Assembly (NCBI GenBank): GCA_021818955.1
Contig: JAKASR010000019.1
Span: 5,400 to 69,399 of the forward strand
Direction of reading: 5' to 3'
Length of the DNA: 64,000 nucleotides
From: Acidobacteriota bacterium
Lineage (GTDB): Bacteria > Acidobacteriota > Terriglobia > Terriglobales > SCQP01
The notes below the pieces were generated by a model. It searched no databases. It had not been told where the DNA came from and saw only the letters and a list, made by a program, of their open reading frames with translations. The translations under genes were made by a program, and so were the position numbers. Below are positions 1-64,000 of this stretch, piece by piece (the stretch's first letter is position 1; each line of letters starts with the position of its first letter).

Positions 1-2
1 TG

Positions 3-866
3 TGGGGAGCGATGGCCTTCCTCCTGGCCGCCGGCTTTTTCGTGGCCTATCACTTTGACGCCCAACCCAACCCGCTGCTGCCTGCGGCGGTGGCGCAGGC
101 GCGCGCGCCCGGCAATCCGGGCGGCGCCATGGAAGGCAAAGAGGTGCGTTTCTCGCTGGGCGGCTCGGATTGGTTTGCCGTCGCGACCACCAGCACTTCC
201 TGCGGCGACGTCAACAGCATGCACGACAGTTTCGCTCCGCTGGCCGGCATGGTGCTGCTGCTCAACATGATGCTCGGCTGTGTTGGTTTCGGCGGCGTGG
301 GCGCGGGCCTTTACGGCATGATGATGCTGATCCTGATCACCGTCTTCATCGCCGGGCTGATGATCGGGCGAACGCCGGAATATTTGGGCAAGAAGATTGA
401 GGCCAGGGAAGTCAAAATGGCCATGCTCGGCGTGCTGGCCATGTCCACGCTCATCCTGGTGTTTAGCGCCCTCGGCGCTGCCACGCCCGCTGGCCGCGCC
501 GGCGTCTACAACCCCGGCCCGCACGGGTTGACCGAAATCCTTTACGCCTTCGCCTCGCCCACCGCCAACAATGGCAGCGCCTTTGCCGGGCTGAACGGCA
601 ATACCCGCTTCTACAACTGGACGCAGGCGATCTGCATGCTCTTCGGCCGCTTCCTCATGATCATTCCCGTGCTGGCGATCGCCGGCAGCCTGGCGCGCAA
701 GAAAATTTGCCCGCCCAGCGCCGGCACGCTGGCGCCCCAGACGCCTTTGTTCGCCGCCATGCTGGTGGGCGTGGTGCTGCTGGTCGGCGCGCTGAATTTC
801 TTTCCCGCGCTGACGATCGCTCCCATCCTCGAGCATCTGTTGCTGCATGCCGGGAGGGCCTTCTAA
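3..866 (+). CDS. kdpA: K+-transporting ATPase subunit A (5'-truncated by window edge)
   Basis: Hydrophobic protein with KdpA motifs (EGKEVRF, Gx[19 protein letters not shown], [13 protein letters not shown]); frame is open to the window start. Confidence 0.97.
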
Positions 867-2917
867 TGCCGCGCCCCGAGATCCGCACCTGGGATCCGGC
901 GCTGTTTCGCCAGGCGCTGCTGGAATCCTTCCGCAAGTTAAGCCCGCGCTGGATGATGCGCAATCCGGTGATGTTCGTGGTCGAGGTGGGCAGCGCCGAA
1001 ACCACCTTCCAGCTGCTTTGGCGCGTCGTCCACGGCAACTGGACGAATTTCGCCTTCTATTTTCAAATCACCCTTTGGCTGTGGATCACGGTGCTGTTTG
1101 CCAATTTCGCCGAAGCCATGGCCGAGGGCCGTGGCAAAGCGCAAGCGGAATTTTTGCGCCGCGCCAAAACCACCACGATGGCCAGGCGGCTGCTTCCCGG
1201 GGGCCATTGGGAAGAGATTCCGGCGCTGCATCTGCGCATGGGCGACCGGGTGCGGATCGACGCCGGCGAAATGATTCCCAGCGACGGCGCCATTGTCGAG
1301 GGCATCGCTTCGGTCGATGAATCGGCGATTACCGGCGAATCGGCGCCGGTGATTCGCGAAGCCGGCGGCGACCGCTCGGCCGTGACCGGGGGCACCCGGC
1401 TGCTCTCCGACTGGCTGGTGGTCGAAATCACCCGCAATCCCGGCGAAACCTTCATTGACCGCATGATCGCGCTGGTCGAGGGCGCGGTCCGGCAGAAGAC
1501 CCCCAACGAGATCGCGCTCAATATCCTGCTGGCCGGCATGACCATTATTTTTCTGCTGGTCTGCGCCACGCTGCCGCCGCTGGCCGGCTATTTCGGCATC
1601 CGGCTCTCGATTCCGGTGCTGTGGGCGCTGCTGGTCTGCCTCATTCCCACCACCATCGGCGGCCTGCTCTCCGCCATCGGCATTGCCGGCATGAACCGCC
1701 TGGTGCGCCGCAACGTGCTGGCCAAGTCGGGGCGCGCCGTGGAGGCCGCCGGCGATGTGGATACGCTGCTGCTCGATAAAACCGGCACCATCACCCTGGG
1801 CAATCGCCAGGCTTCCGAGTTCGTTCCCGCCCCCGGCATCGAAGTTTACGAGCTGGCCAACGCCGCCCAACTGGCTTCGCTCTCGGACGAAACCCCGGAA
1901 GGCCGCTCGATTGTGGTGCTGGCCAAGGAAAATTATGGCCTGCGTGGCCGCGAACTGGAACAACATCAGGCGCGCTTCATCCCCTTTACCGCCCAAACCC
2001 GCATGTCGGGCGTTGATCTCAATGGCGCCCGCATCCGCAAGGGCGCGGGCGATGCCATCCGCAATTTCGTCGAGTCGCAGGGAGGGCAATTCCCCCTGGC
2101 GGTCAAACAGGCCATGGAAGACATCTCGCGCCACGGCGGCACCCCCCTGGCCGTGGCTGATGGCCCGCGGGTGCTGGGCGTCATCCATCTCAAAGACGTG
2201 GTCAAAGGCGGCATGCGCGAGCGCTTTGACGAGCTGCGCCGCATGGGCATCCGCACCGTGATGATCACCGGCGACAATCCGCTCACCGCCGCCGCCATCG
2301 CCCAGGAAGCCGGCGTCGATGACTTTCTCGCCGAAGCCAAGCCGGAGGACAAGCTGGCGCTGATTAAGCGCGAGCAGGCTGGAGGCAAATTGGTGGCCAT
2401 GACCGGCGACGGCACCAACGACGCTCCCGCCCTCGCTCAGGCCGATGTCGGCGTCGCCATGAATACCGGCACCATGCCGGCCAAAGAGGCCGGCAATATG
2501 GTTGACCTGGATTCGAATCCCACCAAGCTGATCGAAATTGTCGAAATCGGCAAGCAGTTGTTGATGACCCGCGGCGCGCTGACCACCTTTTCCATCTCCA
2601 ACGACGTCTCTAAATATTTCGCCATCCTGCCGGCGCTTTTCAGCGCGGCGTTCCCGGTTTTGGGCGCGCTCAACATCATGCGCCTGGCGACCCCGCAGTC
2701 GGCGATTTTGTCGGCGGTGATCTTCAACGCGCTGATCATCGTGGCGCTGATTCCGTTGGCGCTGCGCGGCATCGCCTATCGTCCGCTCGGCGCTTCGGCC
2801 GTCCTGCGCCGCAATCTGCTGGTCTATGGACTGGGTGGCATTCTCACTCCCTTTCTGTTTATCAAGCTGATTGACATGTTCATCGTGGCGGCGCATTGGG
2901 TCAGCGTGCCGCATTAG
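866..2917 (+). CDS. kdpB: K+-transporting P-type ATPase subunit B
   Basis: [11 protein letters not shown] phosphorylation motif, [22 protein letters not shown]; ATG at 866 overlaps the kdpA TAA (the ORF-track start at 707 is too early). Confidence 0.97.
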
Positions 2918-3015
2918 CGGTTTGGCGGTGGCGAGTTGAAACGAAGCCGAAAGCGGCCGGCCTCAAGATGCGGCGCCGGATGATGCGGAGATGATGCGGA
3001 AAGGAGGAGCAAGCG

Positions 3016-3576
3016 ATGAAAGAGCAATTGTGGATTGCGCTCAAAATGACGCTGGTCATGACCGTGCTGACCGGGTTGATTTATCCGCTGGCGGTGACTG
3101 GCGTGGCGCAGGTCTTTTTCCCCAAGGCCGCCAATGGCAGCCGATTGCGCCGGGGCGGTGAATGGGTCGGCTCGCGCCTTATCGGGCAGTCCTGGAAGGG
3201 GCCGGAGTGGTTTCACGGGCGCCCTTCGGCCCATAATTATAATGGGCTGGCTTCCGGCGGCTCCAATTATGGCCCCTCCAACCAGCAATGGGTGGCGGCG
3301 GTGACGCGCCGCGCCGGGCGCTGGCGGCGGGTGACCGGCCAAACTCGGCCGGTGCCCGCGGATCTGGTCGAGGCTTCCGCCTCCGGGCTTGATCCGGATA
3401 TCTCGCCCGCCGCCGCCGCTTATCAGGCGGCTCGCGTGGCCCGCGCCCGCCATCTGCCGCTCGCGCGCGTACAGGCGCTGATCCGCCGTTTTACCCGCGG
3501 CCGTACCTTCGGTTTTCTGGGCGCGCCCCGCGTGAATGTGCTGGAGTTGAATTTGGCGCTGCTGCGGCAACGGTGA
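3016..3576 (+). CDS. kdpC: K+-transporting ATPase subunit C
   Basis: N-terminal TM, ANGS...GSRLIGQ, FHGRPSA, SASGLDPDISP, VNVLELNLAL. Confidence 0.96.
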   Translation: MKEQLWIALKMTLVMTVLTGLIYPLAVTGVAQVFFPKAANGSRLRRGGEWVGSRLIGQSWKGPEWFHGRPSAHNYNGLASGGSNYGPSNQQWVAAVTRRAGRWRRVTGQTRPVPADLVEASASGLDPDISPAAAAYQAARVARARHLPLARVQALIRRFTRGRTFGFLGAPRVNVLELNLALLRQR

Positions 3577-3658
3577 GTTTCTGTGAAAACGAGCGTCTCG
3601 CCCGCGCTGTGGGGCCTGAAATTTCTGGCTGAAATCGGCTGACGGATCACGGCAAACT

Positions 3659-4840
3659 ATGTCCATGAACGTTTTGGTGATTGGTTATGGCCGCGTGGGA
3701 CGCGAGGTGATGCGCCTGCTGTTGGGCGGTCCGCACCGCTTGCGTTTGATCGAGCGCGAGCGCGGCGTGCTGGAAGCGGACTGGGCGCGGTTGCGCGATC
3801 TGGCGGTGGTCGGCGATGCGCTCGATATGGACATTTTGCGCGAGGCCGGTATCGGGCAGGCCGATGTGGTGATGGCGCTGACGCCGGAAGAAAACACCAA
3901 CCTGGCTATCGCCCAGATGGCGCGTCATATCTTCCAGGTGAAACGCGTCATTGCCTTGGCCTACGATCCCACCCGGCGCGAAGATTTTCAGCAGGCGGGG
4001 GCGGAGGTGCTGCTGCTGACCGTGGCGGGCGCGGAGTTCCTGGTCAATTCGCTCGGCGAAAGCGCCGGCGGCGCCGGCCCGGCGGTCGAGGTTTGGGAAC
4101 GGGCGCTGCTGCATCCGGTCGAGGCGCCGCCTCCGCCGCCGTCCCCGGCCGCCCGCGGACGCGGCTATGTGGTCATCGCCGGCGGCGGCAAGGTGGGCTA
4201 TCATCTGGCCAAAGCGCTGCTGCGCGAAGGCCATGAAACAACCGTCATTGAGCGCCGCCGCGACGTCTTCGATAAAATCCGCCGGCAGTTGGAAGCGCCG
4301 GTGATTCTGGGCGACGCCTCGCTGCCCCTGGTTTTGGAGCAGGCCGGCTGCGGGCGCGCCGACGTCTTTGTCGCGGTCACCAATCGCGATCACGACAATT
4401 TGATTTCCTGCCAGGTCGCGCGCAGCCATTTCGGCGTGCCGCGCACCATGGCGCGCGCCAAAGATCCCAAGTTCGGGGCCGTCTTTACCGCCCTGGGCGT
4501 CGATAGCGTCGTCTCTTCCACCGCCATGATCACCCAGGCCATCACCAATGCCTTGCCGTTTTCGCAATTGAAGCGGATCATGGAAATGCCGCGCGGGCAA
4601 TTGCAGTTGGGCGAGTTCGTGGTGCAGCCCGGCAGCCGGGCCGTGGGCCGCGCCATCCGGCAGTTGGATCTGCCCGCGGGCGCCAACCTGGTGGCGCTGA
4701 TCCGCGGCGGCGAAATGATTTTGCCACGCGGCGAAACCGTGCTGGGCCAGCAGGACGAACTGGTGGCGCTCTATCGCAGCGACTTGGAAAGCAGCCTGCG
4801 CACCCTCTTTCTGATGCCGGCCGCGGCGCCCATGCCATGA
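3659..4840 (+). CDS. TrkA/KtrA-like RCK protein (two NAD-binding TrkA_N domains plus a TrkA_C domain)
   Basis: Two Rossmann GxGxxG motifs (VIGYGRVG; IAGGGKVG), GDA...AGxxxADV, C-terminal GRAIRQLDLP...IRGGEMILPRGETVL. Confidence 0.88.
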   Translation: MSMNVLVIGYGRVGREVMRLLLGGPHRLRLIERERGVLEADWARLRDLAVVGDALDMDILREAGIGQADVVMALTPEENTNLAIAQMARHIFQVKRVIALAYDPTRREDFQQAGAEVLLLTVAGAEFLVNSLGESAGGAGPAVEVWERALLHPVEAPPPPPSPAARGRGYVVIAGGGKVGYHLAKALLREGHETTVIERRRDVFDKIRRQLEAPVILGDASLPLVLEQAGCGRADVFVAVTNRDHDNLISCQVARSHFGVPRTMARAKDPKFGAVFTALGVDSVVSSTAMITQAITNALPFSQLKRIMEMPRGQLQLGEFVVQPGSRAVGRAIRQLDLPAGANLVALIRGGEMILPRGETVLGQQDELVALYRSDLESSLRTLFLMPAAAPMP

Positions 4841-6054
4841 TCCCCGCCCCAGCCTTCGCCGCCGCTTCCGCAGCGTTTGAGCCGGAGTGGCCCCCGCCCG
4901 GCGCCGCCGCTGGCGCCGCCCTTCCCGCTCCCGCCGCCGCGGAAAGCGTGCGCGGCGGCGCGCCCCCGGCGCCGGCGCGGCATCGCGGCATCCATAAAAT
5001 CTTTCTCGGTTTTGCTCCCGGCGTGGGTAAAACCTACAACATGCTTGCCGAGGCAATTCGCCGCCGCCAGCGCGGCGAAGATGTCGCCGTCGCCTTTGTC
5101 GAAACCCACGGCCGCAAGGGCGTGCTCGAACTGGTGCCGGAGTTGGAGGTTATCCCCCGCCAGATCGTGGCCTACCACGGCCTGCGCTTGGAGGAATTGG
5201 ATCTGGACGCGGTGCTGGCGCGCCATCCGCAAGTGGCGCTGGTGGATGAACTGGCGCATACCAACCCCCCCGGCCTCAAACATGCCAAGCGCTTCGAGGA
5301 TGTCGAGGTTATTCTTAGCGCCGGCATCGACGTCGTCTCGACGATGAACATTCAGCATATTGAAAGCCTCAATCCGGTCATCTTCCGGCTCACCGGCGTG
5401 CAGGTGCGCGAGACGGTGCCCGACTGGGTGGTGGAAAAAGCCGACGAAAAAGTGCTGGTCGATGTGACCCCGGAAGCGCTGATTCATCGCATGGAGCGCG
5501 GCGATATTTATGCTCCCGGCAAGGTGCCGCAGGCGCTGGCCCATTTCTTTCAACCCCGCAACCTGCTGGCGCTGCGCGAGCTGGCCCTGCGCCAGACCGC
5601 CGAGGAAGCCGATTTGGCCTTCGCCCATCTGCCCGGCGAGCCGGCGCCGGCGGCCATGTACGAGCGCATCGCGGTCTGCGTCGGCGGCAATGAAACCGGT
5701 CAGGAGCTGATCAGCCGCGGCTGGCGGATTGCCCGCCGCCTGCGCTGCCCGATTTATATTCTCAACGTGCGCACCCTGTCGGCCGATGATGAGCCGGAAC
5801 GCCTGGCCGCCAATCTGCAATTCGCCCGCGACCTGGGCGCCGATGTGGTCACCCGCGAGGCGCATGACTTGGCCGGCGGTATTGTCGCCTTCGCGCGCGA
5901 GCAGCGCATTACCCAACTGCTGCTCGGCTTGCCGCGCCACCGCGGTTGGCGCGAGTTCCTTCCCTCCAGCCTGCTGCCGCGGCTGTTCCGCGAGCTGCCG
6001 GGCGTCGATTTTCACCTGGTTGCGCTGCGCGATGAGGCCAATCATGAATCTTAG
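4837..6054 (+). CDS. kdpD: KdpD N-terminal sensor domain plus Usp domain; no TM helices or histidine kinase
   Basis: KIFLGFAPGVGKTYNML, ETHGR, LVDELAHTN, NIQHIESLN, LRELALR, then a Usp-like domain; ends at 405 aa. Confidence 0.9.
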   Translation: MIPAPAFAAASAAFEPEWPPPGAAAGAALPAPAAAESVRGGAPPAPARHRGIHKIFLGFAPGVGKTYNMLAEAIRRRQRGEDVAVAFVETHGRKGVLELVPELEVIPRQIVAYHGLRLEELDLDAVLARHPQVALVDELAHTNPPGLKHAKRFEDVEVILSAGIDVVSTMNIQHIESLNPVIFRLTGVQVRETVPDWVVEKADEKVLVDVTPEALIHRMERGDIYAPGKVPQALAHFFQPRNLLALRELALRQTAEEADLAFAHLPGEPAPAAMYERIAVCVGGNETGQELISRGWRIARRLRCPIYILNVRTLSADDEPERLAANLQFARDLGADVVTREAHDLAGGIVAFAREQRITQLLLGLPRHRGWREFLPSSLLPRLFRELPGVDFHLVALRDEANHES

Positions 6055-6159
6055 GTTTGCGAAGATTGGGAGTGCATGAAAATCCCAGGTTTATGTCGCA
6101 GGTGCATTCCGCCTTGCTGCTGCCATCGGAAGTCATGGGCGGGGCGAGCGGCGAGCGGA

Positions 6160-6319
6160 GCGGGGCCGTGGGGCGATTTCGTGGAAATTTCGAAAACCGC
6201 TGCCGCGAGGCGGTCGCGGTGTATATGGCAATACAGGAGCATCGCCGGGCATCGGCACGCAGAATCGATGGTTTTGCGCCTGGAAGGCGCGAAGCGATGC
6301 TCAGCTTATCGCCTCGCCT
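6160..6319 (+). repeat. 160-bp interspersed repeat, family A, copy 1
   Basis: Gap-free alignment to 12019-12178, about 124/160 identical by manual count. Confidence 0.85.
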
Positions 6320-6337
6320 AGAGGAGCAATCGCCGGC

Positions 6338-6928
6338 ATGAAAGACACCCTCATCCTGGCGGCGATCCTGGCGGCCTTTGCGCTCTGGTGGTGGCGCTCC
6401 CTGCGCCGCCCGCTTACGCGCGGCGCGGCCTCCGCCGATGCCGCGCCGCGCGCCCCGGCGCCGGCGCCGCAGCGCGTGCTGGTCGCCTTGCACCGGCTGG
6501 AAGACGCCGTCTGGCTGTCGGAATTATCCGCCAGGCTGGCCGCGCCCGCGGGACGCGTGCTGCTGGCTTACCTGCTGGAAGTGCCGTTGCAGTTCGAGCT
6601 GAAAGGCTACGATCTGGAAGATGCGGCGATTCTGGAGCGCCTCGATGCCGCCGCCGTTCGCATTCGCGGGCTTGGCCGCGAGCCCCAGCGCCGCATTTTG
6701 CGCACGCGCGATAGCGCCCGCAGCCTGCTGGCGCTGGCGGATGAAACCGCGCCGGAATTGATCATCATGCGCCTGCCCGCCGCCGGCGACTGGGATTTAT
6801 ACGCCCCGCTCGCCCGCCGCGCGCGCCTGCTGCTGGCCGCCGGCGAGCCGCCGCTCCCGAAAGCGGCCGCTTCCCCGCGGCCGCAACCGGCAAGCGATTC
6901 AGCCGCTTTACGCGCCGGCGGCCGCTAA
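6338..6928 (+). CDS. Membrane-anchored universal stress protein (Usp)-like
   Basis: N-terminal TM (ILAAILAAFALWWW), RVLVAL...AYLLEVP...R.RDSARSLLALADE...ELIIM Usp-like pattern; AGAGGAG RBS upstream. Confidence 0.7.
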   Translation: MKDTLILAAILAAFALWWWRSLRRPLTRGAASADAAPRAPAPAPQRVLVALHRLEDAVWLSELSARLAAPAGRVLLAYLLEVPLQFELKGYDLEDAAILERLDAAAVRIRGLGREPQRRILRTRDSARSLLALADETAPELIIMRLPAAGDWDLYAPLARRARLLLAAGEPPLPKAAASPRPQPASDSAALRAGGR

Positions 6929-7051
6929 CCCCGGGCGCCGCGATGCCGTCACCGCTGCTCAGTGCTTTCCGGCCAGCCCGGCGGCGATGAATAAAATGAT
7001 CAGCCAGGGTTTGGTGCGCATGGTAAGCAACTCTCGCGCCGGCGGCGACCC

Positions 7052-10000
7052 TCATGCCTCTTCTTCCTGCTCCGATGCAAGCCGCAGCTTCCCGCGCCGC
7101 CATTGCCGCTCTTTCAGCATCGCGAACAACACCGGCACCAGCAGCAGCACGCCCAGCGTCGAAGTTACCATGCCGCCCACCATGGGCGTCGCGATCGGTT
7201 TCATCACGTCGGAACCGATTCCACTCTCCCATAAAATCGGGCCCAGGCTGAAGATCACGGCGAAAACGGTCATCAGCTTGGGGCGCAGCCGCAGGACGGC
7301 GCCATCCATCGTGGCTTGATGTATATCTTCGCGCAACAGCGGCCCGCCGCGCGCCAGGCGCTCGTCCAGGGCCTCGTGCAGATACACCACCATCACGACT
7401 CCGGTCTCGACCGCGATGCCGAACAGCGCGATGTACCCTACCCAGACGGCGACGCTGAAGTTATAGCCCAGCAGCACTTGCAGCAGCAAGCCGCCGGTCA
7501 GCGCGAAAGCCGTGGGCATAATCAGGATGGCGGCTTCGGCCGCCGAATGGAAGGTCAGGTAGAGCAGCACGAAGATCAGGAAAAAGACTATCGGCAGAAT
7601 AATTTCCAGCCGCTTTTTCGCGTGTTCCTCGAATTTGTATTCTCCCGACCAGTGATAGCTGGCCCCGGCCGGCAACCGCAGCTTGCTGCGCAGGATGGCG
7701 TTGGCCTTCTGCACAAAGCCGCCATAATTGCTGGTGCTGAGATCCACAAACACGTAGCCGGTCAGTTGCCCGTCTTCGTCGCGGATGCCCGCCGGGCCGC
7801 GCGTGAACGTGATGGCGGCGACTTCCGCAATGGGAACTTGGGCGCCGCTCGGCGTGGGAATCAAGACTTGTTCGAGCGCCGGCAGATCGTCGCGGAAATC
7901 GCGGTTATAGCGCACGTTCACCGGAAAGCGTTCCCGGCCTTCGATGTTGGTGGCAATATCCTGCCCGCCAATCCCGCTGGTGATCACCCGTTGCACGTCG
8001 GCGACGGTCAGCCCGTAGCGCGCGGCCAGGGCGCGATGCACCCGGATGTTCACGTAGAAGCCTTGCGCCACGCGCTCGGCGAAGATCGAGCGCACGCCCG
8101 GCAGGCCGGAGAGCAGCGTTTGCACCTGCTCTCCCAGCGCCTGCACTTCGTCCAGGTTTGGCGCCTGGATCTTCATGCCGACCGGGGTCTTGATCCCGGT
8201 AAGTTCCATGTCCAGCCGGTTTTGGATGGGCATGGTCCAGGTGTTGGTCAGGCCCGGGAATTGCAACTTCGCGTCCATCGAGGCGATCAGCCGGTTGTAA
8301 GTCATGCCGGCCGGCCATTCCCGGCGCGGCTTCAGCCGGATGGTGGTGTCAAACATCGAAAGCGGGGCATTGTCGGTGGCGCTGTTGGAGCGTCCAATCG
8401 TGCCGAATACGCTCTTCACCTCGGGAAACGAGCGCAGGATGCGGTCCTGTTCCTGCAGCAAATTGGTCGCGGTGGTGATGGAAATGCCCGGATATGCGGT
8501 GGGCATGTACAGCGCCGCGCCTTCGTAGAAAGGCGGCATGAATTGGCTGCCGATGCGGCTGGCCAGCGGCGCCGTCGCCGCGATCAGGGCCACGCCCAGC
8601 AACAGCACCAGCAGCCGGTGGCGCAGGCAAAAGTTCAGCACCGGCCGGTAGATAAATTGGAAAAACCGCGATACCGGGTTGGCGCTTTCCGGCTTCAGCC
8701 GCCCGCGGATGAACAACGTCATCAGGATCGGGATCAGCGTGATGGAGAGCAGGGAGGAAAAGCCGATGGCCAGCGTCTTGGTCCAGGCCAGCGGCCGGAA
8801 CAACCGTCCTTCCTGCGCCTGCAGCAGAAAAACCGGTAAAAACGAGACCACGATGATGATCAGCGAGAAGAAAATCGGCGGCCCGACCTGCTTGGCGGCG
8901 CGCAACAAAATCCGGCTCCGTTCCCGCGCGCTGATGCCCGGTGCGGCCGGCGGCGAGGGCGGCGGCGCGGCTGCCACCGCGGAAGTCTCGCCGGTGACGA
9001 GGGGGCTGATGCCGGCAATGGGCCCGGCCGGATTCGGTTGCAGCTCAATATCCGCCGGCGGGGAGGGCGGCGTGCCGGTTGCAAGGCGGGCCTGCGCCTC
9101 GGAAAGATGCCGGTACCCGTTTTCCACCATGACAATTGCGGCATCCACCAGTACGCCGATCGCCAGCGCCAGCCCGCCCAGCGACATGATGTTGGCGCTG
9201 ACGTGAAAGTAGTACATCGGAATAAACGACGCGATCACCGCGATCGGCAGCGTCAGAATCGGTATCAGCGCCGAGCGGAAATGGAAAAGAAAAACGATGA
9301 TGACCAGGCTGACGATGAGGGCTTCTTCTATCAGGTCGCGCTTCAGCGTGGCGATGGATCGCTGGATCAGCCCCGAGCGGTCGTAGGCGGTGACGATTTT
9401 CACCCCTGGCGGAAGCGCGGCTTGGATTTCGCGGATTTTGGCCTTGACCCCCTGAATCACCTTCAACGCGTTCTGTCCATCGCGCATCACCACGATGCCG
9501 CCCACGGTTTCGCCCTGGCCGTTCCATTCCGCCACCCCGCGCCGGATATCGGGCCCGAAGCTGACCGTGCCCAGGTCGCCCACCAGCACCGGCGTGCCGT
9601 TATACACGCCCACGGGAATGTTGCGCAGGTCGTTCAGGGAGTGGAGATAACCCAGGCCGCGGACCATGTATTCCGCGCCGCTGAATTCCAGCAGCCGGCC
9701 GCCGACTTCGTTGGTCGAGGCGCGAACCCGCCGGATCACCTTCGCCAGCGGAATGTTATAGGCCAGCAGCTTGTTGGGATCCAGCTTGACCTGGTATTGT
9801 TTGACGAACCCGCCAATCGTCGCCACTTCCGCCACCCCCGGCACCGATTCCAGCCAGTAGCGGATATACCAATCCTGCAGCGTGCGCAGCCGGGCCAGGC
9901 TGGCGGTGTGGTGAGTGTCCTCGAGCACGTATTCATATACCCAGCCCGCGCCGGTCGCGTCCGGCCCCATCGTGGGGTGTACGCCCGGCGGCAATTGGCC

Positions 10001-10354
10001 TTGCAGTTGTTGCATGTATTCCAGCACCCGCGAGCGCGCCCAATAGAGATTGGTCCCGTGCTTGAACACGACAAATACGTAGGAATCGCCGAACATGGTT
10101 TCCGCGCGCACATTTTTGACGCGCGGCGCTGCCAGCAAAGTGGTGACTATCGGGTAAGTGACCTGGTCTTCGATCAGGTCGGGCGGCTGGCCGGCCCACT
10201 GCGTATGAATGATGACCTGGACGTCGGAAATATCCGGCAGCGCGTCCAGCGGCACGCGGTGCATTGCCCAGATGCCCGCCAGCACCAGCAGAAAGACCAG
10301 GATGAACACCAGGAACCGGTTGCGGCTGCAGAGATCGATCAATCGGGCAATCAT
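7052..10354 (-). CDS. cusA: CusA/SilA/CzcA-family heavy-metal RND efflux transporter
   Basis: PLDALPDISDVQVII, GPDATGAGWVYEY, DAAIVMVEN, ETGVVM, RLRPKLMT proton-relay motifs; 1100 aa. Confidence 0.95.
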   Translation of the reverse strand: MIARLIDLCSRNRFLVFILVFLLVLAGIWAMHRVPLDALPDISDVQVIIHTQWAGQPPDLIEDQVTYPIVTTLLAAPRVKNVRAETMFGDSYVFVVFKHGTNLYWARSRVLEYMQQLQGQLPPGVHPTMGPDATGAGWVYEYVLEDTHHTASLARLRTLQDWYIRYWLESVPGVAEVATIGGFVKQYQVKLDPNKLLAYNIPLAKVIRRVRASTNEVGGRLLEFSGAEYMVRGLGYLHSLNDLRNIPVGVYNGTPVLVGDLGTVSFGPDIRRGVAEWNGQGETVGGIVVMRDGQNALKVIQGVKAKIREIQAALPPGVKIVTAYDRSGLIQRSIATLKRDLIEEALIVSLVIIVFLFHFRSALIPILTLPIAVIASFIPMYYFHVSANIMSLGGLALAIGVLVDAAIVMVENGYRHLSEAQARLATGTPPSPPADIELQPNPAGPIAGISPLVTGETSAVAAAPPPSPPAAPGISARERSRILLRAAKQVGPPIFFSLIIIVVSFLPVFLLQAQEGRLFRPLAWTKTLAIGFSSLLSITLIPILMTLFIRGRLKPESANPVSRFFQFIYRPVLNFCLRHRLLVLLLGVALIAATAPLASRIGSQFMPPFYEGAALYMPTAYPGISITTATNLLQEQDRILRSFPEVKSVFGTIGRSNSATDNAPLSMFDTTIRLKPRREWPAGMTYNRLIASMDAKLQFPGLTNTWTMPIQNRLDMELTGIKTPVGMKIQAPNLDEVQALGEQVQTLLSGLPGVRSIFAERVAQGFYVNIRVHRALAARYGLTVADVQRVITSGIGGQDIATNIEGRERFPVNVRYNRDFRDDLPALEQVLIPTPSGAQVPIAEVAAITFTRGPAGIRDEDGQLTGYVFVDLSTSNYGGFVQKANAILRSKLRLPAGASYHWSGEYKFEEHAKKRLEIILPIVFFLIFVLLYLTFHSAAEAAILIMPTAFALTGGLLLQVLLGYNFSVAVWVGYIALFGIAVETGVVMVVYLHEALDERLARGGPLLREDIHQATMDGAVLRLRPKLMTVFAVIFSLGPILWESGIGSDVMKPIATPMVGGMVTSTLGVLLLVPVLFAMLKERQWRRGKLRLASEQEEEA

Positions 10355-10355
10355 G

Positions 10356-11924
10356 TTACCTGCCTCCGCCGGCGCTCAGGTTCAGTTGTTTTGAGGCGAT
10401 CACTTGTCCGCCGCGCTGCGCGGTAATCGTCACCTGCCAGTTCCCCTCCGCGGGAAGTTCGCCTCGCCCGCGGTAAATCCCGCCGCCCTGGTCGCTCAGG
10501 GCCACCAGCACGCGTTGCGCCGGCATGCCCATCGCCGGCATCGCCGCCATGAAAAACACCGCCTGCACCTGCGCGGCGTTAATCTCATGTCCCTGGGCGT
10601 CGGTAAGTTTGACCTGAAAGGTGTTGGCGCCTTTCTGCGGCGGTGAAGGCTGGCTGCTGAATGTGATCCGGGGTTGCGCCGCGCCGGACGGCCCGCCCGG
10701 CGGCGGCGGCGGCGGCAGAAACGACCCCATCGCCGCCTGCAGTTGGCTTTCCGAATCGATCAGGAAATTGGCCGAGGTGACGATGCGCTCGCCCTGCCGC
10801 AGCCCCTGCAACACGATGAAATCGTTGCCCGCCTGCGGCCCCACCACCACCGGCTGCGGCTGTAGATAACCGTTCCCGCGGTCTAAAAACGCCAACGATT
10901 GCGTGCCGGTTTGAAAAATCGCATTCGTCGGGACCACCAGTTGCCGCCCCAGGGGAATGTGCAAATCGACATTCACGAACATGCCCGGCCGCAATAACAA
11001 GCCGGCGTTGGCGAACACCAGCCGCACCCGTGCCGTGCGCGTGCTCATATTCACATTGGGATAAATAAAATTCACCCGCCCGGCAAACCTGCGGCCGGGG
11101 TAGGAATCCACCGTCAGCGTCGCCCGTTCGCCGGCTCGCACCTGGCCGAGATCGTTTTGATAGACCTGCGCATCCACCCAGACGGTGGAAAAATCGGCAA
11201 TCGTGTAAAGCCGGGTCGAAGGTTGCACGTACTGGTTCGGCAGCGCATTGCGTTCGGTGATGAAGCCGGTGGCGGGAGACTCGACCACCAGATACTGGCG
11301 GGCCTGGCCCGTGCGCTGCAGCCGCGCAATCTCGCCCGCCGGCAAATCCCATTGCCGCAGCCGTTCCAGCGTGGCGTTCACCAGCGATTTCGCCCCCGCC
11401 GCCACGCCTTCGACCGGGCTGCGGGCCAGCAGTTTTTGGTTTTGCAATGCCAGCAGGTATTCGCGCTCGGTGGTCAGCAAATCCGGACTGTAAATGGTGA
11501 AAAGCGGCTGCCCGCGCTTCACATGCTGGTAAGCGGCGTTGACATAAACCCGCTGGATCCAGCCGGAAAATCGGGTTTGAACATAGGCCTGCTTTTGCTC
11601 GTCCTCGGTAACGTTGCCGAACACGCGCAGATCGTCATGCACCCATTGCCGCTGCACCTTGCCGATCTCGACCCCGATGCGTTGCCGCCGCTGCGGCGAA
11701 AGCTGGATCGGCGCCAGCGCCGGTTGCGCCGCCGCCGGAGCGCTCATGCCGGGCATGTTGGCCATCGCCGCTGCCGGCGCGGCGGAAGCGGCGGCGGCGG
11801 TTGCCGGCGGCGTTGCCCCGCCCGGCGCGTTGGACTGCCGGCGCCACCACCACCAGCCGATTGCGCCCAGCAGCGCCAGGTTCAGCGCCAGCGCAATATA
11901 AAATGCCGCTCGATACGGTTTCAT
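10356..11924 (-). CDS. cusB: CusB-like RND periplasmic adaptor with a C-terminal YtkA/FixH-like domain
   Basis: N-terminal TM, Met-rich linker, V..GQPLFTIYSPDL...EYL, RTARVR...LRPGM, ERIVTSANFLIDSESQL; start placed at MKPYR. Confidence 0.92.
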   Translation of the reverse strand: MKPYRAAFYIALALNLALLGAIGWWWWRRQSNAPGGATPPATAAAASAAPAAAMANMPGMSAPAAAQPALAPIQLSPQRRQRIGVEIGKVQRQWVHDDLRVFGNVTEDEQKQAYVQTRFSGWIQRVYVNAAYQHVKRGQPLFTIYSPDLLTTEREYLLALQNQKLLARSPVEGVAAGAKSLVNATLERLRQWDLPAGEIARLQRTGQARQYLVVESPATGFITERNALPNQYVQPSTRLYTIADFSTVWVDAQVYQNDLGQVRAGERATLTVDSYPGRRFAGRVNFIYPNVNMSTRTARVRLVFANAGLLLRPGMFVNVDLHIPLGRQLVVPTNAIFQTGTQSLAFLDRGNGYLQPQPVVVGPQAGNDFIVLQGLRQGERIVTSANFLIDSESQLQAAMGSFLPPPPPPGGPSGAAQPRITFSSQPSPPQKGANTFQVKLTDAQGHEINAAQVQAVFFMAAMPAMGMPAQRVLVALSDQGGGIYRGRGELPAEGNWQVTITAQRGGQVIASKQLNLSAGGGR

Positions 11925-12018
11925 AATTCCGCTCCTGTCTGCATGCAATAAAACCATCGATAAAGACCCGGATCATTAAGGCGGAAAAAGGCTAATAGCG
12001 AGGCGCATAGCCCGTAGG

Positions 12019-12178
12019 GCGGGGCCGCCGGGTAATTTCTCGGAAATTGCCAAAAGAAATGCCGCGCGGCGGCCGCGGTGCAGATGGCCTTACAGCAGGC
12101 TCGCCGGGCATCCGCCAGCAAAACCGAAGCGATTGCGCCTGGAAGGCTCGAAGCCATGCTCGGTTGGTCGCCTCGCCT
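12019..12178 (+). repeat. 160-bp interspersed repeat, family A, copy 2
   Basis: Homologous to 6160-6319; lies between cusC-like and cusB. Confidence 0.85.
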
Positions 12179-13506
12179 CATCGGGTTAACTCCACCCCCA
12201 CCAGCGGTTCCAGTCGCGCCAGGGCAATCTCGTAGTTGGCCTTTTGCCGGTCGTATTTCACTTGAAAATCCAGCAGGTTGATGAAGTTGTCGAGCATCGT
12301 CAGAAAATCCACCTTGCCGCTTTCGTAGGCCGTGATCGAGGCATTCAGGGTTTGCGTCGATTGCGGCACGATGGCCTGGGAATAAAGCACGGCCAGTTGC
12401 GCCGCTTGCCGCAGCGCCAGGTATTGTTGCTTCACCAGGTAATTCACCGTCGTCCCCCGGTTGCTTTGAAAATCCCGGTCGCTCGTCAGCATGCGGCTGG
12501 CGGCCAGCACCTCCTGGCGTTGTTTGGCGCGGTAGAAAATGGGGATATTCAGCGTGACGAAGGCGCCTTGCATGTTCATCGGCGCCGCGCTGCGCTGGTA
12601 CATATAGCTGACGCTGAAATCCGGGTCGTAGCTCTTGTGGGCCAGCGCCAGCGCGCTTTGATCGCGCGCGATCAATTGTTGTTCCCGCTCGAGGCCGGTG
12701 TCGTGCGCCCGCGCCAGTTGATAAAGCTGGTGGAGGGTATAGGGCAAAGTTTTCATTGCCGGCGGCGCCGGCGCCCCCAGCGGAGTCTCCGGCGAGCGGT
12801 TCAACAAGGTGTTGATTCGCGCCGCCGCCGTGCGCTGTTCTTGCCGCAAGATCGTGACCCGCTCCAGCAGTTGCGACAGCTCCACTTGGCCTTTGAGCAC
12901 GTCCTCTTGCAGCCCTTGCCCCGATTCATAGCGGGTTTCGGCGATTTGCGTCAGCCGTTGCAATAAGGCGCGCGTGTTTTCGACAATCCGCAGCGCCTGG
13001 TAAAAATAGGCGTATTGGTAATAAGCCGTTTTGACATCCGCCCTCACCCGCCGTCGCGCCGCCTGGTAATCCCATCCGGCGGCGCGGCTGGTGTGCTCCG
13101 CCACCTGGCCTTGCAGCTTCAGCTTGCCGGGAAAGGGGAAGCGCTGCGTCGCGGTGATTTGGCGGTAGCTGGTCGCGGCATTGTCCTCCAGCGCGAAGGG
13201 CAAAGGCTTGCCCATCCAGCCGAGCGATACGGTCGGGTCGGGCAAGGCTTCGCTGGGACGCACGCGGGCGCGCAACGCCGCCGCTCGCCCGGCATAGGCC
13301 GCGATTTCCGGGTTTCTCGCCAGCGCCAGCCGCACCAGCGCCGCTAGCGATAGGGCGGGCGCCTGGGCGGTTGCCGCCGCCGGCTGTTTCAAGCGCGAGC
13401 CGGGCCGCGCCGCGAGCGGCTTCGCCCCGCCCGCTTGCCCTAGCGCTACTCCGGTGAATATCAGGCCCAATGCCGGCGTCAGCCGGCGCGCATGGTGTAA
13501 TTGCAT
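12178..13506 (-). CDS. TolC/CusC-family outer-membrane efflux protein
   Basis: LVRLALARNPEI, LPDP, QRFPFPGKLKL, AYESGKVDFLTMLD; first gene of the RND operon. Confidence 0.92.
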   Translation of the reverse strand: MQLHHARRLTPALGLIFTGVALGQAGGAKPLAARPGSRLKQPAAATAQAPALSLAALVRLALARNPEIAAYAGRAAALRARVRPSEALPDPTVSLGWMGKPLPFALEDNAATSYRQITATQRFPFPGKLKLQGQVAEHTSRAAGWDYQAARRRVRADVKTAYYQYAYFYQALRIVENTRALLQRLTQIAETRYESGQGLQEDVLKGQVELSQLLERVTILRQEQRTAAARINTLLNRSPETPLGAPAPPAMKTLPYTLHQLYQLARAHDTGLEREQQLIARDQSALALAHKSYDPDFSVSYMYQRSAAPMNMQGAFVTLNIPIFYRAKQRQEVLAASRMLTSDRDFQSNRGTTVNYLVKQQYLALRQAAQLAVLYSQAIVPQSTQTLNASITAYESGKVDFLTMLDNFINLLDFQVKYDRQKANYEIALARLEPLVGVELTR

Positions 13507-13531
13507 GGTCCATCTCCAGGAGTTTTCGCAT

Positions 13532-13597
13532 TGCGTCCGGCTTCGGCCGGACGTTTGCGAAAGCGTCAGCGCCTAAAAGTAAAAGCGGCCGAGCCGC
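13532..13597 (+). repeat. 66-bp structured repeat, family B, copy 1
   Basis: tgcgtccggcttcggccggacgtttgcgaaagcgtcagcgcctaaaagtaaaagcggccgagccgc; five same-length copies in the window. Confidence 0.92.
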
Positions 13598-13751
13598 CCA
13601 TCCGCGGTTAAAGGGGTGGCTTGATAAGTAGAGCGTCAGCGCCTGGCGGTAAATGCGGCCGAGCCGCCGCAAGGCGGGCTGCGGCAAGGCCAGATGCCGG
13701 TACTCGCCGGCGTTGCCAGCCGGCGATAGCGTCAGCGCTCGAGCGGGAAGA

Positions 13752-14156
13752 TCAGATTAAAAGCGGGGAAAACGAATGGCTTCCCGGAGATCGGTCCAGC
13801 GCGGTCAAGCGCTGGCTCCGGGGCGATGGATCTATAAAGACGGACGGGGTGGCGCTCGTCGCCCGGCCGGGCGGCGTGCTGGGTTGCAAGCTGGGCTGCA
13901 AGGGAGTGTGCGCCGCGGTCGTCAACCAGGCGCCAGAGCCGGTGCGAAGCTGGCAATAATTCAGGCAATTCCGCGACATCGGGGCCGAGGAACGCATCGG
14001 GGCCGATGTGCGCATCGGCGCTGGGCAGCAGCTCATCTTACCCCTGGCGCTCGAGGGGGAAGACAATGCCGCGAGGCAGCTCAAATTGGGAGCCAGCAGC
14101 GCCAGCAACACCGCCGCCGCCGCCAGGCTCGCCAGATTGCGTCTCGTGCCCTGCAT
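13752..14156 (-). CDS. Small secreted Cys/Met-rich protein upstream of the efflux operon (putative metal binding)
   Basis: Signal/TM segment followed by SCC..PM..PM..PM..C..YC; small Cys-rich genes commonly precede cusC-like genes. Confidence 0.55.
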   Translation of the reverse strand: MQGTRRNLASLAAAAVLLALLAPNLSCLAALSSPSSARGKMSCCPAPMRTSAPMRSSAPMSRNCLNYCQLRTGSGAWLTTAAHTPLQPSLQPSTPPGRATSATPSVFIDPSPRSQRLTALDRSPGSHSFSPLLI

Positions 14157-14263
14157 GAGTTTTATTGTACTGGGCTTTGCAAGCGTCATCATGCGCGCTT
14201 TGACCGCAATCAATTATAGTATCAGCCCCGCGGCTGCAGGGTAAGAAAGCGAGCTAAACCATA

Positions 14264-14543
14264 AGCGTTAACGGCCGCGTCGGACAGCAGTTTCGTCCTT
14301 GGCAATTTCGGAGAAATTGCCTCTAGTAATGCCCGCAGGCCGGTTTCGCGCGGGGTTCGTTAGGTCCCGCGCCTATTAACGACGATACAAAGCAATTCCG
14401 CAGGAATTGCATTAAGCAAGCTGGCAATTCCGCAGGAATTGCGCCCGGCAATGCCCGGCAGCCATGAGTATTCGCCCTGCGTCCGGTTTCGGCCGGACCC
14501 TTGCGAAAGCATCAGCGCCTAAAAGTAAAAGCGGCCGAACCGC
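14264..14543 (+). repeat. 280-bp composite direct repeat (contains family B copy 2 at 14478-14543)
   Basis: Aligns end to end with 14932-15211; contains palindromes ggcaatttc-gga-gaaattgcc and gcaattcc-gca-ggaattgc x2. Confidence 0.92.
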
Positions 14544-14629
14544 GCCGGGTTAAGTCGGCCACAAACCGGCCAGCGGCTCGCGGCAGCCGAGCACATGCAA
14601 AAATGCGCTAATCACGCATGGGCGGTCAC

Positions 14630-14857
14630 CTAGGCTGTGTGGGCGTATCGCTCCGGATTCTGGCGGAATTTTTTCTGGCAGCCGGGGCTGCAGAAATAAA
14701 TGGTGCGCCCGGCATGTTCCAGATGGCCTGTTGCGGCAGCGGCGGGAATGCGCATGCCGCAGACCGGATCGAGCGTGGTTTTCGGTTCCGGCGCCGGTTT
14801 CTGAGTGGGTGCTTCGCGTTTTTTAAAGCCAAACATTGTCTCGCCCTCTTCGCCCAC
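14630..14857 (-). CDS. YHS-domain protein (alternative start 14836)
   Basis: DPVCGM...HAGRTIYFCSPGC.KKF..NPERY, the canonical YHS signature. Confidence 0.9.
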   Translation of the reverse strand: MGEEGETMFGFKKREAPTQKPAPEPKTTLDPVCGMRIPAAAATGHLEHAGRTIYFCSPGCQKKFRQNPERYAHTA

Positions 14858-14931
14858 TCTACTTGAAGCGGCCCGGTTTCGGCCGTGACCGTAATCACGG
14901 CATCGGGCACGCTGGTCTGATGGGTACCTGT

Positions 14932-15211
14932 AGCGTTAACGGCCGAGTCGGACAGCAGTTTTTGTCATTGGCAATTTCGGTGAAATTGCCTGAAGCCATG
15001 CACGCAGGCCGAAGCGCGGGGTTCCAGTTAGGTCTAGCGCCTGGGAACGACAAAACAAAGCAATTCCGCAGGAATTGCATCAGGCAAGCCGGCAATTCCG
15101 CGGGAATTGCGCTCGACAATGCCCGGCAGCCATGAGTATTCGCCATGCGTCCGGTTTCGGCCGGACCCTTGCGAAAGCGTCAGCGCCTAAAAGTAAAAGC
15201 GGCCGAGCCGC
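14932..15211 (+). repeat. 280-bp composite direct repeat (contains family B copy 3 at 15146-15211)
   Basis: Second copy of 14264-14543; abuts the stop codon of the radical SAM gene. Confidence 0.92.
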
Positions 15212-16758
15212 TAATTCTGAACGAAACTGTCGCTTGTGAGCGCTGGCGTGCTCGCGGCCGGGGCATTCAGGAATGGCAGCGGTTTTGCCCTGAACAGCCG
15301 TAGGCAGGGCCGCGCCAGGTATGTGGCCCAACGCGCCGAACTTTGCAGCCGGGCGCTGTCGGTTGCAATCCCGGTATTGGCGTACATCTGCCGATATAGT
15401 TTCGAGATCAAGACGAACGCCATCCGGCCGCGCAGCGAGCGCACGCAAGCGGAACGTTTCCAGATGGCCTGGAAACTATAAAAGCGGTCCCATATTTCCT
15501 GCGTGCGGGCGCGAATCTCGTCGGCGCTCATGGCGGGATGCGGGACATAAACCTTGGGGCGGAGCGCCTGGGGGATCAACCAATGGCGTGTCAGCGGGAA
15601 ACCTGCGATCCGGGTGGGGTCGTCCTTCATCTTCTGTTCCCAATGGTTGAAATCCACCGTTCCGGGAAACGGCGTCAACATCAAAAATTGGGCGAAGGTG
15701 ACGCCGGCGCGTTTCGCCAGATCAAGGGTTGCGGCAAATGTCTGCGCGCGGTCGCTCGGCAAGCCGAAGATAAATGAGCCCAGCACGTGCAGGTCGTGCG
15801 CGCGAAAGGCGCGCAAACACCGCACCAAATCTTCTCCGGATGAATTGAATCCTTTGTAGACGTCCTTCAGGCCTTCGGGCGTAACCGATTCTATGCCGAC
15901 CAGGGCGCCTTTAATGTGCGCGCGCCGCATGGCTTCGAGAAATTCTGTGTCGTTGGCCGCTTCCATCGTGATCTGGGTGAAGAAAACGGTATCGGCGGGC
16001 AACTGCGCCAGGCGCGCCATCAGATCGAATCGTTCCGCCCGGATCGTCTCCAGTTCCGAGATGCGCTGGGCGTCATTTTGGCGGTAAGCCAGCCGCAGGT
16101 CTTCGAGCGATACCGGATAAAAATTGTCGTCCGCAAGCGCGATGAAACGAAAGCCGCGGCGCCGCAATTCGACAATTTCCTCCACCACGGGGGTGACATC
16201 CCGCTGTCGTGGACGTTGGCCATCCGTGCGCCACACCGAGCAAAACGAGCAGTGCTTGGGGCAGCCGCGCACCGTCTGCACCGACGCCCACATGTATCTT
16301 GCCGCGGGCAGCAGGTCCCAGCGCGCCGGCAGGAAGCGCGTGGCTTCGATCCTGCCGCCTTCATAAAGCGGCATTAAGCGGCCTGCGGTGTGATCGCGCA
16401 GCGCCTGGGGCCACGCCAGATCGCCATCGCCGCGAACCACCGCATGGCCGCCGCCCAAATCCCGCGCCTCTTGCGGGTATAAGCTTGCATGGATGCCGCC
16501 GAAAATCACCTGTGCGCCGCGTGCCCGGAGCTGCCGCCCCAACTCGTAGCCGCGCAGGGCATTCCCGGTGTGAATTCCTATTCCCACCACATCCCCCGCC
16601 TTAACGCTCTCCAAAGGCAACGGCTGCAAGGTTTCATCCGTGATTTGGGGGTCGCCATATTCCTGCGGGGTCGCCGCCGCGATGACATAAAGCCAACGCG
16701 GGGTGATGACGCCGATGCCGAAGGATACGTGGCTGGGGTTGACGATATGGATTTGCAT
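15211..16758 (-). CDS. B12-binding-domain radical SAM protein
   Basis: RGCPKHCSFC (CxxxCxxC), VIFGGIHASLYP, ADDNF, VGIES, GSFIFG; start placed at MQIHIV. Confidence 0.9.
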   Translation of the reverse strand: MQIHIVNPSHVSFGIGVITPRWLYVIAAATPQEYGDPQITDETLQPLPLESVKAGDVVGIGIHTGNALRGYELGRQLRARGAQVIFGGIHASLYPQEARDLGGGHAVVRGDGDLAWPQALRDHTAGRLMPLYEGGRIEATRFLPARWDLLPAARYMWASVQTVRGCPKHCSFCSVWRTDGQRPRQRDVTPVVEEIVELRRRGFRFIALADDNFYPVSLEDLRLAYRQNDAQRISELETIRAERFDLMARLAQLPADTVFFTQITMEAANDTEFLEAMRRAHIKGALVGIESVTPEGLKDVYKGFNSSGEDLVRCLRAFRAHDLHVLGSFIFGLPSDRAQTFAATLDLAKRAGVTFAQFLMLTPFPGTVDFNHWEQKMKDDPTRIAGFPLTRHWLIPQALRPKVYVPHPAMSADEIRARTQEIWDRFYSFQAIWKRSACVRSLRGRMAFVLISKLYRQMYANTGIATDSARLQSSARWATYLARPCLRLFRAKPLPFLNAPAASTPALTSDSFVQN

Positions 16759-16846
16759 AAATTGAATCGGCTTTGAATTTTCAAGCAACCCAGCGGGGCG
16801 CGGCGCTCACGGGGTTAGATTAGGGCCGAATGATGGCAGGATGTCC

Positions 16847-16890
16847 AAGCAATTCCGCGGGAATTGCATCAAGCAAGCCGGCAATTCCGC
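16847..16890 (+). repeat. Partial copy of the 280-bp repeat (gcaattcc palindrome module)
   Basis: aagcaattccgcgggaattgcatcaagcaagccggcaattccgc matches the internal part of the 280-bp repeats. Confidence 0.75.
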
Positions 16891-16949
16891 CGTCCGCCGT
16901 CGCGTACGGTGCCACGGCTGAAATCGCAAGCGTCGCTGGCAATCTGCGC

Positions 16950-18902
16950 TCAGTTCGCACGGGCCAGGTGGGCGAGGAAAACCAGGCAAAGCTGGGCGTC
17001 GCGAAACAGGCTGAAGGCGAGCCGCAGCGGAGGTATCTGAAACCAGCGCCGCTGCGTCCACCGCTGCCTGACCGTGTGCCAGAAGCAGTCCAGGTCGGCG
17101 CGGGTGAGCACTTTGTCCGAAGCCAGCGAGGGGTAATACCTGGTCCACAACAGGAAAAGCTTCGAAGGCACGCGCAGCGACGGGAAATACGCCTTGGCTT
17201 GCCTGTAGGCGAGTTGCAAATCGGCCAATTTGAGCCGCCCGTAGGTGGCCGCGCGGATTTTGCACAGTTCTTCGATCACTCGCTGCTCGGCTTCGCCTCG
17301 CGGCCGGGTCTGCAGCCACAGCTCTTCCATTTCGAAGAGCAGGCGAAACATGCTCGTGAGATGCGCGCGAATCTCGCGCGCCCGCGATACGGCATATTGC
17401 CGGCGGCTCGGGATGGCATATCCCGGCCGGCGGTTCTTGCGGCCCTTCAGCCGGAAAAAGCCGCACATCATCGGATGCCGCCCTTCCGTCGCGATGGCGT
17501 TCTTGTACCACATGAACCGCAGCAAATTGTTCCAGTAATCTTTCCGCGGGCAGCGCTGCAGGATCGCCTTCATGTTCTCGAAACTGTAGAACGCCCGCCA
17601 GGCTTCGCGATAAAGGGCTTCCCAATCGCCGCCTTTCAGGTGGACGTGGGCCGTTACCGGGTGATGGGAATCGTAGCGGTTGAAGTCCGGGTGCATCCAT
17701 TCCCCGCGGCGCGACATCGTCAGGTGGTCCTGCGAGCCGGGCAGCGGCATGAGCATAAAAAACGACGCATGGTCCGGGCGCACCTCGCCCATCAGCTGCG
17801 CCAGATCGCGGCGGACCGATTCCGCCGTGTCCTGGGGGAAGCCGATGATATAGCCGACGTGCGTCGAAATCTCCGCCTCGCGGTAGGCTTCGATCAATTG
17901 CGGGTATTCCTGCACGTGGTTTTGCCTTTTGCCCGCGGCCTTTAAGTTCTCGGCGTTTAAGCTCTCCATCCCGATGAACACGCTCGAGCACCCCGCCCGG
18001 CGCGCCTTGGCGATGAAGTTCGGAATCTTCCAGGAAAGTACATCCACCTGCATCATGAACTTCACCGGAATTTGCTCCTCCTCCCGCAGCCGGATGAGGG
18101 CGTCAAAAATAATTTCCCAGCTTCGGTTCCGCGCAAAATTATCGTCGGTGAAGAAATAGAACGTGATGCGGTGGGCTTGATAGTTGTGCCGGATCGTCTC
18201 CGCAATGTACTCCGCGGAACGGAAGCGCATCTTGCGGCCCTGAACATTGATGATCGTGCAGAAGCTGCACTCGAAAGGGCAGCCCCGCCCGCAATCCAGC
18301 GTGCCGAAATTGGACGCGATGAATTTGCGCAAGTAGTCCTTGCGTATTACCGGCAGCGGTTTATCGGATAAGTCCGGCTTGTGGTTGGTGTAATCGTACA
18401 GGGGCTTCAGGCGGCCGTTCATGGCATCGCTCAGCAGATCGCCCCAGGTTTCTTCCACTTCGCCCTTCACGATCGTTACCCCGTCATCCATGAGTTGTTG
18501 GATGTCCGGCGGTATGTCCGGCAGCAGCGCCAGATAGCCGCTCACATGAAAGCCGCCAATCATCACGGTCAACCCCGCGCGGCGAAATGTCCGGGCCAGA
18601 TCGGCGGCGCGCGGAAACTGATTGGTTTGAACGCCCACCAGGCAGACGATCGTCTTGCTCTGGCCCCCGCGCTCGGAACGGCAGATGCGTTGCACCGGAA
18701 TGCGGTCCACCGTCTCGTCGAGCACGTGGGTTGCGATCCGCACGGATTCCCCTAGCCGCTTTTGCGCCGCCACGTCTTCCGTCAGGCCCGCCAGGCAGGC
18801 TAACGTGTTGCTCGGCAGAACGCCGCGCCAGTGCCGTACTACATAGCCATCGTCGTCATATTGTGTCGGCTTGATCAGATAAAGGTTCAGCTTTTTTAGC
18901 AT
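16950..18902 (-). CDS. B12-binding-domain radical SAM protein (IKPxxYDDDGY N-terminal family)
   Basis: RGCPFECSFC, MIGGFHVSG, FTDDNF, VFIGMES, GYIIGFP. Confidence 0.9.
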   Translation of the reverse strand: MLKKLNLYLIKPTQYDDDGYVVRHWRGVLPSNTLACLAGLTEDVAAQKRLGESVRIATHVLDETVDRIPVQRICRSERGGQSKTIVCLVGVQTNQFPRAADLARTFRRAGLTVMIGGFHVSGYLALLPDIPPDIQQLMDDGVTIVKGEVEETWGDLLSDAMNGRLKPLYDYTNHKPDLSDKPLPVIRKDYLRKFIASNFGTLDCGRGCPFECSFCTIINVQGRKMRFRSAEYIAETIRHNYQAHRITFYFFTDDNFARNRSWEIIFDALIRLREEEQIPVKFMMQVDVLSWKIPNFIAKARRAGCSSVFIGMESLNAENLKAAGKRQNHVQEYPQLIEAYREAEISTHVGYIIGFPQDTAESVRRDLAQLMGEVRPDHASFFMLMPLPGSQDHLTMSRRGEWMHPDFNRYDSHHPVTAHVHLKGGDWEALYREAWRAFYSFENMKAILQRCPRKDYWNNLLRFMWYKNAIATEGRHPMMCGFFRLKGRKNRRPGYAIPSRRQYAVSRAREIRAHLTSMFRLLFEMEELWLQTRPRGEAEQRVIEELCKIRAATYGRLKLADLQLAYRQAKAYFPSLRVPSKLFLLWTRYYPSLASDKVLTRADLDCFWHTVRQRWTQRRWFQIPPLRLAFSLFRDAQLCLVFLAHLARAN

Positions 18903-18946
18903 GCCCCCGGCTCCTTCCAGGCTGGCGGCGCCTTGAGTATTCGCCC

Positions 18947-19012
18947 TGCGTCCGGTTTCGGCCGGACCTTTGTGAAAGCGTCAGCGCCTAAAAATAAAAG
19001 CGGCCGAGCCGC
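18947..19012 (+). repeat. 66-bp structured repeat, family B, copy 4
   Basis: Same length as copies 1-3; also shares the upstream tgagtattcgccc with copy 2 (copy 3 has tgagtattcgcca). Confidence 0.9.
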
Positions 19013-19453
19013 CGCTTTCCTGTTTTTCATTGCCTCAATCGCTTGTTTCTCACGCCATGCGCATGGGGCCGCGCCCGGAAGATGAATCCGACAATATTTC
19101 GAGGACGGCCGGTTTTTGCCCTTAGAGCCGCGAAGACATCTTCATCGTTGCCCTTGAGTCATCTTAACCGGAATTTCCATGATCGCGCCGGCCCGGCCGC
19201 CGGCATCAACCGGGCCGCCCCGGAACGTCATTAGCCGAACCGCCCGCGTCGAGCCCTAGTTATCGAACCCTGGTTATCGTCATGGGCAATATGGGCAATT
19301 CGCGAATAATGTTTTGAAACGAAATCCTTCACCGGGTCGTCAGTATTACAGTTTTGCGCCCCGGCTAAGGTGGTTGCGGCGGTCGTGACCTCGCAAAACG
19401 GAAATGCACGGGGCTTGGCATCGCGCTTATTTCAGGATGAATGCTGAACGCCT

Positions 19454-19642
19454 ATGGCCGTGAAACGGCTGCTGCTTGCCGCGGCGATGGGACTAATGAT
19501 TATCTTCGCCTCGGGAGCCTTTTTGGTTTTGCTGATCGCGATCACGGCGCGCCCGCGGCCGCTGACCATTTTCTCCAGCGTCGCCGTATTGGCCGCCAGC
19601 GCATGGTTCTTGCGCGCTCTCGCCCGCTGGTATGGCCGCTAG
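19454..19642 (+). CDS. Small two-TM membrane protein
   Basis: 62 aa, two hydrophobic segments. Confidence 0.5.
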   Translation: MAVKRLLLAAAMGLMIIFASGAFLVLLIAITARPRPLTIFSSVAVLAASAWFLRALARWYGR

Positions 19643-19732
19643 AAGCGCGCCGCAAAGTAATAGCGGCCGAGCCGCTCTTGTAGGGCTTCAGAGCGGGCAT
19701 ATATAATTAAGGTTCTCTGAGGTAAGCCTCGC

Positions 19733-20332
19733 ATGCGTATCGGTTTTTCCCCTTCCCGCGGCAAATTGGCCTGGGCGCTAAGCGCTATCGTCGGCGTCTC
19801 TATATTCGTCTTCCTGATCGCCGGCAACTCGCCCGCTCCGGCGAAAACTACACCCCAGCCGGCCCCGCGGCCGGCCTTGTCCGCCGGCGGCATGGCGGCT
19901 ATGCCCGGCATGCCTGCTATGCCGGGGCGAAGCCTGCAGCCAAGCTCGAGCGCCCCGCAATCCGGACCGGCCTGGCCCACCCCGGCGTATCATCGCCATT
20001 CCCCCCGCGGCCCCCTGCCCGCGACTCTGCCCCCTTCGCAATTTTCCGACCCCCGCGTCCAGGCGGTGTACGCCATGGCCGCCAAAATCGAAAAAGTTCT
20101 TTACCAGCAGCCTTGCTATTGCCGCTGCGACCGTGAATTAGGTCACACCAGCCTGCTTTCCTGCTATATCGGCACGCACGCCTCGGTTTGCCAGGTCTGC
20201 CTGATGGAGGCCGCTTTCGCCTATCAACAGACGAAAAAGGGTCAAACCCCGGCGCAAATTCGCCACGAAATCAAGCGCGGCGATTGGCGCACGCTCAATC
20301 TCGAGCGGGTGATCGCCCGTTATGCCCGCTGA
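19733..20332 (+). CDS. PCYCGC-motif protein with Met-rich linker
   Basis: QQPCYCRC...GHTSLLSCY...HASVCQVC; N-terminal TM; GMAAMPGMPAMPG linker. Confidence 0.8.
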   Translation: MRIGFSPSRGKLAWALSAIVGVSIFVFLIAGNSPAPAKTTPQPAPRPALSAGGMAAMPGMPAMPGRSLQPSSSAPQSGPAWPTPAYHRHSPRGPLPATLPPSQFSDPRVQAVYAMAAKIEKVLYQQPCYCRCDRELGHTSLLSCYIGTHASVCQVCLMEAAFAYQQTKKGQTPAQIRHEIKRGDWRTLNLERVIARYAR

Positions 20333-20377
20333 TAATCCAGGTCGCCATTTCCCCGGAGCATAGAAGAGTTGTTGCCG

Positions 20378-20443
20378 CGCGTCCGGCTTCGGCCAGGCGT
20401 TTGCGAAAGCGTCAGCGCCTAAAAGGAATAGCGGCCGCGCCGC
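20378..20443 (+). repeat. 66-bp structured repeat, family B, copy 5 (most diverged)
   Basis: cgcgtccggcttcggccaggcgtttgcgaaagcgtcagcgcctaaaaggaatagcggccgcgccgc. Confidence 0.85.
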
Positions 20444-20605
20444 GGTAAAAAATCGGCCCTGAACGGGCGCAAACCACGGTTGAACCGCCGCCCCGCATTT
20501 TCTGCTTGGGTTGCCGCGCCGCAGGCTTTATCCTGATCCAGGTGCATTCGCCGGCTGCCGCCCTGTAGCTTTGGCGCATCTTCTCACTGAGGAATACAAA
20601 TATTT

Positions 20606-21781
20606 ATGTCGCTATCGCTTTTTACTTCCGAGTCGGTCACCGAGGGTCATCCCGATAAAATGGCCGATCAGATCTCCGACAGCGTGCTGGACGCGGCGCT
20701 GGAGCGCGATTCGCGCAGCCGCGTCGCCTGTGAGTCGCTGCTCACTACCGGCTTGATCGTGGTCGCCGGCGAGATCACCACCAACGCTCATCTCGACTAT
20801 CAGGAAATTGCCCGCGAAGCGGTGCGCCGGGTGGGTTACACCGATGCCGGCTTCGGCTTCGACTGCGACACCTGCGGCGTGCTCATCAGCGTGCATCAGC
20901 AGTCGTCCGATATTGCCCTTGGCGTCGACCGCGAGGGTGCGGGCGATCAGGGCATGATGTTCGGTTTTGCCTGCGATGAAACCCCGGAAAAAATGCCGCT
21001 GCCGATTTCGCTGGCGCACCGGCTGGTGCGCCGGCTCTCCGAAACCCGGCGCTCCGGGCAACTGGAATTTCTGCGGCCCGATGGAAAAAGCCAGGTCACG
21101 GTGGAATATCGTGACCAGCGCCCGGCGCGGATTGCGGCCGTGGTTGTCTCTACCCAGCACGCCAACTCCGTTTCGACGGCGGAACTGCGCGAGCGCGTCC
21201 GCCGCGAAGTGATCGACGCCGTTCTGCCGCACGAGCTGGTCGATTCCGCCACTACCTATCACATCAACCCCACCGGCCGCTTCGTTACCGGCGGCCCCAT
21301 GGGCGACACCGGCGTGACCGGCCGCAAAATTATTGTGGATACCTACGGCGGCATGGGCCGCCACGGCGGCGGCGCGTTTTCCGGCAAAGATCCCACCAAA
21401 GTCGATCGCTCCGCCGCCTATATGGCCCGCTATATCGCCCGTAATCTCGTCGCCGCCGGCTTGGCGCGGCGCTGCGAAATTCAGCTAGCCTACGCGATTG
21501 GCGAGCCCGATCCGGTTTCCATCCGCGTCGATACTTTCGGCACCGGCCGCCACGGCTCCGAACAGTTGGCCCATGCCATTCGCGAAATCTTCCCGCTGAC
21601 CCCGCGCGGCATTATCGATCATCTGCAACTCCGCCGCCCCATCTACCGTGCTACCGCCGCCTTCGGCCATTTTGGCCGCGACGAGGCCGAGTTCACCTGG
21701 GAACGCGAAGATCAGGTTGCGGCGCTGCAATCCGCTCTGGAGGGCAGGGAAGCCGGGGTGGTCACCACCGCTTCGGCCTGA
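20606..21781 (+). CDS. metK: S-adenosylmethionine synthetase
   Basis: [38 protein letters not shown]. Confidence 0.98.
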
Positions 21782-21804
21782 AGGCTTCGCCGCTTACGCT
21801 TACG

Positions 21805-23268
21805 ATGAAATCGCTGGCGCAACGGGCCTTGGATACCGCCATGCAGCAGGGCGCCGGTTATGCCGACGTCCGTCTGGCCGAAGAGCGCCATCGCAGCTTT
21901 ACCACCAAGAACGGGCGCATCGGGCACGTCGCCGATGCCGAGTCCCACGGCTTGGGCGTGCGCGCCCTGGTCGCCGGTTCCTGGGGCTTCGCCGCTGCCG
22001 GCCATCTGACCCCCGAGGGGGTGGACCGCGCCGCCGCCGAGGCGATTGCCATTGCCCGCGCTTCGGCCCGCGTGCAGGCGCGCGCGGTTACCCTGGCCCC
22101 CGAATCCCCGCATTGCGCCGTCTGGGTTTCTCCCTGCCGCATTGACCCCTTTGCCGTCTCGCTTGAAACCAGCCTCGACCTGCTCTTTGCCGTCGATCGC
22201 GAGCTGCGCTCCGTCTCCGGCATTACCCTGGCCGAAACCGGCATGGAGTTTCATCGCTCCCGGCAGTGGTTTCTCTCCAGCGAAGGCGCCGACCAGGAAC
22301 AGACCCGCACCCTCAGCGGCGCCGGCTTCGCCGCTTATTCTTTCGGCGAAAGCGAAATTCAAAAACGCTCTTACCCCAACTCTTTCGGCGGCCAGCATCA
22401 GCTCAAAGGCTATGAGCTGATCGAGGAACTGCGCCTGCTCGAAAATGCCCGCCGCGTCGCCGAAGAAGCGGTCGCCTTGCATCGCGCCGATCAATGCCCC
22501 CAGCTTACCGGCACGCTCGTGCTCGACAGCTCGCAGCTCGGCCTGCAGATTCACGAATCCATCGGCCATCCCATCGAGCTGGATCGCGTGCTCGGCGCCG
22601 AAGCCAACTTTGCCGGCGGCAGCTTTTTGTCGCTCGATAAGCTGCGCCATCTGCGCTATGGCTCGGAACTGGTGAATGTCGTTGCCGATGCCCGGCTGGA
22701 GCACGGCCCCGGCCTCGGCACTTTCGCCTTTGATGATGAGGGCGTTCCCGCCGCCCGCGCCGATATTATCCGCGCCGGCGAATTTACCGGCTACCTCATG
22801 AGCCGTGAAACCGCCGCCCAGATTGGCGAGGGCCGCTCCAACGGCTGCATGCGCGCCGAATCCTGGAACCGCCTGCCGCTGATTCGCATGACGAACATCA
22901 GCATTCTGCCCGGCGAGCGCCCGCTCTCCCCCGGCGAGTTGCTGGCCGATACCGACGCCGGCGTCTATATGGAAACCAACCGCAGTTGGTCCATCGACGA
23001 CAAGCGCTATAACTTTCAGTTTGGCTGCGAAATCGGCTGGGAAATCCGCCATGGACGCCAGGTCCGCATGTTGAAAAACCCCAGCTATTCCGGCATCACC
23101 ACCGAATTCTGGAACTCGCTCGACGCCATCTGCTCGCGCCAGCATTGGACCCTCTGGGGCACCCCCAACTGTGGCAAGGGCCAGCCGCAGCAGACTATGG
23201 GTACCGGCCACGGCGCCGCTCCGGCGCGCTTTCGCAACATCAAGATCGGCGGCGCCTATGCCCGCTAA
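21805..23268 (+). CDS. tldD: TldD metalloprotease subunit
   Basis: QIHESIGHPIELD (HExxxH), FDDEGV, RMTNISI, CGKGQP. Confidence 0.93.
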   Translation: MKSLAQRALDTAMQQGAGYADVRLAEERHRSFTTKNGRIGHVADAESHGLGVRALVAGSWGFAAAGHLTPEGVDRAAAEAIAIARASARVQARAVTLAPESPHCAVWVSPCRIDPFAVSLETSLDLLFAVDRELRSVSGITLAETGMEFHRSRQWFLSSEGADQEQTRTLSGAGFAAYSFGESEIQKRSYPNSFGGQHQLKGYELIEELRLLENARRVAEEAVALHRADQCPQLTGTLVLDSSQLGLQIHESIGHPIELDRVLGAEANFAGGSFLSLDKLRHLRYGSELVNVVADARLEHGPGLGTFAFDDEGVPAARADIIRAGEFTGYLMSRETAAQIGEGRSNGCMRAESWNRLPLIRMTNISILPGERPLSPGELLADTDAGVYMETNRSWSIDDKRYNFQFGCEIGWEIRHGRQVRMLKNPSYSGITTEFWNSLDAICSRQHWTLWGTPNCGKGQPQQTMGTGHGAAPARFRNIKIGGAYAR

Positions 23269-24670
23269 AGAAAACCTCCCGGCGCCGCCGGCATTGCCTT
23301 CCGATCCGCTTTCCCCGCTGCTCGACCCGGATTTTGCCCGCAAGCTGCTCGAACAGACGCTGGCCGTCGCCCAAGCCGATGCCACCGAGCTGAGCCTGCA
23401 CACCGGCAGCTCCGCCCTCACTCGCTTCGCCAATAACGGCATTCATCAGAATGTCGCCGAAAGCCAAACCACCCTTTCCATTCGCAGCGTCCTCGGCGGC
23501 CGCATGGCCCGCGCCTCCACCAATCGGCTTGATCCCGCCTCCATCGCCGCCACCGTCGCCCGCGCCGAGGCCTTGGCGCGGCTGCAAACCCCCGAGCCCG
23601 ACCTGCTGCCCATGCCCGGCCCGCAGCGCTATGACCCCCTCGCGCGCTCCTTTGCCGCCTCGTTGTTGTCTCCCCGGGAGCGCGCCGAATTCGCCGAAGC
23701 CATGGTCGCCGTCGCCCGCCGTGACCAACTCAACGCCGCCGGCGTCGTCGCTAATCATCGCGCCGCCCAGGCCTTGCTTAACTCGCAAGGGCTGGAAGCC
23801 TTCTACGAAGAGACCGGCGCCGAGTATTCGGTCACCATGCAGGCCGCCGACAGCTCCGGCTGGGCCAAGGCCACTTCCACCGACGCGGCCCAGCTCGATT
23901 TCGTCGCCGGCGCCGAAACTGCCGCCCGCAAGGCCCGCCTCAGCGCTAATCCGGTGGAATTGCCCCCCGGACGTTACACCGTCATTCTTGAGCCCGCCGC
24001 CGTGCTCGATTTGCTCGGCTTTTTGTTTTGGGATTTTGGCGGCCTGGCCATTCTCGATCAGCGCAGTTTCCTCACCGGCCGCCTCGGCGCTCGTCTCTTT
24101 GGCGAGAACATACAGTTTCACGACGACGTGCGCCATCCGCTCCAGTCCGGCGCGCCCTTCGATGGCGAAGGCATGCCGCGCCAGCGTTTGACCCTGGTCG
24201 AAAACGGCGTGGTGAAAGAGATCGCCTACGCGCGCCAGACCGCCGAGCGCATGCGCCGCGAACATCCGGAAATTCCCGCCGCGCCCACCGGCCATGGCTT
24301 TCCTCTGCCCAATGAATACGGCGAGGCGCCGCTCAATATCATCATGCAAGGCGGCGAACAATCGCTCGAGCAGATGATCGCCGGGGTCGAGCACGGCATT
24401 CTGGTGACCCGGCTCTGGTATATCCGCGAAGTGGACGCCTATAAGAAGCTGCTGACCGGCATGACCCGTGATGGCACTTTCCTGATCGAACAGGGCAGGC
24501 TGGCGCGCGGCTTGCGTAATTTTCGCTTTAACCAGAGCATGGTCGAGTTGCTCAATCAGGTCGAGGCGCTCGGCGTCCCTGTTCGCTCCAGCGGCGAAGA
24601 ATCCTTCGATATGGTCGTGCCCCCGCTGCGCGTCGCCGGCTTCAACTTCACCGAAGTAACCCGCTTCTAA
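23258..24670 (+). CDS. pmbA: TldE/PmbA protein
   Basis: TRFANNGIHQN, PFDGEG, TGMTRDG; overlaps the tldD end; lacks HExxH. Confidence 0.88.
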   Translation: MPAKENLPAPPALPSDPLSPLLDPDFARKLLEQTLAVAQADATELSLHTGSSALTRFANNGIHQNVAESQTTLSIRSVLGGRMARASTNRLDPASIAATVARAEALARLQTPEPDLLPMPGPQRYDPLARSFAASLLSPRERAEFAEAMVAVARRDQLNAAGVVANHRAAQALLNSQGLEAFYEETGAEYSVTMQAADSSGWAKATSTDAAQLDFVAGAETAARKARLSANPVELPPGRYTVILEPAAVLDLLGFLFWDFGGLAILDQRSFLTGRLGARLFGENIQFHDDVRHPLQSGAPFDGEGMPRQRLTLVENGVVKEIAYARQTAERMRREHPEIPAAPTGHGFPLPNEYGEAPLNIIMQGGEQSLEQMIAGVEHGILVTRLWYIREVDAYKKLLTGMTRDGTFLIEQGRLARGLRNFRFNQSMVELLNQVEALGVPVRSSGEESFDMVVPPLRVAGFNFTEVTRF

Positions 24671-24869
24671 GCCGCTTTTATTTTCGGCCGTTTGGCTGAA
24701 TCCGCCCTTTTTCCCGTGTTCGCCCTGGTTTCCCCTGCCTCCCTCTTATCCTTCCTCCCCCTCTTGCTTTCCGCTGCGCCGGCGATATACTTTCCCTCAG
24801 CTATGACTTTGCGGGCGTGACGGGCATCGTTATTTGGAAGGAGCGCATCTCCTCCCGCGGGCAGCTCGT

Positions 24870-25958
24870 ATGAGGTCGCATCTGCCGCTCCATTACCGCT
24901 TCATGCCGGCCAGCCGGGTGTGGGGAGGTATCGCTTGCGCTTTCCTGCTGCTGGGAGGGTGGGCCGCGGGCGTATCCGCCCGGGCGGGTACCCTTGGCAA
25001 AGCCCATAAACTGACCGAGCCCGATCGCATCTCTATCCTCCGCACCATGGTGGCGGCGATTGGTTTTTCCCGCCATAGCCTGCCGCGCGGCAAGCACCCG
25101 ATTAAGCTCAGTTCCACCGGGCGGATTCTCAACCTGCATGAAATTCATCAGCAGGTTCGCAATAGCGGCATCGCCATCCCCCGCGGCGGTCGTGTCCAGA
25201 TCACCGCCATTCATTTCCATTCCCATTCCATCGACTTCGATTTAAATGGCGGCCCTCAAACCTCGCACTGGTATAACCATTTGCAGTTCGGTATCGGCAA
25301 CGGACCGATGAATTCGATTCCGAATCAGGGGCGCATCGGCGGCGGACGCATCACCTTGCGCTTCCACGGCCAGGTCCCGGCGCTCACCACCGCCGAAATT
25401 CGCAAGGAACTCAGCCCCATCATTGAATGGAACTTGCGCGAAGGCTCCGCCATCGCCCGCTATCACCTGCCGCCTGTGGTTCGTAAAGCCATCCACCGCC
25501 ACCATGTGCTGGTCGGCATGGATCGTTCCATGGTTGTGGCCGCGCTCGGGCGCACTCAGCGCAAATATCATGAGCAAAATGTAACCACCGGCGAAGTCTA
25601 TACCGATTGGGTCTATGGCAAGCCGCCCGCGAAAACTACTTTCGTCCGCCTCGAAGGCAACCGCGTCGTTCGCGTGGTTACCTATTTCCCCGATGGACAC
25701 CGCATTGTCCGCGATCAGCCCCAAGTGCTGATCGTGCAACGCCAGGCGCCCGTCGCCCCCGCCGCCGATTCCGGCCCGCGCCCTTCGCTGCATCGCCACC
25801 CCAGCCTCAAGCAGCAACCCGAGTCCGCGCCCCTGCCGATGCAGGATCGCCCCATCGTTACCAAACCTCAAATCAACCCGAATGCTCCCGGCGCTACCTC
25901 GCCTTCCTCGGTGCCTAACAACACTTCATCCGACGGCACTGGAACCATTCCGCATTAG
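24870..25958 (+). CDS. Conserved secreted hypothetical protein with a SmpA/OmlA-like small domain
   Basis: Signal peptide; VLVGMDRSMVVAALG...YTDWVYG...FVRLEG; Pro-rich tail. Confidence 0.65.
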   Translation: MRSHLPLHYRFMPASRVWGGIACAFLLLGGWAAGVSARAGTLGKAHKLTEPDRISILRTMVAAIGFSRHSLPRGKHPIKLSSTGRILNLHEIHQQVRNSGIAIPRGGRVQITAIHFHSHSIDFDLNGGPQTSHWYNHLQFGIGNGPMNSIPNQGRIGGGRITLRFHGQVPALTTAEIRKELSPIIEWNLREGSAIARYHLPPVVRKAIHRHHVLVGMDRSMVVAALGRTQRKYHEQNVTTGEVYTDWVYGKPPAKTTFVRLEGNRVVRVVTYFPDGHRIVRDQPQVLIVQRQAPVAPAADSGPRPSLHRHPSLKQQPESAPLPMQDRPIVTKPQINPNAPGATSPSSVPNNTSSDGTGTIPH

Positions 25959-26179
25959 ACGTATAAGTTGGCCGCCTCAAGCTATGCCAAAACCTTCGAT
26001 TTATGACATATGGCAGTAGGATGACAGCATAATTAATTCTGCTGCCACATGTATCTTATTGAAATAAAAGGAGATATTATTAAGGTGACAGCATGACGGC
26101 AAATTTATCAGGGCGCGATGACGATTGGCTTTTGGCCGGGCCGATTGAATCCAGAATCTAAATTGTAAAGAGGCTACCC

Positions 26180-26341
26180 ATGATTAAGAAAATCGGCGGT
26201 AAATACGTGGTGCTATCCGAAAGCACCGGACGGCGTTTCGGCAGCTATGGCACCAAAGCGGAAGCCGAGCGGCGCCTCCGTCAAATTGAGTATTTTAAGC
26301 ACGCCAAAGCCGGCGGCAAGGGGAAGCGCAAGGCGGCTTGA
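26180..26341 (+). CDS. 53-aa basic protein, phage-like (missed by the ORF track)
   Basis: MIKKIGGKYVVLSESTGRRFGSYGTKAEAERRLRQIEYFKHAKAGGKGKRKAA; AAGAGG RBS upstream. Confidence 0.7.
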   Translation: MIKKIGGKYVVLSESTGRRFGSYGTKAEAERRLRQIEYFKHAKAGGKGKRKAA

Positions 26342-26349
26342 GACAGCCT

Positions 26350-26491
26350 GGTGGAAGTAGGGTGGAAGTAAAAATCAGTTTACTTCCACCCGTAATTGCT
26401 TGACTGCAAATAACTTAACTCTCGGGTGGAAGTATGGAGGTAAATTGACGACGTTGTGGATGATATGGTTTTTCAGCTTTTTTACTTCCGC
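26350..26491. repeat. Iteron-like cluster GGTGGAAGTA
   Basis: Exact copies at 26350, 26361, 26425 (+) and 26381 (-), plus degenerate copies at 26435 and 26483. Confidence 0.8.
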
Positions 26492-26510
26492 TCGCGCTTT
26501 AAGCTGGTAG

Positions 26511-28349
26511 CTATTTTGAGTTTATCGGCTTGGTTTCGATAATTTCCAGGGGCAGCGATTCGCGCAATCGGCGGGCGGCCGGATGGTTGGCGGCGCGTTC
26601 TTCGGCTTCGCGCGCCTCGCGCGCGCGCGCTTCGAGAATGGAAGGATTCGGCGCCGAGCGCTCGATCCGGATTTCGGGCGCGAACCCCAGCGCCTGTCGC
26701 GCCGCCTGGCGCAGTTCCGTTTGCATGCTTGGGCCCTGAAACAGGGTGGCGATGCCGTCATGCTCGCCATCGAATCGCAGCACCAGCGCTTTTCCTTCCC
26801 ATGTCGCTTCCGCCTGAATGAACATCTCGTAAAGCGCCGCCCGCTTCCCGCTGAGATAGTTCCGCAAACGCTCGACCGGCGAGGCGGGTTCTTCATTCGT
26901 GGCTGCGCCATTCGCGCTGGCGCCTTCCGGAACGGAAGGGAATGGCGAGGCCGCCGGTTCAATCGCGGGCGCGGCGGGCGTGGCCGTAACCGGCGCGGCG
27001 GTCTTGATGTCGGGCGCGGGCGCAACCGCCTTCAAAGTCGCCGGATGCGATGCCTTGGCGGCGGCTTTTTCGGAAGCTTGGAGCGGCGCCGCCGCGGGTG
27101 CCGGGTTCGATGCCGGCGCCGGCTTGGCCGCCGGTTTCATCGGGGAAGCTGCGCGGCCGCCCTCCCCGCTATTCAGGTTTTTTTTTTGCGCGGCCCCGGC
27201 CGCCGCCGTCTGCTCTTGCGGCACCAGCGCTCGAATCACTTCTTCCAGGCTGGTCAGGCGCGAGGCGTGGATCAGCTTGATCAAGCCCAGTTCCAGATGC
27301 AGTCGTTCCGCCGGCGCGTGCCGCAGCTCGTTGGCGGTGCGCAGCATGATCTGCAAAAAACGGGTCAACTGCTCCTCGTTAAACCAGCCCGCGGCCTCGG
27401 CGGCCAGCATGCGGTCCTGCTCGGCCATCTCCACCACCGCATTCTCCGGCCCCAGGGCGCGGGTCACCAGCATCGCCCGCAGCCATTGCAACAACTGCCG
27501 CGCCAGTTGCGACGGGGTCACGCCCGATTGCAGCATCTCGTGCAGTTCCGCCAGCGCCCGTCCGCCATCGCCGTCGCGCACCGCGGTCACCATTTCCACC
27601 AGCCGCCGCCCCGAAACCCGCCCCAACAGTTGCCGCGCCGTATCGGCGCGCAAGCGCTCGCCATCATGCGCGATCACCTGGTCCAGGAACGAGAGGGCGT
27701 CGCGCAGCGAGCCTTCGCCGGCTTCCGCCGCCAGCTCCAGCGCCTGCGGCTCCGCTTCCAATCCCTCCGACGCGCAGATCTGGCGCAGCCGCTCCAGCGT
27801 GGTGCCGAAGCTCAGCGCCCGAAAAGCGTAATGCTGGCAGCGCGAGCGGATGGTCGCCGGCAGCGCTTCCGGCTCTGTCGTCGCCAGCACGAACATGACC
27901 CATTCCGGCGGCTCTTCCAGCGTCTTCAGCAGCGCGTTGAAGGCGTCGCTGGTGAGCTGGTGCGCCTCGTCGAGAATAAAAAATTTCGTGCGATCGCGCG
28001 CCGGCCGGTAGCGGGCGTTGTCGCGCAGTTGCCGGATCTCGTCAATGCCGCGGTTCGAGGCGGCGTCGATTTCCAGCACGTCCACCGAATTGCCTTCGGC
28101 GATCTCCACGCAGGCTTCGCATTCGCCGCAGGGCGTGGGCGTCGGCGCCGGCGAGCGCCGGCAGTTCATCGCTTTCGCCAGAATGCGGGCGATCGTGGTC
28201 TTGCCGATGCCGCGATGGCCGGAAAAGATGAAGCCGTGCGCCACCCGCCCCGTCCCCAGCGCGTTGCGCAGCGTCTCGACGATGGCATCCTGCCCGATCA
28301 CCTCGTCGAAGGTCTGCGGGCGATACTTGCGCGCCAGAACCGGCCTCAT
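26511..28349 (-). CDS. dnaX: DNA polymerase III subunit tau/gamma
   Basis: LARKYRPQTF, GHRGIGKTT, C..C..C zinc module, EIDAASNRG, LDEAH, TIRSRC. Confidence 0.97.
   Translation of the reverse strand: MRPVLARKYRPQTFDEVIGQDAIVETLRNALGTGRVAHGFIFSGHRGIGKTTIARILAKAMNCRRSPAPTPTPCGECEACVEIAEGNSVDVLEIDAASNRGIDEIRQLRDNARYRPARDRTKFFILDEAHQLTSDAFNALLKTLEEPPEWVMFVLATTEPEALPATIRSRCQHYAFRALSFGTTLERLRQICASEGLEAEPQALELAAEAGEGSLRDALSFLDQVIAHDGERLRADTARQLLGRVSGRRLVEMVTAVRDGDGGRALAELHEMLQSGVTPSQLARQLLQWLRAMLVTRALGPENAVVEMAEQDRMLAAEAAGWFNEEQLTRFLQIMLRTANELRHAPAERLHLELGLIKLIHASRLTSLEEVIRALVPQEQTAAAGAAQKKNLNSGEGGRAASPMKPAAKPAPASNPAPAAAPLQASEKAAAKASHPATLKAVAPAPDIKTAAPVTATPAAPAIEPAASPFPSVPEGASANGAATNEEPASPVERLRNYLSGKRAALYEMFIQAEATWEGKALVLRFDGEHDGIATLFQGPSMQTELRQAARQALGFAPEIRIERSAPNPSILEARAREAREAEERAANHPAARRLRESLPLEIIETKPINSK
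27178..27187 (-). promoter_or_regulatory. A10 slippage site in dnaX (predicted gamma-producing signal)
   Basis: Minus strand GCG CAA AAA AAA AAC CTG AAT AG; adding one A gives CCT GAA TAG, losing one A gives ACC TGA. Confidence 0.75.
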
Positions 28350-28452
28350 AGGCTTTGAGTATAACGGACGCCGCCCCGCTCGCCGCCGTCTCCCCATCAT
28401 TCCTTGTTGATTTCCGCTTTCAACCCGCCCCAGCCGCGATAAAATCGAGATG

Positions 28453-28557
28453 TCAGACTTCGGGTTTCGCGCAAGCGCCTGCCACAAACCCCGCCAGGTC
28501 CGGAAGGAAGCAACGGTAGTGGATTGGGCCCTGTGCAGCGAAGGGCCCGAAGTCTGA
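28453..28557 (+). ncRNA. ffs: Signal recognition particle RNA (4.5S)
   Basis: Conserved CAGGTCCGGAAGGAAGCA core; terminal stem tcagacttcggg / cccgaagtctga. Confidence 0.93.
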
Positions 28558-28750
28558 TGCTTTTTAGCAACGATATCCCGGCCTGGAGCGGCATGTCCCG
28601 GCGCAGCCGCGGTTTTATTGAGCCTCTTAAATTAATTTATTTAGCGGCAGGTTGAAAGTGGATCGCTGTTGGCCGGCTGTTGCATAACTCTGTGCCGCGC
28701 CGCGCCGAGATGCCGTATGCTGTCAATTTCGGCCTTGCTGGGAGACCCGA

Positions 28751-29755
28751 TTGCCCTCGACCCCTTACCGCGCCCGCATCTCCGCCTTGGGCAGCTATGT
28801 GCCCCCGCGCCTGCTGACCAACGACGATCTCTCCAAAATGGTGGATACCACCGATGAATGGATCCGCACCCGCACCGGCATCGCCGAGCGCCATCTGGTC
28901 GAGCCGGGCATGGCCACCAGCGATATGGCCGTCGCCGCCGCCCGCGCCTGCCTGGCCGAGCGCGGCTTCGACCCCGCCCGCCTGCGCATGCTCATCCTGG
29001 CCACCGTCACCCCCGACATGATGTTCCCTTCCACCGCCTGCCTGGTGCAGCAAAAACTCGGGGCGGAGAAGTGCTGGGGCTTTGACCTTTCCGCCGCCTG
29101 CAGCGGCTTTCTGTACGCCCTTACTACCGGCGCGCAGATGATCGCCGCCGGCGTCATCGAACACGTGCTCGTCATCGGCGCCGATACCATGTCGAGCATT
29201 ATCGATTACCAGGACCGCGCCACCTGCGTCCTCTTCGGCGATGGCGCCGGCGCGGTGCTGCTCGAACGCGCCGAACCCGGCGATGAAAACGGATTCCTCG
29301 ACTTCGTCCACCAGATCGAGGGCGAGGGCGCGGCTTATTTATATATGCCTGCCGGCGGCAGCCGTTGCCCCGCCAGCCAGGAAACCGTCGCGAAGCGCAT
29401 GCATTACGTCCATCAGGAAGGCCAGCAGGTCTTTAAATACGCCATCCGCAAAATGTACGAACTCTGTAAAGAAATACTTGATCGCAACCGGATCACTCCC
29501 GACCAGCTCGATTGCTTCATTCCCCATCAGGCCAATCAGCGCATCATTACCGCCACGGGCGAGCGCCTCGGCCTCGATCCGGAAAAGATCATCATCAATA
29601 TCGGACGCTACGGCAACACCACCGCCGGCACGATTCCGCTGGCCATGGCCGAGGCGCGCCGGCGCGGGCTGCTGCGCCCCGGCAGCCTGGTTCTGCTGGC
29701 CGCCGTCGGCGCCGGCTACACTGCCGGCGCGACGCTGTTGCGCTGGAGCGTATAA
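28751..29755 (+). CDS. fabH: 3-oxoacyl-ACP synthase III
   Basis: DTTDEWIRTRTGI.ER, AACSGF (catalytic Cys), PHQAN, GNT triad. Confidence 0.96.
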   Translation: MPSTPYRARISALGSYVPPRLLTNDDLSKMVDTTDEWIRTRTGIAERHLVEPGMATSDMAVAAARACLAERGFDPARLRMLILATVTPDMMFPSTACLVQQKLGAEKCWGFDLSAACSGFLYALTTGAQMIAAGVIEHVLVIGADTMSSIIDYQDRATCVLFGDGAGAVLLERAEPGDENGFLDFVHQIEGEGAAYLYMPAGGSRCPASQETVAKRMHYVHQEGQQVFKYAIRKMYELCKEILDRNRITPDQLDCFIPHQANQRIITATGERLGLDPEKIIINIGRYGNTTAGTIPLAMAEARRRGLLRPGSLVLLAAVGAGYTAGATLLRWSV

Positions 29756-29855
29756 ACGGCAGTGCGAAAATGAAATATTCCGCGGCAGGCTGCTAGGCTC
29801 GGCTTCTCGCCCTGCTTTTCTGCAGCTTGCTGCCGGAAGCTGATAGCTTGAAAGC

Positions 29856-30362
29856 ATGCCTCGCCATACCCCGTCTCCGGTTCCGGCCGGCGAAAACGAC
29901 ATTTCCTGGATGCGCATGGCGCTCGAGCTGGCGCAGGGAGCGCAATTGGCCGGCGAAGTGCCGGTGGGCGCGCTGGTGGTGGGGCCGCGGGGCGAGCTGC
30001 TGGGCCGGGGCTATAACCGCACCCTGCTCGAGGCCGATCCCAGCGCGCACGCCGAGATCGTGGCGCTGCGCGCAGCCGCATGGAAGCTGGGGAATCCGCG
30101 CCTGGGCGGCTGCACCCTCTATGCTACAATCGAGCCGTGCGCGATGTGCGCCGGGGCGCTGATTCAGGCCCGGATCGAGCGCCTGGTCTATGGCGCGGAT
30201 GATCCCAAAGCGGGCGCGCTGCGCTCGGTGCCTTCGCTGGCCGCGCATCCCGCCTTGAACCATTCCTTTGCGGTCACCGCCGGGGTTTTGGGCGCGGAAT
30301 GCGGCGAGTTGCTGCGGGTGTTCTTCCGCCAGCGCCGCGCGCCGGAGCGGAGAGATGCGTGA
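29856..30362 (+). CDS. tadA: tRNA adenosine(34) deaminase
   Basis: GEVPVGA, AHAE, LYATIEPCAMC. Confidence 0.94.
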   Translation: MPRHTPSPVPAGENDISWMRMALELAQGAQLAGEVPVGALVVGPRGELLGRGYNRTLLEADPSAHAEIVALRAAAWKLGNPRLGGCTLYATIEPCAMCAGALIQARIERLVYGADDPKAGALRSVPSLAAHPALNHSFAVTAGVLGAECGELLRVFFRQRRAPERRDA

Positions 30363-30438
30363 GTGGTTGAAACGGCTCGCCTCGAAAGCGAGTGTACGGG
30401 GAACCGTACCGGGGGTTCGAATCCCTCTCTCTCCGCCA
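30349..30438 (+). tRNA. tRNA-Ser: tRNA-Ser(CGA), long variable arm; prophage integration target
   Basis: GGAGAGA/TCTCTCC acceptor stem, GCCA end, anticodon arm ctcgc-ctCGAaa-gcgag, GGTTCGAATCC T-loop. Confidence 0.97.
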
Positions 30439-30581
30439 TACTTCTCCTGAGCCAATAACGACGCGGAAAATCTGAGCTTGTCTACCGAGTACCGGAAGCG
30501 TGTATACAGGCGAATTCATCCCCGGAAGTTCTGCGCCGTTTTTGGACTATCAACAGTATTGATAGAGGGAGGAACAATGCC

Positions 30582-31967
30582 ATGTCATTCGAAGATCTGA
30601 GAACCAAGACGTTAATCGCTGAGCGGCTCTGGCGGAAAACACGACCAGACGAAATATCGGCTGGGCTCTACATCCGAGCGAGAGTCGACAACAAATGGAA
30701 GATGGTGACGGCAACCGATCTGCGAGGTGCGGTTTATCCGCAAGGGCGCGGGCGATTTGCTGGCCGCACCATAAACGCGTCCGGCAATTACTACGTTCGG
30801 CTGCAATGTGACGGCAAAAACCGCTGGCTGCCAGTGGGTCCATACCGCGATGCTGCGATCACTCGCCGCGCCGAAATCAAGGCGCGAATTGCAAAAGGCG
30901 ACGCATTGGAATCTGTGGGCGTCCAGGATGGGCGCGTCATCTCGCTGGCCGGCGTCGATCCGTTCCGGGGCGGCGGCATTGTGCGCGTACGCGAGCGGGC
31001 GGAGCAGCAAGCGCCGCTGTTGGCCGAGGCGATTCAAAATTTTCTACAAGCGAAAAGCGACCCGAAACGCGCTGATTTGGCGCAAGGTTCGCTACGAAAG
31101 TATGAATTTGAACTGCTGCAATTTGCGGTATGGTCCGGCAGTCACGGCGTGCGCCGCGTGGAGGACATCGTCTCGCAGGTGGTCGTGGGATTTGCAGATT
31201 GGCGCGATCAGCATGGCAATCGTACGCGGGCGTCCAGGCACAATACGATGACGGTCGTATCTGGCTTCGTCCGGTGGTACCAAAGGGAACACGGGTTGCC
31301 CGTCGTCTCACCGCTTGGGCCTGATGATTTGCCACGCATCGAGACGCCGGAGCCAGAAGCTTATTCAGACGACGAACTGGAACGTCTATACGCCGCATCA
31401 ACTGAGCACGACCGCCTCGTGTGGCGTTTTCTTGCGTTGACAGGTCTGCGGGAAAATGAGGCCGTGCGCCTGGAATGGCGCGATCTGGACTTGGAGCGCG
31501 GAGTATTAATCGTCCGGCCACACGAGGCGACGCATAAGCGGCAGCATTATCGCCCGGAGCATCGGATCAAAGATCGCGAGCGCCGACAAGTGCCGATAGA
31601 AGGATCTCTGGGCGCAGAGTTGGCAGCGTATCGGCAGCAGACGCAATACCCGGATGATGACGATTTGGTTTTTGCGTATAAGGGTGGTACGGATGGCCAT
31701 CTGCTGCGCCGCCTAAAAATAACGGCCAAACGTGCAGGAATCGCCAGCGCATACCTGCACAAATTTCGCTCGACGTTTATCTCTCGCCTAATCCTGGGGA
31801 CGGATATTGACCCCCTGACCGTCGCGCAGTGGGCAGGTCACAGTGACCTGTCGATCACGATACGCCACTATCTGGCGCGGCGAGACGCTGGCAGCCAGCG
31901 GGCGCGGGATGTTATCGCCCGGGCGTTTGGCAGCGGGAAAACGGATGCCGCGACGCAAGCGTACTAA
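30582..31967 (+). CDS. Tyrosine integrase
   Basis: LTGLRENEAVRLEWRDLD (R), HKFRSTF (HxxR), WAGHSD (H), TIRHY (Y). Confidence 0.93.
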   Translation: MSFEDLRTKTLIAERLWRKTRPDEISAGLYIRARVDNKWKMVTATDLRGAVYPQGRGRFAGRTINASGNYYVRLQCDGKNRWLPVGPYRDAAITRRAEIKARIAKGDALESVGVQDGRVISLAGVDPFRGGGIVRVRERAEQQAPLLAEAIQNFLQAKSDPKRADLAQGSLRKYEFELLQFAVWSGSHGVRRVEDIVSQVVVGFADWRDQHGNRTRASRHNTMTVVSGFVRWYQREHGLPVVSPLGPDDLPRIETPEPEAYSDDELERLYAASTEHDRLVWRFLALTGLRENEAVRLEWRDLDLERGVLIVRPHEATHKRQHYRPEHRIKDRERRQVPIEGSLGAELAAYRQQTQYPDDDDLVFAYKGGTDGHLLRRLKITAKRAGIASAYLHKFRSTFISRLILGTDIDPLTVAQWAGHSDLSITIRHYLARRDAGSQRARDVIARAFGSGKTDAATQAY

Positions 31968-32103
31968 ACTACGGGAACTGGTGGCCGACCATAGGCGGCG
32001 AAGCCGCAGCCATGGGCGGCCACCGGGGCTTCGCATAATCCCCGACAAGCGAAAAAAGCCTGTTAAACATCGAAAGCTACAAAAAATAACGCTCTACGAT
32101 GCC

Positions 32104-32259
32104 CTATAAACGCCGATCTCGGGGCGGCTGATACCTGAGCATCTCCCGGATTGTTGCGATCAAGTCGTCTAGTGCAGCTTTTCGTTCGGGCGATCCGAGT
32201 GGCAGCCGTTTAATTTTATTTGCCAATCGCTTGAGCTTTCGACGCTCGCGCCAACCCAC
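32104..32259 (-). CDS. 51-aa basic hypothetical protein (missed by the ORF track)
   Basis: GTG start 2 nt after the upstream TAG; VGWRERRKLKRLANKIKRLPLGSPERKAALDDLIATIREMLRYQPPRDRRL. Confidence 0.5.
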   Translation of the reverse strand: MGWRERRKLKRLANKIKRLPLGSPERKAALDDLIATIREMLRYQPPRDRRL

Positions 32260-32261
32260 AG

Positions 32262-32519
32262 CTACTCAGCCTGCCGCCGGTCGCTGCGGTCGCTGCGTAC
32301 ATCGGATCGTAACTCGCTGAGGTCGTTGCGCAGGTTTTGTATATCGGCGGCAAGGTGTGGTATATGATTCGTCATTATTTGAGTTACCTGGGCTGCCAGA
32401 CTGGCGATACTCGATTCAACCGCTGCGAATCGGCGCCCAAGCCACCACATGCCCGCGCCTAGCGTAGTGACAATTACTACAGCCGGGGCTAGCAGACCAA
32501 TAATAATGGATGGTGTCAT
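32262..32519 (-). CDS. Small TM plus coiled-coil protein (holin-like or XhlA-like)
   Basis: N-terminal TM, then heptads; NHIPHL motif. Confidence 0.6.
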   Translation of the reverse strand: MTPSIIIGLLAPAVVIVTTLGAGMWWLGRRFAAVESSIASLAAQVTQIMTNHIPHLAADIQNLRNDLSELRSDVRSDRSDRRQAE

Positions 32520-32684
32520 TTAGCTTGCGGCTCCCGTAGCCGACAATATACGGCTTCTACGAAATTCAACGTCTGCCAGGCGGTAAAAGCTGCAGACACG
32601 TAAAAAGCTGCGTGGACAAGAGTGGTCACAATAAAGGAACGGAAAATCGTCTTTTACAGTATTGACTAAGGGGTAAACATTTTT

Positions 32685-33467
32685 ATGGATTACAAAAACG
32701 ACGGGAAAAGCTGGGGTTACTGGAAACAAGTAACTAATGAGGCGTCGCTACGGTCGGCGGACGAGGGCCGAGAAGTTGATGCACTGCTCAGCGCCGAGTG
32801 CTGGGCGGATGGCGCTCGCGACGAGTTTGGGGACGTGATCAGGCGAGACGTGGAGGGATTTTTGCGCTGGGTACATAAGCTAAGCGAGCGCGACCAGGAA
32901 ATTCTGTGTAGCTATTGGCTCCTGGGGAAAGACCAGACGCAGATCGGCCAGCTGGAAGGCGTATCGCAGACGCGGATGAGTACAGACTTGCGGCGCGCAG
33001 CACTCAGGTATGGAGCTCTGCTGATGTTTGGCTGCGCGGCGGAAGATGTCGAGAGCTACGCGAAAAAAATAGAGCCGGTGCTGGCGACCATCGGACGTGC
33101 TGATGATGCCCTGGCCGTAGCTGAGCTGATCGGCGGCTCTAGCAGTGACGAAATAGCGGAACGGCGCAATATGCGACCACCTGAGCTACGCCGCCGGCTG
33201 CGTAAAATTTGCGCGACGCTCGCCGGTGACAAATTTTTATCGAGCGAGCACGGAGTCCCGGATATCGCCGACCGGAAACAACTGGCGCTCTGGACAGTGC
33301 TCGAAGACTCGATTGAGGGCCACGGCCACGGCTGGTGGCTGCGCGGGGCGGATGTGCTGGTGGCGCAAGATCCCGAATGTTTGGGGCAGTTTGAGATTCG
33401 GCTCGGCTGCGAGGGCTACGACAAGCTGTTTACGCCCCGCCGGATGGAGGCGTGGGCGATGGGATAA
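32685..33467 (+). CDS. Sigma-70 region-4-like HTH protein (possible phage transcription factor)
   Basis: LSERDQEILCSYWLLGKDQTQIGQLEGVSQTRMSTDLRRA fits the region-4 pattern; second HTH-like segment SSDEIAERRNM. Confidence 0.65.
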   Translation: MDYKNDGKSWGYWKQVTNEASLRSADEGREVDALLSAECWADGARDEFGDVIRRDVEGFLRWVHKLSERDQEILCSYWLLGKDQTQIGQLEGVSQTRMSTDLRRAALRYGALLMFGCAAEDVESYAKKIEPVLATIGRADDALAVAELIGGSSSDEIAERRNMRPPELRRRLRKICATLAGDKFLSSEHGVPDIADRKQLALWTVLEDSIEGHGHGWWLRGADVLVAQDPECLGQFEIRLGCEGYDKLFTPRRMEAWAMG

Positions 33468-33503
33468 ATTGATTTGTGTCGACGCAGTATGATATAAAGA
33501 CGC

Positions 33504-33752
33504 ATGACAAAAAAATGTTTGTTTTGCGCCGACAAAAAATCTCAAGTCAAAAATTTGATGGCTGACAGTAATGTATTACGTGAAGCCGTCAGGATGTCCG
33601 ATGAACCATCAGACGAAGAATCCATGGCATGGTTTTTAGGGTTTGAATCAGACGAAAATATAAAGCAGCAGCTAGGCGCTAACGCAAGAGAGGTCATTCG
33701 TCTGAGAGACGAAATCAAAAATTGCTTCGCAAAAGGTCATCCGCAACAATAA
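33504..33752 (+). CDS. Hypothetical phage protein
   Basis: 82-aa ORF, CxxC at the N-terminus. Confidence 0.5.
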   Translation: MTKKCLFCADKKSQVKNLMADSNVLREAVRMSDEPSDEESMAWFLGFESDENIKQQLGANAREVIRLRDEIKNCFAKGHPQQ

Positions 33753-33760
33753 AGTAAACA

Positions 33761-34171
33761 TCAGGTCTTTGCTGGCGGAATCCCGTTACGTACCAGTTCC
33801 GCGGCGGCCTCTTTTGCCTGGACAATGCAATCGTCGCCGTAGTAATTACCTACGTAAAACGAGAGCGCCGCATGCTGCTCGCCGTCGAGTGTGTTGTCTG
33901 TGCGGATAGACAATGTGCCGCGGCGATAAGGCGCGGTTAGGTTGCGGTTGCGGTTTTCGCGCCACGCGAGACGAACAGGTGCCGGGTCTTGGCATTCGGG
34001 TGCTGCTGATGGATGAACGGGCAGCGGGGTCGTCCGGTCTTCCAAGTCATCGATATCGTCGATATCCAGCGTAGCGATTTTTGCAGCGATCTCATCCGCT
34101 GTAAATTTCGCACGGCCACCATGAAGCGAGTCGTCCGAATACAGATCGTCGTATTTTGGCAAAAAAGACAT
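33761..34171 (-). CDS. Hypothetical phage protein
   Basis: 136-aa ORF with AGGAG RBS. Confidence 0.6.
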   Translation of the reverse strand: MSFLPKYDDLYSDDSLHGGRAKFTADEIAAKIATLDIDDIDDLEDRTTPLPVHPSAAPECQDPAPVRLAWRENRNRNLTAPYRRGTLSIRTDNTLDGEQHAALSFYVGNYYGDDCIVQAKEAAAELVRNGIPPAKT

Positions 34172-34226
34172 GTTTTTCTCCTGATAAAAAATGTTGGGCC
34201 GGCCGCAGGCACCGGCCCTAGTTTGG

Positions 34227-34949
34227 CTATGCGCTGACTAATGAGTCGATGTCATCGACGGTTGCGGCGGTCTTTTTCAGGCCACTAGTGGCACCGAAAA
34301 CCTTTAGCTGCTGTGGCGTTGCGTTGCGGCCAACTTTGCCGCCCAGCTTGTTGAGCTCCGGGGCGGCCAGGGCTTTGACTTTTTCGTCGTCGCCCGCTTG
34401 GCGATACCTGGGCGGCGAGCATGCCGCTTTGTAATCGTAGCGCCGACCGTCGAAGCTGATGAGGATGTCGACGTCCGCTGGCGTTGAGCCTTCGGGTGCG
34501 ATGTCGCTGACGGCTCGAAACGCCTGCTGCCCCATCGCCAGATATCCGACCTGGTAAGCCAAGGGCGTGTCTTTTGGCAGCTTGCCAGTCACTGGATCAG
34601 CATTTGTGTACTGGATAGCGACGGCAGCGACCGAATATCGTGCTGCGTTGCCTCCCAGGCACAGCGGGCAGCCAGTACCCGAGCACCGGAAATTACCCTT
34701 CGTCTGGCCGCTCTCGATCCAATGGACACGTCCGGCGCGGGGCTTTACGCCCGGGATCAGGGCGACCCGGATTTTTTTGTTGGCTTCGGGCTTGAGTCGG
34801 TTGAGCCCGTCGCCTACCCGACCTACTTCCTCGTCGCCCCAGCTGATCGAGTCAGCGTCCGGATTGTTGTTGTTGTTGTTGGTGGTGTTGGCGGCGGCGC
34901 TTGGCGCTAAAACGTCAAGATCGTCGTCAAATGTTGGCAGTGTGTTCAT
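34227..34949 (-). CDS. T4 gp32-like zinc-binding ssDNA-binding protein (start placed at MNTLP)
   Basis: H-x12-C-x4-C-x2-C (VHWIESGQTKGNFRCSGTGCPLC), acidic C-terminal tail. Confidence 0.6.
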   Translation of the reverse strand: MNTLPTFDDDLDVLAPSAAANTTNNNNNNPDADSISWGDEEVGRVGDGLNRLKPEANKKIRVALIPGVKPRAGRVHWIESGQTKGNFRCSGTGCPLCLGGNAARYSVAAVAIQYTNADPVTGKLPKDTPLAYQVGYLAMGQQAFRAVSDIAPEGSTPADVDILISFDGRRYDYKAACSPPRYRQAGDDEKVKALAAPELNKLGGKVGRNATPQQLKVFGATSGLKKTAATVDDIDSLVSA

Positions 34950-35010
34950 CGTCGTTTTCCTTTTTGCGGGGGTTGCCCACACATAAGGGGTCAATAGTCA
35001 AAATACTTTC

Positions 35011-35032
35011 TGACTTTCGCGTCCTTATATAG
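35011..35032 (+). promoter_or_regulatory. TGACTT-N11-TATAG box upstream of the HTH/primase operon
   Basis: Same motif as at 44905, 49347 and 61289. Confidence 0.6.
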
Positions 35033-35066
35033 ACGCTCAATACTGATTCACCGAAAAAAAATAGTA

Positions 35067-35255
35067 TTGGGGAAAAGGAGGCTTCATATGGGACGGAAAA
35101 AAAGAGTTGATCCGCGGGACACAGTCATCGCACAGATGCTGTCGCAAACGAGGCTGAGCGTGAAGCAAATCGCGCAGGCGCTGGATGTAAGGGTATGGCG
35201 CGTGTATAGCGTAGCGGCGAACCAGGGCATTCCTATGCGCCGGGGCGTGAAGTGA
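35067..35255 (+). CDS. Small HTH protein (Cro/excisionase-like)
   Basis: LSVKQIAQALDVRVWRVYSV HTH pattern; stop overlaps the primase start. Confidence 0.65.
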   Translation: MGKRRLHMGRKKRVDPRDTVIAQMLSQTRLSVKQIAQALDVRVWRVYSVAANQGIPMRRGVK

Positions 35256-37783
35256 TGGCCGCCAAACCACTTCCAGGGTCTGTCACTGGCGAGCAATTGC
35301 TTTGGCAAATCGAATACGCCCGGTCTATTCGACTGCTACACCCCCGAAATAACGATGGCGAGCTGATCGACATCAGAATAAAGTACCCGCAAAGCGCACC
35401 GCAGCGTGTGGCTGACCGGGTATTCCGCGGCATACAGGATGCGGCAGCTTATGTCCAGGAGCAGTGCGCCCAGTACGACGTAGAGGCCGTGTGGCAGGGG
35501 CTGAATCATATCCGACAAGACTCCGATATCGTGTCCAGGGGCGTCGCGGACGCCGACATAGACTACTACACCAACCTGCTGATCGATCTCGATCCTGATC
35601 GACCCGCCGATACCAACTCCACGGACGCCGAATTGGCGGCTGCTGCGGAGTCTGCGCGGCGCATAAAGGATGGATTAGGCGCTTTAGGCTGGCCGGAGCC
35701 GATAGAGGCCATGTCCGGTAACGGCCATCAGCTAGCTTTTCGGATCGATCCTCCGATTGCAAATACGTCAGAAAATAAAGAGATGGTGAAAGCCGTCCTA
35801 AACCGGCTAGCTGATATTTACGATACCGAAGCTGTGCATGTAGACCGCAAGGTATACAACCCCAGCCGCGTCGTAAAACTCTGGGGCACCATGACGCGTA
35901 AGGGGCCAGATTCAGCCGAGCGTCCACAGCGTCGATCATCTATTTTGTCGGTTGCGTCGCTGGATTCCGTGGTGACGGCGGAACAGCTACGAGATTTTAT
36001 CGGCGGCTATACGCCGCAGGCTGCGGGGCAGCGGGCTGCGGTGGCGAAGCCGTCTGTGCTGGTGCCTGGCGGCAAAATCCAACAAGGAAACAGAAATGAC
36101 ACGATGTTTCGTCTCGCCTGTGTGTTACGAAATCAGGGACTCGCAGGCCAAGCGATTTGGGACGCCGTAAAAGCCCAAAATAAGGCTGTTTGCGAGCCGC
36201 CGCTGAGCCAAGACGAGCTCAGAGAGACGGTGAAAAACGTCATTCAACGCTACCCAGCGGGCGACCCAGCGGCGTGGAAAGGTCTGGACGATCAGCGGCT
36301 GCCAGTAGATGAGACCGAGCCGGAGTTCGTAGCTGCTGCTGCTGAGACGGCAGAGATGCCGGCACAATTAATCGAGACCCTGCTCCCGCTGCACGACACC
36401 GGCAACGCTTTACGCTTCGCGCAGCAATGGGGCAGCGAATACCGCTATTGCCCTGAGCGGGGCTGGATGCGGTGGGACGGCTCCCGCTGGATAGAGGACA
36501 AAGACGGCGCGATTGTGCGAGCGGCGACCGAAACGGCAGACGAAATAAACGACGAATTGTTAGCCGCTACGCCGTTCGCTATCAAAAGTGCGGCTACTGC
36601 GGCCAGCATTGCGCCGGAGAAACTAGCGGCAAAATGGGCAAAGTGGGCACACGATTCGCATAGCCGCGGGCGCCTAGACGCAATGATTGAGCTGGCCAGA
36701 TCGCGTCAGGGCATCACTGTACCTATTGAGCGGTTCGACGCTGATCATTGGCTGCTTAACTGTCAGAACGGGACGCTTAATCTGCGAACGCTAGAGTTCA
36801 AAGAGGCGCGACGGGACGATCTGATCACCAGACAAGCGCCGGTAAGCTACGACCCGCAGTCAAAATGTCCTAGGTGGCAGCGGTTTTTAAAAGAAATCTC
36901 CGATGGACGCGATGAGATGCCCGGTTACCTGCAACGTCTTGCCGGTCATTGCTTGACGGGCGACACCTCCGAACAATCGTTCTGGATCCTTTGGGGCGAC
37001 GGAGAGAACGGTAAGGGCGTATACCGTGACACGATTCAGTCGCTGCTGGGCTCCGACCGCGACGGTTATGCGGTAGAGGCACAACCCAAGTTTTTTATCC
37101 GTCGAGATGCGCCTGGCATACCATCCGAACTTGCGTCCTGGAAGGGCGCACGGTTGGTGACGGCCGCCGAACCGCCGAGTGGAGCGCCAGCCGATGAGTC
37201 GCTGATCAAATCACTGACCGGGCAGGATATGGTTCGTTGTCGTTTTTTATTCAAAGAATATTTCAGCTACCGCCCTACATTCAAGATCCTGGTCTTGGCC
37301 AACCGCCCGCTCAGCATCCATGATTCCGATCACGGCGTCTGGCGACGGCTTAGGTTGTTGCCGTTTACGGCGACCTTTACTGGTGAGGCCAGAGATAAAG
37401 AGCTCCGTCAAAAGCTACAAGATGAACTACCCGGCATCCTGAACTGGGCTATTGAAGGTTTGCGTCAATGGCAGGGTGCCGGTCTTGGCATGCCGGCATT
37501 TCTGCGCGAAGCGACCGAAGGCTATCGTGCCGAGGAAGACCGTATTGCGGCATTTTTAGCACAGCAAACCGAACCCAACGGTGAAACGCAAGCAAACGCA
37601 TTGTACACTACCTATTCATTTTGGGCGGAAGAGCGCGGCGAAAAACCGCTGAGTATGCGCCGATGGAGCCAGGCCCTGCGTAGCCACGGGGTCTTAACCC
37701 GGACGCTACATGGGCGCACGCTGCTAAATGTGCGCTTGCGGACTCAGGGTGCGGCGCTTTCTGTAGACGAGATTACGTCTTAA
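35252..37783 (+). CDS. Primase-helicase (AEP-like primase, PriCT-1, D5/P4-type SF3 helicase)
   Basis: LLIDLD and MSGNGHQL primase motifs; GNRNDTMFRLA PriCT; DTGNALRF, LLNCQNG; Walker A GDGENGKG. Confidence 0.9.
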   Translation: MMAAKPLPGSVTGEQLLWQIEYARSIRLLHPRNNDGELIDIRIKYPQSAPQRVADRVFRGIQDAAAYVQEQCAQYDVEAVWQGLNHIRQDSDIVSRGVADADIDYYTNLLIDLDPDRPADTNSTDAELAAAAESARRIKDGLGALGWPEPIEAMSGNGHQLAFRIDPPIANTSENKEMVKAVLNRLADIYDTEAVHVDRKVYNPSRVVKLWGTMTRKGPDSAERPQRRSSILSVASLDSVVTAEQLRDFIGGYTPQAAGQRAAVAKPSVLVPGGKIQQGNRNDTMFRLACVLRNQGLAGQAIWDAVKAQNKAVCEPPLSQDELRETVKNVIQRYPAGDPAAWKGLDDQRLPVDETEPEFVAAAAETAEMPAQLIETLLPLHDTGNALRFAQQWGSEYRYCPERGWMRWDGSRWIEDKDGAIVRAATETADEINDELLAATPFAIKSAATAASIAPEKLAAKWAKWAHDSHSRGRLDAMIELARSRQGITVPIERFDADHWLLNCQNGTLNLRTLEFKEARRDDLITRQAPVSYDPQSKCPRWQRFLKEISDGRDEMPGYLQRLAGHCLTGDTSEQSFWILWGDGENGKGVYRDTIQSLLGSDRDGYAVEAQPKFFIRRDAPGIPSELASWKGARLVTAAEPPSGAPADESLIKSLTGQDMVRCRFLFKEYFSYRPTFKILVLANRPLSIHDSDHGVWRRLRLLPFTATFTGEARDKELRQKLQDELPGILNWAIEGLRQWQGAGLGMPAFLREATEGYRAEEDRIAAFLAQQTEPNGETQANALYTTYSFWAEERGEKPLSMRRWSQALRSHGVLTRTLHGRTLLNVRLRTQGAALSVDEITS

Positions 37784-37910
37784 TGGCGGCGCTGGCGCTT
37801 GTTGCTGACACTCTACAAGCACCGGCTTGCGTCCACTAGGCGCAAACACTACGAAATACCGCAATTCGCCCTAAGTTGTCCCGCCAACACCCGCATTACG
37901 TTTTTTCGTA

Positions 37911-38181
37911 GGGTGGGCAAGGGTGGGCATTGGGTGGGCATTATTGAGTTGCCCACCCCTTCTAAGTTATTGAAAACAAAGCAAGTGGGTGGGCAAGGTG
38001 GGCAAGGTGGCCTTCTTTTATATTTATCGCGTATAGAAATGAGTTAGATATATATAGGCATAATTATAGGATAGGTAATATACGGAAATTGCCCACCTTG
38101 CCCACCCTTGCCCACCTCAGCCTTTAAAATGAGAGACTTACGATTACGCGATGCCCACCCAATGCCCACCCTTGCCCACCC
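37911..38181. repeat. Putative phage replication origin: TGCCCACC iterons in inverted arrangement around an AT-rich core
   Basis: Perfect 31-bp inverted repeat 37911-37941 / 38151-38181; about 12 iteron copies; IHF-like site at 37963-37975. Confidence 0.8.
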
Positions 38182-38260
38182 CGATATGTGCCGAAATTTC
38201 GTCATGATTTTCACAGCTTGTGAAAATCTACAGTAGGCGTATGCTCGTTTTGGTTCTGAG

Positions 38261-38479
38261 GTGAGCCGAAACATGAAAATTGCGCAATCCGATCAACAAT
38301 GTATGGAGTGCCGGTCTGCGTCAAAAGCTAGATTTGTCATGACTGGCGTCAACATGGCCGTCGAGGTAACGGACTCTGAAGGGAAGCGCATCGGTTTGCT
38401 ACACGCCGAGTGCAAGGAATCATGGATATCCAAACATGATGGTGGTGTAGAAAAAAAGTACAAGTACCAGCCGGCGTAG
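38261..38479 (+). CDS. Hypothetical protein, possible zinc finger
   Basis: CMEC...HAEC. Confidence 0.5.
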   Translation: MSRNMKIAQSDQQCMECRSASKARFVMTGVNMAVEVTDSEGKRIGLLHAECKESWISKHDGGVEKKYKYQPA

Positions 38480-38500
38480 CTTTTGTATTAAAATCGTGCC

Positions 38501-38683
38501 ATGAAATACAAGTATCAATCCGTATCCATCGCTGCAGAAAACGACAAAGTATTCGAGCAAAAATTCAAAGAAACAGCCAACGCGCAGGGAAGAAGCGGTT
38601 GGCGTGTTGTTTCAATCAAACGTATGTTTGGCGAACAAAAGTTCGCTGTCATTTTCGAAAAACCAATAACTGACAAAATATAA
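38501..38683 (+). CDS. DUF4177-like small protein
   Basis: KYKY...ANAQGRSGWRVVSI...VIFEKP pattern. Confidence 0.6.
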   Translation: MKYKYQSVSIAAENDKVFEQKFKETANAQGRSGWRVVSIKRMFGEQKFAVIFEKPITDKI

Positions 38684-38730
38684 AACGACAAAACAGCTGC
38701 CCCGTCCAGGGACAGCCGCTTTGTCGTTTT
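38682..38730. terminator. Bidirectional terminator between convergent operons
   Basis: aaaacgacaaa...tttgtcgtttt inverted repeat. Confidence 0.6.
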
Positions 38731-38744
38731 GTTCCGGCTGGCGA

Positions 38745-39176
38745 TTAGCCGCCGGCTCTCGCAAGGTCGATTAGCTCCTCTCGGCTTGGCTGGGCAGTCC
38801 AGGCTAGGATGCCGTACGGTGCCATCTTTGCAGCCCAACCGTCACGGGCTCGGCTGGAATGCCTACCGCACATTAGGACGGTATGGCCTAGCGTGCGGGT
38901 AGCCCGTTTGCCGCATTGCGGCACCTCGCATCGTGGCGCAGCCGCACGCCAGCGTTCACGCTCTTTTTGTAGCCGTTCGATTCGGCGATTGTGACAGCTT
39001 ACACAGATGACACCTTCGAGTGATCCGGTAAGCGTCGTATGGTATCCACCCGTTACACGTTCCGACTCCCATTTTCCAAAGCCGAGCAGACTTTCGTCTG
39101 CTCGGCAATCGTCGCATTTCGCGTTGGGAAACGTGGCTTTGTCTAGAGGTCCATACCAGCATTTTTGTACGGTCAT
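38745..39176 (-). CDS. Hypothetical Cys-rich phage protein
   Basis: CDDC, CVSC, CEVPQC...CGRH. Confidence 0.6.
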   Translation of the reverse strand: MTVQKCWYGPLDKATFPNAKCDDCRADESLLGFGKWESERVTGGYHTTLTGSLEGVICVSCHNRRIERLQKERERWRAAAPRCEVPQCGKRATRTLGHTVLMCGRHSSRARDGWAAKMAPYGILAWTAQPSREELIDLARAGG

Positions 39177-39376
39177 AAAACCCTCCGTAATCTGTACAAC
39201 GCTGGCCTAATCGTGGCCAGCTTGTAAGGCAAACGTTCCAGTAATAACAAACCCCTAACCTGATTCGGTTCCAGCCATATTACGGCTTTGCCGTGCTTGG
39301 CGATCAGGTTCCGGATTGCGGCTTCAATGTTGGGCATGCCTTGATAATGGCTGAGGCCTAAAGTTGGGTTTAGCAT
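39173..39376 (-). CDS. Hypothetical phage protein
   Basis: 67-aa ORF with a 4-nt overlap to the next gene. Confidence 0.45.
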   Translation of the reverse strand: MLNPTLGLSHYQGMPNIEAAIRNLIAKHGKAVIWLEPNQVRGLLLLERLPYKLATIRPALYRLRRVL

Positions 39377-39561
39377 GGGTTATTCGCCATCCTTTCTTGC
39401 TGACATCACTACTCTCACCATTGCAGCCGCTAGGATGCTGCCCGCTAATGCCTCAGCGTTTGGCGGGATACCTTGGATTGTGTCGCCTTGCATCCTTAGG
39501 CGCAGATACTCGAATGCGTGGTTTAGCTTGCGTAGTGCTTCGCGTGCTTTGCGTGACATGG

Positions 39562-40365
39562 CTATTCATTCTCCTTTGCGTCGATCTCGCCACGGCCAGC
39601 CCGTAAAATCACATCAGCCGCATGCATGATGCGACGTGCGTTAGTTTCGGGTATCGGCGACCGTCCAAACCAAGCCTGTATGTAGCCACGCATCTCGGGT
39701 TGGCCGTCAATGCCTAAGGCATCACAAACCAGCAATGCTGTGGCTTCGGCTTCGAGTTCTTCGATACTACGTGGTGCGCGACCATCCGAAGCGAGCACGT
39801 CAGGGTCGATGTGACCGTGTACTATATGGGCTATTTCGTGGACAAGCGTCTTTTCAGGATGCGGATTGACGGGGTTAATTGCGACGGTACGATTGCCCGT
39901 CGCATAGCCCATGATGTTTCCATTAAAATTGTCAAACGGAACCCGAGAGATATTTAACGTGCGTAAAGCTTGATTCGGATCCCATTCAGCGACGGGCTCG
40001 GGAACGTAATCTTTACCGTCAGTCTGCGCCAGTAAAAACCAGTTCCGGCGAAAGATAAAACGGGTAAAAACGTATTCCGTTTCCTCGCCCGTAACTTTGT
40101 CGCGTTCGGCACGCTTGCTAGTGACGGGCATACACAATTCGATTGCTTTCTCGCCCTTGCGAACTTGGCGTCCAAGCGCTTGCCAAGCCGGATAGGTAGC
40201 AATCGGCCCAAACGGCAGTTTGCGGTCTTCAATCTGTATCGCTGCCAATATCAAATTGCCCATCGAAAAACGATGGAACGATTGATATGCAGCCGAAATT
40301 GTCCCGGGTTGGGATACGGCATCTTGCAGCAATTGCGCCCATTTTATCTGCTGTTCGGAGGTCAT
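39562..40365 (-). CDS. ardC: ArdC-like ssDNA-binding antirestriction protein with a zincin domain
   Basis: ATYPAWQALGRQVRKGEKA, HEIAH, ELEAEATA...ALGI, YIQAW. Confidence 0.85.
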   Translation of the reverse strand: MTSEQQIKWAQLLQDAVSQPGTISAAYQSFHRFSMGNLILAAIQIEDRKLPFGPIATYPAWQALGRQVRKGEKAIELCMPVTSKRAERDKVTGEETEYVFTRFIFRRNWFLLAQTDGKDYVPEPVAEWDPNQALRTLNISRVPFDNFNGNIMGYATGNRTVAINPVNPHPEKTLVHEIAHIVHGHIDPDVLASDGRAPRSIEELEAEATALLVCDALGIDGQPEMRGYIQAWFGRSPIPETNARRIMHAADVILRAGRGEIDAKENE

Positions 40366-40634
40366 TAGTTTGTACCTCCGTCGACCGTAAACTTTTGTAT
40401 AAGAATAGAGTCATTAAATCTGTTTCGCCATTCTGCAATAAATTTATCGTCCGGTTTTGCTGGATAGTACCGTTTCCACCCTAAGCTTTCTGCGTTGCTT
40501 ATGCTGGAAACTGCTAATGCAGTTTCGTAGGTATCAGTTACGCTAAGTACTTTGCTGCCTACTTCGCTGCCATCGTTCCATGATATGGTGATCACGTAAA
40601 CGGGAGCCCGTTTTACCTGTTGTTTGGAGGTCAT
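40365..40634 (-). CDS. Hypothetical phage protein
   Basis: Coupled by TAATG overlaps; GGAGG RBS. Confidence 0.65.
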   Translation of the reverse strand: MTSKQQVKRAPVYVITISWNDGSEVGSKVLSVTDTYETALAVSSISNAESLGWKRYYPAKPDDKFIAEWRNRFNDSILIQKFTVDGGTN

Positions 40635-40990
40635 TAGAGCGTACCTCCGTCAACAAAGTAATATTCAATGGCAGGGTACTCATCGCCTTCAAATTCTTCG
40701 TCCAAAAGACCATCCAAAAATTGGATGGCGTTGTAGATATGCTGATCGACGCTGGCATGTTCGCAATCATCCGAGCCGTAAGACTCGGCACAGCAAACTT
40801 GCATGCCAAGATCGCGTGCCAATTCCGGATAGTCCATATCCGTACGGATACGGGCAATGCGCCCATCTTCGGCTACGAGATCATAGCCGACAGGTTGGGC
40901 TGCTTTTAAGGTGAAAGCCATTGGTTTTTCTTCCAATGGCACGATGGATGGTTTAGTATTAGCGGTATGCGTGCATCGTGCCTGCTTCAC
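40634..40990 (-). CDS. Hypothetical phage protein (start may be MAFTL)
   Basis: Coupled to the next gene through the same junction repeat. Confidence 0.6.
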   Translation of the reverse strand: MKQARCTHTANTKPSIVPLEEKPMAFTLKAAQPVGYDLVAEDGRIARIRTDMDYPELARDLGMQVCCAESYGSDDCEHASVDQHIYNAIQFLDGLLDEEFEGDEYPAIEYYFVDGGTL

Positions 40991-41224
40991 GCTGCCGCTA
41001 GGGCTGCTCAGATGTTGATCGCATCTGGACAGCCCGCTTGTTTTTAAAAACCCGAATCGCGCAATTGCGAATTGAGCAAAACAAGCATGTCGACATAAAA
41101 CCGTCGATCTGAAAACTTGTCAACAAAAAAATGCAAGAAAATAAAAATAGTTTATAACTCGCCTAATACCAGATATTTACAAGCCGTAAGCCAGGCAAAA
41201 AATGTTTACCTGAATCGTTAATAG

Positions 41225-41557
41225 ATGACCTATTCAGACTCGCTGATTACGATTGCTGCTCTTTACGTTTGGCGCAATGCGCCATCTGTGTCGATTGCAA
41301 ACGCCATGCTACTATGTATGCGAAACCGCAGTAAAAATGCGGGTATCAGCGATGTTTTAGACGATCTTGTATGCGATTCGCCAATTGATAGCGTACCGAA
41401 AGATGATGACGTTAGGTATCGATCCATCCTACAATCTGCGCAGCGAATTTTACGGCAAGATAGTGACGAAGATGACATTACCTATGGCGCGACAAATTGG
41501 ACTCGGGTAAACGACAAAAAAGCCAAGCTAATAATCGACGGTTTCTATTTTTCGTAG
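41225..41557 (+). CDS. SleB/Hydrolase_2-like cell-wall hydrolase homologue, apparently lacking the catalytic Glu
   Basis: ALYVWRNA (vs xWREARGE), MRNR, DITYGATNW, IDGFYF. Confidence 0.5.
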   Translation: MTYSDSLITIAALYVWRNAPSVSIANAMLLCMRNRSKNAGISDVLDDLVCDSPIDSVPKDDDVRYRSILQSAQRILRQDSDEDDITYGATNWTRVNDKKAKLIIDGFYFS

Positions 41558-41880
41558 CGTAAAAATTACGCTACGAAATAATAAACTACAAATCTTGTAG
41601 AGTTAAATAACGCTACGAAATAATAAGCTACAAAATAGCCTACAAAAATAAACTACGAAAATGAGTGTTACAACGTGTAACTGTGATAAACTACACATAT
41701 AGTAGTATCAGATTGCGATATATTTTCATCGTGCCGTGTATACCGAATTTTCCAGTATATAAGCAAATCTAAGCTATTGATAATAAAGACTATAACTAGA
41801 TTACATAATTCTAAGCCAAGCATACACGCGACCAATTATGCAGCAATTATGCGACTACAAGTTCGTAGCTATTTTGTAAG
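41550..41880. repeat. AT-rich region with CTAC(A/G)AAA repeats, a 13-bp hairpin and an IHF consensus site
   Basis: Perfect stem 41550-41562/41566-41578; acgctacgaaataataa x2; taagctattgata at 41770-41782 matches WATCAANNNNTTR on the minus strand. Confidence 0.7.
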
Positions 41881-42213
41881 CTGCTGAAAACAATAGGCTT
41901 ATTTAAGGTTCCATTTTCAGAAAAACGGGTATGCCACGGAGTCTTGCCATCGCTGGCAGCCGGCTTTACAATGCACTGACGAGCGAAAAATGACGATGTG
42001 AAGTAATAGGTTCCATCTACACTGTACACCCACGACTTATAACACTCGTTCCGTCGCACCCGCTGGCCGCCCTGCGGCGATCTCACCCAAGGCAGCCCCA
42101 ACTACCCCTCAGCATCCCAAAGCCTGTTATAGCTCATCGTAGGACGCTTTTCGACTTATGCTACAAGTTTTTCGACTATCTACCCCATCAGTACAAGGGA
42201 CTCACCAGTTGGC

Positions 42214-42537
42214 ATGGCTGGTGTTTTCGCTTCCTCCAAAACGGCGGCTCGGCGACTTACCGGGCCGCCGGCTCATCTTATGCAGCAGTTCTTCTCCCGA
42301 CTAAAATCTTGGCTTTCGCGGATGCTCAGCGAGCAGGATGGTACCCCGTCATCGTCCCGCGTCATGTCGCTGGCGTTGACGGCCACGAGCATCGGCATCT
42401 TAATCGCCCTGGCCACCTACATCCTGCGCGACGGCAAGTATGCCCACGCCGTAATCTCTCATCTTGCCGAAATTGTCCCAGCGCTGGGCGCTCTATCTGG
42501 CGTTCACTACGGTCTAAACCGCCTCGGCCGCCAATAA
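42214..42537 (+). CDS. Holin-like two-TM membrane protein
   Basis: SEQDGTPSSSRVMSL motif, two TM segments, YGLNR. Confidence 0.6.
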   Translation: MAGVFASSKTAARRLTGPPAHLMQQFFSRLKSWLSRMLSEQDGTPSSSRVMSLALTATSIGILIALATYILRDGKYAHAVISHLAEIVPALGALSGVHYGLNRLGRQ

Positions 42538-42574
42538 CTCGACTATAGGTTCCATCCACAGAGGCGTATTACCG

Positions 42575-42883
42575 ATGATGGCACTAGAACATCTATTAGG
42601 CGGCGACGGCGACCACGAAGCCGCAGCTGACCATAGCGAGCATGACCCCGTAGCCCCGCACGCGCTCATGGATTCCATACATCATTTACGCAAGGGTGCG
42701 CTTCACGCCCAATTACACGTACCCGTAGGCACCGACATCCCTGTAGAGCGTTTAGAAGAAGCGTCCCACTCGCACGATCAGCTACTCGCCCGCAGAGCTC
42801 GCTTGGCGCTCACCATGCGGTCTTGGCATCACGGGCGTCCAGGCCCGCACGATAGCGAAGCCGGCGTCCACTCTAGCGACTAG
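42575..42883 (+). CDS. His-rich small phage protein
   Basis: KGALHAQLHVPVGTDIP..RL..AS...RRARLALTM resembles a small phage-protein motif; many His. Confidence 0.55.
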   Translation: MMALEHLLGGDGDHEAAADHSEHDPVAPHALMDSIHHLRKGALHAQLHVPVGTDIPVERLEEASHSHDQLLARRARLALTMRSWHHGRPGPHDSEAGVHSSD

Positions 42884-42887
42884 CTAC

Positions 42888-44879
42888 GTGCCTGACGTTG
42901 AAACAGCAGCAGAAGGAAGGTCCAAACTCTGCGCCTGCGGCTGCGGCACTCCCCTTAAAAACCCCCACTCCACTTGGGCTCACGGCCACTACCGTATAGT
43001 CAACCCCCTCGTCCGCAAGGGCTCAACGTACGAGGTCAGCCCCGAGCAAAAGGCCGTACTCCGCGAGCGTTTGGATCGCCTGCGGCACGAGGGTATACAG
43101 ATCGACGAGTACGCCCGCTCTCAAGGCTGGGCCAAATCGCCGCAGCCAGACGAGCGCCACGCTGGGCGCATGAAGATGGCCTGGTCGGCCAGCCAGAAGG
43201 TGACGGCCCGTAAGGCTCTAGGACTCGAAATATACGATCAGCTGGCGGAGCGTGCAAAGAAAGAGGATCCGTCCACCGCTTGTCGCAAGGCTGATCTGCT
43301 TGACGGCATTCCACTGACCGACTTGAAACCCGCACAAATCAAGCAGTATAGGCGCAAAGCCCAGACCGATCTTTGGTGGTTCTCGACAGAAGTTTGGGGT
43401 TTACCGTTAGTACCTCGTGTCCACCGGGAGATGGTTGATCTGTTCCCGGCACGCGATCCAGACGTACCATTCCCGCACCAATCCGAGGGTAAGCGCCGGT
43501 TACTGGTGGCATCACGTAATTCATTCAAAAGTTCGTTGTCTGTCTGCGCCATCGCGCAGCTAATTCTTTGCGCACCTGACATCCGTATTTTGCTCTTGCG
43601 GGGCACCCGCAATCTCGCCAAGCAGCAGCTGGCCGAGATTAAAAACGCTTTCGTGCGTAACCCAAAAATGAAGCTGCTCTTTCCTGAGTTCTGCGCCGAC
43701 AAAAAGAAGCAGTTGGGCGGCGCTGAAGAATTTCTCTGTCCGGCGCGGCAGCATGAGCGCCGCGAACCGACCATCTCTATCTCTACGCCCGAGTCCGAAA
43801 TGACGGGCCTCCACGTCGACTACATCGCTGTGGACGACATCGTAAACCCCTCTAGTGTCAACACCCCCGACCAAATACAAAAAGCCCTGGCGGCGTATCA
43901 CGCCCTGACTCCGATCCTGGAGCCGTGGGGCGAGCTCACGGTGCTGAACACTCCGTATGTGGTCGGCGACCTGACCTACGTCATCCGCCAATCACACGAG
44001 GATGCCGGTGCGAAATCGCCCTGGCGCATCGTTTGGCGCGGCGCATGGACTCAAAAGCCCAACACGCCACCCAACAGCGCCAATCCTGCGGATTACGATT
44101 TGTGGTACCCGGAGCGTCTAAGCTGGGACACCCTCCAGCAAATCAAACGAGAGATGGAGGCGACGGGGCATGGCGCGATCTTCCGGGCGCAATATCTCTG
44201 CGAGTTCAGCAGCGCCAGCGAAACGGCAAAAATAGACGAAAACGTCCTACTGCTGCGCACCGTTCCAGCGACTCAGCTACCAGCGCGTGACCCATCCCGC
44301 ACTTTTATTTTTTGGGATCTTGCCTATGCTTCCAGCGGCCCCAACGCAGACTACACGGTTGCGCTTGTCGGCCAATTCGACACCGCCGGGCGTTTGTATG
44401 TAATAGATTGCGTCCACGAGCATCTCGGGCCATTCGAACTCGCCGGCCGCATCGTAGAATTGGCCGGTCGCTGGGAGCCAGTCGCGGTCGGCATCGAAGA
44501 CTCTCTGGGCGCTAAATTCTTGTTGCCCCAAATCCAGCAGATGGCCGCCGCCAGCGGTACCCGGATAGACAATCTCGTTTGGATTACTCCGAGCCGTAAA
44601 AAAGGCGCAAAAATGGAGCGGATTTTAGGACTTGAAGCTTTCGTCAAAGGCAACCGTCTACTTTTTAGCGCCGGACTTCCAAACCTAAAAGAGTTATACA
44701 GACAGTTATCGAAGCCCGGCGTGGGCCACGACGATATGTCGGATGCCCTGGCTTACTTGATGACGTTCCAGGATCGTGTCTACTCGTCGAATGATCTATG
44801 GGAGCGTATTACGCAGCAGGAAGCGCCGGCCCAGTCTGATGTGCTGGAGACAGCGTCCCCTTTGGGCTACGGCTGGTAG
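42888..44879 (+). CDS. Terminase large subunit with an N-terminal extension
   Basis: LLVASRNSFKSS Walker A, YIAVDDIV Walker B, FWDLAY and HDDMSDA nuclease motifs; N-terminal CACGCG. Confidence 0.9.
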   Translation: MPDVETAAEGRSKLCACGCGTPLKNPHSTWAHGHYRIVNPLVRKGSTYEVSPEQKAVLRERLDRLRHEGIQIDEYARSQGWAKSPQPDERHAGRMKMAWSASQKVTARKALGLEIYDQLAERAKKEDPSTACRKADLLDGIPLTDLKPAQIKQYRRKAQTDLWWFSTEVWGLPLVPRVHREMVDLFPARDPDVPFPHQSEGKRRLLVASRNSFKSSLSVCAIAQLILCAPDIRILLLRGTRNLAKQQLAEIKNAFVRNPKMKLLFPEFCADKKKQLGGAEEFLCPARQHERREPTISISTPESEMTGLHVDYIAVDDIVNPSSVNTPDQIQKALAAYHALTPILEPWGELTVLNTPYVVGDLTYVIRQSHEDAGAKSPWRIVWRGAWTQKPNTPPNSANPADYDLWYPERLSWDTLQQIKREMEATGHGAIFRAQYLCEFSSASETAKIDENVLLLRTVPATQLPARDPSRTFIFWDLAYASSGPNADYTVALVGQFDTAGRLYVIDCVHEHLGPFELAGRIVELAGRWEPVAVGIEDSLGAKFLLPQIQQMAAASGTRIDNLVWITPSRKKGAKMERILGLEAFVKGNRLLFSAGLPNLKELYRQLSKPGVGHDDMSDALAYLMTFQDRVYSSNDLWERITQQEAPAQSDVLETASPLGYGW

Positions 44880-44904
44880 TTTATGTCCCTAAAAAGCAAC
44901 AAAT

Positions 44905-44927
44905 TGACTTCTCGTCGCTATATATAG
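44905..44927 (+). promoter_or_regulatory. TGACTT-N12-TATAG box abutting the portal ATG
   Basis: ttgacttctcgtcgctatatatagATG. Confidence 0.65.
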
Positions 44928-47045
44928 ATGCCAGAAATCCCCCAGCCGGCGCTCCCTACATCGACGCCCCTAGACCAGCAGCCAGCATCGGCATTCCCCT
45001 ACCACGGCATTACAGCCGACGATCTGGCCCTGGCGCTTGTAGTCCAAGATGCCAACCGTGCGGAATCCTGGTTACAGTCCAAACTTTGGGTACAGTCCTG
45101 GGATGCGGCGCAACTGCTATATGAGGCCGTCGTCCCGCCAGACCAAATCCGCATGTGGCCGGGCACCAAAAAGCCCCGCGCCCACCTGCAGATACCGCTG
45201 CTTTTCCAGGTCTTGGAATCGCTACAGCCGCAGATCGTGGATGGTTTATTCGCTGCGGAGCCGCCTTTCTCTTTTGAGCCGCGCCCGGGCACACAAGCCG
45301 ACGTTGCCCGCGCAGCGGCTCGAATTGTTGAGTACCAGCTAGACGATCTCGACGTCCGTGAGGAGTACCGCAAAGGCGTCAAGTCTCTATTGCTTTTTGG
45401 CTCGGCATTCTGGAAATGGGGTTGGGAAACCTATCAACGCACCCGTAAAATCTGGCGCCGTAAAGAGCAGGTCGCCACAGTCCAGGTCGCGGGCACGGTG
45501 CAGACTATACCCTCCGACAGCCCCGATGATTTTGAGTTGGCCGAAGAGTTAGTCAACATCAGCCGCCCAACCTTCGAGCACGTAAATATTAGGCATTTGT
45601 TGGTAGACCCAACGCTGGCTGAGCCCGACATCCGCAAAGCCAAGTTTGTTATTCATCGGATGTACTTGTCAGCAAATCAGCTTGACGATTTGCGCAACCA
45701 GGACGGCTATGAGATCCCCGACCGCGAGACGCTGCGCGGCTATTTCTTCCCCGCCGCAGAGACTGCACTGCCGTCAGCTATGGAGTTGTCCGGCGCTGCC
45801 GTTAACGGCCCCATATCGCCGCTCCCACGTTTTGAAAAAGCCACCAGCGATCCGATGGAGCAGCCGCTAGAAGTATTAGAGTATTGGACAGCTGATAAAT
45901 GTGTCGTCGTCGTACAGAAAAAGCTGGTCATTAAAAATCAGACTAATGAGTTTGGCCGCATCCCATTTTTTAGCGCGACTTTTGCCGACATCCCCAACAA
46001 CGGTGTCTACGGTCTCGGCTTGGGCAGACTGATCGGCGTCGAGCAGCAATTAGTCTCTGCCATTACAAACATGCGGCTGGACGAGGTCGCGCTAAACCTA
46101 TACGGGCTTTATAAGGGCAAGCGCGGCTCGGGCATGATGCCGGAGAGCGTGCCGGTTGCTCCCGGCCACGTCATAAAAATGGACGATCCGAGCAAGGATC
46201 TACTGGCGGTAGAACGCCAGCCCGTCCTAAACGAAGCCTATCAAGAGGTAGCCATCGCCAGCGCCCGCGCCGAAGCCACGAGCGGCGCAAACCAGCTAAC
46301 CGTCCAAGGACAGTTGCCACAGCCTGGTGGCAGGTCTTCGATTACACGTACAGCAACGGGTGCAAGCATTCTCGGTAACGCTGCCGGCGCACGGCTCCAG
46401 GCGCTGGTCGACCAGATCGCGCAGCAAGCGTTCGAGCCTATGCTGTACGCGTTCGCCGAGATGAATTCGTTGCGCCTGCCGCCGAATGAGATGCGCCGCT
46501 TGTTAAATGACGAGTTACAGCAGGCTTATAGCGGTGACATGCTCGATGTCATGAATGCTCGCGTCAAGTTTAGCTGTCTGGCCGCCAGCAACCTGCAAGC
46601 ACGCCGCGCCCTAGCGCAGGCTTTGCCCATCATGGCTGAGTTTCTACTGCAAGGGCCAATCCCGCAGATGCTATCGCAGCAAGCAAAAAAGATTGATGTC
46701 GGCGAATTTGTAAACCTGCTATTCGACGTGACGGGTTACAAAGACGAGCAATCGCTAATCGTGGCGATGACGGCGGACGATGAGCAGCGTGCAATCGCCA
46801 TGAGCCAAACCGGCCAGCAAGCATTGTTGCAGCAACAAAAACACCAGCATAAGCAGCAGCAGCTGGCGCAACAGCACGCGCAGAACGTGGATAAAACGCA
46901 AGAGGAAGGCGCGGCAGATATGACTAAAACTATCGCCAGTCAAGCGCTGCAGCAGGCCGAGGACAAACTTTTGTGGCAGCAAGAAAAACAGGTTTTGCAA
47001 TCCGGCGAGCCTGGCAGCGCACCTGGATTTGGAAGTCAGGAGTAA
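44928..47045 (+). CDS. Portal protein
   Basis: Follows TerL; 705 aa; SLLLFGSAFWKWGW, YGLGLG, acidic/Gln-rich tail; P22/T7-type portal organisation. Confidence 0.85.
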   Translation: MPEIPQPALPTSTPLDQQPASAFPYHGITADDLALALVVQDANRAESWLQSKLWVQSWDAAQLLYEAVVPPDQIRMWPGTKKPRAHLQIPLLFQVLESLQPQIVDGLFAAEPPFSFEPRPGTQADVARAAARIVEYQLDDLDVREEYRKGVKSLLLFGSAFWKWGWETYQRTRKIWRRKEQVATVQVAGTVQTIPSDSPDDFELAEELVNISRPTFEHVNIRHLLVDPTLAEPDIRKAKFVIHRMYLSANQLDDLRNQDGYEIPDRETLRGYFFPAAETALPSAMELSGAAVNGPISPLPRFEKATSDPMEQPLEVLEYWTADKCVVVVQKKLVIKNQTNEFGRIPFFSATFADIPNNGVYGLGLGRLIGVEQQLVSAITNMRLDEVALNLYGLYKGKRGSGMMPESVPVAPGHVIKMDDPSKDLLAVERQPVLNEAYQEVAIASARAEATSGANQLTVQGQLPQPGGRSSITRTATGASILGNAAGARLQALVDQIAQQAFEPMLYAFAEMNSLRLPPNEMRRLLNDELQQAYSGDMLDVMNARVKFSCLAASNLQARRALAQALPIMAEFLLQGPIPQMLSQQAKKIDVGEFVNLLFDVTGYKDEQSLIVAMTADDEQRAIAMSQTGQQALLQQQKHQHKQQQLAQQHAQNVDKTQEEGAADMTKTIASQALQQAEDKLLWQQEKQVLQSGEPGSAPGFGSQE

Positions 47046-47051
47046 AAAGGT

Positions 47052-47375
47052 ATGGCCGACATATTTCAAGGGTTAGGCGACGACCCCAACGACGAGCCGC
47101 GCGAAGCGCTTGAACAGCGAGTAAATGAAACCGTCGAGCGGGCGAACAATCTAACGTCGCTCAAGCTGCACGCCGGCTGGCAATTGGTAGTCGCCGAGAT
47201 TCAACGTCTACGCGCCGAAGCTGAAAAAGAGTTTCGCGAGCTGAAGACCGCCGAAGCCCACGTTATTGTGGGCGCTCACCGCAAAGTTCAGGCGATAGAC
47301 GGCGTCCTAACCCACATTGAGCAATGGATCGAGCGAGCAATCGAAGACGCAAAAACCGCGTCAAAGGAGTGGTAG
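47052..47375 (+). CDS. Hypothetical head-region protein
   Basis: GWQLVV...helical; conserved position between portal and scaffold. Confidence 0.65.
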   Translation: MADIFQGLGDDPNDEPREALEQRVNETVERANNLTSLKLHAGWQLVVAEIQRLRAEAEKEFRELKTAEAHVIVGAHRKVQAIDGVLTHIEQWIERAIEDAKTASKEW

Positions 47376-48241
47376 TGAAAGAAATCGTTCCACCTACAGA
47401 CGAGCAGATACAAAAAGAACTGGCCGAAATGAAAGCCGCGCAGGCTGCTTCGGCTGGCGCTACGGGCGGTGAAGCCGCATCCGAAGCAGCAGCAGACGCA
47501 GCGCCCGAAGCCGCGCCTGAACCAGCGAAGCCGAAATTCAGCAAGACCATTAGTGTTGACGGCCAGGAGCGTACATTCAGCGGCGAGACGCTAGAAGAAG
47601 TCCTAGACCAAATTTCCGAAGCTCACGCCGCCCTGGTAAAAAAGGCTCAGCAATTAAAGCTACAGGCTAAATTCGCTGGCGAATCGGCAAAACAAAAGCC
47701 AACACCGCAGATTGCCGACCCCAAAGACCTGAGCGCCGACGAGATGTTTGAAGTAGCCGCCGATTTGACCCAAAACCCGGCTAAAGCCTTTGACCGGCTG
47801 TTCCAGGCGCGGGTAGGCATGACGCCCGCCCAGTTTCGCGAATACCAGCGCCAACAGGCCGCAACGGCAGAGGAACAGCGCCAGCAGGCCGCCGTCGCTC
47901 AGTTTAGGCAAGCCCACCCGGAGTATGCCGCCACCCCCAATAACGGCAACCGGATGTCCCGGCTACTTGAACTCAAAGGTCTGCCAGTTAATTTTCAGAC
48001 TTTAGAAACCGTATATGAGGAGCTATTCCGGGACGGTCTCCTTGAATCGGCTCCCACGACGACCGCGCCTGCATCTGCCAGTAGCGTTCCTGCCCAGGAG
48101 CAGCGCAAACCTACCCGCACGGGGTTAAAGGCTACGAATAGCGCGAGTGGCCCCACCCGGACGGTGCCGACCGAAGCTGACCTGCGCACGATGCCGCTTA
48201 AGGATTTAGAGCGGCTAATTCGCAGCGGGCAAGCTCGGTAA
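47375..48241 (+). CDS. Capsid scaffolding protein
   Basis: Ala/Glu/Gln-rich helical protein before the capsid gene; AAGGAG RBS before GTG 47375; C-terminal MPLKDLERL. Confidence 0.7.
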   Translation: MKEIVPPTDEQIQKELAEMKAAQAASAGATGGEAASEAAADAAPEAAPEPAKPKFSKTISVDGQERTFSGETLEEVLDQISEAHAALVKKAQQLKLQAKFAGESAKQKPTPQIADPKDLSADEMFEVAADLTQNPAKAFDRLFQARVGMTPAQFREYQRQQAATAEEQRQQAAVAQFRQAHPEYAATPNNGNRMSRLLELKGLPVNFQTLETVYEELFRDGLLESAPTTTAPASASSVPAQEQRKPTRTGLKATNSASGPTRTVPTEADLRTMPLKDLERLIRSGQAR

Positions 48242-48263
48242 TTTTTGCGCTGACTGAGGTTCT

Positions 48264-49268
48264 ATGGCTTTCCCATTTCCCGCCAGTACCGTAACCGGTT
48301 CCGGCATTCCATCGTCCCTAGCGATCTATTATGATCGCAAGAGTATTGCCAATCTTTTGGCGAATACTCCGTATCATCTGGCTTTAACCAAAAAGCCCAT
48401 CCCCGCCAATTCAGGCAAAACCATCCAGTTGCAGGAATGGTCGCTGAGCGTTTTCGGCGCTGACACGACCGCCGCCACTGAGGGCACGCCGCCAACGGCA
48501 CTAACCCCGACCGCTACCAGCCTGCAGGCCACGCTCGCTACTTACAGCGACGCGATTACGCTCAGCAAGCTGATCAGCGACACCACAATTATGCCCATCG
48601 TGACCGAGCTGTCGGAACTCATGGGCTATAAAGCAGCGCTCAGCGTGAACGCTCTTTCGCTGGCCGCGCTGGAAAGCGCCGTCGCTGCGGATGCCACGCT
48701 GAACTTTGTTCAGCCAGCCGGGTCTTACATGACGTCATCTCTGTTGCGCCAGCGTGTGGCTGATCTGATCAACCGCAACGCTGTCGGATACCCAGAGCTT
48801 GACGGGCAGTTTTACGGCTTCACGTCGCCTCTGGTGCTCCAGGATCTGTTCAGCGACACCGCCAACAACGGTGTGGTTGACGTCTTGAAACGCAACCCCG
48901 AGGGCCAGCGTCAGCTGCTCGATGCTACGCCAACCAACGCCAACTACCGTCAAGCTGGTAGCTGGGCGGGCGTAACTATGATCAGCACGACCACGGCACC
49001 CACGTACGCCAACACACCTACTACGGGTGACACCGCCTACGGTTTCCACATCTGCGCCCAAGATTGCGCATTTGCGGTTACGCTTGGCGGCAATGAAGTC
49101 CCCGAAGACCGCAACTACAAGGCCATCGTCACCAACTTCACGCCGTCGCTAGCCGACCCCGTGGGTGAAGTGGCTTCAGCTGTAGCGTACCGGTTCAATT
49201 GGACCAGCGCAATTCGTCCAATAGAACAAGCGGTGGAACGCATCCAAACCGAGGTCTCCGCAACCTAA
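48264..49268 (+). CDS. Major capsid protein (N4-gp56-like family)
   Basis: YYDRK.IANL, KKPIPANSGKTIQ, YSDAITLS, GSWAGV, DPVGE. Confidence 0.85.
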   Translation: MAFPFPASTVTGSGIPSSLAIYYDRKSIANLLANTPYHLALTKKPIPANSGKTIQLQEWSLSVFGADTTAATEGTPPTALTPTATSLQATLATYSDAITLSKLISDTTIMPIVTELSELMGYKAALSVNALSLAALESAVAADATLNFVQPAGSYMTSSLLRQRVADLINRNAVGYPELDGQFYGFTSPLVLQDLFSDTANNGVVDVLKRNPEGQRQLLDATPTNANYRQAGSWAGVTMISTTTAPTYANTPTTGDTAYGFHICAQDCAFAVTLGGNEVPEDRNYKAIVTNFTPSLADPVGEVASAVAYRFNWTSAIRPIEQAVERIQTEVSAT

Positions 49269-49302
49269 CCCACTCATTTACTACCACATAACTGACGCGA
49301 AA

Positions 49303-49340
49303 AGGCCCCGTATTGGTGACAGTACGGGGCCTAATTTTTT
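49303..49340 (+). terminator. Rho-independent terminator after the capsid gene
   Basis: aggccccgta...tacggggcct followed by a T-tract. Confidence 0.75.
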
Positions 49341-49346
49341 ACATTC

Positions 49347-49367
49347 TGACTTCCCGCCACTATATAG
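49347..49367 (+). promoter_or_regulatory. TGACTT-N10-TATAG box abutting the ATG at 49368
   Basis: tctgacttcccgccactatatagATG, immediately after the terminator. Confidence 0.65.
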
Positions 49368-49865
49368 ATGCTGGTTCAGCCACGTTATCGTAGTTCCTAC
49401 TCTTTTGAGGACGCCAAGACTAAACTCCGCGAGGAGATAAACGACGACCCGCGCGTCAAGGCTGAGCGCTTTCCAGATCAAGATTTTTACGCCGTACACC
49501 CTCGACGCTTAGGCCGACCGTTACACCACTCGGACGTGCTTCGCCTGTTGCGGCGATTACTGCCAGACCTCTACGTCACTGATACACAGGTGGGGACAGT
49601 CGGGCTCTACGTCCCGCACAACCGCGGCAAAGACTTGCGTTTTCTGGGCGGCTGCCCTCTGGGCTGGATGCCTGAGTGGAGCATGATGCTGACCGATGAG
49701 CGGGGCGTAGCGGTTGAGGAACGCCGCGGTTGGCGCACCGTTCTCGCGAAGCTCATCAAACAAGGCGTCGTCGAAGAACGGGATGCTAATCGCGTATTTG
49801 GCCGTCCGATCGATGAAGGCCCCAGCAAAAAATGGCACCTCCAGTGCCGCAAATTTAGGAGCTAA
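49368..49865 (+). CDS. Hypothetical phage protein
   Basis: 165-aa ORF in the morphogenesis block. Confidence 0.7.
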   Translation: MLVQPRYRSSYSFEDAKTKLREEINDDPRVKAERFPDQDFYAVHPRRLGRPLHHSDVLRLLRRLLPDLYVTDTQVGTVGLYVPHNRGKDLRFLGGCPLGWMPEWSMMLTDERGVAVEERRGWRTVLAKLIKQGVVEERDANRVFGRPIDEGPSKKWHLQCRKFRS

Positions 49866-49870
49866 CAAAA

Positions 49871-50341
49871 ATGCCCGATTTCAAGCCGCCGGTCTCCCCG
49901 GCACCCAAAAACGATGCGCCTCTCACGCTAACGCAAGATCAATTCGCAGAGCTTTTACGAGCTGCCCGCGAAGTACCTATCGATCCGCAAAAGCAGAAAG
50001 CCGAGGAAGCGTTGCGGCGTCAAGCACGGGAATCCGCTAAGCGTGCTGCGGAAATCCGCAAGCGTGAACAGGCTAAGTGCAGCCACCGGCGTAAAGACTG
50101 GAACGGTATCGCTAAATACCGCATCGCCTGGCAGCGCCTAGCGACCAGCGAATACATCGGCGTGTGCCTGATCTGTAACCGTACGCTGCGCGAAATGGAG
50201 CTGGGCACAGAAGAATTTAACCGGCTCTACGCAGCTTCCGCCGGCACGGAAAATGTCGCCGAGATGCCGCTGCATCCGGACGCCGTCGCCAACTACCAAG
50301 CCGAATTAGCAAAATGGCGCACAGCCAACACTGGAAAGTAA
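49871..50341 (+). CDS. Hypothetical phage protein (CxH...CxxC)
   Basis: CSHRRK...GVCLIC. Confidence 0.7.
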   Translation: MPDFKPPVSPAPKNDAPLTLTQDQFAELLRAAREVPIDPQKQKAEEALRRQARESAKRAAEIRKREQAKCSHRRKDWNGIAKYRIAWQRLATSEYIGVCLICNRTLREMELGTEEFNRLYAASAGTENVAEMPLHPDAVANYQAELAKWRTANTGK

Positions 50342-50350
50342 GGACAAGTT

Positions 50351-51034
50351 ATGGCCTCCACGATCACACTCCAAAACGTAGTTAATGTCTCGCAGATTTT
50401 CCTGCGAAACCTGCCGTTAGGTTCCCTTAACGGCGTCGTCAATGAACCAGCGCTGACCATCGCCAACATGACGGCTGCCATCATCCTGGCACCTCCGCTT
50501 TCGTGGCCGTGGAACTCGGCGATCAGCACCACCACTACGTTAACGGTGGGCACCCCAACCGTGACGGTAAGCTTGCCATCATTCGGCTGGCTGCAAACCG
50601 CATCGGTCACACTCGGCGGCGTAACAACCCAGCTGACAATAAAAGACGATCTTGGCGAGTCCAGCCAGCAACAGCTACCTACTTTTATTTCCGTGAAGGG
50701 GCAGGATGGGCTGGGCAACGTCACGTTTCGCATGATGGGCGTCCCCGATCAGGCGTACACGCTGAACCTTGATTATCAGCAAGCGCCGCCTTTGTTTACG
50801 ACGCTGTCACAGACCTGGTCGCCGATCCCCGATAGCCTCTCGCATATTTACCAGCTTGGCTTCCGCGCCTTCGCTTATGAGATTGACGCCGATCCACGCT
50901 GGCAGGCAACGATGCAACTTTTCCTGTCGCAACTACTAAACGCTCACGGCGGACTCAGCGAGCAACAGAAGAATCTGTTTCTGCAAAACTACGCCGCATT
51001 TGCACGAGTACCACAAACGCAAACGAGGCGGTAA
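50351..51034 (+). CDS. Head-tail adaptor-like protein, paralogue 1
   Basis: Shares EPALTIA..., PxxWxWN, GWLxxAS, YQQxxP with 51042-51977. Confidence 0.65.
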   Translation: MASTITLQNVVNVSQIFLRNLPLGSLNGVVNEPALTIANMTAAIILAPPLSWPWNSAISTTTTLTVGTPTVTVSLPSFGWLQTASVTLGGVTTQLTIKDDLGESSQQQLPTFISVKGQDGLGNVTFRMMGVPDQAYTLNLDYQQAPPLFTTLSQTWSPIPDSLSHIYQLGFRAFAYEIDADPRWQATMQLFLSQLLNAHGGLSEQQKNLFLQNYAAFARVPQTQTRR

Positions 51035-51041
51035 ATAAGCA

Positions 51042-51977
51042 TTGGCGCAAACCGTCAAAATTAGTGATGTGGTCAAGTGGGCACGAACGGTGCCTAATCT
51101 CGTCCCGCTGCTCGGCGTCTCGGGCTTTGAATTGGAGCCCGCGATGACTATTGCCGCGCAGGTGCAAGCTGAAATTTACGCCGCGCCCTGGAACTGGAAG
51201 TGGAATCGCTCCGTCGCTCCAACTTTCTACGTCAACGCCAATCAGCAAGACTATTGCACGACGCTAACCAGCGTTGGCTGGCTTGAATCTGCGTCCCGCA
51301 CAGACCTGCAAACGGCCGGCCCCAATACGCCAGCGGAGATTTGGCCGGTGGAGGCCGTGCAAGGTTTATACCCAACAACGCTTCGCGGGATGCCGCTTAA
51401 AGTATGCTGGATCCCCAACTCACAGGCACAAGCTGGGAAGTGGAGCGCAGGCGCGAGCTATACCAACCCATCCACGCTAAAGACGGTCAGCAACAATCCG
51501 CTTACTCAGATTTTAGATTCCAACGGGAACATACAGATCATTACGGGCTACGGCACAACTGGCACAACTGAGCCCGTGTGGTCGACCACAATTGGCGCGA
51601 CCACAATCGACGGCACCGTCACCTGGACGATGGTCGATCCCACGGGCATCGCCTGGCGTCTTGATCGTCTCATGGGCGAGCAGGAAAACGGGCAGGCGTT
51701 GAGCGTGACTTATCAGCAGAAAGCTCCGGCGTACGTAAACCTGAGCAGCCTTATCGGCGTGCCTGATGAGGTGGCATACGTTTGGCGTCAAGGCTTTTTC
51801 GCGCTGATGCTGCGCCATGCGGCTGACGGGCGCTACGTATCGGAATACGAGATTTTCGAGGCCTATATACAGAAAGCGATGGGCGCTGCTGATCGCGAGC
51901 CGCAATCAATGCAGCTTGTGCCCGACTGTGCTCTCGGCGGCTCGGGCTGGAGCAGCTGGGGCTGGGGGGTATGGTAA
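51042..51977 (+). CDS. Head-tail adaptor-like protein, paralogue 2
   Basis: As above, plus a short insert ending TTIDGTVTWT. Confidence 0.65.
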   Translation: MAQTVKISDVVKWARTVPNLVPLLGVSGFELEPAMTIAAQVQAEIYAAPWNWKWNRSVAPTFYVNANQQDYCTTLTSVGWLESASRTDLQTAGPNTPAEIWPVEAVQGLYPTTLRGMPLKVCWIPNSQAQAGKWSAGASYTNPSTLKTVSNNPLTQILDSNGNIQIITGYGTTGTTEPVWSTTIGATTIDGTVTWTMVDPTGIAWRLDRLMGEQENGQALSVTYQQKAPAYVNLSSLIGVPDEVAYVWRQGFFALMLRHAADGRYVSEYEIFEAYIQKAMGAADREPQSMQLVPDCALGGSGWSSWGWGVW

Positions 51978-51980
51978 AAA

Positions 51981-54065
51981 ATGCCGGCTATATCGTTGCT
52001 CGAAGCGGCTGGTATACCAAAAGTTAAGCCTTCACGCTTCGGCTCAATCTATCAAAAACGATTTTTCACGGGCTATGTCAGCAACCGCTCACCATTGGAG
52101 CAAGGCAGCAGCCGTGTAGACGAGCGCTTCTACGGCGGCCGCTCTGATGTGCTGTGGCTCGGATCGCAAAACATCGAGTTGAGCGCATCTGGACTGTTGA
52201 TTCGCAGACCCGGATTTTCAAGTTATACGACTGCGATGCCCATCACTTCGCCCTGGCAATCGTTCTACAGCTTTAAAAATTTGAGCGGCGCTATAACGTT
52301 GTTTGGCGCAACCGCAACTGAACTCTACACCGTTACGCCGACCGCAATCACCAGTCTTTACGCCAAGCCTTCCGGCGCGGGCGTAACGCAGTTTTTGACG
52401 GTCGGCAACTCTTGTTACTTATGTGACGGCAAAACCAACAAAGTCTATAGCGCCGGGGCACTGAACAGCGACGGCATCGCCGCGCCCGCTACTGCGCCAA
52501 CCCTGAGCTTTGCTTCAGCCGGCGCTGTGTGGCAGGCCAACTACGGCTACGCCGCGACTGGCACGCAGATCACCGACCCATACCAGGACATACAGCAAGT
52601 CACGACCGCCGGTGTCAGCGGAAAGTCTCAGCCGCCCTGGTCGCTCGGCTCCGGGCAAACTACAGCGGACAATTCAGTTGTCTGGACAAACGAAGGCAAA
52701 AATTCAAGCGCCGGGGTCTTTGAGCAGACTGGCTGCTATTACGTTTACGCCTATCAAAACAGCACGACGGGCGACTACTCAACCGCTTCGCCGCAGTCCG
52801 CATTCACCGGATCGCAATCGAACCAAAAGATCACTGTAGGTGGCGACTATTCCGCAGACTCGCAGGTAGATAAAGTTGCAATTTTCAGAACGTTGGACGG
52901 CGGCGCAACCTTTATGCTGGCCGCCACGATTGCAAACGTGGTCGGGACTGGTACTTGGTCTTGGGTTGACCAGCTCGCAGACTCCAAGCTAAACCTGCTG
53001 ATCCTTGCGCCCATCAATCATCAAAACGATCCCGCGCCAGCCGCAACCTGCCAAGCGTATTATGCCGGCCGCCGCTGGGTCGGCAGCAGCAACTACGTTT
53101 ATTTCAGCAGCGGTCCCGATCAGGGCACCGTCGCTGGCAACGGCCAAAACTGCTTTCCACCGGCTAACGTCTTCACGTTCCCCACGCAGATCATGGGACT
53201 GATCCCGTTCAGCGGCGGCTTGCTCGTCGTTACGACCGACAGTCTCTACGCCATCGGCGGCAGCGATCTGGCGTCATTCTACGTTTCGCTGTTCATCGAC
53301 GATATTGGCGTCTTGACTCCAAACGCCATCGCAACCGACGCCGGCAGCATCATCCTGTTTACATCTGACCGGCGACTCGTTGCTATCGGCGGCGCTGGCG
53401 TTGACGACATCGGCTTTGCAATCGCTGACCAGCTAGCGCAGATTGACCCGTCAAAGGCTTATATTGCTGTCCATCGAGAGGGCAGTAATGACCGAGCACT
53501 CTACCTGAGCGATGGCGTCTCCACCATCTGGCGCATGAATCCAAATCAAGCGCCGGAGGGTGGCATCGCCTGGTCGGCACCCGCAACGCCAGCCAATGGC
53601 GTTGGCGCACTCGTCAGCTGCGAAACATCAATCGGCACGAGGCAGCTTCTGATGAGCGCCGCGACTGGCACAGCGTTTCCTATTCTCTACAGAGACACAA
53701 CCGTCAACGAGGACAACGGCACAGCCTTCACAGCGACAGCCGTAATTGGCTCGTTAGTCCTAGCCGCGCCTGGCGGCTTGGCCGAGGTAAAGGACGTCAT
53801 CGTCGAAGCGTCGCCATCATCGACGCCGACTGTTGGCGTTCTGCTAAACGAAATTAGCGGCACCTTTCAAACGTTAAACCAATGGACTGCTGACCCGCCC
53901 GAATACGCAACCCCCAGCGCATCAATCAATGCGCGGCGCTACTATTTGCTGGCATCGCAGCAGCCGATTGCGTGCCGACATCTGCAACTTTCGGTTTCTT
54001 TTCCGGCAGCGAATACAGCGGACATTCTTTATTCGTTCGCTTTGAACGCGGGGCAGGCTCTGTGA
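51981..54065 (+). CDS. Tail nozzle / head-closure protein (P22 gp10 or T7 gp12-like)
   Basis: 694-aa beta-rich protein; LIRRPG, YYAGRRW...YFS, position after the adaptors. Confidence 0.7.
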   Translation: MPAISLLEAAGIPKVKPSRFGSIYQKRFFTGYVSNRSPLEQGSSRVDERFYGGRSDVLWLGSQNIELSASGLLIRRPGFSSYTTAMPITSPWQSFYSFKNLSGAITLFGATATELYTVTPTAITSLYAKPSGAGVTQFLTVGNSCYLCDGKTNKVYSAGALNSDGIAAPATAPTLSFASAGAVWQANYGYAATGTQITDPYQDIQQVTTAGVSGKSQPPWSLGSGQTTADNSVVWTNEGKNSSAGVFEQTGCYYVYAYQNSTTGDYSTASPQSAFTGSQSNQKITVGGDYSADSQVDKVAIFRTLDGGATFMLAATIANVVGTGTWSWVDQLADSKLNLLILAPINHQNDPAPAATCQAYYAGRRWVGSSNYVYFSSGPDQGTVAGNGQNCFPPANVFTFPTQIMGLIPFSGGLLVVTTDSLYAIGGSDLASFYVSLFIDDIGVLTPNAIATDAGSIILFTSDRRLVAIGGAGVDDIGFAIADQLAQIDPSKAYIAVHREGSNDRALYLSDGVSTIWRMNPNQAPEGGIAWSAPATPANGVGALVSCETSIGTRQLLMSAATGTAFPILYRDTTVNEDNGTAFTATAVIGSLVLAAPGGLAEVKDVIVEASPSSTPTVGVLLNEISGTFQTLNQWTADPPEYATPSASINARRYYLLASQQPIACRHLQLSVSFPAANTADILYSFALNAGQAL

Positions 54066-57000
54066 TAAATGACGAACAATTAACTGATGGTGTCGAGACT
54101 CCCTGGCTGCCAGAGGAGCAAGCCGAGCCATCGATACCTCAACCTCCGATTTCGGCTGAGAGCACTGCACCTTGGATTACTCCAACACAGAAAATCTCAC
54201 CGCCTGAACCAATTTCTGCGGTGCCTGAGACTTCCTGGCTATCCGAGGAACAAGCCGAGCCCGCAGCATCTCAGCCCCCGATTTCTACTGAGAGCACTGC
54301 TCCCTGGCTTAGTCCCGAGGAGCATACATCTACATCTCAGCCCCCGGTTTCGATGGAAAGCGTCGCGCCTTGGATTGCACCGACACAGAAAGTCTCGCCA
54401 TCTGAACCAATCTCGGCTGAACCTGACGCCCCCTGGCTAGCGCCAGCACCAGCACCAGAGCAACAGGCATCGACATCGGCCCCAGAGCAGGAAAACGCTC
54501 CCTGGCTTGCGGCAGACGAGCCGAGCGATCCAGTACCCGAGAGCCCCGAGCCTGAAAATCCAACGTCGTGGACTGAGCAGAATACGCCGACTGCACCGGA
54601 ACGCCCAGTATCGCCACCCGCGCCCATCCAGCCAAACACCGGATTGCCTGCTGGACGCACGACACAGATCCAATCTTTAGAGCATGAGATTTCGACGTTG
54701 AAACGCAGCGCCTACTCCGGCTCCGGCGTGCCGAGCATTCCGCTTCAGCACCGCTTGACACAGCTCGAAGCACAACTCCAGGCGCTACTGAAACTGAAGA
54801 CCACGCCTGCCGCAGCCGGCAACACCAACAATCAAGCCGTGCAGGCCGCAACCGCAGCACCCGCAGCTTCTGGGACGCCCGGCCAAGTCACGCTGGAGTC
54901 GGTTAGCGGGCAATCGTTCAAGACCCAAACAGGTGCCGTCAAAGAATTAGTTAGCGTCGCATTCCAGCCGAGTACTGCGGGCAGCGGCTATTTTACAGGT
55001 GTTGATGTCTGGGTGACAGGTTACCACGGCAGCACAACGTCCGAACTAGTTGCCAGCGGCCAGACGTCGCCTCTTAGCTTCCTGCTTGACGTGACGGGTG
55101 AGACGGTGGATTTTACCGTTCAGGCGACCGGTACGGGCGGTGACGCCGAGTACGATTTTGCGCCGACCGCAAGCCTCGCGCTAAACGGCGTCACGACCGC
55201 GCCGCCTCAGCCGACCGTCACGCAGTACGTCGTCGCGATCCCGACTGGCTATCAGTTCAGCTTCAATCAAGAAGCCGGATTGCTGGCTGATATCATCTCC
55301 GGCTATAACGTTTATCGCAACTCCAGCGACTCGTTTACCGGCTCGACAAAGATTGCGCACCTGAAGCAAGACCCCACCAACTCGGGCAGCGTGGTATTTC
55401 AAGACCAGCAATCGAGCACGACGCAGCAATATTATTGGGTCACTGCGGTAAACACGTCAGGGCTCGAATCCGCTGCGACAGCCGCACAGACCGGAGCATC
55501 CGGTGTGCCGGGAATTGCACTGCCCCCGAATCCCACCAATCTGACGGTCAGCCAAAGCCAATCGACCATTGATGGCGTGGTGAAGGTCGTGCTGACGATT
55601 GGTTATAACGCACCCAACCCGCTCAGCACCTTTGCCGGCGTACAGGTGGCGATGGAGGGGTATCACGGCTCAACCGTGGTGACGGCGATTGGAGCAATGA
55701 ACCCGTTTACCGGCGCGGCGGCAGCGGCGCAATCGTTCACTGTGCCAGTAGATCGTACCGGCGAGACGGTCACTCTTTATCTGGCACCGGTCAATAGCTA
55801 TGGCGTTTCGCCTGGCTGGGCCAGCGTGCCTTCTGTGGGGCTCACCTTAAATGGCGCATTGAACGCTCCCACGGAGCCCACTAATCTGACTGTGACCTCG
55901 TTGCCGGGAGGCAATCGGCTGGATTGGTCGCTAGGAACCGAAGCCAACCTGGCCGGCTACATCATTGCGCGCTCGGCGACGAATGTCTTTACCGACGCCA
56001 CCGTGATTGGGCATGCCGCTGTGACCCGCGCCTCGGGTACACCACCACCCAGCTACTATGATCCAACGCAAAACACCGCTGATACTTATTACTATTGGGT
56101 GCAAGCAGTTGATACGGCTGGCAACACCAGCACAGCAGCGGAGACTTCTACCGCTTCTGGATCATCTGGCGTAGGCGCAGGACAATCAGTATCGCCCAGC
56201 AACACAAATATAGTTCCTGATTCTGATTTTCTGTTTGGCGCAACCTACTGGACGCTGGGCGCAAATTTCAGCTTTGCTGAAGCCGGACAGGCAGTCGAAA
56301 ACGCTGGCGGCAATCTCATCCAGTTTGGCGGGGTAAGCTCGGGGCTTGGAACATTCCAGGCGTACAGCACGCCCGTCGCGGTTTACCCCAGCTCTAGCTA
56401 TACGCTATCTGCGTACCTCGGCACGTTTAATCTGAGCAGCGGCACGATCACGCTGGCCGTGATGGACCCGACCCGTGTTACCACTTACGGCTCGATCTCG
56501 CAAAGCTACCCCACTTACGGCCGCGTCTACGGCACCGTCACGATTCCCGCCAGCGTCACGACGGCTGTGATTGTCTGCGACGCCGATACCGCCAATTGCC
56601 CCAGCGGCAAGACTTGCGTCTGGGGTGCGATGCAGCTTGAATACGGCTCCCAGGCGACCTCGTATAAGCCCGGTTCTTCACCCAACAATCAAACCTATTG
56701 GGCTCGCGGTGCGCATCCACCCGAATACAATGCCGTCATCACGTCAGGCTCGCAGATCACCGGCTCTACTACTTTAACCGGCACCGTCGAAACCCAGATT
56801 GCCCTACAGGAAATCCACGACCGCGTCTCGCCTAATATTTACGACCACGCCAATTTAAGCGGGGCGAGCGGGATACAGGGCGTGGTTGAAACGGCTCTTG
56901 CTTTGGCCGAAGTCCACGACCGGGCATCCGGAAACCTCTACGATCATACCCACCTCAACGGCAGTTCCGGCGTCAGCGGCATAGTCGAGACGGCCATTAC

Positions 57001-60000
57001 GGTAGCGGAGTTGCACGATAGAGCCTCGGGGAATCTTTACGATCACACCCACATTACGGGAAGCAGCGGCATCTCGGGCGTGACCGAAACCGCGATTGCG
57101 ATGTCTGAGCTGCATGACCGCGTCTCCCCCAACATCTACGATCATGCCAACTTCACTGGCACCAGCGGTATCCATGGAACATCGGAGACCGCAATCAATT
57201 TAGCCGAAGTTCATGATCGCGTCTCGCCGACCATCGGCGGGCATGGCGGGGTGGGACTAGATAACCTCAACGAAGGCGCTGATTTTCGTAGACACGTCAG
57301 CAACCAATCCGGCCCCAACTTATTTCAAAACGGCGATTTTGAACAGTCGGCCACGCTCTATGCCGGCGCGCCCGCCGGATGGCAAAACTATAACAGTTCG
57401 ACTCTGTTACTAGATACCACAACTTACAACACCGGCGCTCAATCTCTCAAGGTCACGGGTTCGGCAGCGGGCACGGGAGCCTACCAGAGCATCGCCGTGC
57501 ATGGCGGCGAGCAATACTACTTGACCGGGGCCTTCATGGTAAGCAACGCCAGCTCGACTGCCAAGATTACGGTGGATTTTTTTCAAGGCTCAACCTACAA
57601 ATCCGCAGTCACGCTGGCGTCAACCACCGCGACCGTCTGGACGCCATTTAGCTACTCCATTTCCGTGCCGGCTGGCATGACCAGCATGATCGTTTACTGC
57701 TACCAAATTCCAGCAGCTGGTTACTTCGCCTGGTTCGATTCCATTTCTTTGATCCGGCAGCAGAACCTGGACAACGAAATGCAGGTGGGAACAACTTATG
57801 GCCGCGTCCGGCAGACCGAGATGGGCGGCTCGGAGACTGGCAGGATTTATCAGTTAAACGATGGGACGAATGTCAGGACCTCGGCGCAGATCACGGGGGT
57901 TGTGGACTCGACCTCTACGGCAGCGTCTGGCGTGGTGCATGGCGGAGCGGGGGTTAGCAGCGTCGGCCAGACGGCCATAACCTTGGCCGAGATGCACGAC
58001 CGCACCAGCTCGACCATCCCCGGCAATGCGCAATTGAATAGCGGAGCGGTGATCTCGGGAAGAACCGAAGGCATCGGCACGACGGTACAGAACGTTGACT
58101 CCACGGGCATCGTAACGGCGTCTGGGCTTGACTTTACCCGCGCCTACACCAACAAGAATGTAGACAACGTCCCTGACGGAACGACTTACGCCCGCACGAA
58201 GGGCGCAAGCCTGACCTCGGGCTACGTCAGCAAAGTCTCGCAAAACGGCACGACCACCTATAACGCCAAAGGGGTGGGCGACGCTCAAACGCTGAGCTTG
58301 GATAGTGAAATCGCGGATGGTACGACTTACAACCGCGTCAACGCGACTGCGGTTACCAGCGGTAATATCGACTTCTCCAAGTCAGGCTTCGCCAACAAGA
58401 CCGTAGATAACGTCGCGGACGGCTCAACCTTCGTGCGGCTGCTCGGCACACACGCCTCAGGCAACGTCGCCTATAACTACAAAGGCGTCTGGTTGAGCAC
58501 GACAAGCTACGTCGTCGGCGACGAAGTAGTATATGAGGCCAGCTACTGGATCGCCACGGCGGCATCCAGCAATCAAGCGCCCGCCACGGGCAGCAGCTAT
58601 TGGCAGGTGGTGGGGACGTACTCGGGCTTTGAGGGTGCATGGTCGAGCACGACGGCTTACGTCGGCGGCGCTGAGGTAACGTATAACGGCAATTTCTGGG
58701 TGGCTGTGTCGGCCAACACCAATTCGACTCCGACTACCAGCAATGCCAACTGGCAAATTGCTGGGCCGAGCGACCTAGATAATGTGGCGGATGGTACGAC
58801 CTACATCAAGCTGCAAGGCGTAGGCACAGGCCATCAAGTAGGCTGGCATGGTCTGCTGGGCGATACCAGCGGCGACACCACCACCAGTATCGTCGATACC
58901 ACCAACAAGCGGCTGCTGCACAGCGCCATGTCGGGACCAGTGCAAGCCGTAGTTAATACCAGCAATCAGATCACGTCAACCACCCTGATTGAAGGCAGAA
59001 CAGAAAATATCGGGACTACAGTCACGCACCTGACTTCGACTGGCGAGTTCGACTCACCCGACAATTTTGCACTAACGACCGGCTCTACCTACGGCATCGT
59101 CAAAGTAACCGAGCTCGCCAGCAATACCGTTAAGCAGATAAACGATGGAACCAACATCAGAACCGCCGCACAAGTCACGGGAGTGGTCGATTCCACATCG
59201 ACGGCGGCATCAGGTGTTGTCCACGGTGGAGCTGGGATTGGTGGAACCACCAAGACGGCGATTATATTTAGCGATCTGCACGACCGGGTAAGCGCAACGA
59301 TTGGGGAATCGGCGGCGACGGGCTTGGACAACCTGAACGAAGGCAGCGACTTTCGCCGCATTGTATCCAATTTTCCTGGCCCCAACTTATTTCAAAACGG
59401 CGATTTTGAGCAAAGCGCGACGCTATATGCCGGCGCGCCCGCTGGCTGGAAACTCTACAACAACGCGACTTTAAGCCTGGATACGACGACTTATAATACC
59501 GGGTTGCAATCGCTCAAGGTTACGGGTGCAAGCGGTGGAACCGGGGCTTGGCAGACGATTGCCTGCCACGGCGGCGAGCAATATTATATTACTGGGGCAT
59601 TCAAGGTCAGCAGTACCAATACCGCTGAAATATTGATTGACTTCTACCAAGGCTCAACCTACAAATCCGCAGTCACGCCGGCGTCAACCACTTCGACCTC
59701 CTGGACATCATTTAGTTATACCATCACAGTCCCCGCCGGCATCACCAGCATGCAAGTTTATTGCTACCAGGGTGTGGCGGCGGGGGATTTCGCTTGGTTC
59801 GACTCGATGTCGTTGATCCGGTTGCAGAATTACGATAACGAAATCCAGGAAGGTGCCACTTATAACCGGGTGTTAGCCACCGCTATAACCAGCGGCAGCA
59901 TCGACTTCTCAAAATCCGGGTTTGTCAACAAGACGGTTGACCATGTTGGCGATGGCACCTCTTACGCCCGCACCCTGGCCGCTGGCCTGAGCTCTGGCTA

Positions 60001-60883
60001 TGCCGCGAAAACAGGCTCGGCGGGCGGGTACAACATCAAGGGCGTGGGCGACGCGCAGACACTGAGCTTCGATAATGAAGTGGCGGATGGGACGACGTAT
60101 GTACGCTTGAAGGGCGTGGACAGCGATAACACCGGTTTGACGCTGGGGTATTCGGGCTCGCCACAAATGCAGATCGGGCAGAACGGGCTGATCACCATTT
60201 CTACGGGCGGCCACCAAATCAAGCGTACCGTGCATACGGAGCCGCTTTCAACAGCGAATGGTGGCAACACATACCCCAGCGGTGAGACGATTTACTTTTA
60301 CTCAAGCGGCGGCACTCCATATTTGCTGGATGACGGCGGTAACGCCCTGCCTACATTTGACCACGCTCCCGCCGTCACTCTGATGCCGAATAACATAACG
60401 CCGCCCCTGCAGCTTTATGCGTCGAACGTCACGACCACCAGCTTCGTGCTGAATGCTTATTCGTCCGGCACCACCAAAATCCAAACCGGCAACCTGGTAA
60501 ACGGTACGCTAACGCCGATTTCGGCGGACTCGGGCTACGACTACACAACCATCAAGCTCTCGGCTGTAGTAAACACGGCGGATGATACAAACAGCCACGG
60601 TGCGCCGCTCTACAGTGGCACCGTAACGATCAATTACACGGTGGGCACGACCACCGGGAGTTTTTCGATTAGCTGGGCCAGTACGGGCGGCAGCATGAGT
60701 GGTTCGGTCAGCATCAACGCCCCGGCCAGCACCACATCTATTTCCATCGAAGAGAGTTGGAGTACGCCGCTGGCTACAGGCATCGCCAGCGTTACGGCAA
60801 GCTACACAGCGACTGAGATGGAAAGCGCATCACCGGTTTCTAATGTAGATTTTACCGCCATCATTTCGGAGCCCTGGTCCTAA
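54062..60883 (+). CDS. Giant mosaic tail fibre / receptor-binding protein (about 2,273 aa)
   Basis: GTG overlaps the upstream TGA; FN3-like, CBM-like (NLFQNGDFEQ), CBM5/12-like (GAWSSTTAY) domains and multiple internal repeats. Confidence 0.8.
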   Translation: MINDEQLTDGVETPWLPEEQAEPSIPQPPISAESTAPWITPTQKISPPEPISAVPETSWLSEEQAEPAASQPPISTESTAPWLSPEEHTSTSQPPVSMESVAPWIAPTQKVSPSEPISAEPDAPWLAPAPAPEQQASTSAPEQENAPWLAADEPSDPVPESPEPENPTSWTEQNTPTAPERPVSPPAPIQPNTGLPAGRTTQIQSLEHEISTLKRSAYSGSGVPSIPLQHRLTQLEAQLQALLKLKTTPAAAGNTNNQAVQAATAAPAASGTPGQVTLESVSGQSFKTQTGAVKELVSVAFQPSTAGSGYFTGVDVWVTGYHGSTTSELVASGQTSPLSFLLDVTGETVDFTVQATGTGGDAEYDFAPTASLALNGVTTAPPQPTVTQYVVAIPTGYQFSFNQEAGLLADIISGYNVYRNSSDSFTGSTKIAHLKQDPTNSGSVVFQDQQSSTTQQYYWVTAVNTSGLESAATAAQTGASGVPGIALPPNPTNLTVSQSQSTIDGVVKVVLTIGYNAPNPLSTFAGVQVAMEGYHGSTVVTAIGAMNPFTGAAAAAQSFTVPVDRTGETVTLYLAPVNSYGVSPGWASVPSVGLTLNGALNAPTEPTNLTVTSLPGGNRLDWSLGTEANLAGYIIARSATNVFTDATVIGHAAVTRASGTPPPSYYDPTQNTADTYYYWVQAVDTAGNTSTAAETSTASGSSGVGAGQSVSPSNTNIVPDSDFLFGATYWTLGANFSFAEAGQAVENAGGNLIQFGGVSSGLGTFQAYSTPVAVYPSSSYTLSAYLGTFNLSSGTITLAVMDPTRVTTYGSISQSYPTYGRVYGTVTIPASVTTAVIVCDADTANCPSGKTCVWGAMQLEYGSQATSYKPGSSPNNQTYWARGAHPPEYNAVITSGSQITGSTTLTGTVETQIALQEIHDRVSPNIYDHANLSGASGIQGVVETALALAEVHDRASGNLYDHTHLNGSSGVSGIVETAITVAELHDRASGNLYDHTHITGSSGISGVTETAIAMSELHDRVSPNIYDHANFTGTSGIHGTSETAINLAEVHDRVSPTIGGHGGVGLDNLNEGADFRRHVSNQSGPNLFQNGDFEQSATLYAGAPAGWQNYNSSTLLLDTTTYNTGAQSLKVTGSAAGTGAYQSIAVHGGEQYYLTGAFMVSNASSTAKITVDFFQGSTYKSAVTLASTTATVWTPFSYSISVPAGMTSMIVYCYQIPAAGYFAWFDSISLIRQQNLDNEMQVGTTYGRVRQTEMGGSETGRIYQLNDGTNVRTSAQITGVVDSTSTAASGVVHGGAGVSSVGQTAITLAEMHDRTSSTIPGNAQLNSGAVISGRTEGIGTTVQNVDSTGIVTASGLDFTRAYTNKNVDNVPDGTTYARTKGASLTSGYVSKVSQNGTTTYNAKGVGDAQTLSLDSEIADGTTYNRVNATAVTSGNIDFSKSGFANKTVDNVADGSTFVRLLGTHASGNVAYNYKGVWLSTTSYVVGDEVVYEASYWIATAASSNQAPATGSSYWQVVGTYSGFEGAWSSTTAYVGGAEVTYNGNFWVAVSANTNSTPTTSNANWQIAGPSDLDNVADGTTYIKLQGVGTGHQVGWHGLLGDTSGDTTTSIVDTTNKRLLHSAMSGPVQAVVNTSNQITSTTLIEGRTENIGTTVTHLTSTGEFDSPDNFALTTGSTYGIVKVTELASNTVKQINDGTNIRTAAQVTGVVDSTSTAASGVVHGGAGIGGTTKTAIIFSDLHDRVSATIGESAATGLDNLNEGSDFRRIVSNFPGPNLFQNGDFEQSATLYAGAPAGWKLYNNATLSLDTTTYNTGLQSLKVTGASGGTGAWQTIACHGGEQYYITGAFKVSSTNTAEILIDFYQGSTYKSAVTPASTTSTSWTSFSYTITVPAGITSMQVYCYQGVAAGDFAWFDSMSLIRLQNYDNEIQEGATYNRVLATAITSGSIDFSKSGFVNKTVDHVGDGTSYARTLAAGLSSGYAAKTGSAGGYNIKGVGDAQTLSFDNEVADGTTYVRLKGVDSDNTGLTLGYSGSPQMQIGQNGLITISTGGHQIKRTVHTEPLSTANGGNTYPSGETIYFYSSGGTPYLLDDGGNALPTFDHAPAVTLMPNNITPPLQLYASNVTTTSFVLNAYSSGTTKIQTGNLVNGTLTPISADSGYDYTTIKLSAVVNTADDTNSHGAPLYSGTVTINYTVGTTTGSFSISWASTGGSMSGSVSINAPASTTSISIEESWSTPLATGIASVTASYTATEMESASPVSNVDFTAIISEPWS

Positions 60884-60884
60884 T

Positions 60885-61253
60885 ATGATCACAGACTTAC
60901 GCTTCGTCGAAGAGTACCGGTTGTTGCTTGATGACCACATCCCGGCGCAGCTGGTACATTATCAGAACGTGCTCGCCGGGCTGGCGGCTACGCCGTCCAT
61001 CCATCACCACCACTGCGCCAACCGTCAATGCCAGGTGTGGGCAACGCAGCTAAATGCGTTGATAGCAGACGCAGCAAAATTGGCCGCCTTCCAGTCGCGT
61101 TACCCCGACTGGACAACGGCCAACTTACAGGCGTATGTTACGAGCCTTACGACTATAGACACAGCGGTTGTAGGGTACTTACAAAGCCAGAACTCCACCA
61201 ATCTGGCGGCCATCCAGACGGCGCTCTCCGCGAACCTTGCGCAAGTTACATAG
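60885..61253 (+). CDS. Hypothetical protein (possible fibre chaperone)
   Basis: Directly follows the fibre gene; helical. Confidence 0.6.
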   Translation: MITDLRFVEEYRLLLDDHIPAQLVHYQNVLAGLAATPSIHHHHCANRQCQVWATQLNALIADAAKLAAFQSRYPDWTTANLQAYVTSLTTIDTAVVGYLQSQNSTNLAAIQTALSANLAQVT

Positions 61254-61288
61254 TTTCGTAGCTTTTAACTGGTGCCGAGCCAGCAATC

Positions 61289-61310
61289 TGACTTCTCGTA
61301 TCTAATATAG
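61289..61310 (+). promoter_or_regulatory. TGACTT-N11-TATAG box abutting the ATG at 61311
   Basis: tctgacttctcgtatctaatatagATG. Confidence 0.65.
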
Positions 61311-61691
61311 ATGGAATTTCGTCCTATACTCCCCGACGATCTAAATGAGTGGTCCCGCTGGGCAACTGCCCGCGGCGTCGATGCAGGCAGCGTAGCAAAG
61401 GCTGTCGAGGGCCGCGCCATAGCCCGAATCGCCGACCGCAAGGGTGGCATCCTCTACGTACATGCTGCGCCGCTGGCAGCGAACGGCGACATGGACGTAG
61501 ACATCTTATTCAATCCGGACGCCACGGCTCGTCGCGTTGCCGGGGCCATTGCTCTGACGGCAGATGTGCTGCGCAAAGCGGGCGCTAAGCGTGTGGTCTT
61601 TGACTCAGTAGCGCAGGAGCTAATTTCGTTTTTGCTGCGGCATTACAACGTCAAGCTTGGCCCAAGCACGAAAGTGACGGTAAGCCTCTAA
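61311..61691 (+). CDS. GNAT-like small protein preceding the ejection proteins
   Basis: MEFRPILPDDL start; position equivalent to P22 gp14 / T7 gp13. Confidence 0.55.
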   Translation: MEFRPILPDDLNEWSRWATARGVDAGSVAKAVEGRAIARIADRKGGILYVHAAPLAANGDMDVDILFNPDATARRVAGAIALTADVLRKAGAKRVVFDSVAQELISFLLRHYNVKLGPSTKVTVSL

Positions 61692-62380
61692 TGTGTTTTC
61701 TTTCTGGTAGCCAAGCATCGACCGACGCTCAAGCAAACGCCAGCAGCGCAGCTGCTTTTCAGACACAGATGCAGCAAGCGTTTAAGCAGCAGTTTGGCGA
61801 GTCGTCTGCGATTACCGGGGCTCTCACGAAGGCGTTTTTGCCTACGCTTCAAGCCGGGCCCGACCAGTACGGCTACACGCCGGGTGAGGATGCTGCGCTG
61901 AGGACACAGTCAGAGGATGCTACCGCTCAAGCCGCCGATCAGGCTGAGCAGGCATACGGCGCAGAAACTGCGGGCAGTGACTCGACAGGATTGCCGAGCG
62001 GCGCTGCCGCTCAGGTGAAGGGCGACATCTTATCTGGAGCAGCCGAGGAGAACGCTGCACAGCAGGGCAATATCACGCAGACCGGATACGAGCAAGGGCG
62101 ACAAAACTATCTGAACGCTGCTCGGGCGTTGAGCGGCACAGCAGCTCTGGAAAATCCTCTAGGCTACGCCGGTGAAACCAACCAGGCCACGGGCGAGAAT
62201 ACTTCGGCAATTCGGGAGGAAGCCGCGACGCAAACTAACCCCCTAAGCTCAATTTTGGGCGGCTTGGCTGGTATTGCGCTGGCTCCCGTAACGGGTGGCG
62301 GCTCACTGCTGGGCAACGCGCTAGGCGGATTGTTCGGCAGCAAGAAGGCCGCGCCAGCAACACCCGGGACATTGGTGTAA
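61691..62380 (+). CDS. DNA ejection / internal virion protein (P22 gp7-like)
   Basis: MCF..G start, Ala/Gln/Gly-rich, C-terminal LGGLAG...LGGLFG. Confidence 0.65.
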   Translation: MCFLSGSQASTDAQANASSAAAFQTQMQQAFKQQFGESSAITGALTKAFLPTLQAGPDQYGYTPGEDAALRTQSEDATAQAADQAEQAYGAETAGSDSTGLPSGAAAQVKGDILSGAAEENAAQQGNITQTGYEQGRQNYLNAARALSGTAALENPLGYAGETNQATGENTSAIREEAATQTNPLSSILGGLAGIALAPVTGGGSLLGNALGGLFGSKKAAPATPGTLV

Positions 62381-63783
62381 TGATGGGTATTCTAAACGCA
62401 ATCGAGAGCGAGTTATCTGATGTCGCGCAGCCTATCGAAGACGCTGCGTCGCCCATCGTAAAGCCAGCTATTGGTGGGCTGGCTGACCTTGGCCGTGCTG
62501 CGGGCAGCGCTTTAGTCGGCAGCAATGCCGGTGCGCCACCCCCCAAGTATTCAGTCGACCCCAACACTGGCCAGATGACCAGCGCTCCGGGGACACACAG
62601 CTACGGCAACTTGTTCCGGAACATGCTGGCTGGTGCTCTATCGGGCTTAGCATCCTCGCATCCCGGACAGAGCGGTGCGCAGGCGCTAGGCCAGGGCTAC
62701 GCCGCTGCGCAGGTGCAGGAGCAGCACCAGCAGGAGTTGGCACGGCAACAGGCCGAGCAGCAATTTGGCAATGATCTGGCGGCCACCAAAGCCCAAGACT
62801 ATAACAAGTATTTGAACGCCATGCGGCTGCACTTACAGGCATCGACTCTCCAGCAGCAGCAGCAAACAAAGCTAGAAGCCCAGCAGGGCCGGGAAGCCGC
62901 TCAGCGCAGCCTGGACTTGATGCGTAAAAATCGCTTGGCGATGGGCGATATTCACTTGGAAGACATCAATGGCCCCGACGATCTACAGGCGCTGCTGCAA
63001 AAACATCCGAATCTTGCGCACGAGTACGCCAGCGGCCAAGTTGATTTTGACTACGATGCGGCGAATGGACGCTATGAGGTCTATCAAGTCTCCGGCGATC
63101 TACGCGGCGCGATACAAAAGCCAATACGGATCGTGACGGGGTTTGGTCAGGACGGCAAGCCGATCACCCGCACCTACGCTGCCGGTTCGATTAGCAGGGC
63201 GCAAGCCGCGACCCTGCAGGCGCAGTCGAATCAGTTGACGCAGCAGTACGTAACGCAGCAGGAGCGAAGCCACGAGGCAAATGCTCGCATCGCAGCGGCC
63301 AACGCCGAAGCTGCTTCGGCCAATGCTCGGGGCCGGGAAGCTGACGCTCGGACTGCGGCGCTTAATAGTCCTGATGCCAAAATCGATCTGCAAACTGAAC
63401 GCTATACGAATGCCATTGCAAAGCTGTTGCCAATCGCCTATGGAAAAGACTTAGCAACGGGGCAATATACAACGCTGCTCACTTCGCCCACCGCTCGCCG
63501 GGCGCAAGCGCAGATCCAGGCGCTGCAAGACCGGCTGGATAGATTGACTGGCGTTCCAGCGCAGCAACCAACACCGCAGAACCCGGCTGCTCAGCAAAAG
63601 ATGGTTCGCGTCAAGCTAGCGAATGGGCTCACCGGCTCTATGCCCATCGCTGATGCGCAGCGCATGTCCGCTGCTGGGCAGCTTACTATTCTCGGTGCAA
63701 ATGCACCCGCAGAGCCCCCCCCAAAACCAGCAAGCCTGATTGGGCAGATCATCTCGCCCAGCTCGCCCACCGCGGCTTACTAA
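62380..63783 (+). CDS. DNA ejection / internal virion protein
   Basis: Gln/Ala-rich coiled coils after Gly-rich segments; coupled to neighbouring genes. Confidence 0.65.
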   Translation: MMGILNAIESELSDVAQPIEDAASPIVKPAIGGLADLGRAAGSALVGSNAGAPPPKYSVDPNTGQMTSAPGTHSYGNLFRNMLAGALSGLASSHPGQSGAQALGQGYAAAQVQEQHQQELARQQAEQQFGNDLAATKAQDYNKYLNAMRLHLQASTLQQQQQTKLEAQQGREAAQRSLDLMRKNRLAMGDIHLEDINGPDDLQALLQKHPNLAHEYASGQVDFDYDAANGRYEVYQVSGDLRGAIQKPIRIVTGFGQDGKPITRTYAAGSISRAQAATLQAQSNQLTQQYVTQQERSHEANARIAAANAEAASANARGREADARTAALNSPDAKIDLQTERYTNAIAKLLPIAYGKDLATGQYTTLLTSPTARRAQAQIQALQDRLDRLTGVPAQQPTPQNPAAQQKMVRVKLANGLTGSMPIADAQRMSAAGQLTILGANAPAEPPPKPASLIGQIISPSSPTAAY

Positions 63784-63786
63784 AAT

Positions 63787-64000
63787 ATGACTACGCCGCC
63801 CGGATTTGTACCCGATACACCACCGGGTTTCGTGCCTGATGGTTCATCACAGCCGTCGAATCCTACACCACCAGGCTTTGTACCGGATGGTTCGGCGCAT
63901 GCATCGGCGACGAACACTCCGCCTGGATTTGTGCCAGATCCCACGCCAGCGGGTTTCGTGACCGATGCGACACCACCGGGTTTTGTCGCCGACCACACGC
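63787..64000 (+). CDS. Start of a large internal virion protein with TPPGFVPD repeats (3'-truncated)
   Basis: MTTPPGFVPDTPPGFVPDG...; six repeats with synonymous codon variation. Confidence 0.8.
   Translation, partial: MTTPPGFVPDTPPGFVPDGSSQPSNPTPPGFVPDGSAHASATNTPPGFVPDPTPAGFVTDATPPGFVADHT

What the first reader, a model, noticed from the sequence alone, without database searches (positions are those of the whole stretch)
13532..20443. Five exactly 66-bp, same-orientation structured repeats punctuating a gene block
Seen: copies at 13532, 14478, 15146, 18947 and 20378, with no indels. On the + strand they form a gtccgg(c/t)-TTCG-gccggac hairpin (C(UUCG)G in copies 1 and 5), a short stem capped by GCGA that varies to GTGA (both GNRA), and a gcggc/gccgc hairpin. 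On the - strand the last hairpin plus TTTTACTTTT reads as an intrinsic terminator. Almost every gene from 13.5 to 20.4 kb is separated by a full or partial copy. Inference: a mobile structured RNA or terminator cassette, or a recombination-site array shuffling accessory genes.
Basis: partly seen in the sequence, partly recalled or inferred. Interest (0 to 1): 0.62.

Follow-up and report, generated by a model that had tools for sequence, protein, structure and literature searches.

The report
Strand-polar mosaic intergenic repeat family
The five repeats are real, but they are local copies of a non-coding hairpin repeat present about 400 times in this soil acidobacterial genome; nearly all copies point the same way along the chromosome whatever the neighbouring genes do, so this is small mobile (selfish) DNA that carries a terminator-like end, not a device specific to this gene block.

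Summary
Five ungapped copies lie at the stated coordinates. Their conserved core is 83 nt rather than 66, and two copies are the heads of 285-nt long forms that bracket a YHS gene. Two head-only remnants and one solo hairpin unit were missed.

The copies are not a local array. The same unit gives 409 nhmmer hits (about 315 full-length) in the 3.8-Mb Acidobacteriota draft genome. In its 28-genome family it occurs only in this genome, one congener and one other genus.

The element is modular:
- a fixed 5' "head": a GC hairpin, a T-tract and AGGCGCTGACGC, which looks like a terminator;
- a long hairpin;
- optional variable-number hairpin arrays;
- a fixed tail, ...CCGACTCGGCCGTTAACGCTT.

It has no terminal inverted repeats and no target-site duplication. 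It matches no Rfam family, shows no significant covariation, and has no strand-specific wobble bias.

Orientation ignores gene direction: 50% of nearby coding sequence is co-oriented. Orientation is instead strongly chromosome-polar. Of 370 neighbouring pairs, 330 are concordant, and orientation tracks third-codon-position A/T strand asymmetry (rho 0.91).

I found no cognate Y1 transposase, RAYT, Ssn nuclease or group II/retron-type reverse transcriptase.

Best reading: a new BIME/BOX-like mosaic repeat. It probably spreads or is retained through replication-linked single-stranded DNA, and it incidentally supplies terminators to co-oriented genes. The integron-like and RNA-gene readings are not supported.

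The parts
13515..13597 (-). Copy 1, short form (head plus long hairpin; the CTTCGG-loop subfamily). It ends 8 nt before the ATG of the outer-membrane efflux gene (start at 13506). The GGAG upstream of that ATG lies in the element's 3' end.
13632..13670 (-). Head-only copy of a second subfamily: the same first ~36 nt, then the start of a CCCCATCAAGCCACCC-type hairpin.
14259..14543 (-). Copy 2, long form (~285 nt). In order: head, long hairpin, two GCAATTCC-NNN-GGAATTGC units, a GCGCGGGAC...CCCCGCGC hairpin, one GGCAATTTC...GAAATTGCC unit, and the tail ...CCGACGCGGCCGTTAACGCTTATGG.
14927..15211 (-). Copy 3, long form (~285 nt, about 88-91% identical to copy 2). Its first base completes the TAG stop codon of the 525-aa radical SAM gene.
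16847..16890 (-). Solo internal hairpin unit (GCAATTCCCGCGGAATTGC plus linker) in the spacer between the two radical SAM genes. It has no head.
18930..19012 (-). Copy 4, short form (the GTGA variant), upstream of the 650-aa radical SAM gene.
19647..19676 (-). Head-only remnant between a 62-aa membrane-protein ORF (+) and the PCYCGC/CYCXC gene (+).
20361..20443 (-). Copy 5, short form and the most diverged (80%). It lies between the PCYCGC gene and metK, both on the + strand, so it is antisense to its neighbours. The orthologous spacer in the congener G001 is ~93 nt shorter and lacks it.
14630..14836 (-). YHS-domain gene (68 aa), bracketed by the two long forms. This is context, not part of the repeat.
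   Evidence: PF04945, E 1.6e-13
15211..18902 (-). Two B12-binding radical SAM genes (15211-16788 and 16950-18902). These are context; no orthologue was found in three related genomes.

Best explanation
The five repeats belong to a lineage-restricted, high-copy, non-coding mosaic repeat family of the same general kind as BIME/REP, pneumococcal BOX or Correia/ERIC elements.

Anatomy, read on the window's minus strand:
- Head: GCGGCTCGGCCGC, then TTTTACTTTT, then AGGCGCTGACGC.
- An imperfect long hairpin: TTTCGCAAAGGTCCGG-CCGAAA-CCGGACGCATGGCGAA.
- The end of the short form: ...TACTCATGG.
- Long forms add, in order: 0-5 copies of a 32-nt GCAATTCCTGCGGAATTGC unit, a fixed GCGCGGGAC...CCCCGCGC hairpin, 0-3 GGCAATTTC...GAAATTGCC units, and a fixed tail ...CTGTCCGACTCGGCCGTTAACGCTT.

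Shown:
- The family is dispersed, modular and non-coding.
- Copies differ in presence between related genomes.
- Truncated copies almost always keep the head.
- Internal-deletion derivatives keep both head and tail.
- Orientation is independent of neighbouring genes but strongly concordant along the chromosome, and it is tied to strand compositional asymmetry.

Inferred:
- The element is non-autonomous mobile DNA.
- It is copied or retained on one replication strand, most simply through hairpinned single-stranded DNA at the fork. This is the mechanism of IS200/IS605 elements and the one proposed for REP/BIME.
- The enzyme responsible was not identified.
- As a by-product, the head gives a Rho-independent-type terminator to any gene that runs into it. 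That applies to the minus-strand genes of this block (copies 1-4) but not to copy 5.
- The 3' end sometimes supplies a ribosome-binding site.
- The unusual local density (7 heads in 7 kb, none in the other 57 kb) goes with an accessory, non-syntenic metal/radical-SAM block. Such a block would tolerate insertions.
For: Dispersal:
- 312 blastn and 409 nhmmer hits lie on 38 of 47 contigs.
- A covariance model finds the unit in only 3 of 28 family genomes: G000 at least 151 (capped), G001 13 and G005 23-30.

Modularity and deletion derivatives:
- 115 of 315 full heads are followed by the tail at 90-420 nt, with variable unit numbers.
- 85 truncated copies are nearly all anchored at the head.

Presence/absence between genomes:
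- The copy 5 site is empty in G001.
- A metagenome contig 83% identical to G000 C12 has a copy where G000 has none.

Orientation:
- Intergenic-context classes match the genome background, and coding co-orientation is 0.50.
- 330 of 370 adjacent pairs are concordant (p 7e-58). Whole contigs run 29/0, 0/27 and 1/24.
- Genes co-oriented with the element have coding-strand AT3 skew -0.09, against -0.26 for anti-oriented genes (p 2e-74). The GC3 skews are -0.015 and -0.091 (p 2e-22).
- Per contig, net orientation against AT3 asymmetry gives rho 0.91.
- The polarity is replicated in G001 and G005: 9 of 9 same-contig pairs are concordant.

Other:
- Every copy in the window has a terminator-like head.
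- The genes between copies are single-copy.
Against: - No mobilising enzyme was found.
  - Pfam Y1_Tnp is absent from G000 and G005.
  - The RAYT of G001 sits in its own, unrelated REP array.
  - HUH motif scans were negative.
  - The only reverse transcriptase is an RT-Cas1 fusion.
  - The only small GIY-YIG gene is a degraded fragment without flanking copies.
  - The Y2/IS91 search was uninformative.
- The assembly is a 96%-complete draft, so absence of an enzyme is not proof.
- There are no terminal inverted repeats and no target-site duplication, and only two empty-site comparisons. Transposition itself is therefore not demonstrated.
- Which replication strand carries the element is unresolved. 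The element's strand is G-rich, as leading strands usually are. But the single rRNA operon and rpoBC run opposite to it, and all 12 copies on the dnaA contig point towards dnaA.
- Polarity could reflect selection rather than mechanism.
Confidence: 0.72

Rival explanations
1. A selected, polar chromosomal architecture motif. The copies would be kept in one orientation per replichore because they do something for the host that depends on direction. Candidates are unidirectional terminators that stop transcription in one direction relative to fork movement, or binding sites for a nucleoid or segregation protein, comparable to KOPS or to BIME-IHF/gyrase sites.
For: - Orientation coherence is extreme and independent of genes.
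- The head is the part that survives in 85 truncated copies and looks like a terminator.
- The tail contains the 8-nt palindrome CGTTAACG.
Against: - The element is absent from 25 of 28 genomes of the same family, so it is not a conserved host function.
- Copy number differs about 10- to 30-fold between congeners.
- Copies decay by ordinary mismatches.
- Only about 55% of heads face a gene's 3' end.
Confidence: 0.1
2. A family of structured RNAs (a cis-regulatory leader or a small RNA), read on the window's + strand. The UUCG- and GNRA-like loops would then be functional RNA motifs.
For: - C(UUCG)G and GCGA/GTGA/GCAA loop variants are present.
- The fold is more stable than shuffled sequences, with z from -2.5 to -4.9.
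- Some copies abut start codons.
Against: - No Rfam family matches, even at E 10.
- Paired cells are 82.1% against 81.4% in shuffles, and there is no excess of compensatory pairs.
- G-T and A-C mismatches are equally frequent.
- Both strands fold equally well.
- Orientation is unrelated to neighbouring genes.
- Variable-number internal units and head-anchored truncations are not expected of an RNA gene.
Confidence: 0.06
3. An integron-like or other site-specific recombination array. The copies would be recombination sites (like attC) that shuffle the accessory genes between them.
For: - Nearly every gene in the 7-kb block is separated by a copy in the same orientation.
- 285-nt direct repeats bracket the YHS gene.
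- The block is not syntenic with the congener.
Against: - Copies lie on 38 of the 47 contigs, mostly between ordinary genes.
- There is no inverted R''/R' (RYYYAAC...GTTRRRY) core pair in the unit (sequence).
- The genes between copies are single-copy in the genome.
- Copy 5 lies between conserved syntenic genes.
Confidence: 0.02
4. Ordinary duplicated terminators with no mobility. The similarity would reflect local duplication or gene conversion of a species-typical terminator.
For: - The head has a 5-bp GC stem, a triloop and a T-tract.
- Many heads start at or within a few bases of a stop codon.
Against: - About 400 near-identical copies on 38 of 47 contigs carry 50-400 nt of extra conserved non-terminator modules.
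- 45% of heads do not follow a co-oriented gene.
- Copies differ in presence between related genomes.
Confidence: 0.05

Closest known systems
BOX elements of Streptococcus pneumoniae (boxA-boxB(n)-boxC; Croucher et al. 2011, PMC3049150)
   Same: - Non-coding, intergenic and high-copy.
- Fixed end modules with a variable number of an internal hairpin unit.
- Restricted to a few close relatives.
- Interpreted as parasitic DNA that affects co-transcribed genes.
   Different: - The sequences are unrelated and the phylum is different.
- This element has two separate variable-number arrays plus a terminator-like head.
- It has no inverted terminal similarity.
- It has a strong chromosome-strand polarity, which to my knowledge has not been described for BOX.
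REP/BIME elements with RAYT (TnpA_REP) and REPINs (PMC3333891, PMC3116915)
   Same: - Hairpin-forming intergenic repeats in hundreds of copies, arranged as mosaics.
- Proposed to move as single-stranded DNA.
- They can act as terminators or RNA stabilisers.
   Different: - REPs are palindromes of 20-40 nt with a 5' GTAG or CGTC tag, usually in inverted pairs, and a cognate RAYT gene is flanked by them.
- These units are 83-400 nt and lie in direct orientation only.
- No RAYT is present in G000 or G005, and the RAYT of G001 is flanked by a different REP.
IS200/IS605 elements and their transposase-less derivatives; transposition coupled to the replication fork (PMC5027513)
   Same: - No terminal inverted repeats and no target duplication.
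- Hairpins at or near both ends, with related end sequences (CGGCCGAG in both head and tail).
- Strong orientation bias relative to replication.
   Different: - No Y1 transposase or TnpB was detected.
- No conserved 4-5 nt target next to the left end.
- The internal variable-number arrays are not a feature of these elements.
Class 3 HUH-Y1 genes with atypical high-copy hairpins in Acidobacteria (about 600 in Solibacter usitatus; Quentin et al. 2018, PMC6006769)
   Same: - Same phylum.
- Hundreds of atypical hairpin repeats.
- A CnGA tetranucleotide is described at the foot of those hairpins. Here CTGA, CCGA, CGGA or CAGA occupies positions 29-32 in 266 of 282 copies.
   Different: - In this element the CnGA forms the loop of a small GCG/CGC hairpin, not a 5' foot.
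- No protein with the class 3 motifs (NHVH ... YV[VI]xEQ) was found in six-frame scans.
Correia (NEMIS) and ERIC elements.
   Same: Small intergenic repeats that are co-transcribed with neighbours and can bring terminators, promoters or processing sites.
   Different: Those are classical MITEs with terminal inverted repeats and a TA duplication. Both features were tested here and not found.
NTS/SRM hairpin repeats and the Ssn single-strand nuclease (PMC11893778)
   Same: - Oriented hairpin repeats clustered around particular genes.
- The internal GCAATTCC...GGAATTGC unit resembles the ATTCCC...GGGAAT core of dRS3/NTS.
   Different: - There is no CGTC-type 5' tag matching the SRM pattern.
- No intact ssnA-like gene is present. 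The only small GIY-YIG ORF is broken and is not flanked by copies.

Membership tests
MITE (miniature inverted-repeat transposable element) | Terminal inverted repeats | tested here: not met
   The head GCGGCTCGGCCGCTTTT... has no inverted match at either 3' end (...ACTCATGG or ...GTTAACGCTT). The head and tail share CTCGGCCG only as a direct repeat.
MITE (miniature inverted-repeat transposable element) | Target-site duplication of fixed length | tested here: not met
   For 115 long forms, the longest shared flank words have the same distribution as in shuffled pairings. The two outliers (12 and 14 nt) are a tandem array and a single case.
REP/BIME-RAYT system | A cognate Y1 (RAYT) gene flanked by the repeats | tested here: not met
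   PF01797 gives no hit in G000 or G005. The one hit in G001 is flanked by an unrelated 21-nt REP array, and the covariance model finds no copy there. The assemblies are drafts.
REP/BIME-RAYT system | A short palindrome with a 5' GTAG/CGTC tag, typically in inverted doublets | tested here: not met
   The units are 83-400 nt and neighbours lie in direct orientation (330 of 370 pairs). CGTC occurs next to the long hairpin on the reverse strand, but not as a conserved terminal tag.
IS200/IS605-derived non-autonomous element | Orientation bias relative to replication | tested here: met
   Orientation tracks strand asymmetry at third codon positions (p 2e-74; per-contig rho 0.91) and is independent of gene direction.
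IS200/IS605-derived non-autonomous element | A TnpA (Y1 HUH) present in the genome, and a conserved tetra- or pentanucleotide target at the left end | tested here: not met
   No Y1 transposase was found. The flank just outside the head shows only a weak A preference (0.45 and 0.37).
BOX-type modular repeat | Fixed end modules with a variable number of an internal unit | tested here: met
   The head and tail are fixed. There are 0-5 copies of the 32-nt GCAATTCC unit and 0-3 copies of the GGCAATTTC unit. This matches the architecture only; there is no sequence relationship and no membership.
Integron attC array | Inverted R''/L''-L'/R' core sites (RYYYAAC...GTTRRRY) in a single array next to intI/attI | tested here: not met
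   The unit has no such inverted cores. Copies lie on 38 of the 47 contigs. No search for intI was run.
Intrinsic (Rho-independent) terminator | A GC-rich stem-loop followed by a U-tract, downstream of a co-oriented gene | tested here: inconclusive
   The sequence criterion is met by every head in the window. Only 168 of 303 heads face a gene's 3' end.
Any Rfam RNA family | A match to a curated covariance model | tested here: not met
   No repeat copy matches at gathering score in the window. Only chance-level hits appear at E up to 10 over 13400-15300.
Ssn/SRM system | An SRM motif (HGTCWY...) and an ssnA (GIY-YIG) gene flanked by the repeats | tested here: not met
   Besides a UvrC-sized ORF, the only GIY-YIG hit is an 83-aa frame with an internal stop, next to a tRNA and without flanking copies.

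The most novel reading that the evidence does not exclude
The family may represent a so far unrecognised mode of propagation of non-coding DNA. On this reading it is a head-anchored, non-TIR, modular element that is copied or kept strictly on one replication strand. The enzyme responsible would be none of those known to act on hairpinned single-stranded DNA, since no Y1/RAYT, Ssn or group II/retron-type reverse transcriptase is detectable. The process would seed hundreds of one-directional terminators across a replichore. The head-anchored truncations would then be a footprint of a polar copying process that starts at the head, in the manner of rolling-circle or one-ended transposition.
Probability: 0.2. 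Interest if true: 0.7.

Novelty: new variant of a known kind. Interest (0 to 1): 0.42.

Why it matters
For this window, the result removes a tempting but wrong reading. The gene block is not organised by a dedicated RNA or recombination system.

For the genome, the family occupies roughly 1-2% of the DNA. It breaks short-read assemblies: many contigs end in copies. It probably terminates or insulates transcription of many genes.

More generally, the family combines hundreds of young copies, near-perfect strand polarity that is independent of genes, and no recognisable partner enzyme. That makes it a clean natural system for asking how REP-like repeats spread, and whether replication-strand polarity comes from mechanism or from selection. 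In fragmented metagenome-assembled genomes, the copies could also serve as markers of replication direction.

Tried and rejected
Repeat and RNA tests
- Rfam, at gathering score and at E up to 10, gave nothing on the repeats.
- RNAalifold on 47 diverse copies gave no meaningful consensus.
- Counts on two hand-drawn structures did not clearly exceed column shuffles.
- A sigma-54 or sigma-70 promoter inside the unit was considered by eye and with the scan, and found no support.

Searches for a partner enzyme
- Pfam Y1_Tnp in the own genome and in the family.
- Inspection of the RAYT locus of G001, which carries a different REP.
- Regular-expression scans for HUH...Y motifs, including the class 3 signature. 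All were negative.
- RVT_1: the only hit is an RT-Cas1 fusion.
- Y2_Tnp: uninformative, because the controls did not ring.
- GIY-YIG/Ssn: a degraded fragment only.

Target-site duplication and target motif: none.

Locating the origin, to decide between leading and lagging strand
- The dnaA contig, DnaA-box clusters, tRNA orientation and marker genes gave conflicting or weak signals.

Strain-level comparison of this block
- The only other contig carrying the radical SAM gene is 2 kb long and ends inside the flanking repeats.

Metagenome scans
- The first pattern found nothing. The second found three short contigs from one sample.

Sequencing runs


Full report
**1. The observation**

The repeat finder on 12-22 kb returns one family of five ungapped copies at 13515-13597, 14461-14543, 15129-15211, 18930-19012 and 20361-20443. 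They are 80-100% identical to the reference copy over 83 nt.

- GTCCGG(C/T)TTCGGCCGGAC;
- the GCGA loop becoming GTGA in copy 4;
- the GCGGC/GCCGC hairpin;
- TTTTACTTTT following that hairpin on the minus strand.

The consensus terminator scan flags the head of every copy on the minus strand.

- Copies 2 and 3 are the first 83 nt of ~285-nt repeats (14259-14543 and 14927-15211) that bracket a 68-aa YHS-domain gene (14630-14836, minus strand).
- Head-only copies lie at 13632-13670 and 19647-19676.
- A solo internal hairpin unit lies at 16847-16890.

Six of the seven spacers between 13.5 and 20.5 kb hold a head-bearing copy. The other 57 kb of the window has none.

**2. It is a genome-wide family**

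The window is C23:5400-69399 of a 3.8-Mb, 47-contig draft that is 96% complete and 62% G+C. The relatives of its MetK protein are Acidobacteriota MAGs.

The 83-nt unit gives 312 blastn hits of at least 60 nt on 35 contigs. It gives 409 nhmmer hits on 38 contigs, about 315 of them essentially full-length. That is one copy per ~9 kb.

A covariance model built from 47 diverse copies finds the unit in only 3 of the 28 genomes of the family:
- its congener G001, 13 hits;
- G005, in another genus, 23-30 hits.

Two pattern scans of the metagenome collection found nothing, and then three short contigs from one sample. I found no paper describing the family.

**3. Anatomy**

I call the window's minus strand "forward". 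Aligning all copies with their flanks shows a sharp boundary at the first base of the head hairpin and a ragged 3' side.

The short form reads GCGGCTCGGCCGC TTTTACTTTT AGGCGCTGACGC TTTCGCAAAGGTCCGGCCGAAACCGGACGCATGGCGAA TACTCATGG.

In 115 of 315 copies this is followed, in order, by:
- CTGCCGGGCATTGCCGGGC;
- 0-5 tandem 32-nt units containing GCAATTCCTGCGGAATTGC;
- a fixed hairpin GCGCGGGACCTAACAGGAACCCCGCGC;
- 0-3 units containing GGCAATTTCTTCGAAATTGCC;
- a fixed tail AACTGCTGTCCGACTCGGCCGTTAACGCTT.

Internal-deletion derivatives join the head directly to downstream modules and keep the tail.

Eighty-five truncated copies almost all start at position 1 of the head and stop at scattered positions. 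Copies that lack the head are rare.

A second subfamily shares the first ~36 nt and then carries a different long hairpin (CCCCATCAAGCCACCC...GGGTAGCTTGATGGGG). The partial copy at 13632-13670 is of this type.

There are no terminal inverted repeats. The flanks show no target-site duplication beyond chance and only a weak A preference just before the head. Many heads begin at or overlap a stop codon. The first G of copy 3, for example, completes the TAG of the 525-aa radical SAM gene.

**4. Structure: DNA or RNA?**

As single-stranded DNA, both strands fold into the same three hairpins with similar stability, with z from -2.5 to -4.9.

On 47 diverse copies from three genomes, the hairpins are 82% paired, against 81.4% after column shuffling. 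There is no clear excess of compensatory changes. An alternative short stem does no better.

Across 282 copies, G-T mismatches (tolerated on the forward strand) and A-C mismatches (tolerated on the reverse strand) are equally common: 16 and 18 in the head, 24 and 39 in the inner stem.

No Rfam model matches.

The fold is therefore conserved because the copies are young, not because pairing is visibly under selection. Nothing singles out one strand as a functional RNA.

**5. Relation to genes**

Using rough ORF calls, copies fall in co-directional, convergent and divergent spacers in the same proportions as all spacers. Within co-directional spacers there is a modest excess of the terminator-competent orientation, 99 against 66. 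The coding sequence within 2-25 kb is 50% co-oriented with the element.

In this window the minus-strand genes run into heads of copies 1-4:
- the outer-membrane efflux gene;
- a 153-aa Cys/Met-rich ORF;
- the YHS gene;
- two B12-type radical SAM genes.

Those copies can plausibly terminate transcription of these genes. Copy 5 lies antisense between two plus-strand genes (PCYCGC/CYCXC and metK).

The segments between copies are single-copy in the genome, apart from one paralogue hit for the radical SAM gene. The repeats therefore do not mobilise these genes as cassettes.

**6. Presence or absence in relatives**

From the PCYCGC gene rightwards, the window is syntenic with G001. To the left it is not, and the radical SAM gene has only ~27-31% identical paralogues in G001, G004 and G005.

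The PCYCGC-metK spacer of G001 is ~93 nt shorter and lacks copy 5. The sequence GCCGCGGTAAAAAA next to the head is conserved in both genomes.

A metagenome contig 83% identical to G000 C12:103.6-105.3 kb has a head where G000 has none.

These two comparisons fit gain or loss of copies, but two is a small number.

**7. Chromosome-wide polarity**

The shared orientation of the five copies is not a property of the gene block.
- Of 370 neighbouring pairs on the same contig, 330 have the same orientation (p 7e-58). Pairs more than 20 kb apart are still 72% concordant. Whole contigs run 29/0, 0/27, 1/24, 0/17 and 13/0.
- Orientation correlates with strand composition measured only inside genes, and most strongly at third codon positions.
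- To separate this from gene direction, I compared coding-strand skews. For the 803 genes co-oriented with nearby copies, AT3 skew is -0.09 and GC3 skew is -0.015. For the 757 anti-oriented genes the values are -0.26 and -0.091. The p values are 2e-74 and 2e-22.
- Per contig, net orientation against gene-corrected AT3 asymmetry gives Spearman 0.91 (p 7e-11). For GC3 it is 0.47.
- Orientation switches along large contigs coincide with local skew changes.
- The polarity recurs in the other two genomes: all 9 same-contig neighbouring pairs in G001 and G005 are concordant.

The forward strand is therefore the A-rich, slightly G-rich strand of a replication-type asymmetry.

Which replication strand that is remains open. 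G>C usually marks the leading strand. Against that, the single rRNA operon (C43, minus) and rpoBC (C37, minus) run opposite to the local copies, and tRNA genes show no preference. All 12 copies on the dnaA contig also point towards dnaA, including one in the spacer just upstream of it. DnaA-box clusters are weak.

**8. Search for a partner enzyme**

- Pfam Y1_Tnp (IS200/IS605 TnpA and RAYT) has no hit in G000 or G005. It has hits in 11 of the 28 family genomes, with no relation to the presence of the repeat.
- The 252-aa RAYT of G001 is flanked by its own 21-nt GGGGACGTCCTGGGGAAAACT arrays and by no copy of this element.
- Quentin et al. (PMC6006769) describe class 3 HUH-Y1 genes in Acidobacteria with hundreds of atypical hairpins and a CnGA foot. 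Here CTGA, CCGA, CGGA or CAGA occupies positions 29-32 in 266 of 282 copies, but as a hairpin loop. Six-frame scans for the class 3 motifs found nothing convincing.
- The only reverse transcriptase is an RT-Cas1 fusion next to cas6.
- The only small GIY-YIG (Ssn-like; PMC11893778) frame is broken, lies beside a tRNA and has no flanking copies.
- The IS91-type search was uninformative.

**9. Interpretation**

The evidence fits a lineage-restricted, recently expanded, non-autonomous mosaic repeat. In architecture it is closest to pneumococcal BOX (PMC3049150). In hairpin content it is closest to REP/BIME (PMC3333891). In polarity it is closest to IS200/IS605 elements, which insert into and excise from the lagging-strand template (PMC5027513). 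It fails the defining tests of each of these families, so I do not file it as a member of any.

The most economical mechanism is propagation or retention through hairpinned single-stranded DNA at the replication fork, starting from the head. That step is inferred, not shown. Selection for a polar host function is the main alternative.

The terminator-like head is probably the main effect the copies have on the genes of this window.

**10. Earlier notes of this scan**

After I had established dispersal and modularity, a look-up showed that other agents had described the same family in other windows of this genome as BOX/BIME-like. After I had found the polarity, a second look-up showed similar "replication-polar" repeats noted in other Terriglobales genomes. 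These notes agree with my results but are not independent evidence. Their leads (class 3 HUH, Ssn, IS200 arms) were tested here and not met.

Noticed in passing
window 7052-14213 and 14630-20332: The block looks like an accessory metal-handling island. On the minus strand it holds an RND pump (7052-10354), a CusB-like adaptor with a YtkA domain (10356-11957) and an outer-membrane factor (12178-13506). These are followed by a Cys/Met-rich 153-aa ORF with a weak DUF2946 match, a YHS gene and two B12-binding radical SAM genes. A CYCXC/PCYCGC protein lies on the plus strand. The radical SAM genes have no orthologue in three related genomes.
   Followed up: partly
G000 C28:103301-106906 (L120): An RT-Cas1 fusion (698 aa) lies next to a Cas6 gene, which suggests a type III CRISPR adaptation module able to acquire spacers from RNA. 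It is the only reverse transcriptase in the assembly.
   Followed up: partly
G001 C40:755-1851 (L139): This is a classical REPtron. A 252-aa RAYT-like gene (1061-1819, minus strand) is flanked by about 18 tandem 21-nt GGGGACGTCCTGGGGAAAACT units on one side and an inverted copy on the other. It is unrelated to the repeat studied here.
   Followed up: partly
window 13632-13670; genome-wide, e.g. C43:130810 and C36:52069: A second repeat subfamily shares the 36-nt head but continues into a different long hairpin (CCCCATCAAGCCACCC...GGGTAGCTTGATGGGG). The head therefore behaves as an exchangeable module.
   Followed up: partly
G000 C36:46378-46877: One copy of the repeat sits in the divergent spacer immediately upstream of dnaA. 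All 12 copies on that contig point towards dnaA, which does not fit a simple model with oriC next to dnaA.
   Followed up: partly
G000, whole genome: The strand asymmetry of this genome is carried mainly by A/T at third codon positions (difference 0.17 between gene classes) and only weakly by G/C (0.076). Genes show almost no strand preference (51.5% co-oriented with the repeats).
   Followed up: partly
G000 C38:1233-1439 (L143): A degraded small GIY-YIG ORF with an internal TGA lies in an AT-rich stretch directly downstream of a tRNA gene. It is probably the remnant of an integrated element.
   Followed up: no
G000 C22:2658-2887: Three head-to-tail copies with a 73-nt period (positions 1-73 of the unit repeated) show that the family also expands by local tandem duplication.
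   Followed up: no
window 28458-28555 and 30349-30435: A bacterial small SRP RNA and a tRNA gene, both on the plus strand. These are ordinary features.
   Followed up: no

What the first reader, a model, noticed from the sequence alone, without database searches (positions are those of the whole stretch)
27160..27200. dnaX A10 run with immediate stops in both shifted frames: predicted gamma subunit by slippage
Seen: 10 consecutive A (minus strand, codons 388-391) in a GC-rich gene, just after domain III (LELGLIKLIHA). One extra A gives ...KKKPE-stop (393 aa); one fewer gives ...KKT-stop (391 aa); full tau is 612 aa. Established: Thermus thermophilus makes gamma by transcriptional slippage on an A9 run, and E. 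coli by -1 frameshifting. No internal SD is seen upstream, favouring transcriptional slippage. Whether this is reported for this lineage I cannot check.
Basis: partly seen in the sequence, partly recalled or inferred. Interest (0 to 1): 0.62.

Follow-up and report, generated by a model that had tools for sequence, protein, structure and literature searches.

The report
Poly-A slippage site in dnaX
A run of ten A's in the replication clamp-loader gene dnaX of this uncultured acidobacterium is a conserved slip site that most likely lets one gene make both a long (tau) and a short (gamma) protein; the trick is known from Thermus and common in other phyla, so this is an ordinary new example.

Summary
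dnaX (window 26511-28349, minus strand, 612 aa) carries A10 at 27178-27187, codons 388-391, about 13 codons after domain III. One extra A gives ...QKKKPE-stop (393 aa). One fewer A gives ...QKKT-stop (391 aa).

Evidence that the run is selected:
- It is the longest A/T homopolymer in the 3.8 Mb, 62% GC genome.
- An A9 or A10 run sits at the same place in all 7 dnaX genes from five genera of this acidobacterial family. The nine shared A's are the only conserved block in a linker that otherwise does not align.
- Rare TTA and GTA codons are used to build the run.
- Both shifted frames close sooner than background.
- No Shine-Dalgarno-like motif or downstream hairpin is conserved.
- In GC-rich dnaX linkers across phyla, the longest A run is either 2-6 or 9-10, never 7-8.

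This favours Thermus-type transcriptional slippage over E. coli-type ribosomal frameshifting. The run is absent from two sister genera and from most Acidobacteriota, but common in Planctomycetota.

Verdict: first reading supported, a new member of a known kind, low to moderate interest.

The parts
26511..28349 (-). dnaX coding sequence; the zero frame encodes full-length tau (612 aa, about 66 kDa)
   Evidence: Translation is open from ATG to TAA. Pfam finds DNA_pol3_delta2, DNAX_ATPase_lid and DNA_pol3_gamma3. PDB match to E. coli gamma/tau, E 1.5e-80.
27225..28349 (-). Domains I-III (clamp-loader module), shared by tau and the predicted gamma
   Evidence: Pfam domain III is matched over its whole profile and ends at about residue 375. 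Residues 4-360 align to the crystallised E. coli gamma 5-357.
27178..27187 (-). A10 slippage run (CAA AAA AAA AAC, codons 388-391)
   Evidence: It is the longest A/T homopolymer in the genome. The nine shared A's are invariant in 7 relatives from 5 genera, and are 9 of only 12 invariant columns in 100 nt.
27173..27175 (-). TGA stop in the +1 frame; it ends the products of mRNAs with A9 or A12 (...QKKT, ...QKKKT; 391-392 aa)
27169..27171 (-). TAG stop in the -1 frame; it ends the products of mRNAs with A11 or A8, or of a -1 ribosomal shift (...QKKKPE; 393 aa, about 43.5 kDa)
26514..27177 (-). Tau-only part: a Pro/Ala-rich linker and a conserved C-terminal domain, lost in gamma
   Evidence: Relatives match query residues about 503-610 in the same frame. 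The linker is unalignable.
27141..27168 (-). Local hairpin 9 nt after the run; probably incidental
   Evidence: Minimum free energy of the 60-nt stretch is -28.7 kcal/mol, but z is only -1.21 and 29 of 200 shuffles fold as well. The same-genus relative has no structure here (-2.1 kcal/mol).

Best explanation
The A10 run is a selected, programmed slippage site of the Thermus thermophilus dnaX type.

While RNA polymerase transcribes the T10 template, the whole 9-10 bp RNA:DNA hybrid is rA:dT. The nascent RNA can therefore realign by one or more bases, and the mRNA population carries runs of different length.
- A10 or A13 messages give tau (612-613 aa), which has the C-terminal part that in E. 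coli binds the helicase and the polymerase.
- A11 messages read ...QKKKPE-stop.
- A9 or A12 messages read ...QKK(K)T-stop.

Both short forms are about 43 kDa gamma proteins. They keep domains I-III of the clamp loader and lack the tau-only part.

Shown here: the run, its frame, the stops, its position, and its nucleotide-level conservation. Inferred: that slippage happens, at what rate, and that it occurs at transcription and not on the ribosome.
For: - **Anatomy is exact.**
- **Rarity.** It is the only A/T run of 10 or more in a 3.8 Mb genome. Counts fall from 124 runs of length 8 to seven of length 9. Baranov et al. 2005 (PMC1088944) read such a drop as selection against slippage-prone runs.
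- **Conservation.** All 7 dnaX genes of genera g1, g2, g4, g5 and g7 have A9 or A10 at the same place. The nine shared A's are 9 of only 12 invariant columns in 100 nt.
- **Phase and residues vary.** The phase and the encoded residues differ between genera (QKKN, LKKKS, VKKN, QKKT), so the DNA is what is kept.
- **Rare codons.** TTA (3.6% of Leu) and GTA (6% of Val) extend the run in g2 and g5.
- **Clustering on the tree.** The run is clustered on the dnaX tree; 0 of 500 label shuffles do as well.
- **Shifted frames close early.** The -1 frame closes within 5 codons in 6 of 7 genes (background 0.07-0.15). The +1 frame closes within 9 codons in 6 of 7 (background about 0.25). Closure of both frames is the Thermus hallmark described in PMC5009743.
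- **No ribosomal stimulators.** No Shine-Dalgarno-like motif or hairpin is conserved, and two tRNA-Lys species are present.
- **Length gap.** In 107 GC-rich dnaX linkers the longest A run is 2-6 (80 genes) or 9-10 (27 genes), never 7, 8 or 11 and above.
- **Seen elsewhere.** The same architecture occurs in two other acidobacterial families and in 32 of 80 other loci, mostly Planctomycetota.
Against:
- AAA is 50% of Lys codons in this genome, so codon choice in this single gene is weak evidence (P about 0.09).
- The run is absent from sister genera g3 and g6 (18 genomes) and from 16+ genomes of the neighbouring family. Gamma made this way is therefore not essential to the lineage.
- In-phase A_AAA_AAA and A_AAA_AAC heptamers and a local hairpin 9 nt downstream leave room for some ribosomal -1 shifting.
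- In two genomes one shifted frame stays open for a long stretch (G002 -1 frame, 23 codons; G007 +1 frame, 76 codons).
Confidence: 0.7

Rival explanations
1. Gamma is made mainly by -1 programmed ribosomal frameshifting on the in-phase heptamer A_AAA_AAA or A_AAA_AAC, as in E. coli dnaX. The mRNA would be homogeneous.
For: - In-phase heptamers exist, with a -1 frame stop 2-3 codons on.
- In this genome a hairpin starts 9 nt after the run.
- The -1 frame is the one most consistently closed in relatives.
Against: - The hairpin is not significant (z -1.21) and is absent in the same-genus relative.
- No Shine-Dalgarno-like motif lies upstream in G000, G001 or G004.
- There is no AAG at the A site, and a tRNA-Lys(CUU) is present.
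- A_AAA_AAA and A_AAA_AAC are much less shifty than A_AAA_AAG in E. coli (PMC5009743).
- A heptamer would suffice for this mechanism, yet runs are always 9-10 and never 7-8.
- The +1 frame is also closed early.
Confidence: 0.15
2. The run is a neutral way of coding Lys-Lys in a disordered linker. Any slippage products are noise with no function.
For: - AAA is half of all Lys codons here.
- The linker is Pro/Ala/Lys-rich and tolerant of change.
- Two sister genera do without the run.
Against: - It is the only run of 10 or more in the genome.
- It is kept in 7 of 7 genes across five genera, with aa identity down to 54%, while every flanking column varies.
- The amino acids around it change but the A's do not, and rare TTA and GTA codons are recruited.
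- Shifted-frame stops are enriched.
- The same feature recurs at the same place in other phyla.
Confidence: 0.1
3. The run is an assembly or sequencing homopolymer error, or a DNA-level phase-variable tract. The true gene would be split or would switch on and off.
For: Homopolymers are error-prone, and this is a metagenome-assembled genome.
Against: - A10 keeps tau in frame through to a conserved C-terminal domain.
- An independent same-genus genome from another assembly has the identical A10 and frame.
- dnaX tau is essential, so on/off switching is implausible.
Confidence: 0.03

Closest known systems
Thermus thermophilus dnaX programmed transcriptional slippage on an A9 run (Larsen et al. 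2000 PNAS 97:1683, as described in PMC1088944 and PMC5009743)
   Same: - Tau is encoded in one ORF.
- A sense-strand A run of at least 9 lies after domain III.
- Stops follow closely in both non-zero frames, so every message whose run length differs from the templated one by other than a multiple of three gives a short gamma.
- No ribosomal stimulators are needed.
   Different: - The run is A10, not A9.
- The phylum is different (Acidobacteriota) and the organism is an uncultured, presumably mesophilic, MAG.
- Slippage and gamma are not demonstrated here.
- The site is patchy within the family (5 of 7 genera).
E. coli dnaX -1 ribosomal frameshift (A_AAA_AAG with an upstream Shine-Dalgarno-like motif and a downstream stem-loop; Figure 1 of PMC3711429)
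   Same: - Same gene and same outcome: gamma lacks the tau C-terminus and terminates 1-3 codons into the -1 frame.
- An A-rich in-phase heptamer is present.
   Different: - There is no AAG codon.
- No Shine-Dalgarno-like motif or stem-loop is conserved.
- The organism has two tRNA-Lys species.
- The site lies about 13 codons after domain III, not about 60.
Two-ORF dnaX genes with an A10 run, in which tau needs recoding (Antonov et al. 2013, PMC3711429)
   Same: The same A9 or A10 run sits at the same boundary. It is presumably the same slippage chemistry.
   Different: Here the zero frame gives tau and slippage gives gamma. In the two-ORF genes the zero frame gives gamma.
Caulobacter crescentus DnaX processing by ClpXP (cited in PMC5009743 and bioRxiv 10.1101/2022.11.10.516041)
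   Same: It produces a gamma-like form lacking the tau C-terminus. It is a possible route for the sister genera that lack the run.
   Different: It is post-translational and has no nucleic-acid signal.

Membership tests
Thermus-type dnaX transcriptional slippage site | Sense-strand homopolymeric A run of at least 9 in dnaX | tested here: met
   A10 at 27178-27187, minus strand.
Thermus-type dnaX transcriptional slippage site | Run lies after clamp-loader domains I-III and before the tau-only C-terminal part | tested here: met
   Pfam domain III is complete and ends about 13 codons before the run. PDB alignment to E. coli gamma. The conserved C-terminal domain lies downstream.
Thermus-type dnaX transcriptional slippage site | Tau encoded in a single zero-frame ORF | tested here: met
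   612-aa open frame through the run.
Thermus-type dnaX transcriptional slippage site | Stop codons close by in both non-zero frames | tested here: met
   TGA follows 1 codon after the run and TAG 2 codons after. Background probability of closure within 5 codons is 0.07 (-1 frame) and 0.16 (+1 frame).
Thermus-type dnaX transcriptional slippage site | Run conserved at the nucleotide level in relatives | tested here: met
   7 of 7 genes in five genera, with unalignable flanks. Absent in g3 and g6.
Thermus-type dnaX transcriptional slippage site | mRNA population heterogeneous in run length while the DNA is not | not testable with these tools
Thermus-type dnaX transcriptional slippage site | A short gamma protein is made alongside tau | not testable with these tools
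   This needs a western blot or mass spectrometry. The organism is uncultured.
E. coli-type dnaX -1 ribosomal frameshift | In-phase A_AAA_AAG heptamer | tested here: not met
   The in-phase heptamers are A_AAA_AAA and A_AAA_AAC. There is no AAG.
E. coli-type dnaX -1 ribosomal frameshift | Shine-Dalgarno-like stimulator about 10 nt upstream | tested here: not met
   No AGGA, GGAG or GAGG motif in the 30 nt upstream in G000, G001 or G004. Positions are inconsistent in the others.
E. coli-type dnaX -1 ribosomal frameshift | Conserved stem-loop 5-9 nt downstream | tested here: not met
   The local hairpin in G000 is not significant (z -1.21). z-scores across relatives range from -2.5 to +2.1, and the same-genus relative is unstructured.
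E. coli-type dnaX -1 ribosomal frameshift | A single tRNA-Lys (anticodon UUU) decodes both AAA and AAG | tested here: not met
   ARAGORN finds tRNA-Lys with anticodons CUU and UUU. The genome is 96% complete.
Two-ORF dnaX (Antonov 2013) | Zero frame stops just after the run, so tau needs recoding | tested here: not met
   The zero frame continues for 221 codons to the tau C-terminus.

The most novel reading that the evidence does not exclude
The site may follow a general design rule, and gamma may be facultative.
- In GC-rich dnaX genes of several phyla the post-domain-III A run is always 9 or 10, never 7-8 or 11 and above. This would be set by the 9-10 bp RNA:DNA hybrid of RNA polymerase.
- The run has arisen at least three times within Acidobacteriota (this family, f36 and f60).
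- It was lost in whole genera (g3, g6) of this family.

That would make this family a natural experiment on whether bacteria need gamma at all. In some lineages a nascent-RNA hairpin abutting the run (G004, and L044, L100, L062) may also tune the slippage rate.
Probability: 0.3. Interest if true: 0.4.

Novelty: new member of a known kind. Interest (0 to 1): 0.25.

Why it matters
- **Annotation.** Genome annotators call only the 612-aa tau here. If the site works, this acidobacterial lineage also makes a 43 kDa gamma clamp-loader subunit that no annotation shows.
- **Lineage.** I found no report of dnaX recoding in Acidobacteriota in the searchable literature. This extends the Thermus mechanism to another phylum.
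- **The gamma question.** The patchy distribution (five genera with the run, two without) bears on the 30-year-old question of what gamma is for (bioRxiv 10.1101/2022.11.10.516041).
- **Limits.** The mechanism and the gene are textbook cases. This scan has already met the same feature in at least 140 other genomes, so the gain is incremental.

Tried and rejected
- **Metagenome scan for length variants.** I searched for GCGCAAAAAAAAN{0,4}CCTGAWTAGC. The three hits all had A8 in unrelated, non-dnaX sequence, so they were chance matches.
- **Downstream frameshift-stimulating hairpin.** One is present in this genome but is not significant (z -1.21) and not conserved.
- **Upstream nascent-RNA hairpin.** I tested for a slippage stimulator of the kind named in the Penno et al. 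title found. Some loci are striking, but over 38 sites the percentile distribution is not different from uniform (KS p = 0.14). This genome sits at the 47th percentile.
- **Other slippery heptamers in relatives without the run.** No in-phase heptamer has a nearby -1 stop. Those lineages either lack gamma or make it another way.
- **Codon-choice argument for this gene alone.** It is weak, because AAA is 50% of Lys codons. It gains force only across genera.
- **Larsen et al. 2000.** The paper is not held, so I cite it through PMC1088944 and PMC5009743.
- My first CDS range began one codon too early, so searches count one residue more. This was corrected.

Full report
**Observation**

The minus strand of window 27178-27187 is AAAAAAAAAA. 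It lies in a gene whose product matches Pfam DNA_pol3_delta2 (E 1.5e-41), the DnaX ATPase lid, and gamma/tau domain III over the whole profile. Residues 4-360 align to residues 5-357 of crystallised E. coli gamma (1jr3, E 1.5e-80). So the gene is dnaX.

The coding sequence is 26511-28349 (minus), 612 aa, from the ATG at 28349-28347. The longer TTG-start ORF listed would run into an SRP RNA gene on the other strand (RF00169, 28458-28555). Relatives align from residue 1-2. My first range started one codon early, so residue numbers are one too high.

- The frame is CAA AAA AAA AAC, codons 388-391.
- One extra A gives ...QKKKPE-stop (393 aa).
- One fewer A gives ...QKKT-stop (391 aa).
- Two extra A's give ...QKKKT-stop (392 aa).
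- Three extra A's give tau plus one Lys.

The short forms are about 43.5 kDa and tau is about 66 kDa.

**Is it more than chance?**

The genome (3.80 Mb, 47 contigs, GC 61.9%) has 1780, 505, 124, 7 and 1 A/T runs of length 6, 7, 8, 9 and 10. The single run of 10 is this one. The 18-fold drop between 8 and 9 is the signature of selection against slippage-prone runs described by Baranov et al. 2005 (PMC1088944). Most of the seven 9-runs sit in AT-rich, apparently intergenic sequence.

**Who is it?**

The window therefore comes from an uncultured member of the Acidobacteriota.

**Conservation**

- **Within the family.** The family holds 28 species genomes, and dnaX was found in 25 of them. All seven dnaX genes of genera g1, g2, g4, g5 and g7 carry A9 or A10, about 10 to 65 codons after the last helix of domain III (most within 35). 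None of the 18 genes of g3 and g6 do, and none in the neighbouring family f2.
- **Local alignment.** In a 100-nt alignment of the seven sites, 12 columns are invariant and 9 of them are the run.
- **Coding context.** The encoded residues and the codon phase differ between genera (QKKN, LKKKS, VKKN, QKKT). In g2 and g5 the run is completed by TTA and GTA. By this genome's usage these make up 3.6% of Leu codons and 6% of Val codons. The DNA is what is kept, not the protein.
- **Tree.** On a dnaX tree the run is strongly clustered (0 of 500 label shuffles do as well). It needs at least three changes, for example one gain and two losses. The well-supported branches do not exclude a single origin.
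- **Rest of the phylum.** In one genome from each of about 50 other acidobacterial families, only two have the same feature: G161 (f60) and G080 (f36). Both have a -1 frame stop within 2-5 codons.
- **Other phyla.** Among 80 dnaX loci picked up by peptide patterns, 32 have A9 or A10 at the same place. Most are Planctomycetota (Tepidisphaerales, Pirellulales, Phycisphaerae).

**Shifted frames**

| Frame | Result from the end of the run | Background, from all positions of the same genes |
|---|---|---|
| -1 (reached by one extra A, or by a -1 ribosomal shift) | closes within 5 codons in 6 of 7 genes | 0.07-0.15 |
| +1 (one fewer A, or two extra A's) | closes within 9 codons in 6 of 7 genes | about 0.25 |

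In this genus both frames close within two codons. Early closure of both frames is what Atkins et al. 2016 (PMC5009743) describe for Thermus. It is not required if only a -1 ribosomal shift were used.

**Transcription or translation?**

Several results count against an E. coli-type signal.
- No Shine-Dalgarno-like motif lies in the 30 nt upstream in G000, G001 or G004.
- The downstream hairpin in this genome (27141-27168) is not significant: z is -1.21, and 29 of 200 dinucleotide shuffles fold as well.
- That hairpin is absent in the same-genus relative (-2.1 kcal/mol).
- No AAG codon is present.
- The genome encodes tRNA-Lys with both CUU and UUU anticodons.

One result counts in favour of RNA polymerase. 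None has 7, 8, or 11 and above. A ribosomal heptamer would be satisfied by 7. A polymerase needs the whole hybrid to be homopolymeric. Runs of 9 are the length at which slippage was shown in Thermus, according to PMC1088944 and PMC3711429.

I therefore rank transcriptional slippage first. Some ribosomal -1 shifting on the in-phase A_AAA_AAA or A_AAA_AAC heptamers cannot be excluded.

**What is known**

- Thermus thermophilus dnaX uses an A9 run with stops in both other frames (Larsen et al. 2000, as described in PMC1088944 and PMC5009743).
- E. coli uses A_AAA_AAG with two stimulators (PMC3711429, Figure 1).
- Antonov et al. 2013 (PMC3711429) described two-ORF dnaX genes, 9 of 17 with A10, in which tau needs the slip.
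- Caulobacter makes gamma by proteolysis (bioRxiv 10.1101/2022.11.10.516041).

No paper in the held library links dnaX recoding with Acidobacteria beyond a table row in Antonov et al.. Earlier notes of this scan list the same feature in at least 140 other genomes of other phyla, none of them acidobacterial. This is a new member of a known kind.

**Not done**

The decisive test is run-length heterogeneity in cDNA against DNA. A metagenome scan for length variants found only chance hits. An upstream hairpin that abuts the run in several loci is not significant overall.

**Verdict**

- The site is very probably functional (about 0.85).
- It most probably acts through transcriptional slippage (0.7 for the whole statement).
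- Interest is low to moderate, because the mechanism is established and the feature is widespread.

Noticed in passing
163 dnaX loci held in session (L001-L170): In GC-rich (at least 55%) post-domain-III segments, the longest A run is 2-6 in 80 genes or 9-10 in 27 genes. None has 7, 8, or 11 and above. AT-rich genes fill the gap with A6-A8.
   Followed up: partly
L033-L108 (loci): 32 of 80 dnaX loci from other phyla carry A9 or A10 at nt 1100-1240 of the gene. Most are Planctomycetota (Tepidisphaerales, Pirellulales, Phycisphaerae, Sedimentisphaerales). Many have the flank GGCGC-A10 and two staggered stops within 25 nt.
   Followed up: partly
L152 (G069, acidobacterial family f15): dnaX stops at about 381 aa, right after domain III, with no A run. 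It is followed directly by ybaB and recR. This may be a naturally tau-less short dnaX, or a second copy may exist elsewhere. G311 (L157) likewise ends at 483 aa before ybaB.
   Followed up: no
L169 (G038) and L170 (G263): In these two genomes of the neighbouring family, dnaX is frame-broken inside domains II-III, and the protein continues in the +1 frame. These are probably assembly indels, not recoding.
   Followed up: no
window 28458-28555 (+): A bacterial small SRP RNA gene (RF00169, 66.9 bits) lies divergently just upstream of dnaX. It overlaps the longer TTG-start ORF and so fixes the dnaX start at ATG 28349.
   Followed up: yes
window 28751-30435 (+): A fabH-like gene (ACP_syn_III, 28751-29755) is followed by a tadA-like deaminase (29856-30362) whose end overlaps a tRNA gene (30349-30435).
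   Followed up: no
L010 (G004), L044, L100, L062: Strong hairpins (9-11 bp) end 0-1 nt before the A run in some lineages. They resemble the nascent-RNA stem-loops implied by the title of the stem-loop-mediated slippage paper found. Over all sites the signal is not significant.
   Followed up: partly
genome contig C12:60229-60237: This is the only other A/T run of 9 that falls inside a long, high-GC3 stop-to-stop frame (642 codons, minus strand, T9 in the sense strand, at codon 155). It may lie in a 5' leader and not in coding sequence.
   Followed up: no

What the first reader, a model, noticed from the sequence alone, without database searches (positions are those of the whole stretch)
35011..61313. 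Recurring TGACTT-N10-12-TATAG box directly abutting late-gene start codons
Seen: ttgactt-N12-tatagATG (portal, 44905), tctgactt-N10-tatagATG (49347, right after the capsid terminator), tctgactt-N11-tatagATG (61289, ejection module) and tctgactt-N11-tatagACG (35011, before the replication operon). A degenerate version (tgttta...taatagATG) precedes 41225. The three ATG-abutting genes lack an SD. The spacing is too short for sigma-70. Inference: a phage-specific promoter or activator class driving leaderless or near-leaderless transcripts at module starts.
Basis: partly seen in the sequence, partly recalled or inferred. Interest (0 to 1): 0.72.

Follow-up and report, generated by a model that had tools for sequence, protein, structure and literature searches.

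The report
Prophage control box fused to start codons
A 36.6-kb prophage in an acidobacterial genome carries four same-strand copies of a box found nowhere else in the host. Three copies run straight into the start codons of virion gene blocks that lack a ribosome-binding site, so the box is most likely a phage-specific transcription start signal, though no experiment or enzyme yet backs this.

Summary
TGACTT-N10-12-TATAG occurs four times in the window against 0.04 expected. These are the only four copies in the 3.8-Mb genome. All lie on the + strand of one tRNA-Ser-integrated prophage.

Three copies abut the first possible ATG of an ORF with no Shine-Dalgarno sequence. For the portal, homologues align from residue 1, so that ATG is the true start. 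The fourth copy ends in ACG and sits in the divergent control region before the replication operon.

I found no phage RNA polymerase. The spacing fits no sigma-70, ECF or sigma-54 layout, and there is no shared RNA fold or Rfam family.

One related prophage (portal 40% identical) has ACTTCCCCCTGCTCTATATAG|ATG at its terminase start. An unbiased count found no wider conservation.

The 32685 protein is a tandem sigma-region-4-like HTH protein. Its relatives sit next to integrases, often behind leaderless-type promoters, so it looks at least as much like an immunity regulator as an activator. Its link to the box is co-occurrence only.

Best reading (about 0.45): a phage-specific start signal for leaderless or near-leaderless mRNAs. 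Rivals: L5-type operator/stoperator sites, or a start-associated 5'-UTR element.

I class it as a new variant of a known kind, of moderate interest.

The parts
35010..35035 (+). Box 1: cTGACTT-N11-TATAG-ACG. It lies in the divergent region between the minus-strand operon (start about 34949) and the plus-strand HTH/primase operon. It is followed by CAATACTG-N17-AGTATTG and an SD-led ATG at 35088.
44904..44930 (+). Box 2: tTGACTT-N12-TATAG fused to the portal ATG (44928), 25 nt after the terminase stop codon. No SD.
49346..49370 (+). Box 3: cTGACTT-N10-TATAG fused to the ATG of a 165-aa virion-block gene (49368). No SD.
61288..61313 (+). Box 4: cTGACTT-N11-TATAG fused to the ATG of a 126-aa gene (61311), the first of four unassigned genes that end the prophage. 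No SD.
41203..41227 (+). Weak, doubtful degenerate copy: TGTTTACCTGAATCGTTAATAG fused to the ATG of a 110-aa ORF. A sigma-70-like TTTACA-16-AAAAAT lies just upstream.
49303..49342 (+). Intrinsic terminator after the major capsid gene (13-bp stem, T-run), immediately upstream of box 3.
32685..33467 (+). P0051: a 260-aa protein with two tandem sigma-70-region-4-like HTH domains (about residues 48-115 and 122-180). It is a candidate regulator, but its link to the box is inferred only.
35088..37783 (+). Replication operon downstream of box 1: a 55-aa HTH protein and an 843-aa PriCT/D5_N primase-helicase.
44928..49268 (+). Head block downstream of box 2: SU10-type portal, a 107-aa gene, scaffold and major capsid protein.
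49368..61253 (+). Adaptor/tail block downstream of box 3, including a 2303-aa repetitive fibre-like protein that is not a polymerase.
30422..30438 (+). attL core TCCCTCTCTCTCCGCCA at the 3' end of tRNA-Ser(CGA). The second copy lies at window coordinate 67029-67045, beyond the window end, so the prophage is about 36.6 kb.

Best explanation
The box is a phage-specific, TSS-proximal transcription signal, in effect a dedicated promoter class. It restarts transcription at the head of the replication, head, tail and terminal gene blocks once the prophage goes lytic. On this reading RNA synthesis begins within or right after the TAG of TATAG. The three virion-block messages would then start at, or 1-2 nt before, their AUG and be translated without a Shine-Dalgarno sequence. 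The fourth message would carry a normal 55-nt leader. Shown: the sequence, its uniqueness, its strand bias, its fusion to true start codons, the lack of SD, and the terminator context. Inferred: that it acts on DNA, where transcription starts, and which protein reads it.
For: There are 4 of 4 copies in one orientation, unique to the prophage in 3.8 Mb. Each copy sits at the start of a functional block. Three of three late copies are fused in the same register to the first possible ATG, and the portal start is verified by homologues. Those three genes lack an SD, while most genes after an intergenic gap have one. Such exact fusion is what a leaderless mRNA requires and is not predicted by a mere roadblock site. 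Box 3 follows a strong terminator by 14 nt. Box 1 sits in a divergent region that must contain the plus-strand promoter. The TA-rich segment is an island in 57% G+C DNA. These phages use leaderless geometry elsewhere. Examples are rGTATTn 5-8 nt before the start codons of P0051-family genes in several contigs, and a canonical TTGACA-17-TACAAT-5 nt-ATG immediately after the capsid gene in relative L011. A related prophage, L010, has ACTTCCCCCTGCTCTATATAG|ATG at the true start of its terminase gene, with about 0.01 chance hits expected in the portal-relative loci (my estimate from pattern frequency, not a tool output). No shared RNA structure and no Rfam family were found.
Against: No TSS data exist. 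No single-subunit or other phage polymerase was found. With sigma-type holoenzymes a TA-rich -10 element lies 5-8 nt before the start, so a start 0-2 nt after TATATAG has no precedent for a multisubunit polymerase. The host's own promoters look canonical, with TTGACA and TAAAAT enriched. The early leaderless-type promoters in these phages place their TATT element 4-5 bp further from the ATG than the box does. Spacing between the two conserved blocks varies by 2 bp. Conservation beyond L010 is not above chance. No candidate factor is shared between this prophage and the sampled L010 region.
Confidence: 0.45

Rival explanations
1. Operator/stoperator sites. The box would be the asymmetric binding site of the prophage's immunity regulator, perhaps the two-HTH protein P0051 binding as a monomer. 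Box 1 would be the operator of the divergent early promoters. Boxes 2-4 would be orientation-dependent roadblocks that keep virion blocks silent in the lysogen, as in mycobacteriophage L5 and Cluster A phages.
For: The sites are asymmetric and bipartite, with 2-bp flexible spacing. All are co-oriented with transcription, one in a promoter region and three in short intergenic spaces. This matches the L5 description (PMC9283540). No CI/Cro-type repressor is recognisable. P0051 has two HTH domains. Its homologues lie next to integrases in 4 of 4 long contigs and often behind leaderless-type promoters, as many immunity repressors do. Box 1 ends 5 nt from a CAATACTG element that could be the -10 of the leftward promoter.
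Against: This reading does not explain why three of three late boxes are fused in identical register to SD-less start codons, although the intergenic spaces (48-99 nt) leave room for an SD. There are only 4 copies, against more than 20 in L5. The nearly invariant recognition-helix residues of the P0051 family fit the family-wide rGTATT motif (CAGTATTGA, three exact copies here) better than a box seen only here. L010 has a box but no P0051 homologue in 31 kb sampled.
Confidence: 0.2
2. RNA-level start-associated element. Transcription would start upstream, for example from the sigma-70-like GTGACA-18-TACATT that ends 1 nt before box 3. The box would then be a short conserved SD-less 5' UTR or intercistronic signal that recruits ribosomes or a translational regulator to the adjacent AUG. 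This is comparable to the unexplained SAS of Cluster K mycobacteriophages.
For: The distance to the AUG is fixed, as for ribosome-binding signals. The AU-rich UAUAUAG lies directly before the AUG. Sigma-70-like hexamers sit directly upstream of box 3 and of the weak 41225 copy. A -10-like wACwwt is immediately 5' of TGACTT in the four sites. SAS are likewise asymmetric, one-orientation, start-codon-adjacent and absent from the host (PMC3203893).
Against: Box 1 is not followed by a start codon, yet is as well conserved as the others. No complementarity to the anti-SD was seen by inspection. No shared fold was found. The upstream -10/-35-like hexamers are not consistent across the four sites. 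The strong terminator before box 3 would leave little read-through RNA.
Confidence: 0.17
3. Promoter for a T7-like single-subunit phage RNA polymerase, based on resemblance to ...CACTATAG with +1 G.
For: The sequence ends in CTATA(TA)G and has about 23-30 conserved bp. It has one orientation and sits at module starts, as class II/III T7 promoters do (general knowledge). The initiating-purine context TATAG|A is present.
Against: No PF00940 or other polymerase was found in any prophage ORF scanned. The genome-wide search was negative, although its controls did not ring. The largest ORF is a repetitive fibre. The 843-aa protein is a primase-helicase. Variable spacing is atypical for single-subunit polymerases. 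The rest of the host genome was searched for a polymerase only by the uncontrolled.
Confidence: 0.03

Closest known systems
Phage-specific middle/late promoter classes read by redirected host RNA polymerase (T4 MotA box with AsiA sigma appropriation; phiEco32 gp36-dependent AATGTA promoters)
   Same: A conserved phage-only box replaces the normal -35/-10 layout and marks many phage transcription units. phiEco32 and SU10 share the portal type (PF23899) with this prophage.
   Different: Those promoters keep a -10-type element centred near -10/-11.5, with the start about 7 nt downstream. Here the TA-rich block abuts the start codon. No MotA, AsiA, gp36 or other sigma-2-containing protein was found, and none of the known box sequences matches.
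Stoperators/operators of mycobacteriophage L5 and Cluster A repressors (PMC9283540)
   Same: Asymmetric sites in one orientation relative to transcription, located in a promoter region and in short intergenic spaces. They are read by a monomer with two DNA-binding domains, and this prophage does encode a two-HTH protein.
   Different: The L5 sites are 13 bp and number more than 20; here there are 4 sites of about 26 bp. The exact fusion to SD-less ATGs is not a stoperator property. Binding was not tested.
Start-associated sequences (SAS/ESAS) of Cluster K mycobacteriophages (PMC3203893)
   Same: Short asymmetric repeats in one orientation, within a few nt of start codons (mostly ATG), essentially absent from the host genome, with unknown function.
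   Different: SAS contain an AGGAG Shine-Dalgarno core, lie 3-7 bp from the start, number 11-19 per genome and are confined to non-structural genes. This box has no SD, lies 0 bp from the ATG, has 4 copies and sits mainly before virion blocks.
T7-group single-subunit RNA polymerase promoters
   Same: A TATA immediately before a purine start, a contiguous conserved box of about 23 bp, and placement at the heads of gene classes.
   Different: No such polymerase is encoded, and the spacing is variable.
Leaderless promoters (lambda PRM/cI; the mycobacterial leaderless transcriptome, PMC4633059)
   Same: The start codon would sit at the 5' end of the message, with no SD.
   Different: In those cases a normal -10 hexamer lies 6-7 nt upstream of the ATG. 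Here that position is G+C-rich and the TA block is 4-5 bp too close.

Membership tests
T7-like single-subunit RNAP promoter | The phage encodes a T7-type RNA polymerase (PF00940) | tested here: not met
   Pfam and PHROGs scans of the main prophage ORFs of about 100 aa or more found none. The genome search was negative but its controls were silent.
T7-like single-subunit RNAP promoter | Rigid, ungapped consensus from -17 to +6 | tested here: not met
   The distance from TGACTT to TATAG is 10, 11, 11 and 12.
Sigma-70 -35/-10 promoter | Two hexamers separated by 16-18 bp, with the start about 7 nt after the -10 | tested here: not met
   yTGACT to TATATA is 8-10 bp. A start 7 nt after TATATA would delete the verified ATG.
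ECF-sigma promoter | A GGAAC-type -35, then 16-17 bp, then a CGTC/TCTGA-type -10 | tested here: not met
   Nothing is conserved 16-17 bp downstream of TGACTT or upstream of the CGYC in the spacer.
L5-type stoperator | Asymmetric site, single orientation relative to transcription, in promoter and short intergenic regions | tested here: met
   definition from PMC9283540
L5-type stoperator | Bound by the immunity repressor, with orientation-dependent block of elongation | not testable with these tools
   Needs EMSA or a reporter assay. P0051 is only a candidate.
L5-type stoperator | Many copies (more than 20) spread over the genome | tested here: not met
   There are 4 copies and no one-mismatch extras.
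SAS of Cluster K phages | Contains an AGGAG core and lies 3-7 bp before the start codon | tested here: not met
   No SD core is present and the spacing is 0 bp.
SAS of Cluster K phages | Asymmetric, one orientation, start-codon-adjacent, absent from the host | tested here: met
   (3 of 4 copies are start-adjacent)
Leaderless mRNA | The primary 5' end lies at the A of the AUG | not testable with these tools
   No RNA reads cover the prophage.
Leaderless mRNA | A true start codon without SD, directly downstream of a promoter-like element | tested here: inconclusive
   The true start and the lack of SD are shown. The promoter nature of the box is not shown.
Sigma-70 family (for P0051) | A sigma-2 domain that binds the clamp helices and melts the -10 | tested here: not met
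   Only region-4-type hits, twice in tandem. No Sigma70_r2 hit; the fold matches are sigma-4 domains only.
Q-type antiterminator (PF06530, for P0051) | Full-length match to a Q family, or a Q21/Q-lambda fold | tested here: not met
   Sub-threshold hits cover only the HTH part of the profile, positions 57-111 of 118. No Q structure appeared in the fold search.

The most novel reading that the evidence does not exclude
The box would define a compact promoter geometry not described for bacterial multisubunit RNA polymerase. A -35-like word (yTGACTT) would be read only about 17 bp upstream of the start codon by a phage sigma-4-mimicking protein (the tandem region-4 protein P0051 or another factor). 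An AT-rich melting block would run up to position -1, yielding leaderless mRNAs. An earlier unchecked note of this scan (e1-5232704) describes TTGACA 13-18 nt before start codons in Verrucomicrobia phages. That hints the layout may recur across phyla.
Probability: 0.15. Interest if true: 0.85.

Novelty: new variant of a known kind. Interest (0 to 1): 0.55.

Why it matters
Transcription control in phages of Acidobacteria is essentially unknown, and this prophage has almost no close relatives in public data; its best portal match is 46% identical. A box that is unique to the phage, marks every major lytic block and is welded to SD-less start codons gives a direct experimental handle on how such phages switch on late genes. 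It also bears on whether leaderless translation is a routine strategy for them. If the start really lies at the end of the box, host RNA polymerase is being positioned in a way no known sigma or activator explains. If instead the box is a repressor roadblock, L5-type silencing extends outside Actinobacteria. Either way, the tandem sigma-4-like protein family (about 116 clusters, integrase-linked) is an uncharacterised class of phage regulators worth testing.

Tried and rejected
1. T7-like promoter: rejected because no polymerase gene was found.
2. The 2303-aa ORF as a virion RNA polymerase: rejected. It has no DxDxD motif, no PDB or PHROG hits, and Ser/Thr/Gly-rich internal repeats typical of fibres.
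3. Sigma-70, ECF, sigma-54 and T4-late geometries: none fits.
4. A structured RNA: no Rfam hit, fold z-scores from -1.7 to +0.3, and no common structure.
5. TSS evidence from public reads: the prophage is present only in DNA runs of a mine-drainage study. The metatranscriptomes carry no prophage contigs.
6. Conservation in relatives:
   - There are no close relatives by portal in genome or viral collections.
   - Distant relatives L008, L011 and G002 lack the box.
   - L010 has one strong and two weak copies.
   - I at first thought ACTTC about 20 nt before start codons was shared by contigs carrying P0051 homologues (L013, L015, L019, L021). An unbiased count showed no enrichment there or in 37 further related contigs, so I withdrew that claim.
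7. P0051 as the shared factor: no homologue in L010/L025 or L023-L059.
8. Whole-protein structural matches for P0051: only sigma-4 domain hits.
9. Gapped-word discovery in related contigs was too noisy to use.


Full report
**1. The observation**

- The pattern TGACTT-N9-13-TATAG has four matches in the window, at 35011, 44905, 49347 and 61289, all on the + strand. Expectation is 0.04, and no shuffle reached four (sequences read).
- The window is C23:5400-69399 of a 3.80-Mb, 47-contig assembly. A scan of both strands of the whole assembly finds only these four copies.
- A relaxed core, ACTT[CT]-N8-12-TATAG[AG][TC]G, occurs 4 times in the prophage and twice in the remaining 3.77 Mb.
- Allowing one mismatch adds no further prophage copies.
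- Aligned, the box reads aCwwty-TGACTT-yyCGy..yC-T(A/T)ATATAG-A(T/C)G. Nothing is conserved further upstream or downstream.

**2. The setting**

- Host G+C is about 63% and drops to about 57% from 30.4 kb onward.
- A tRNA-Ser(CGA) ends at 30438, followed by a tyrosine integrase.
- A 17-bp direct repeat, TCCCTCTCTCTCCGCCA, lies at 30422-30438 and again at window coordinate 67029-67045. This delimits a 36.6-kb prophage. Beyond it lie an amidohydrolase and a TonB-dependent receptor.
- A DnaX relative is titled 'Acidobacteria bacterium' MAG. The DNA comes from mine-drainage metagenomes.
- Gene order:
  - integrase;
  - a 260-aa protein with weak Sigma70_r4 hits (P0051);
  - two minus-strand genes;
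  - box 1;
  - a 55-aa HTH protein and an 843-aa PriCT/D5_N primase-helicase;
  - an iteron origin;
  - a minus-strand block with an ArdC-like gene;
  - small genes and the large terminase;
  - box 2;
  - SU10-type portal, scaffold, capsid and a terminator;
  - box 3;
  - adaptor/tail genes, including a 2303-aa fibre;
  - box 4;
  - four unassigned genes of 126, 229, 467 and 1017 aa.
- So the box heads the replication block and three virion blocks. Only the terminase block lacks it, and that block is preceded by a sigma-70-like TTGCCA-17-TACAAT.

**3. The start codons are real and SD-less**

- In all three fused cases the ATG is the first ATG/GTG/TTG after the upstream in-frame stop.
- Eight portal homologues of 37-47% identity align from their own residue 1 or 2 with MPEIPQP.
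- The 165-aa protein has homologues in L008, L010 and L011.
- None of the three has a GGAG-type motif in the 30 nt upstream. Genes such as 35088, 47052, 48264, 49871 and 51042 do.
- Box 3 begins 14 nt after a 13-bp-stem, T-tailed terminator that follows the capsid gene.

**4. What could read it**

- There is no phage RNA polymerase. Pfam and PHROGs scans of the main prophage ORFs of about 100 aa or more give no RNA_pol family.
- A genome-wide PF00940 search is empty, but its controls were silent, so it carries little weight.
- The 2303-aa protein is a repetitive Ser/Thr/Gly-rich fibre with CBM-like hits and no DxDxD motif.
- The host appears to use canonical promoters. TTGACA is enriched 6-fold and TAAAAT 5.8-fold upstream of SD-led host genes.
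- yTGACT resembles a -35 hexamer and TATATA a -10 hexamer, but they are 8-10 bp apart instead of 16-18.
- A start 7 nt after TATATA would remove the verified start codons. ECF, sigma-54 and T4-late layouts also fail.
- The box is not a known RNA family, and the four regions share no fold.

**5. The 32685 protein (P0051)**

- A word-indexed search found no relatives. An exhaustive HMMER search found 116 cluster representatives, mostly 230-290 aa.
- With that alignment, AlphaFold gives pLDDT above 90 for residues 50-180.
- Foldseek matches are local only, to sigma region-4 domains (SigF, SigD, sigma-E region 4), with TM about 0.7 over about 55 residues.
- Pfam hits across the family fall on two separate HTH segments (Sigma70_r4_2). 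Sub-threshold Phage_antitermQ hits cover only that profile's HTH part.
- The protein is therefore a tandem sigma-4-like HTH protein without a sigma-2 domain. It is a DNA binder, not a sigma factor.
- In the four long contigs recovered for family members, the gene lies beside an integrase or at the head of the early operon. L021 also shares the primase N-terminal domain (37%) and the same origin design.
- In 8 of 10 loci the family gene is preceded by an rGTATTn element, usually 5-8 nt before the start codon. This is the geometry of a leaderless promoter and is common for immunity repressors.
- In this prophage the 9-mer CAGTATTGA occurs three times exactly: before the integrase gene, before P0051, and inverted 5 nt after box 1.
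- Several recognition-helix residues are nearly invariant across the family. The conserved rGTATT motif is therefore at least as good a candidate target for P0051 as the box.

**6. Conservation**

- The closest portal in 5.8 billion proteins is 46% identical. Direct locus searches found nothing closer.
- Among distant relatives, L008, L011 and a same-family genome (G002) lack the box.
- L010 (portal 40%) has aagacaACTTCCCCCTGCTCTATATAG|ATG at the start of its large terminase. That terminase aligns with the window's from residue 4.
- I estimate about 0.01 chance matches of ACTTC-N9-11-TATAGATG in the portal-relative loci. This figure is my own calculation from pattern frequency, not a tool output.
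- L010 also has weaker look-alikes before its 623-aa gene and its portal.
- I then suspected that ACTTC about 20 nt before start codons was shared by contigs encoding P0051 homologues. An unbiased count of ACT[TA]C 18-23 nt upstream of first-start ORFs gave these observed versus expected values:
  - P0051-homologue contigs: 4 versus 3.7;
  - 37 further related contigs: 7 versus 6.8;
  - portal relatives: 3 versus 2.1;
  - this prophage: 4 versus 0.6.
- That wider claim is withdrawn.
- No P0051 homologue occurs in L010/L025 (31 kb of that phage) or in the 37 related contigs.

**7. Weighing the readings**

- The feature that discriminates most is the identical, zero-distance fusion of three boxes to true SD-less start codons, with the fourth box ending in ACG. 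A message that begins at or just before the AUG explains this directly.
- Leaderless layouts are clearly part of these phages' repertoire. One example is a canonical TTGACA-17-TACAAT-ggaaa-ATG immediately after the capsid gene of L011.
- The terminator before box 3 and the divergent setting of box 1 also call for initiation there.
- Against this, no known multisubunit-polymerase promoter starts 0-2 nt after its TA-rich block, and no reader protein is identified.
- The L5 paradigm (asymmetric sites, one orientation, operator plus intergenic stoperators, a monomeric two-domain repressor; PMC9283540) fits the distribution and the presence of a two-HTH, integrase-linked protein. It does not predict the ATG fusion or the missing SD.
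- An RNA-level 'start-associated sequence', as in Cluster K phages (PMC3203893), fits the start-codon adjacency. It does not fit box 1 or the terminator context.
- I put the promoter reading at about 0.45, stoperator at 0.20, RNA-level at 0.17 and T7-like at 0.03. The remainder is unassigned.

**8. Verdict**

Its proposed factor is doubtful.
- The element is a new variant of known kinds (phage-specific promoter boxes, stoperators, SAS) rather than a demonstrably new category.
- The boldest surviving reading, a compact promoter read by a sigma-4 mimic, would be of high interest if TSS mapping placed the start at the end of the box.

Noticed in passing
window 30554-30562 (+), 32657-32665 (+), 35037-35045 (-), plus AGTATTG at 35059-35065: A second early-region motif. 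CAGTATTGA occurs three times exactly: before the integrase gene, before P0051, and inverted just after box 1. Related rGTATTn elements lie 5-8 nt before the start codons of P0051-family genes in other phage contigs (L013, L014, L016, L019, L022) and as divergent pairs in L020. The motif is either a -10 element for leaderless or short-leader early promoters, or the operator of the P0051 family.
   Followed up: partly
window 37880-38190: A probable replication origin directly after the primase-helicase gene. About 12 GGGTGGGCA iterons in opposite orientations flank an AT-rich core (ttatatttatcgcgtatagaaatgagttagatatatataggcataattatagg). L021 has the same design with GATTAGGCT iterons after its homologous primase (L021 14580-14800).
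   Followed up: partly
window 41560-41660: Tandem-like repeats of CTACGAAATAATAA(A/G)CTACAAA in a 44% G+C, ORF-poor stretch between the 110-aa gene and the terminase block. Possibly a packaging (pac/cos) or regulatory region.
   Followed up: no
window 38684-38728: A 20-bp-stem hairpin between the convergent plus-strand (38501-38683) and minus-strand (38745-) gene blocks. The scan listed it as a minus-strand terminator; the position suggests it may act in both directions.
   Followed up: no
window 53972-60883: The 2303-aa fibre-like protein contains two long internal duplications (about residues 1100-1290 versus 1790-1990, and repeated ...ELHDR(V/A)S... units near residues 940-1090). The listed GTG start overlaps the preceding 694-aa gene by 94 nt, so the true start is probably later.
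   Followed up: no
window 42888-44879: The large terminase ORF has about 125 N-terminal residues with no counterpart in the L010, L008 or L011 terminases, whose alignments begin at residues 129-156. Either the GTG start at 42888 is too far upstream or an extra domain is fused.
   Followed up: no
L011 13128-13168: In a distant relative, a canonical TTGACA-17-TACAAT lies 5 nt before the ATG of the gene that follows the capsid gene. This is a textbook leaderless promoter layout immediately after the capsid gene, as box 3 is here, although the downstream gene is not homologous to the one after box 3.
   Followed up: partly
L020 8680-9303 (-): A phage carrying a P0051 homologue also encodes an ECF-like sigma factor (Sigma70_r2 plus r4_2) about 0.7 kb from it, upstream of its terminase and portal genes.
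   Followed up: no
window 34227-34949 (-): The 241-aa minus-strand protein next to box 1 has acidic N- and C-terminal ends and a 42%-identical homologue in L024. It has no family hit. It may be an SSB-like or recombination protein.
   Followed up: no
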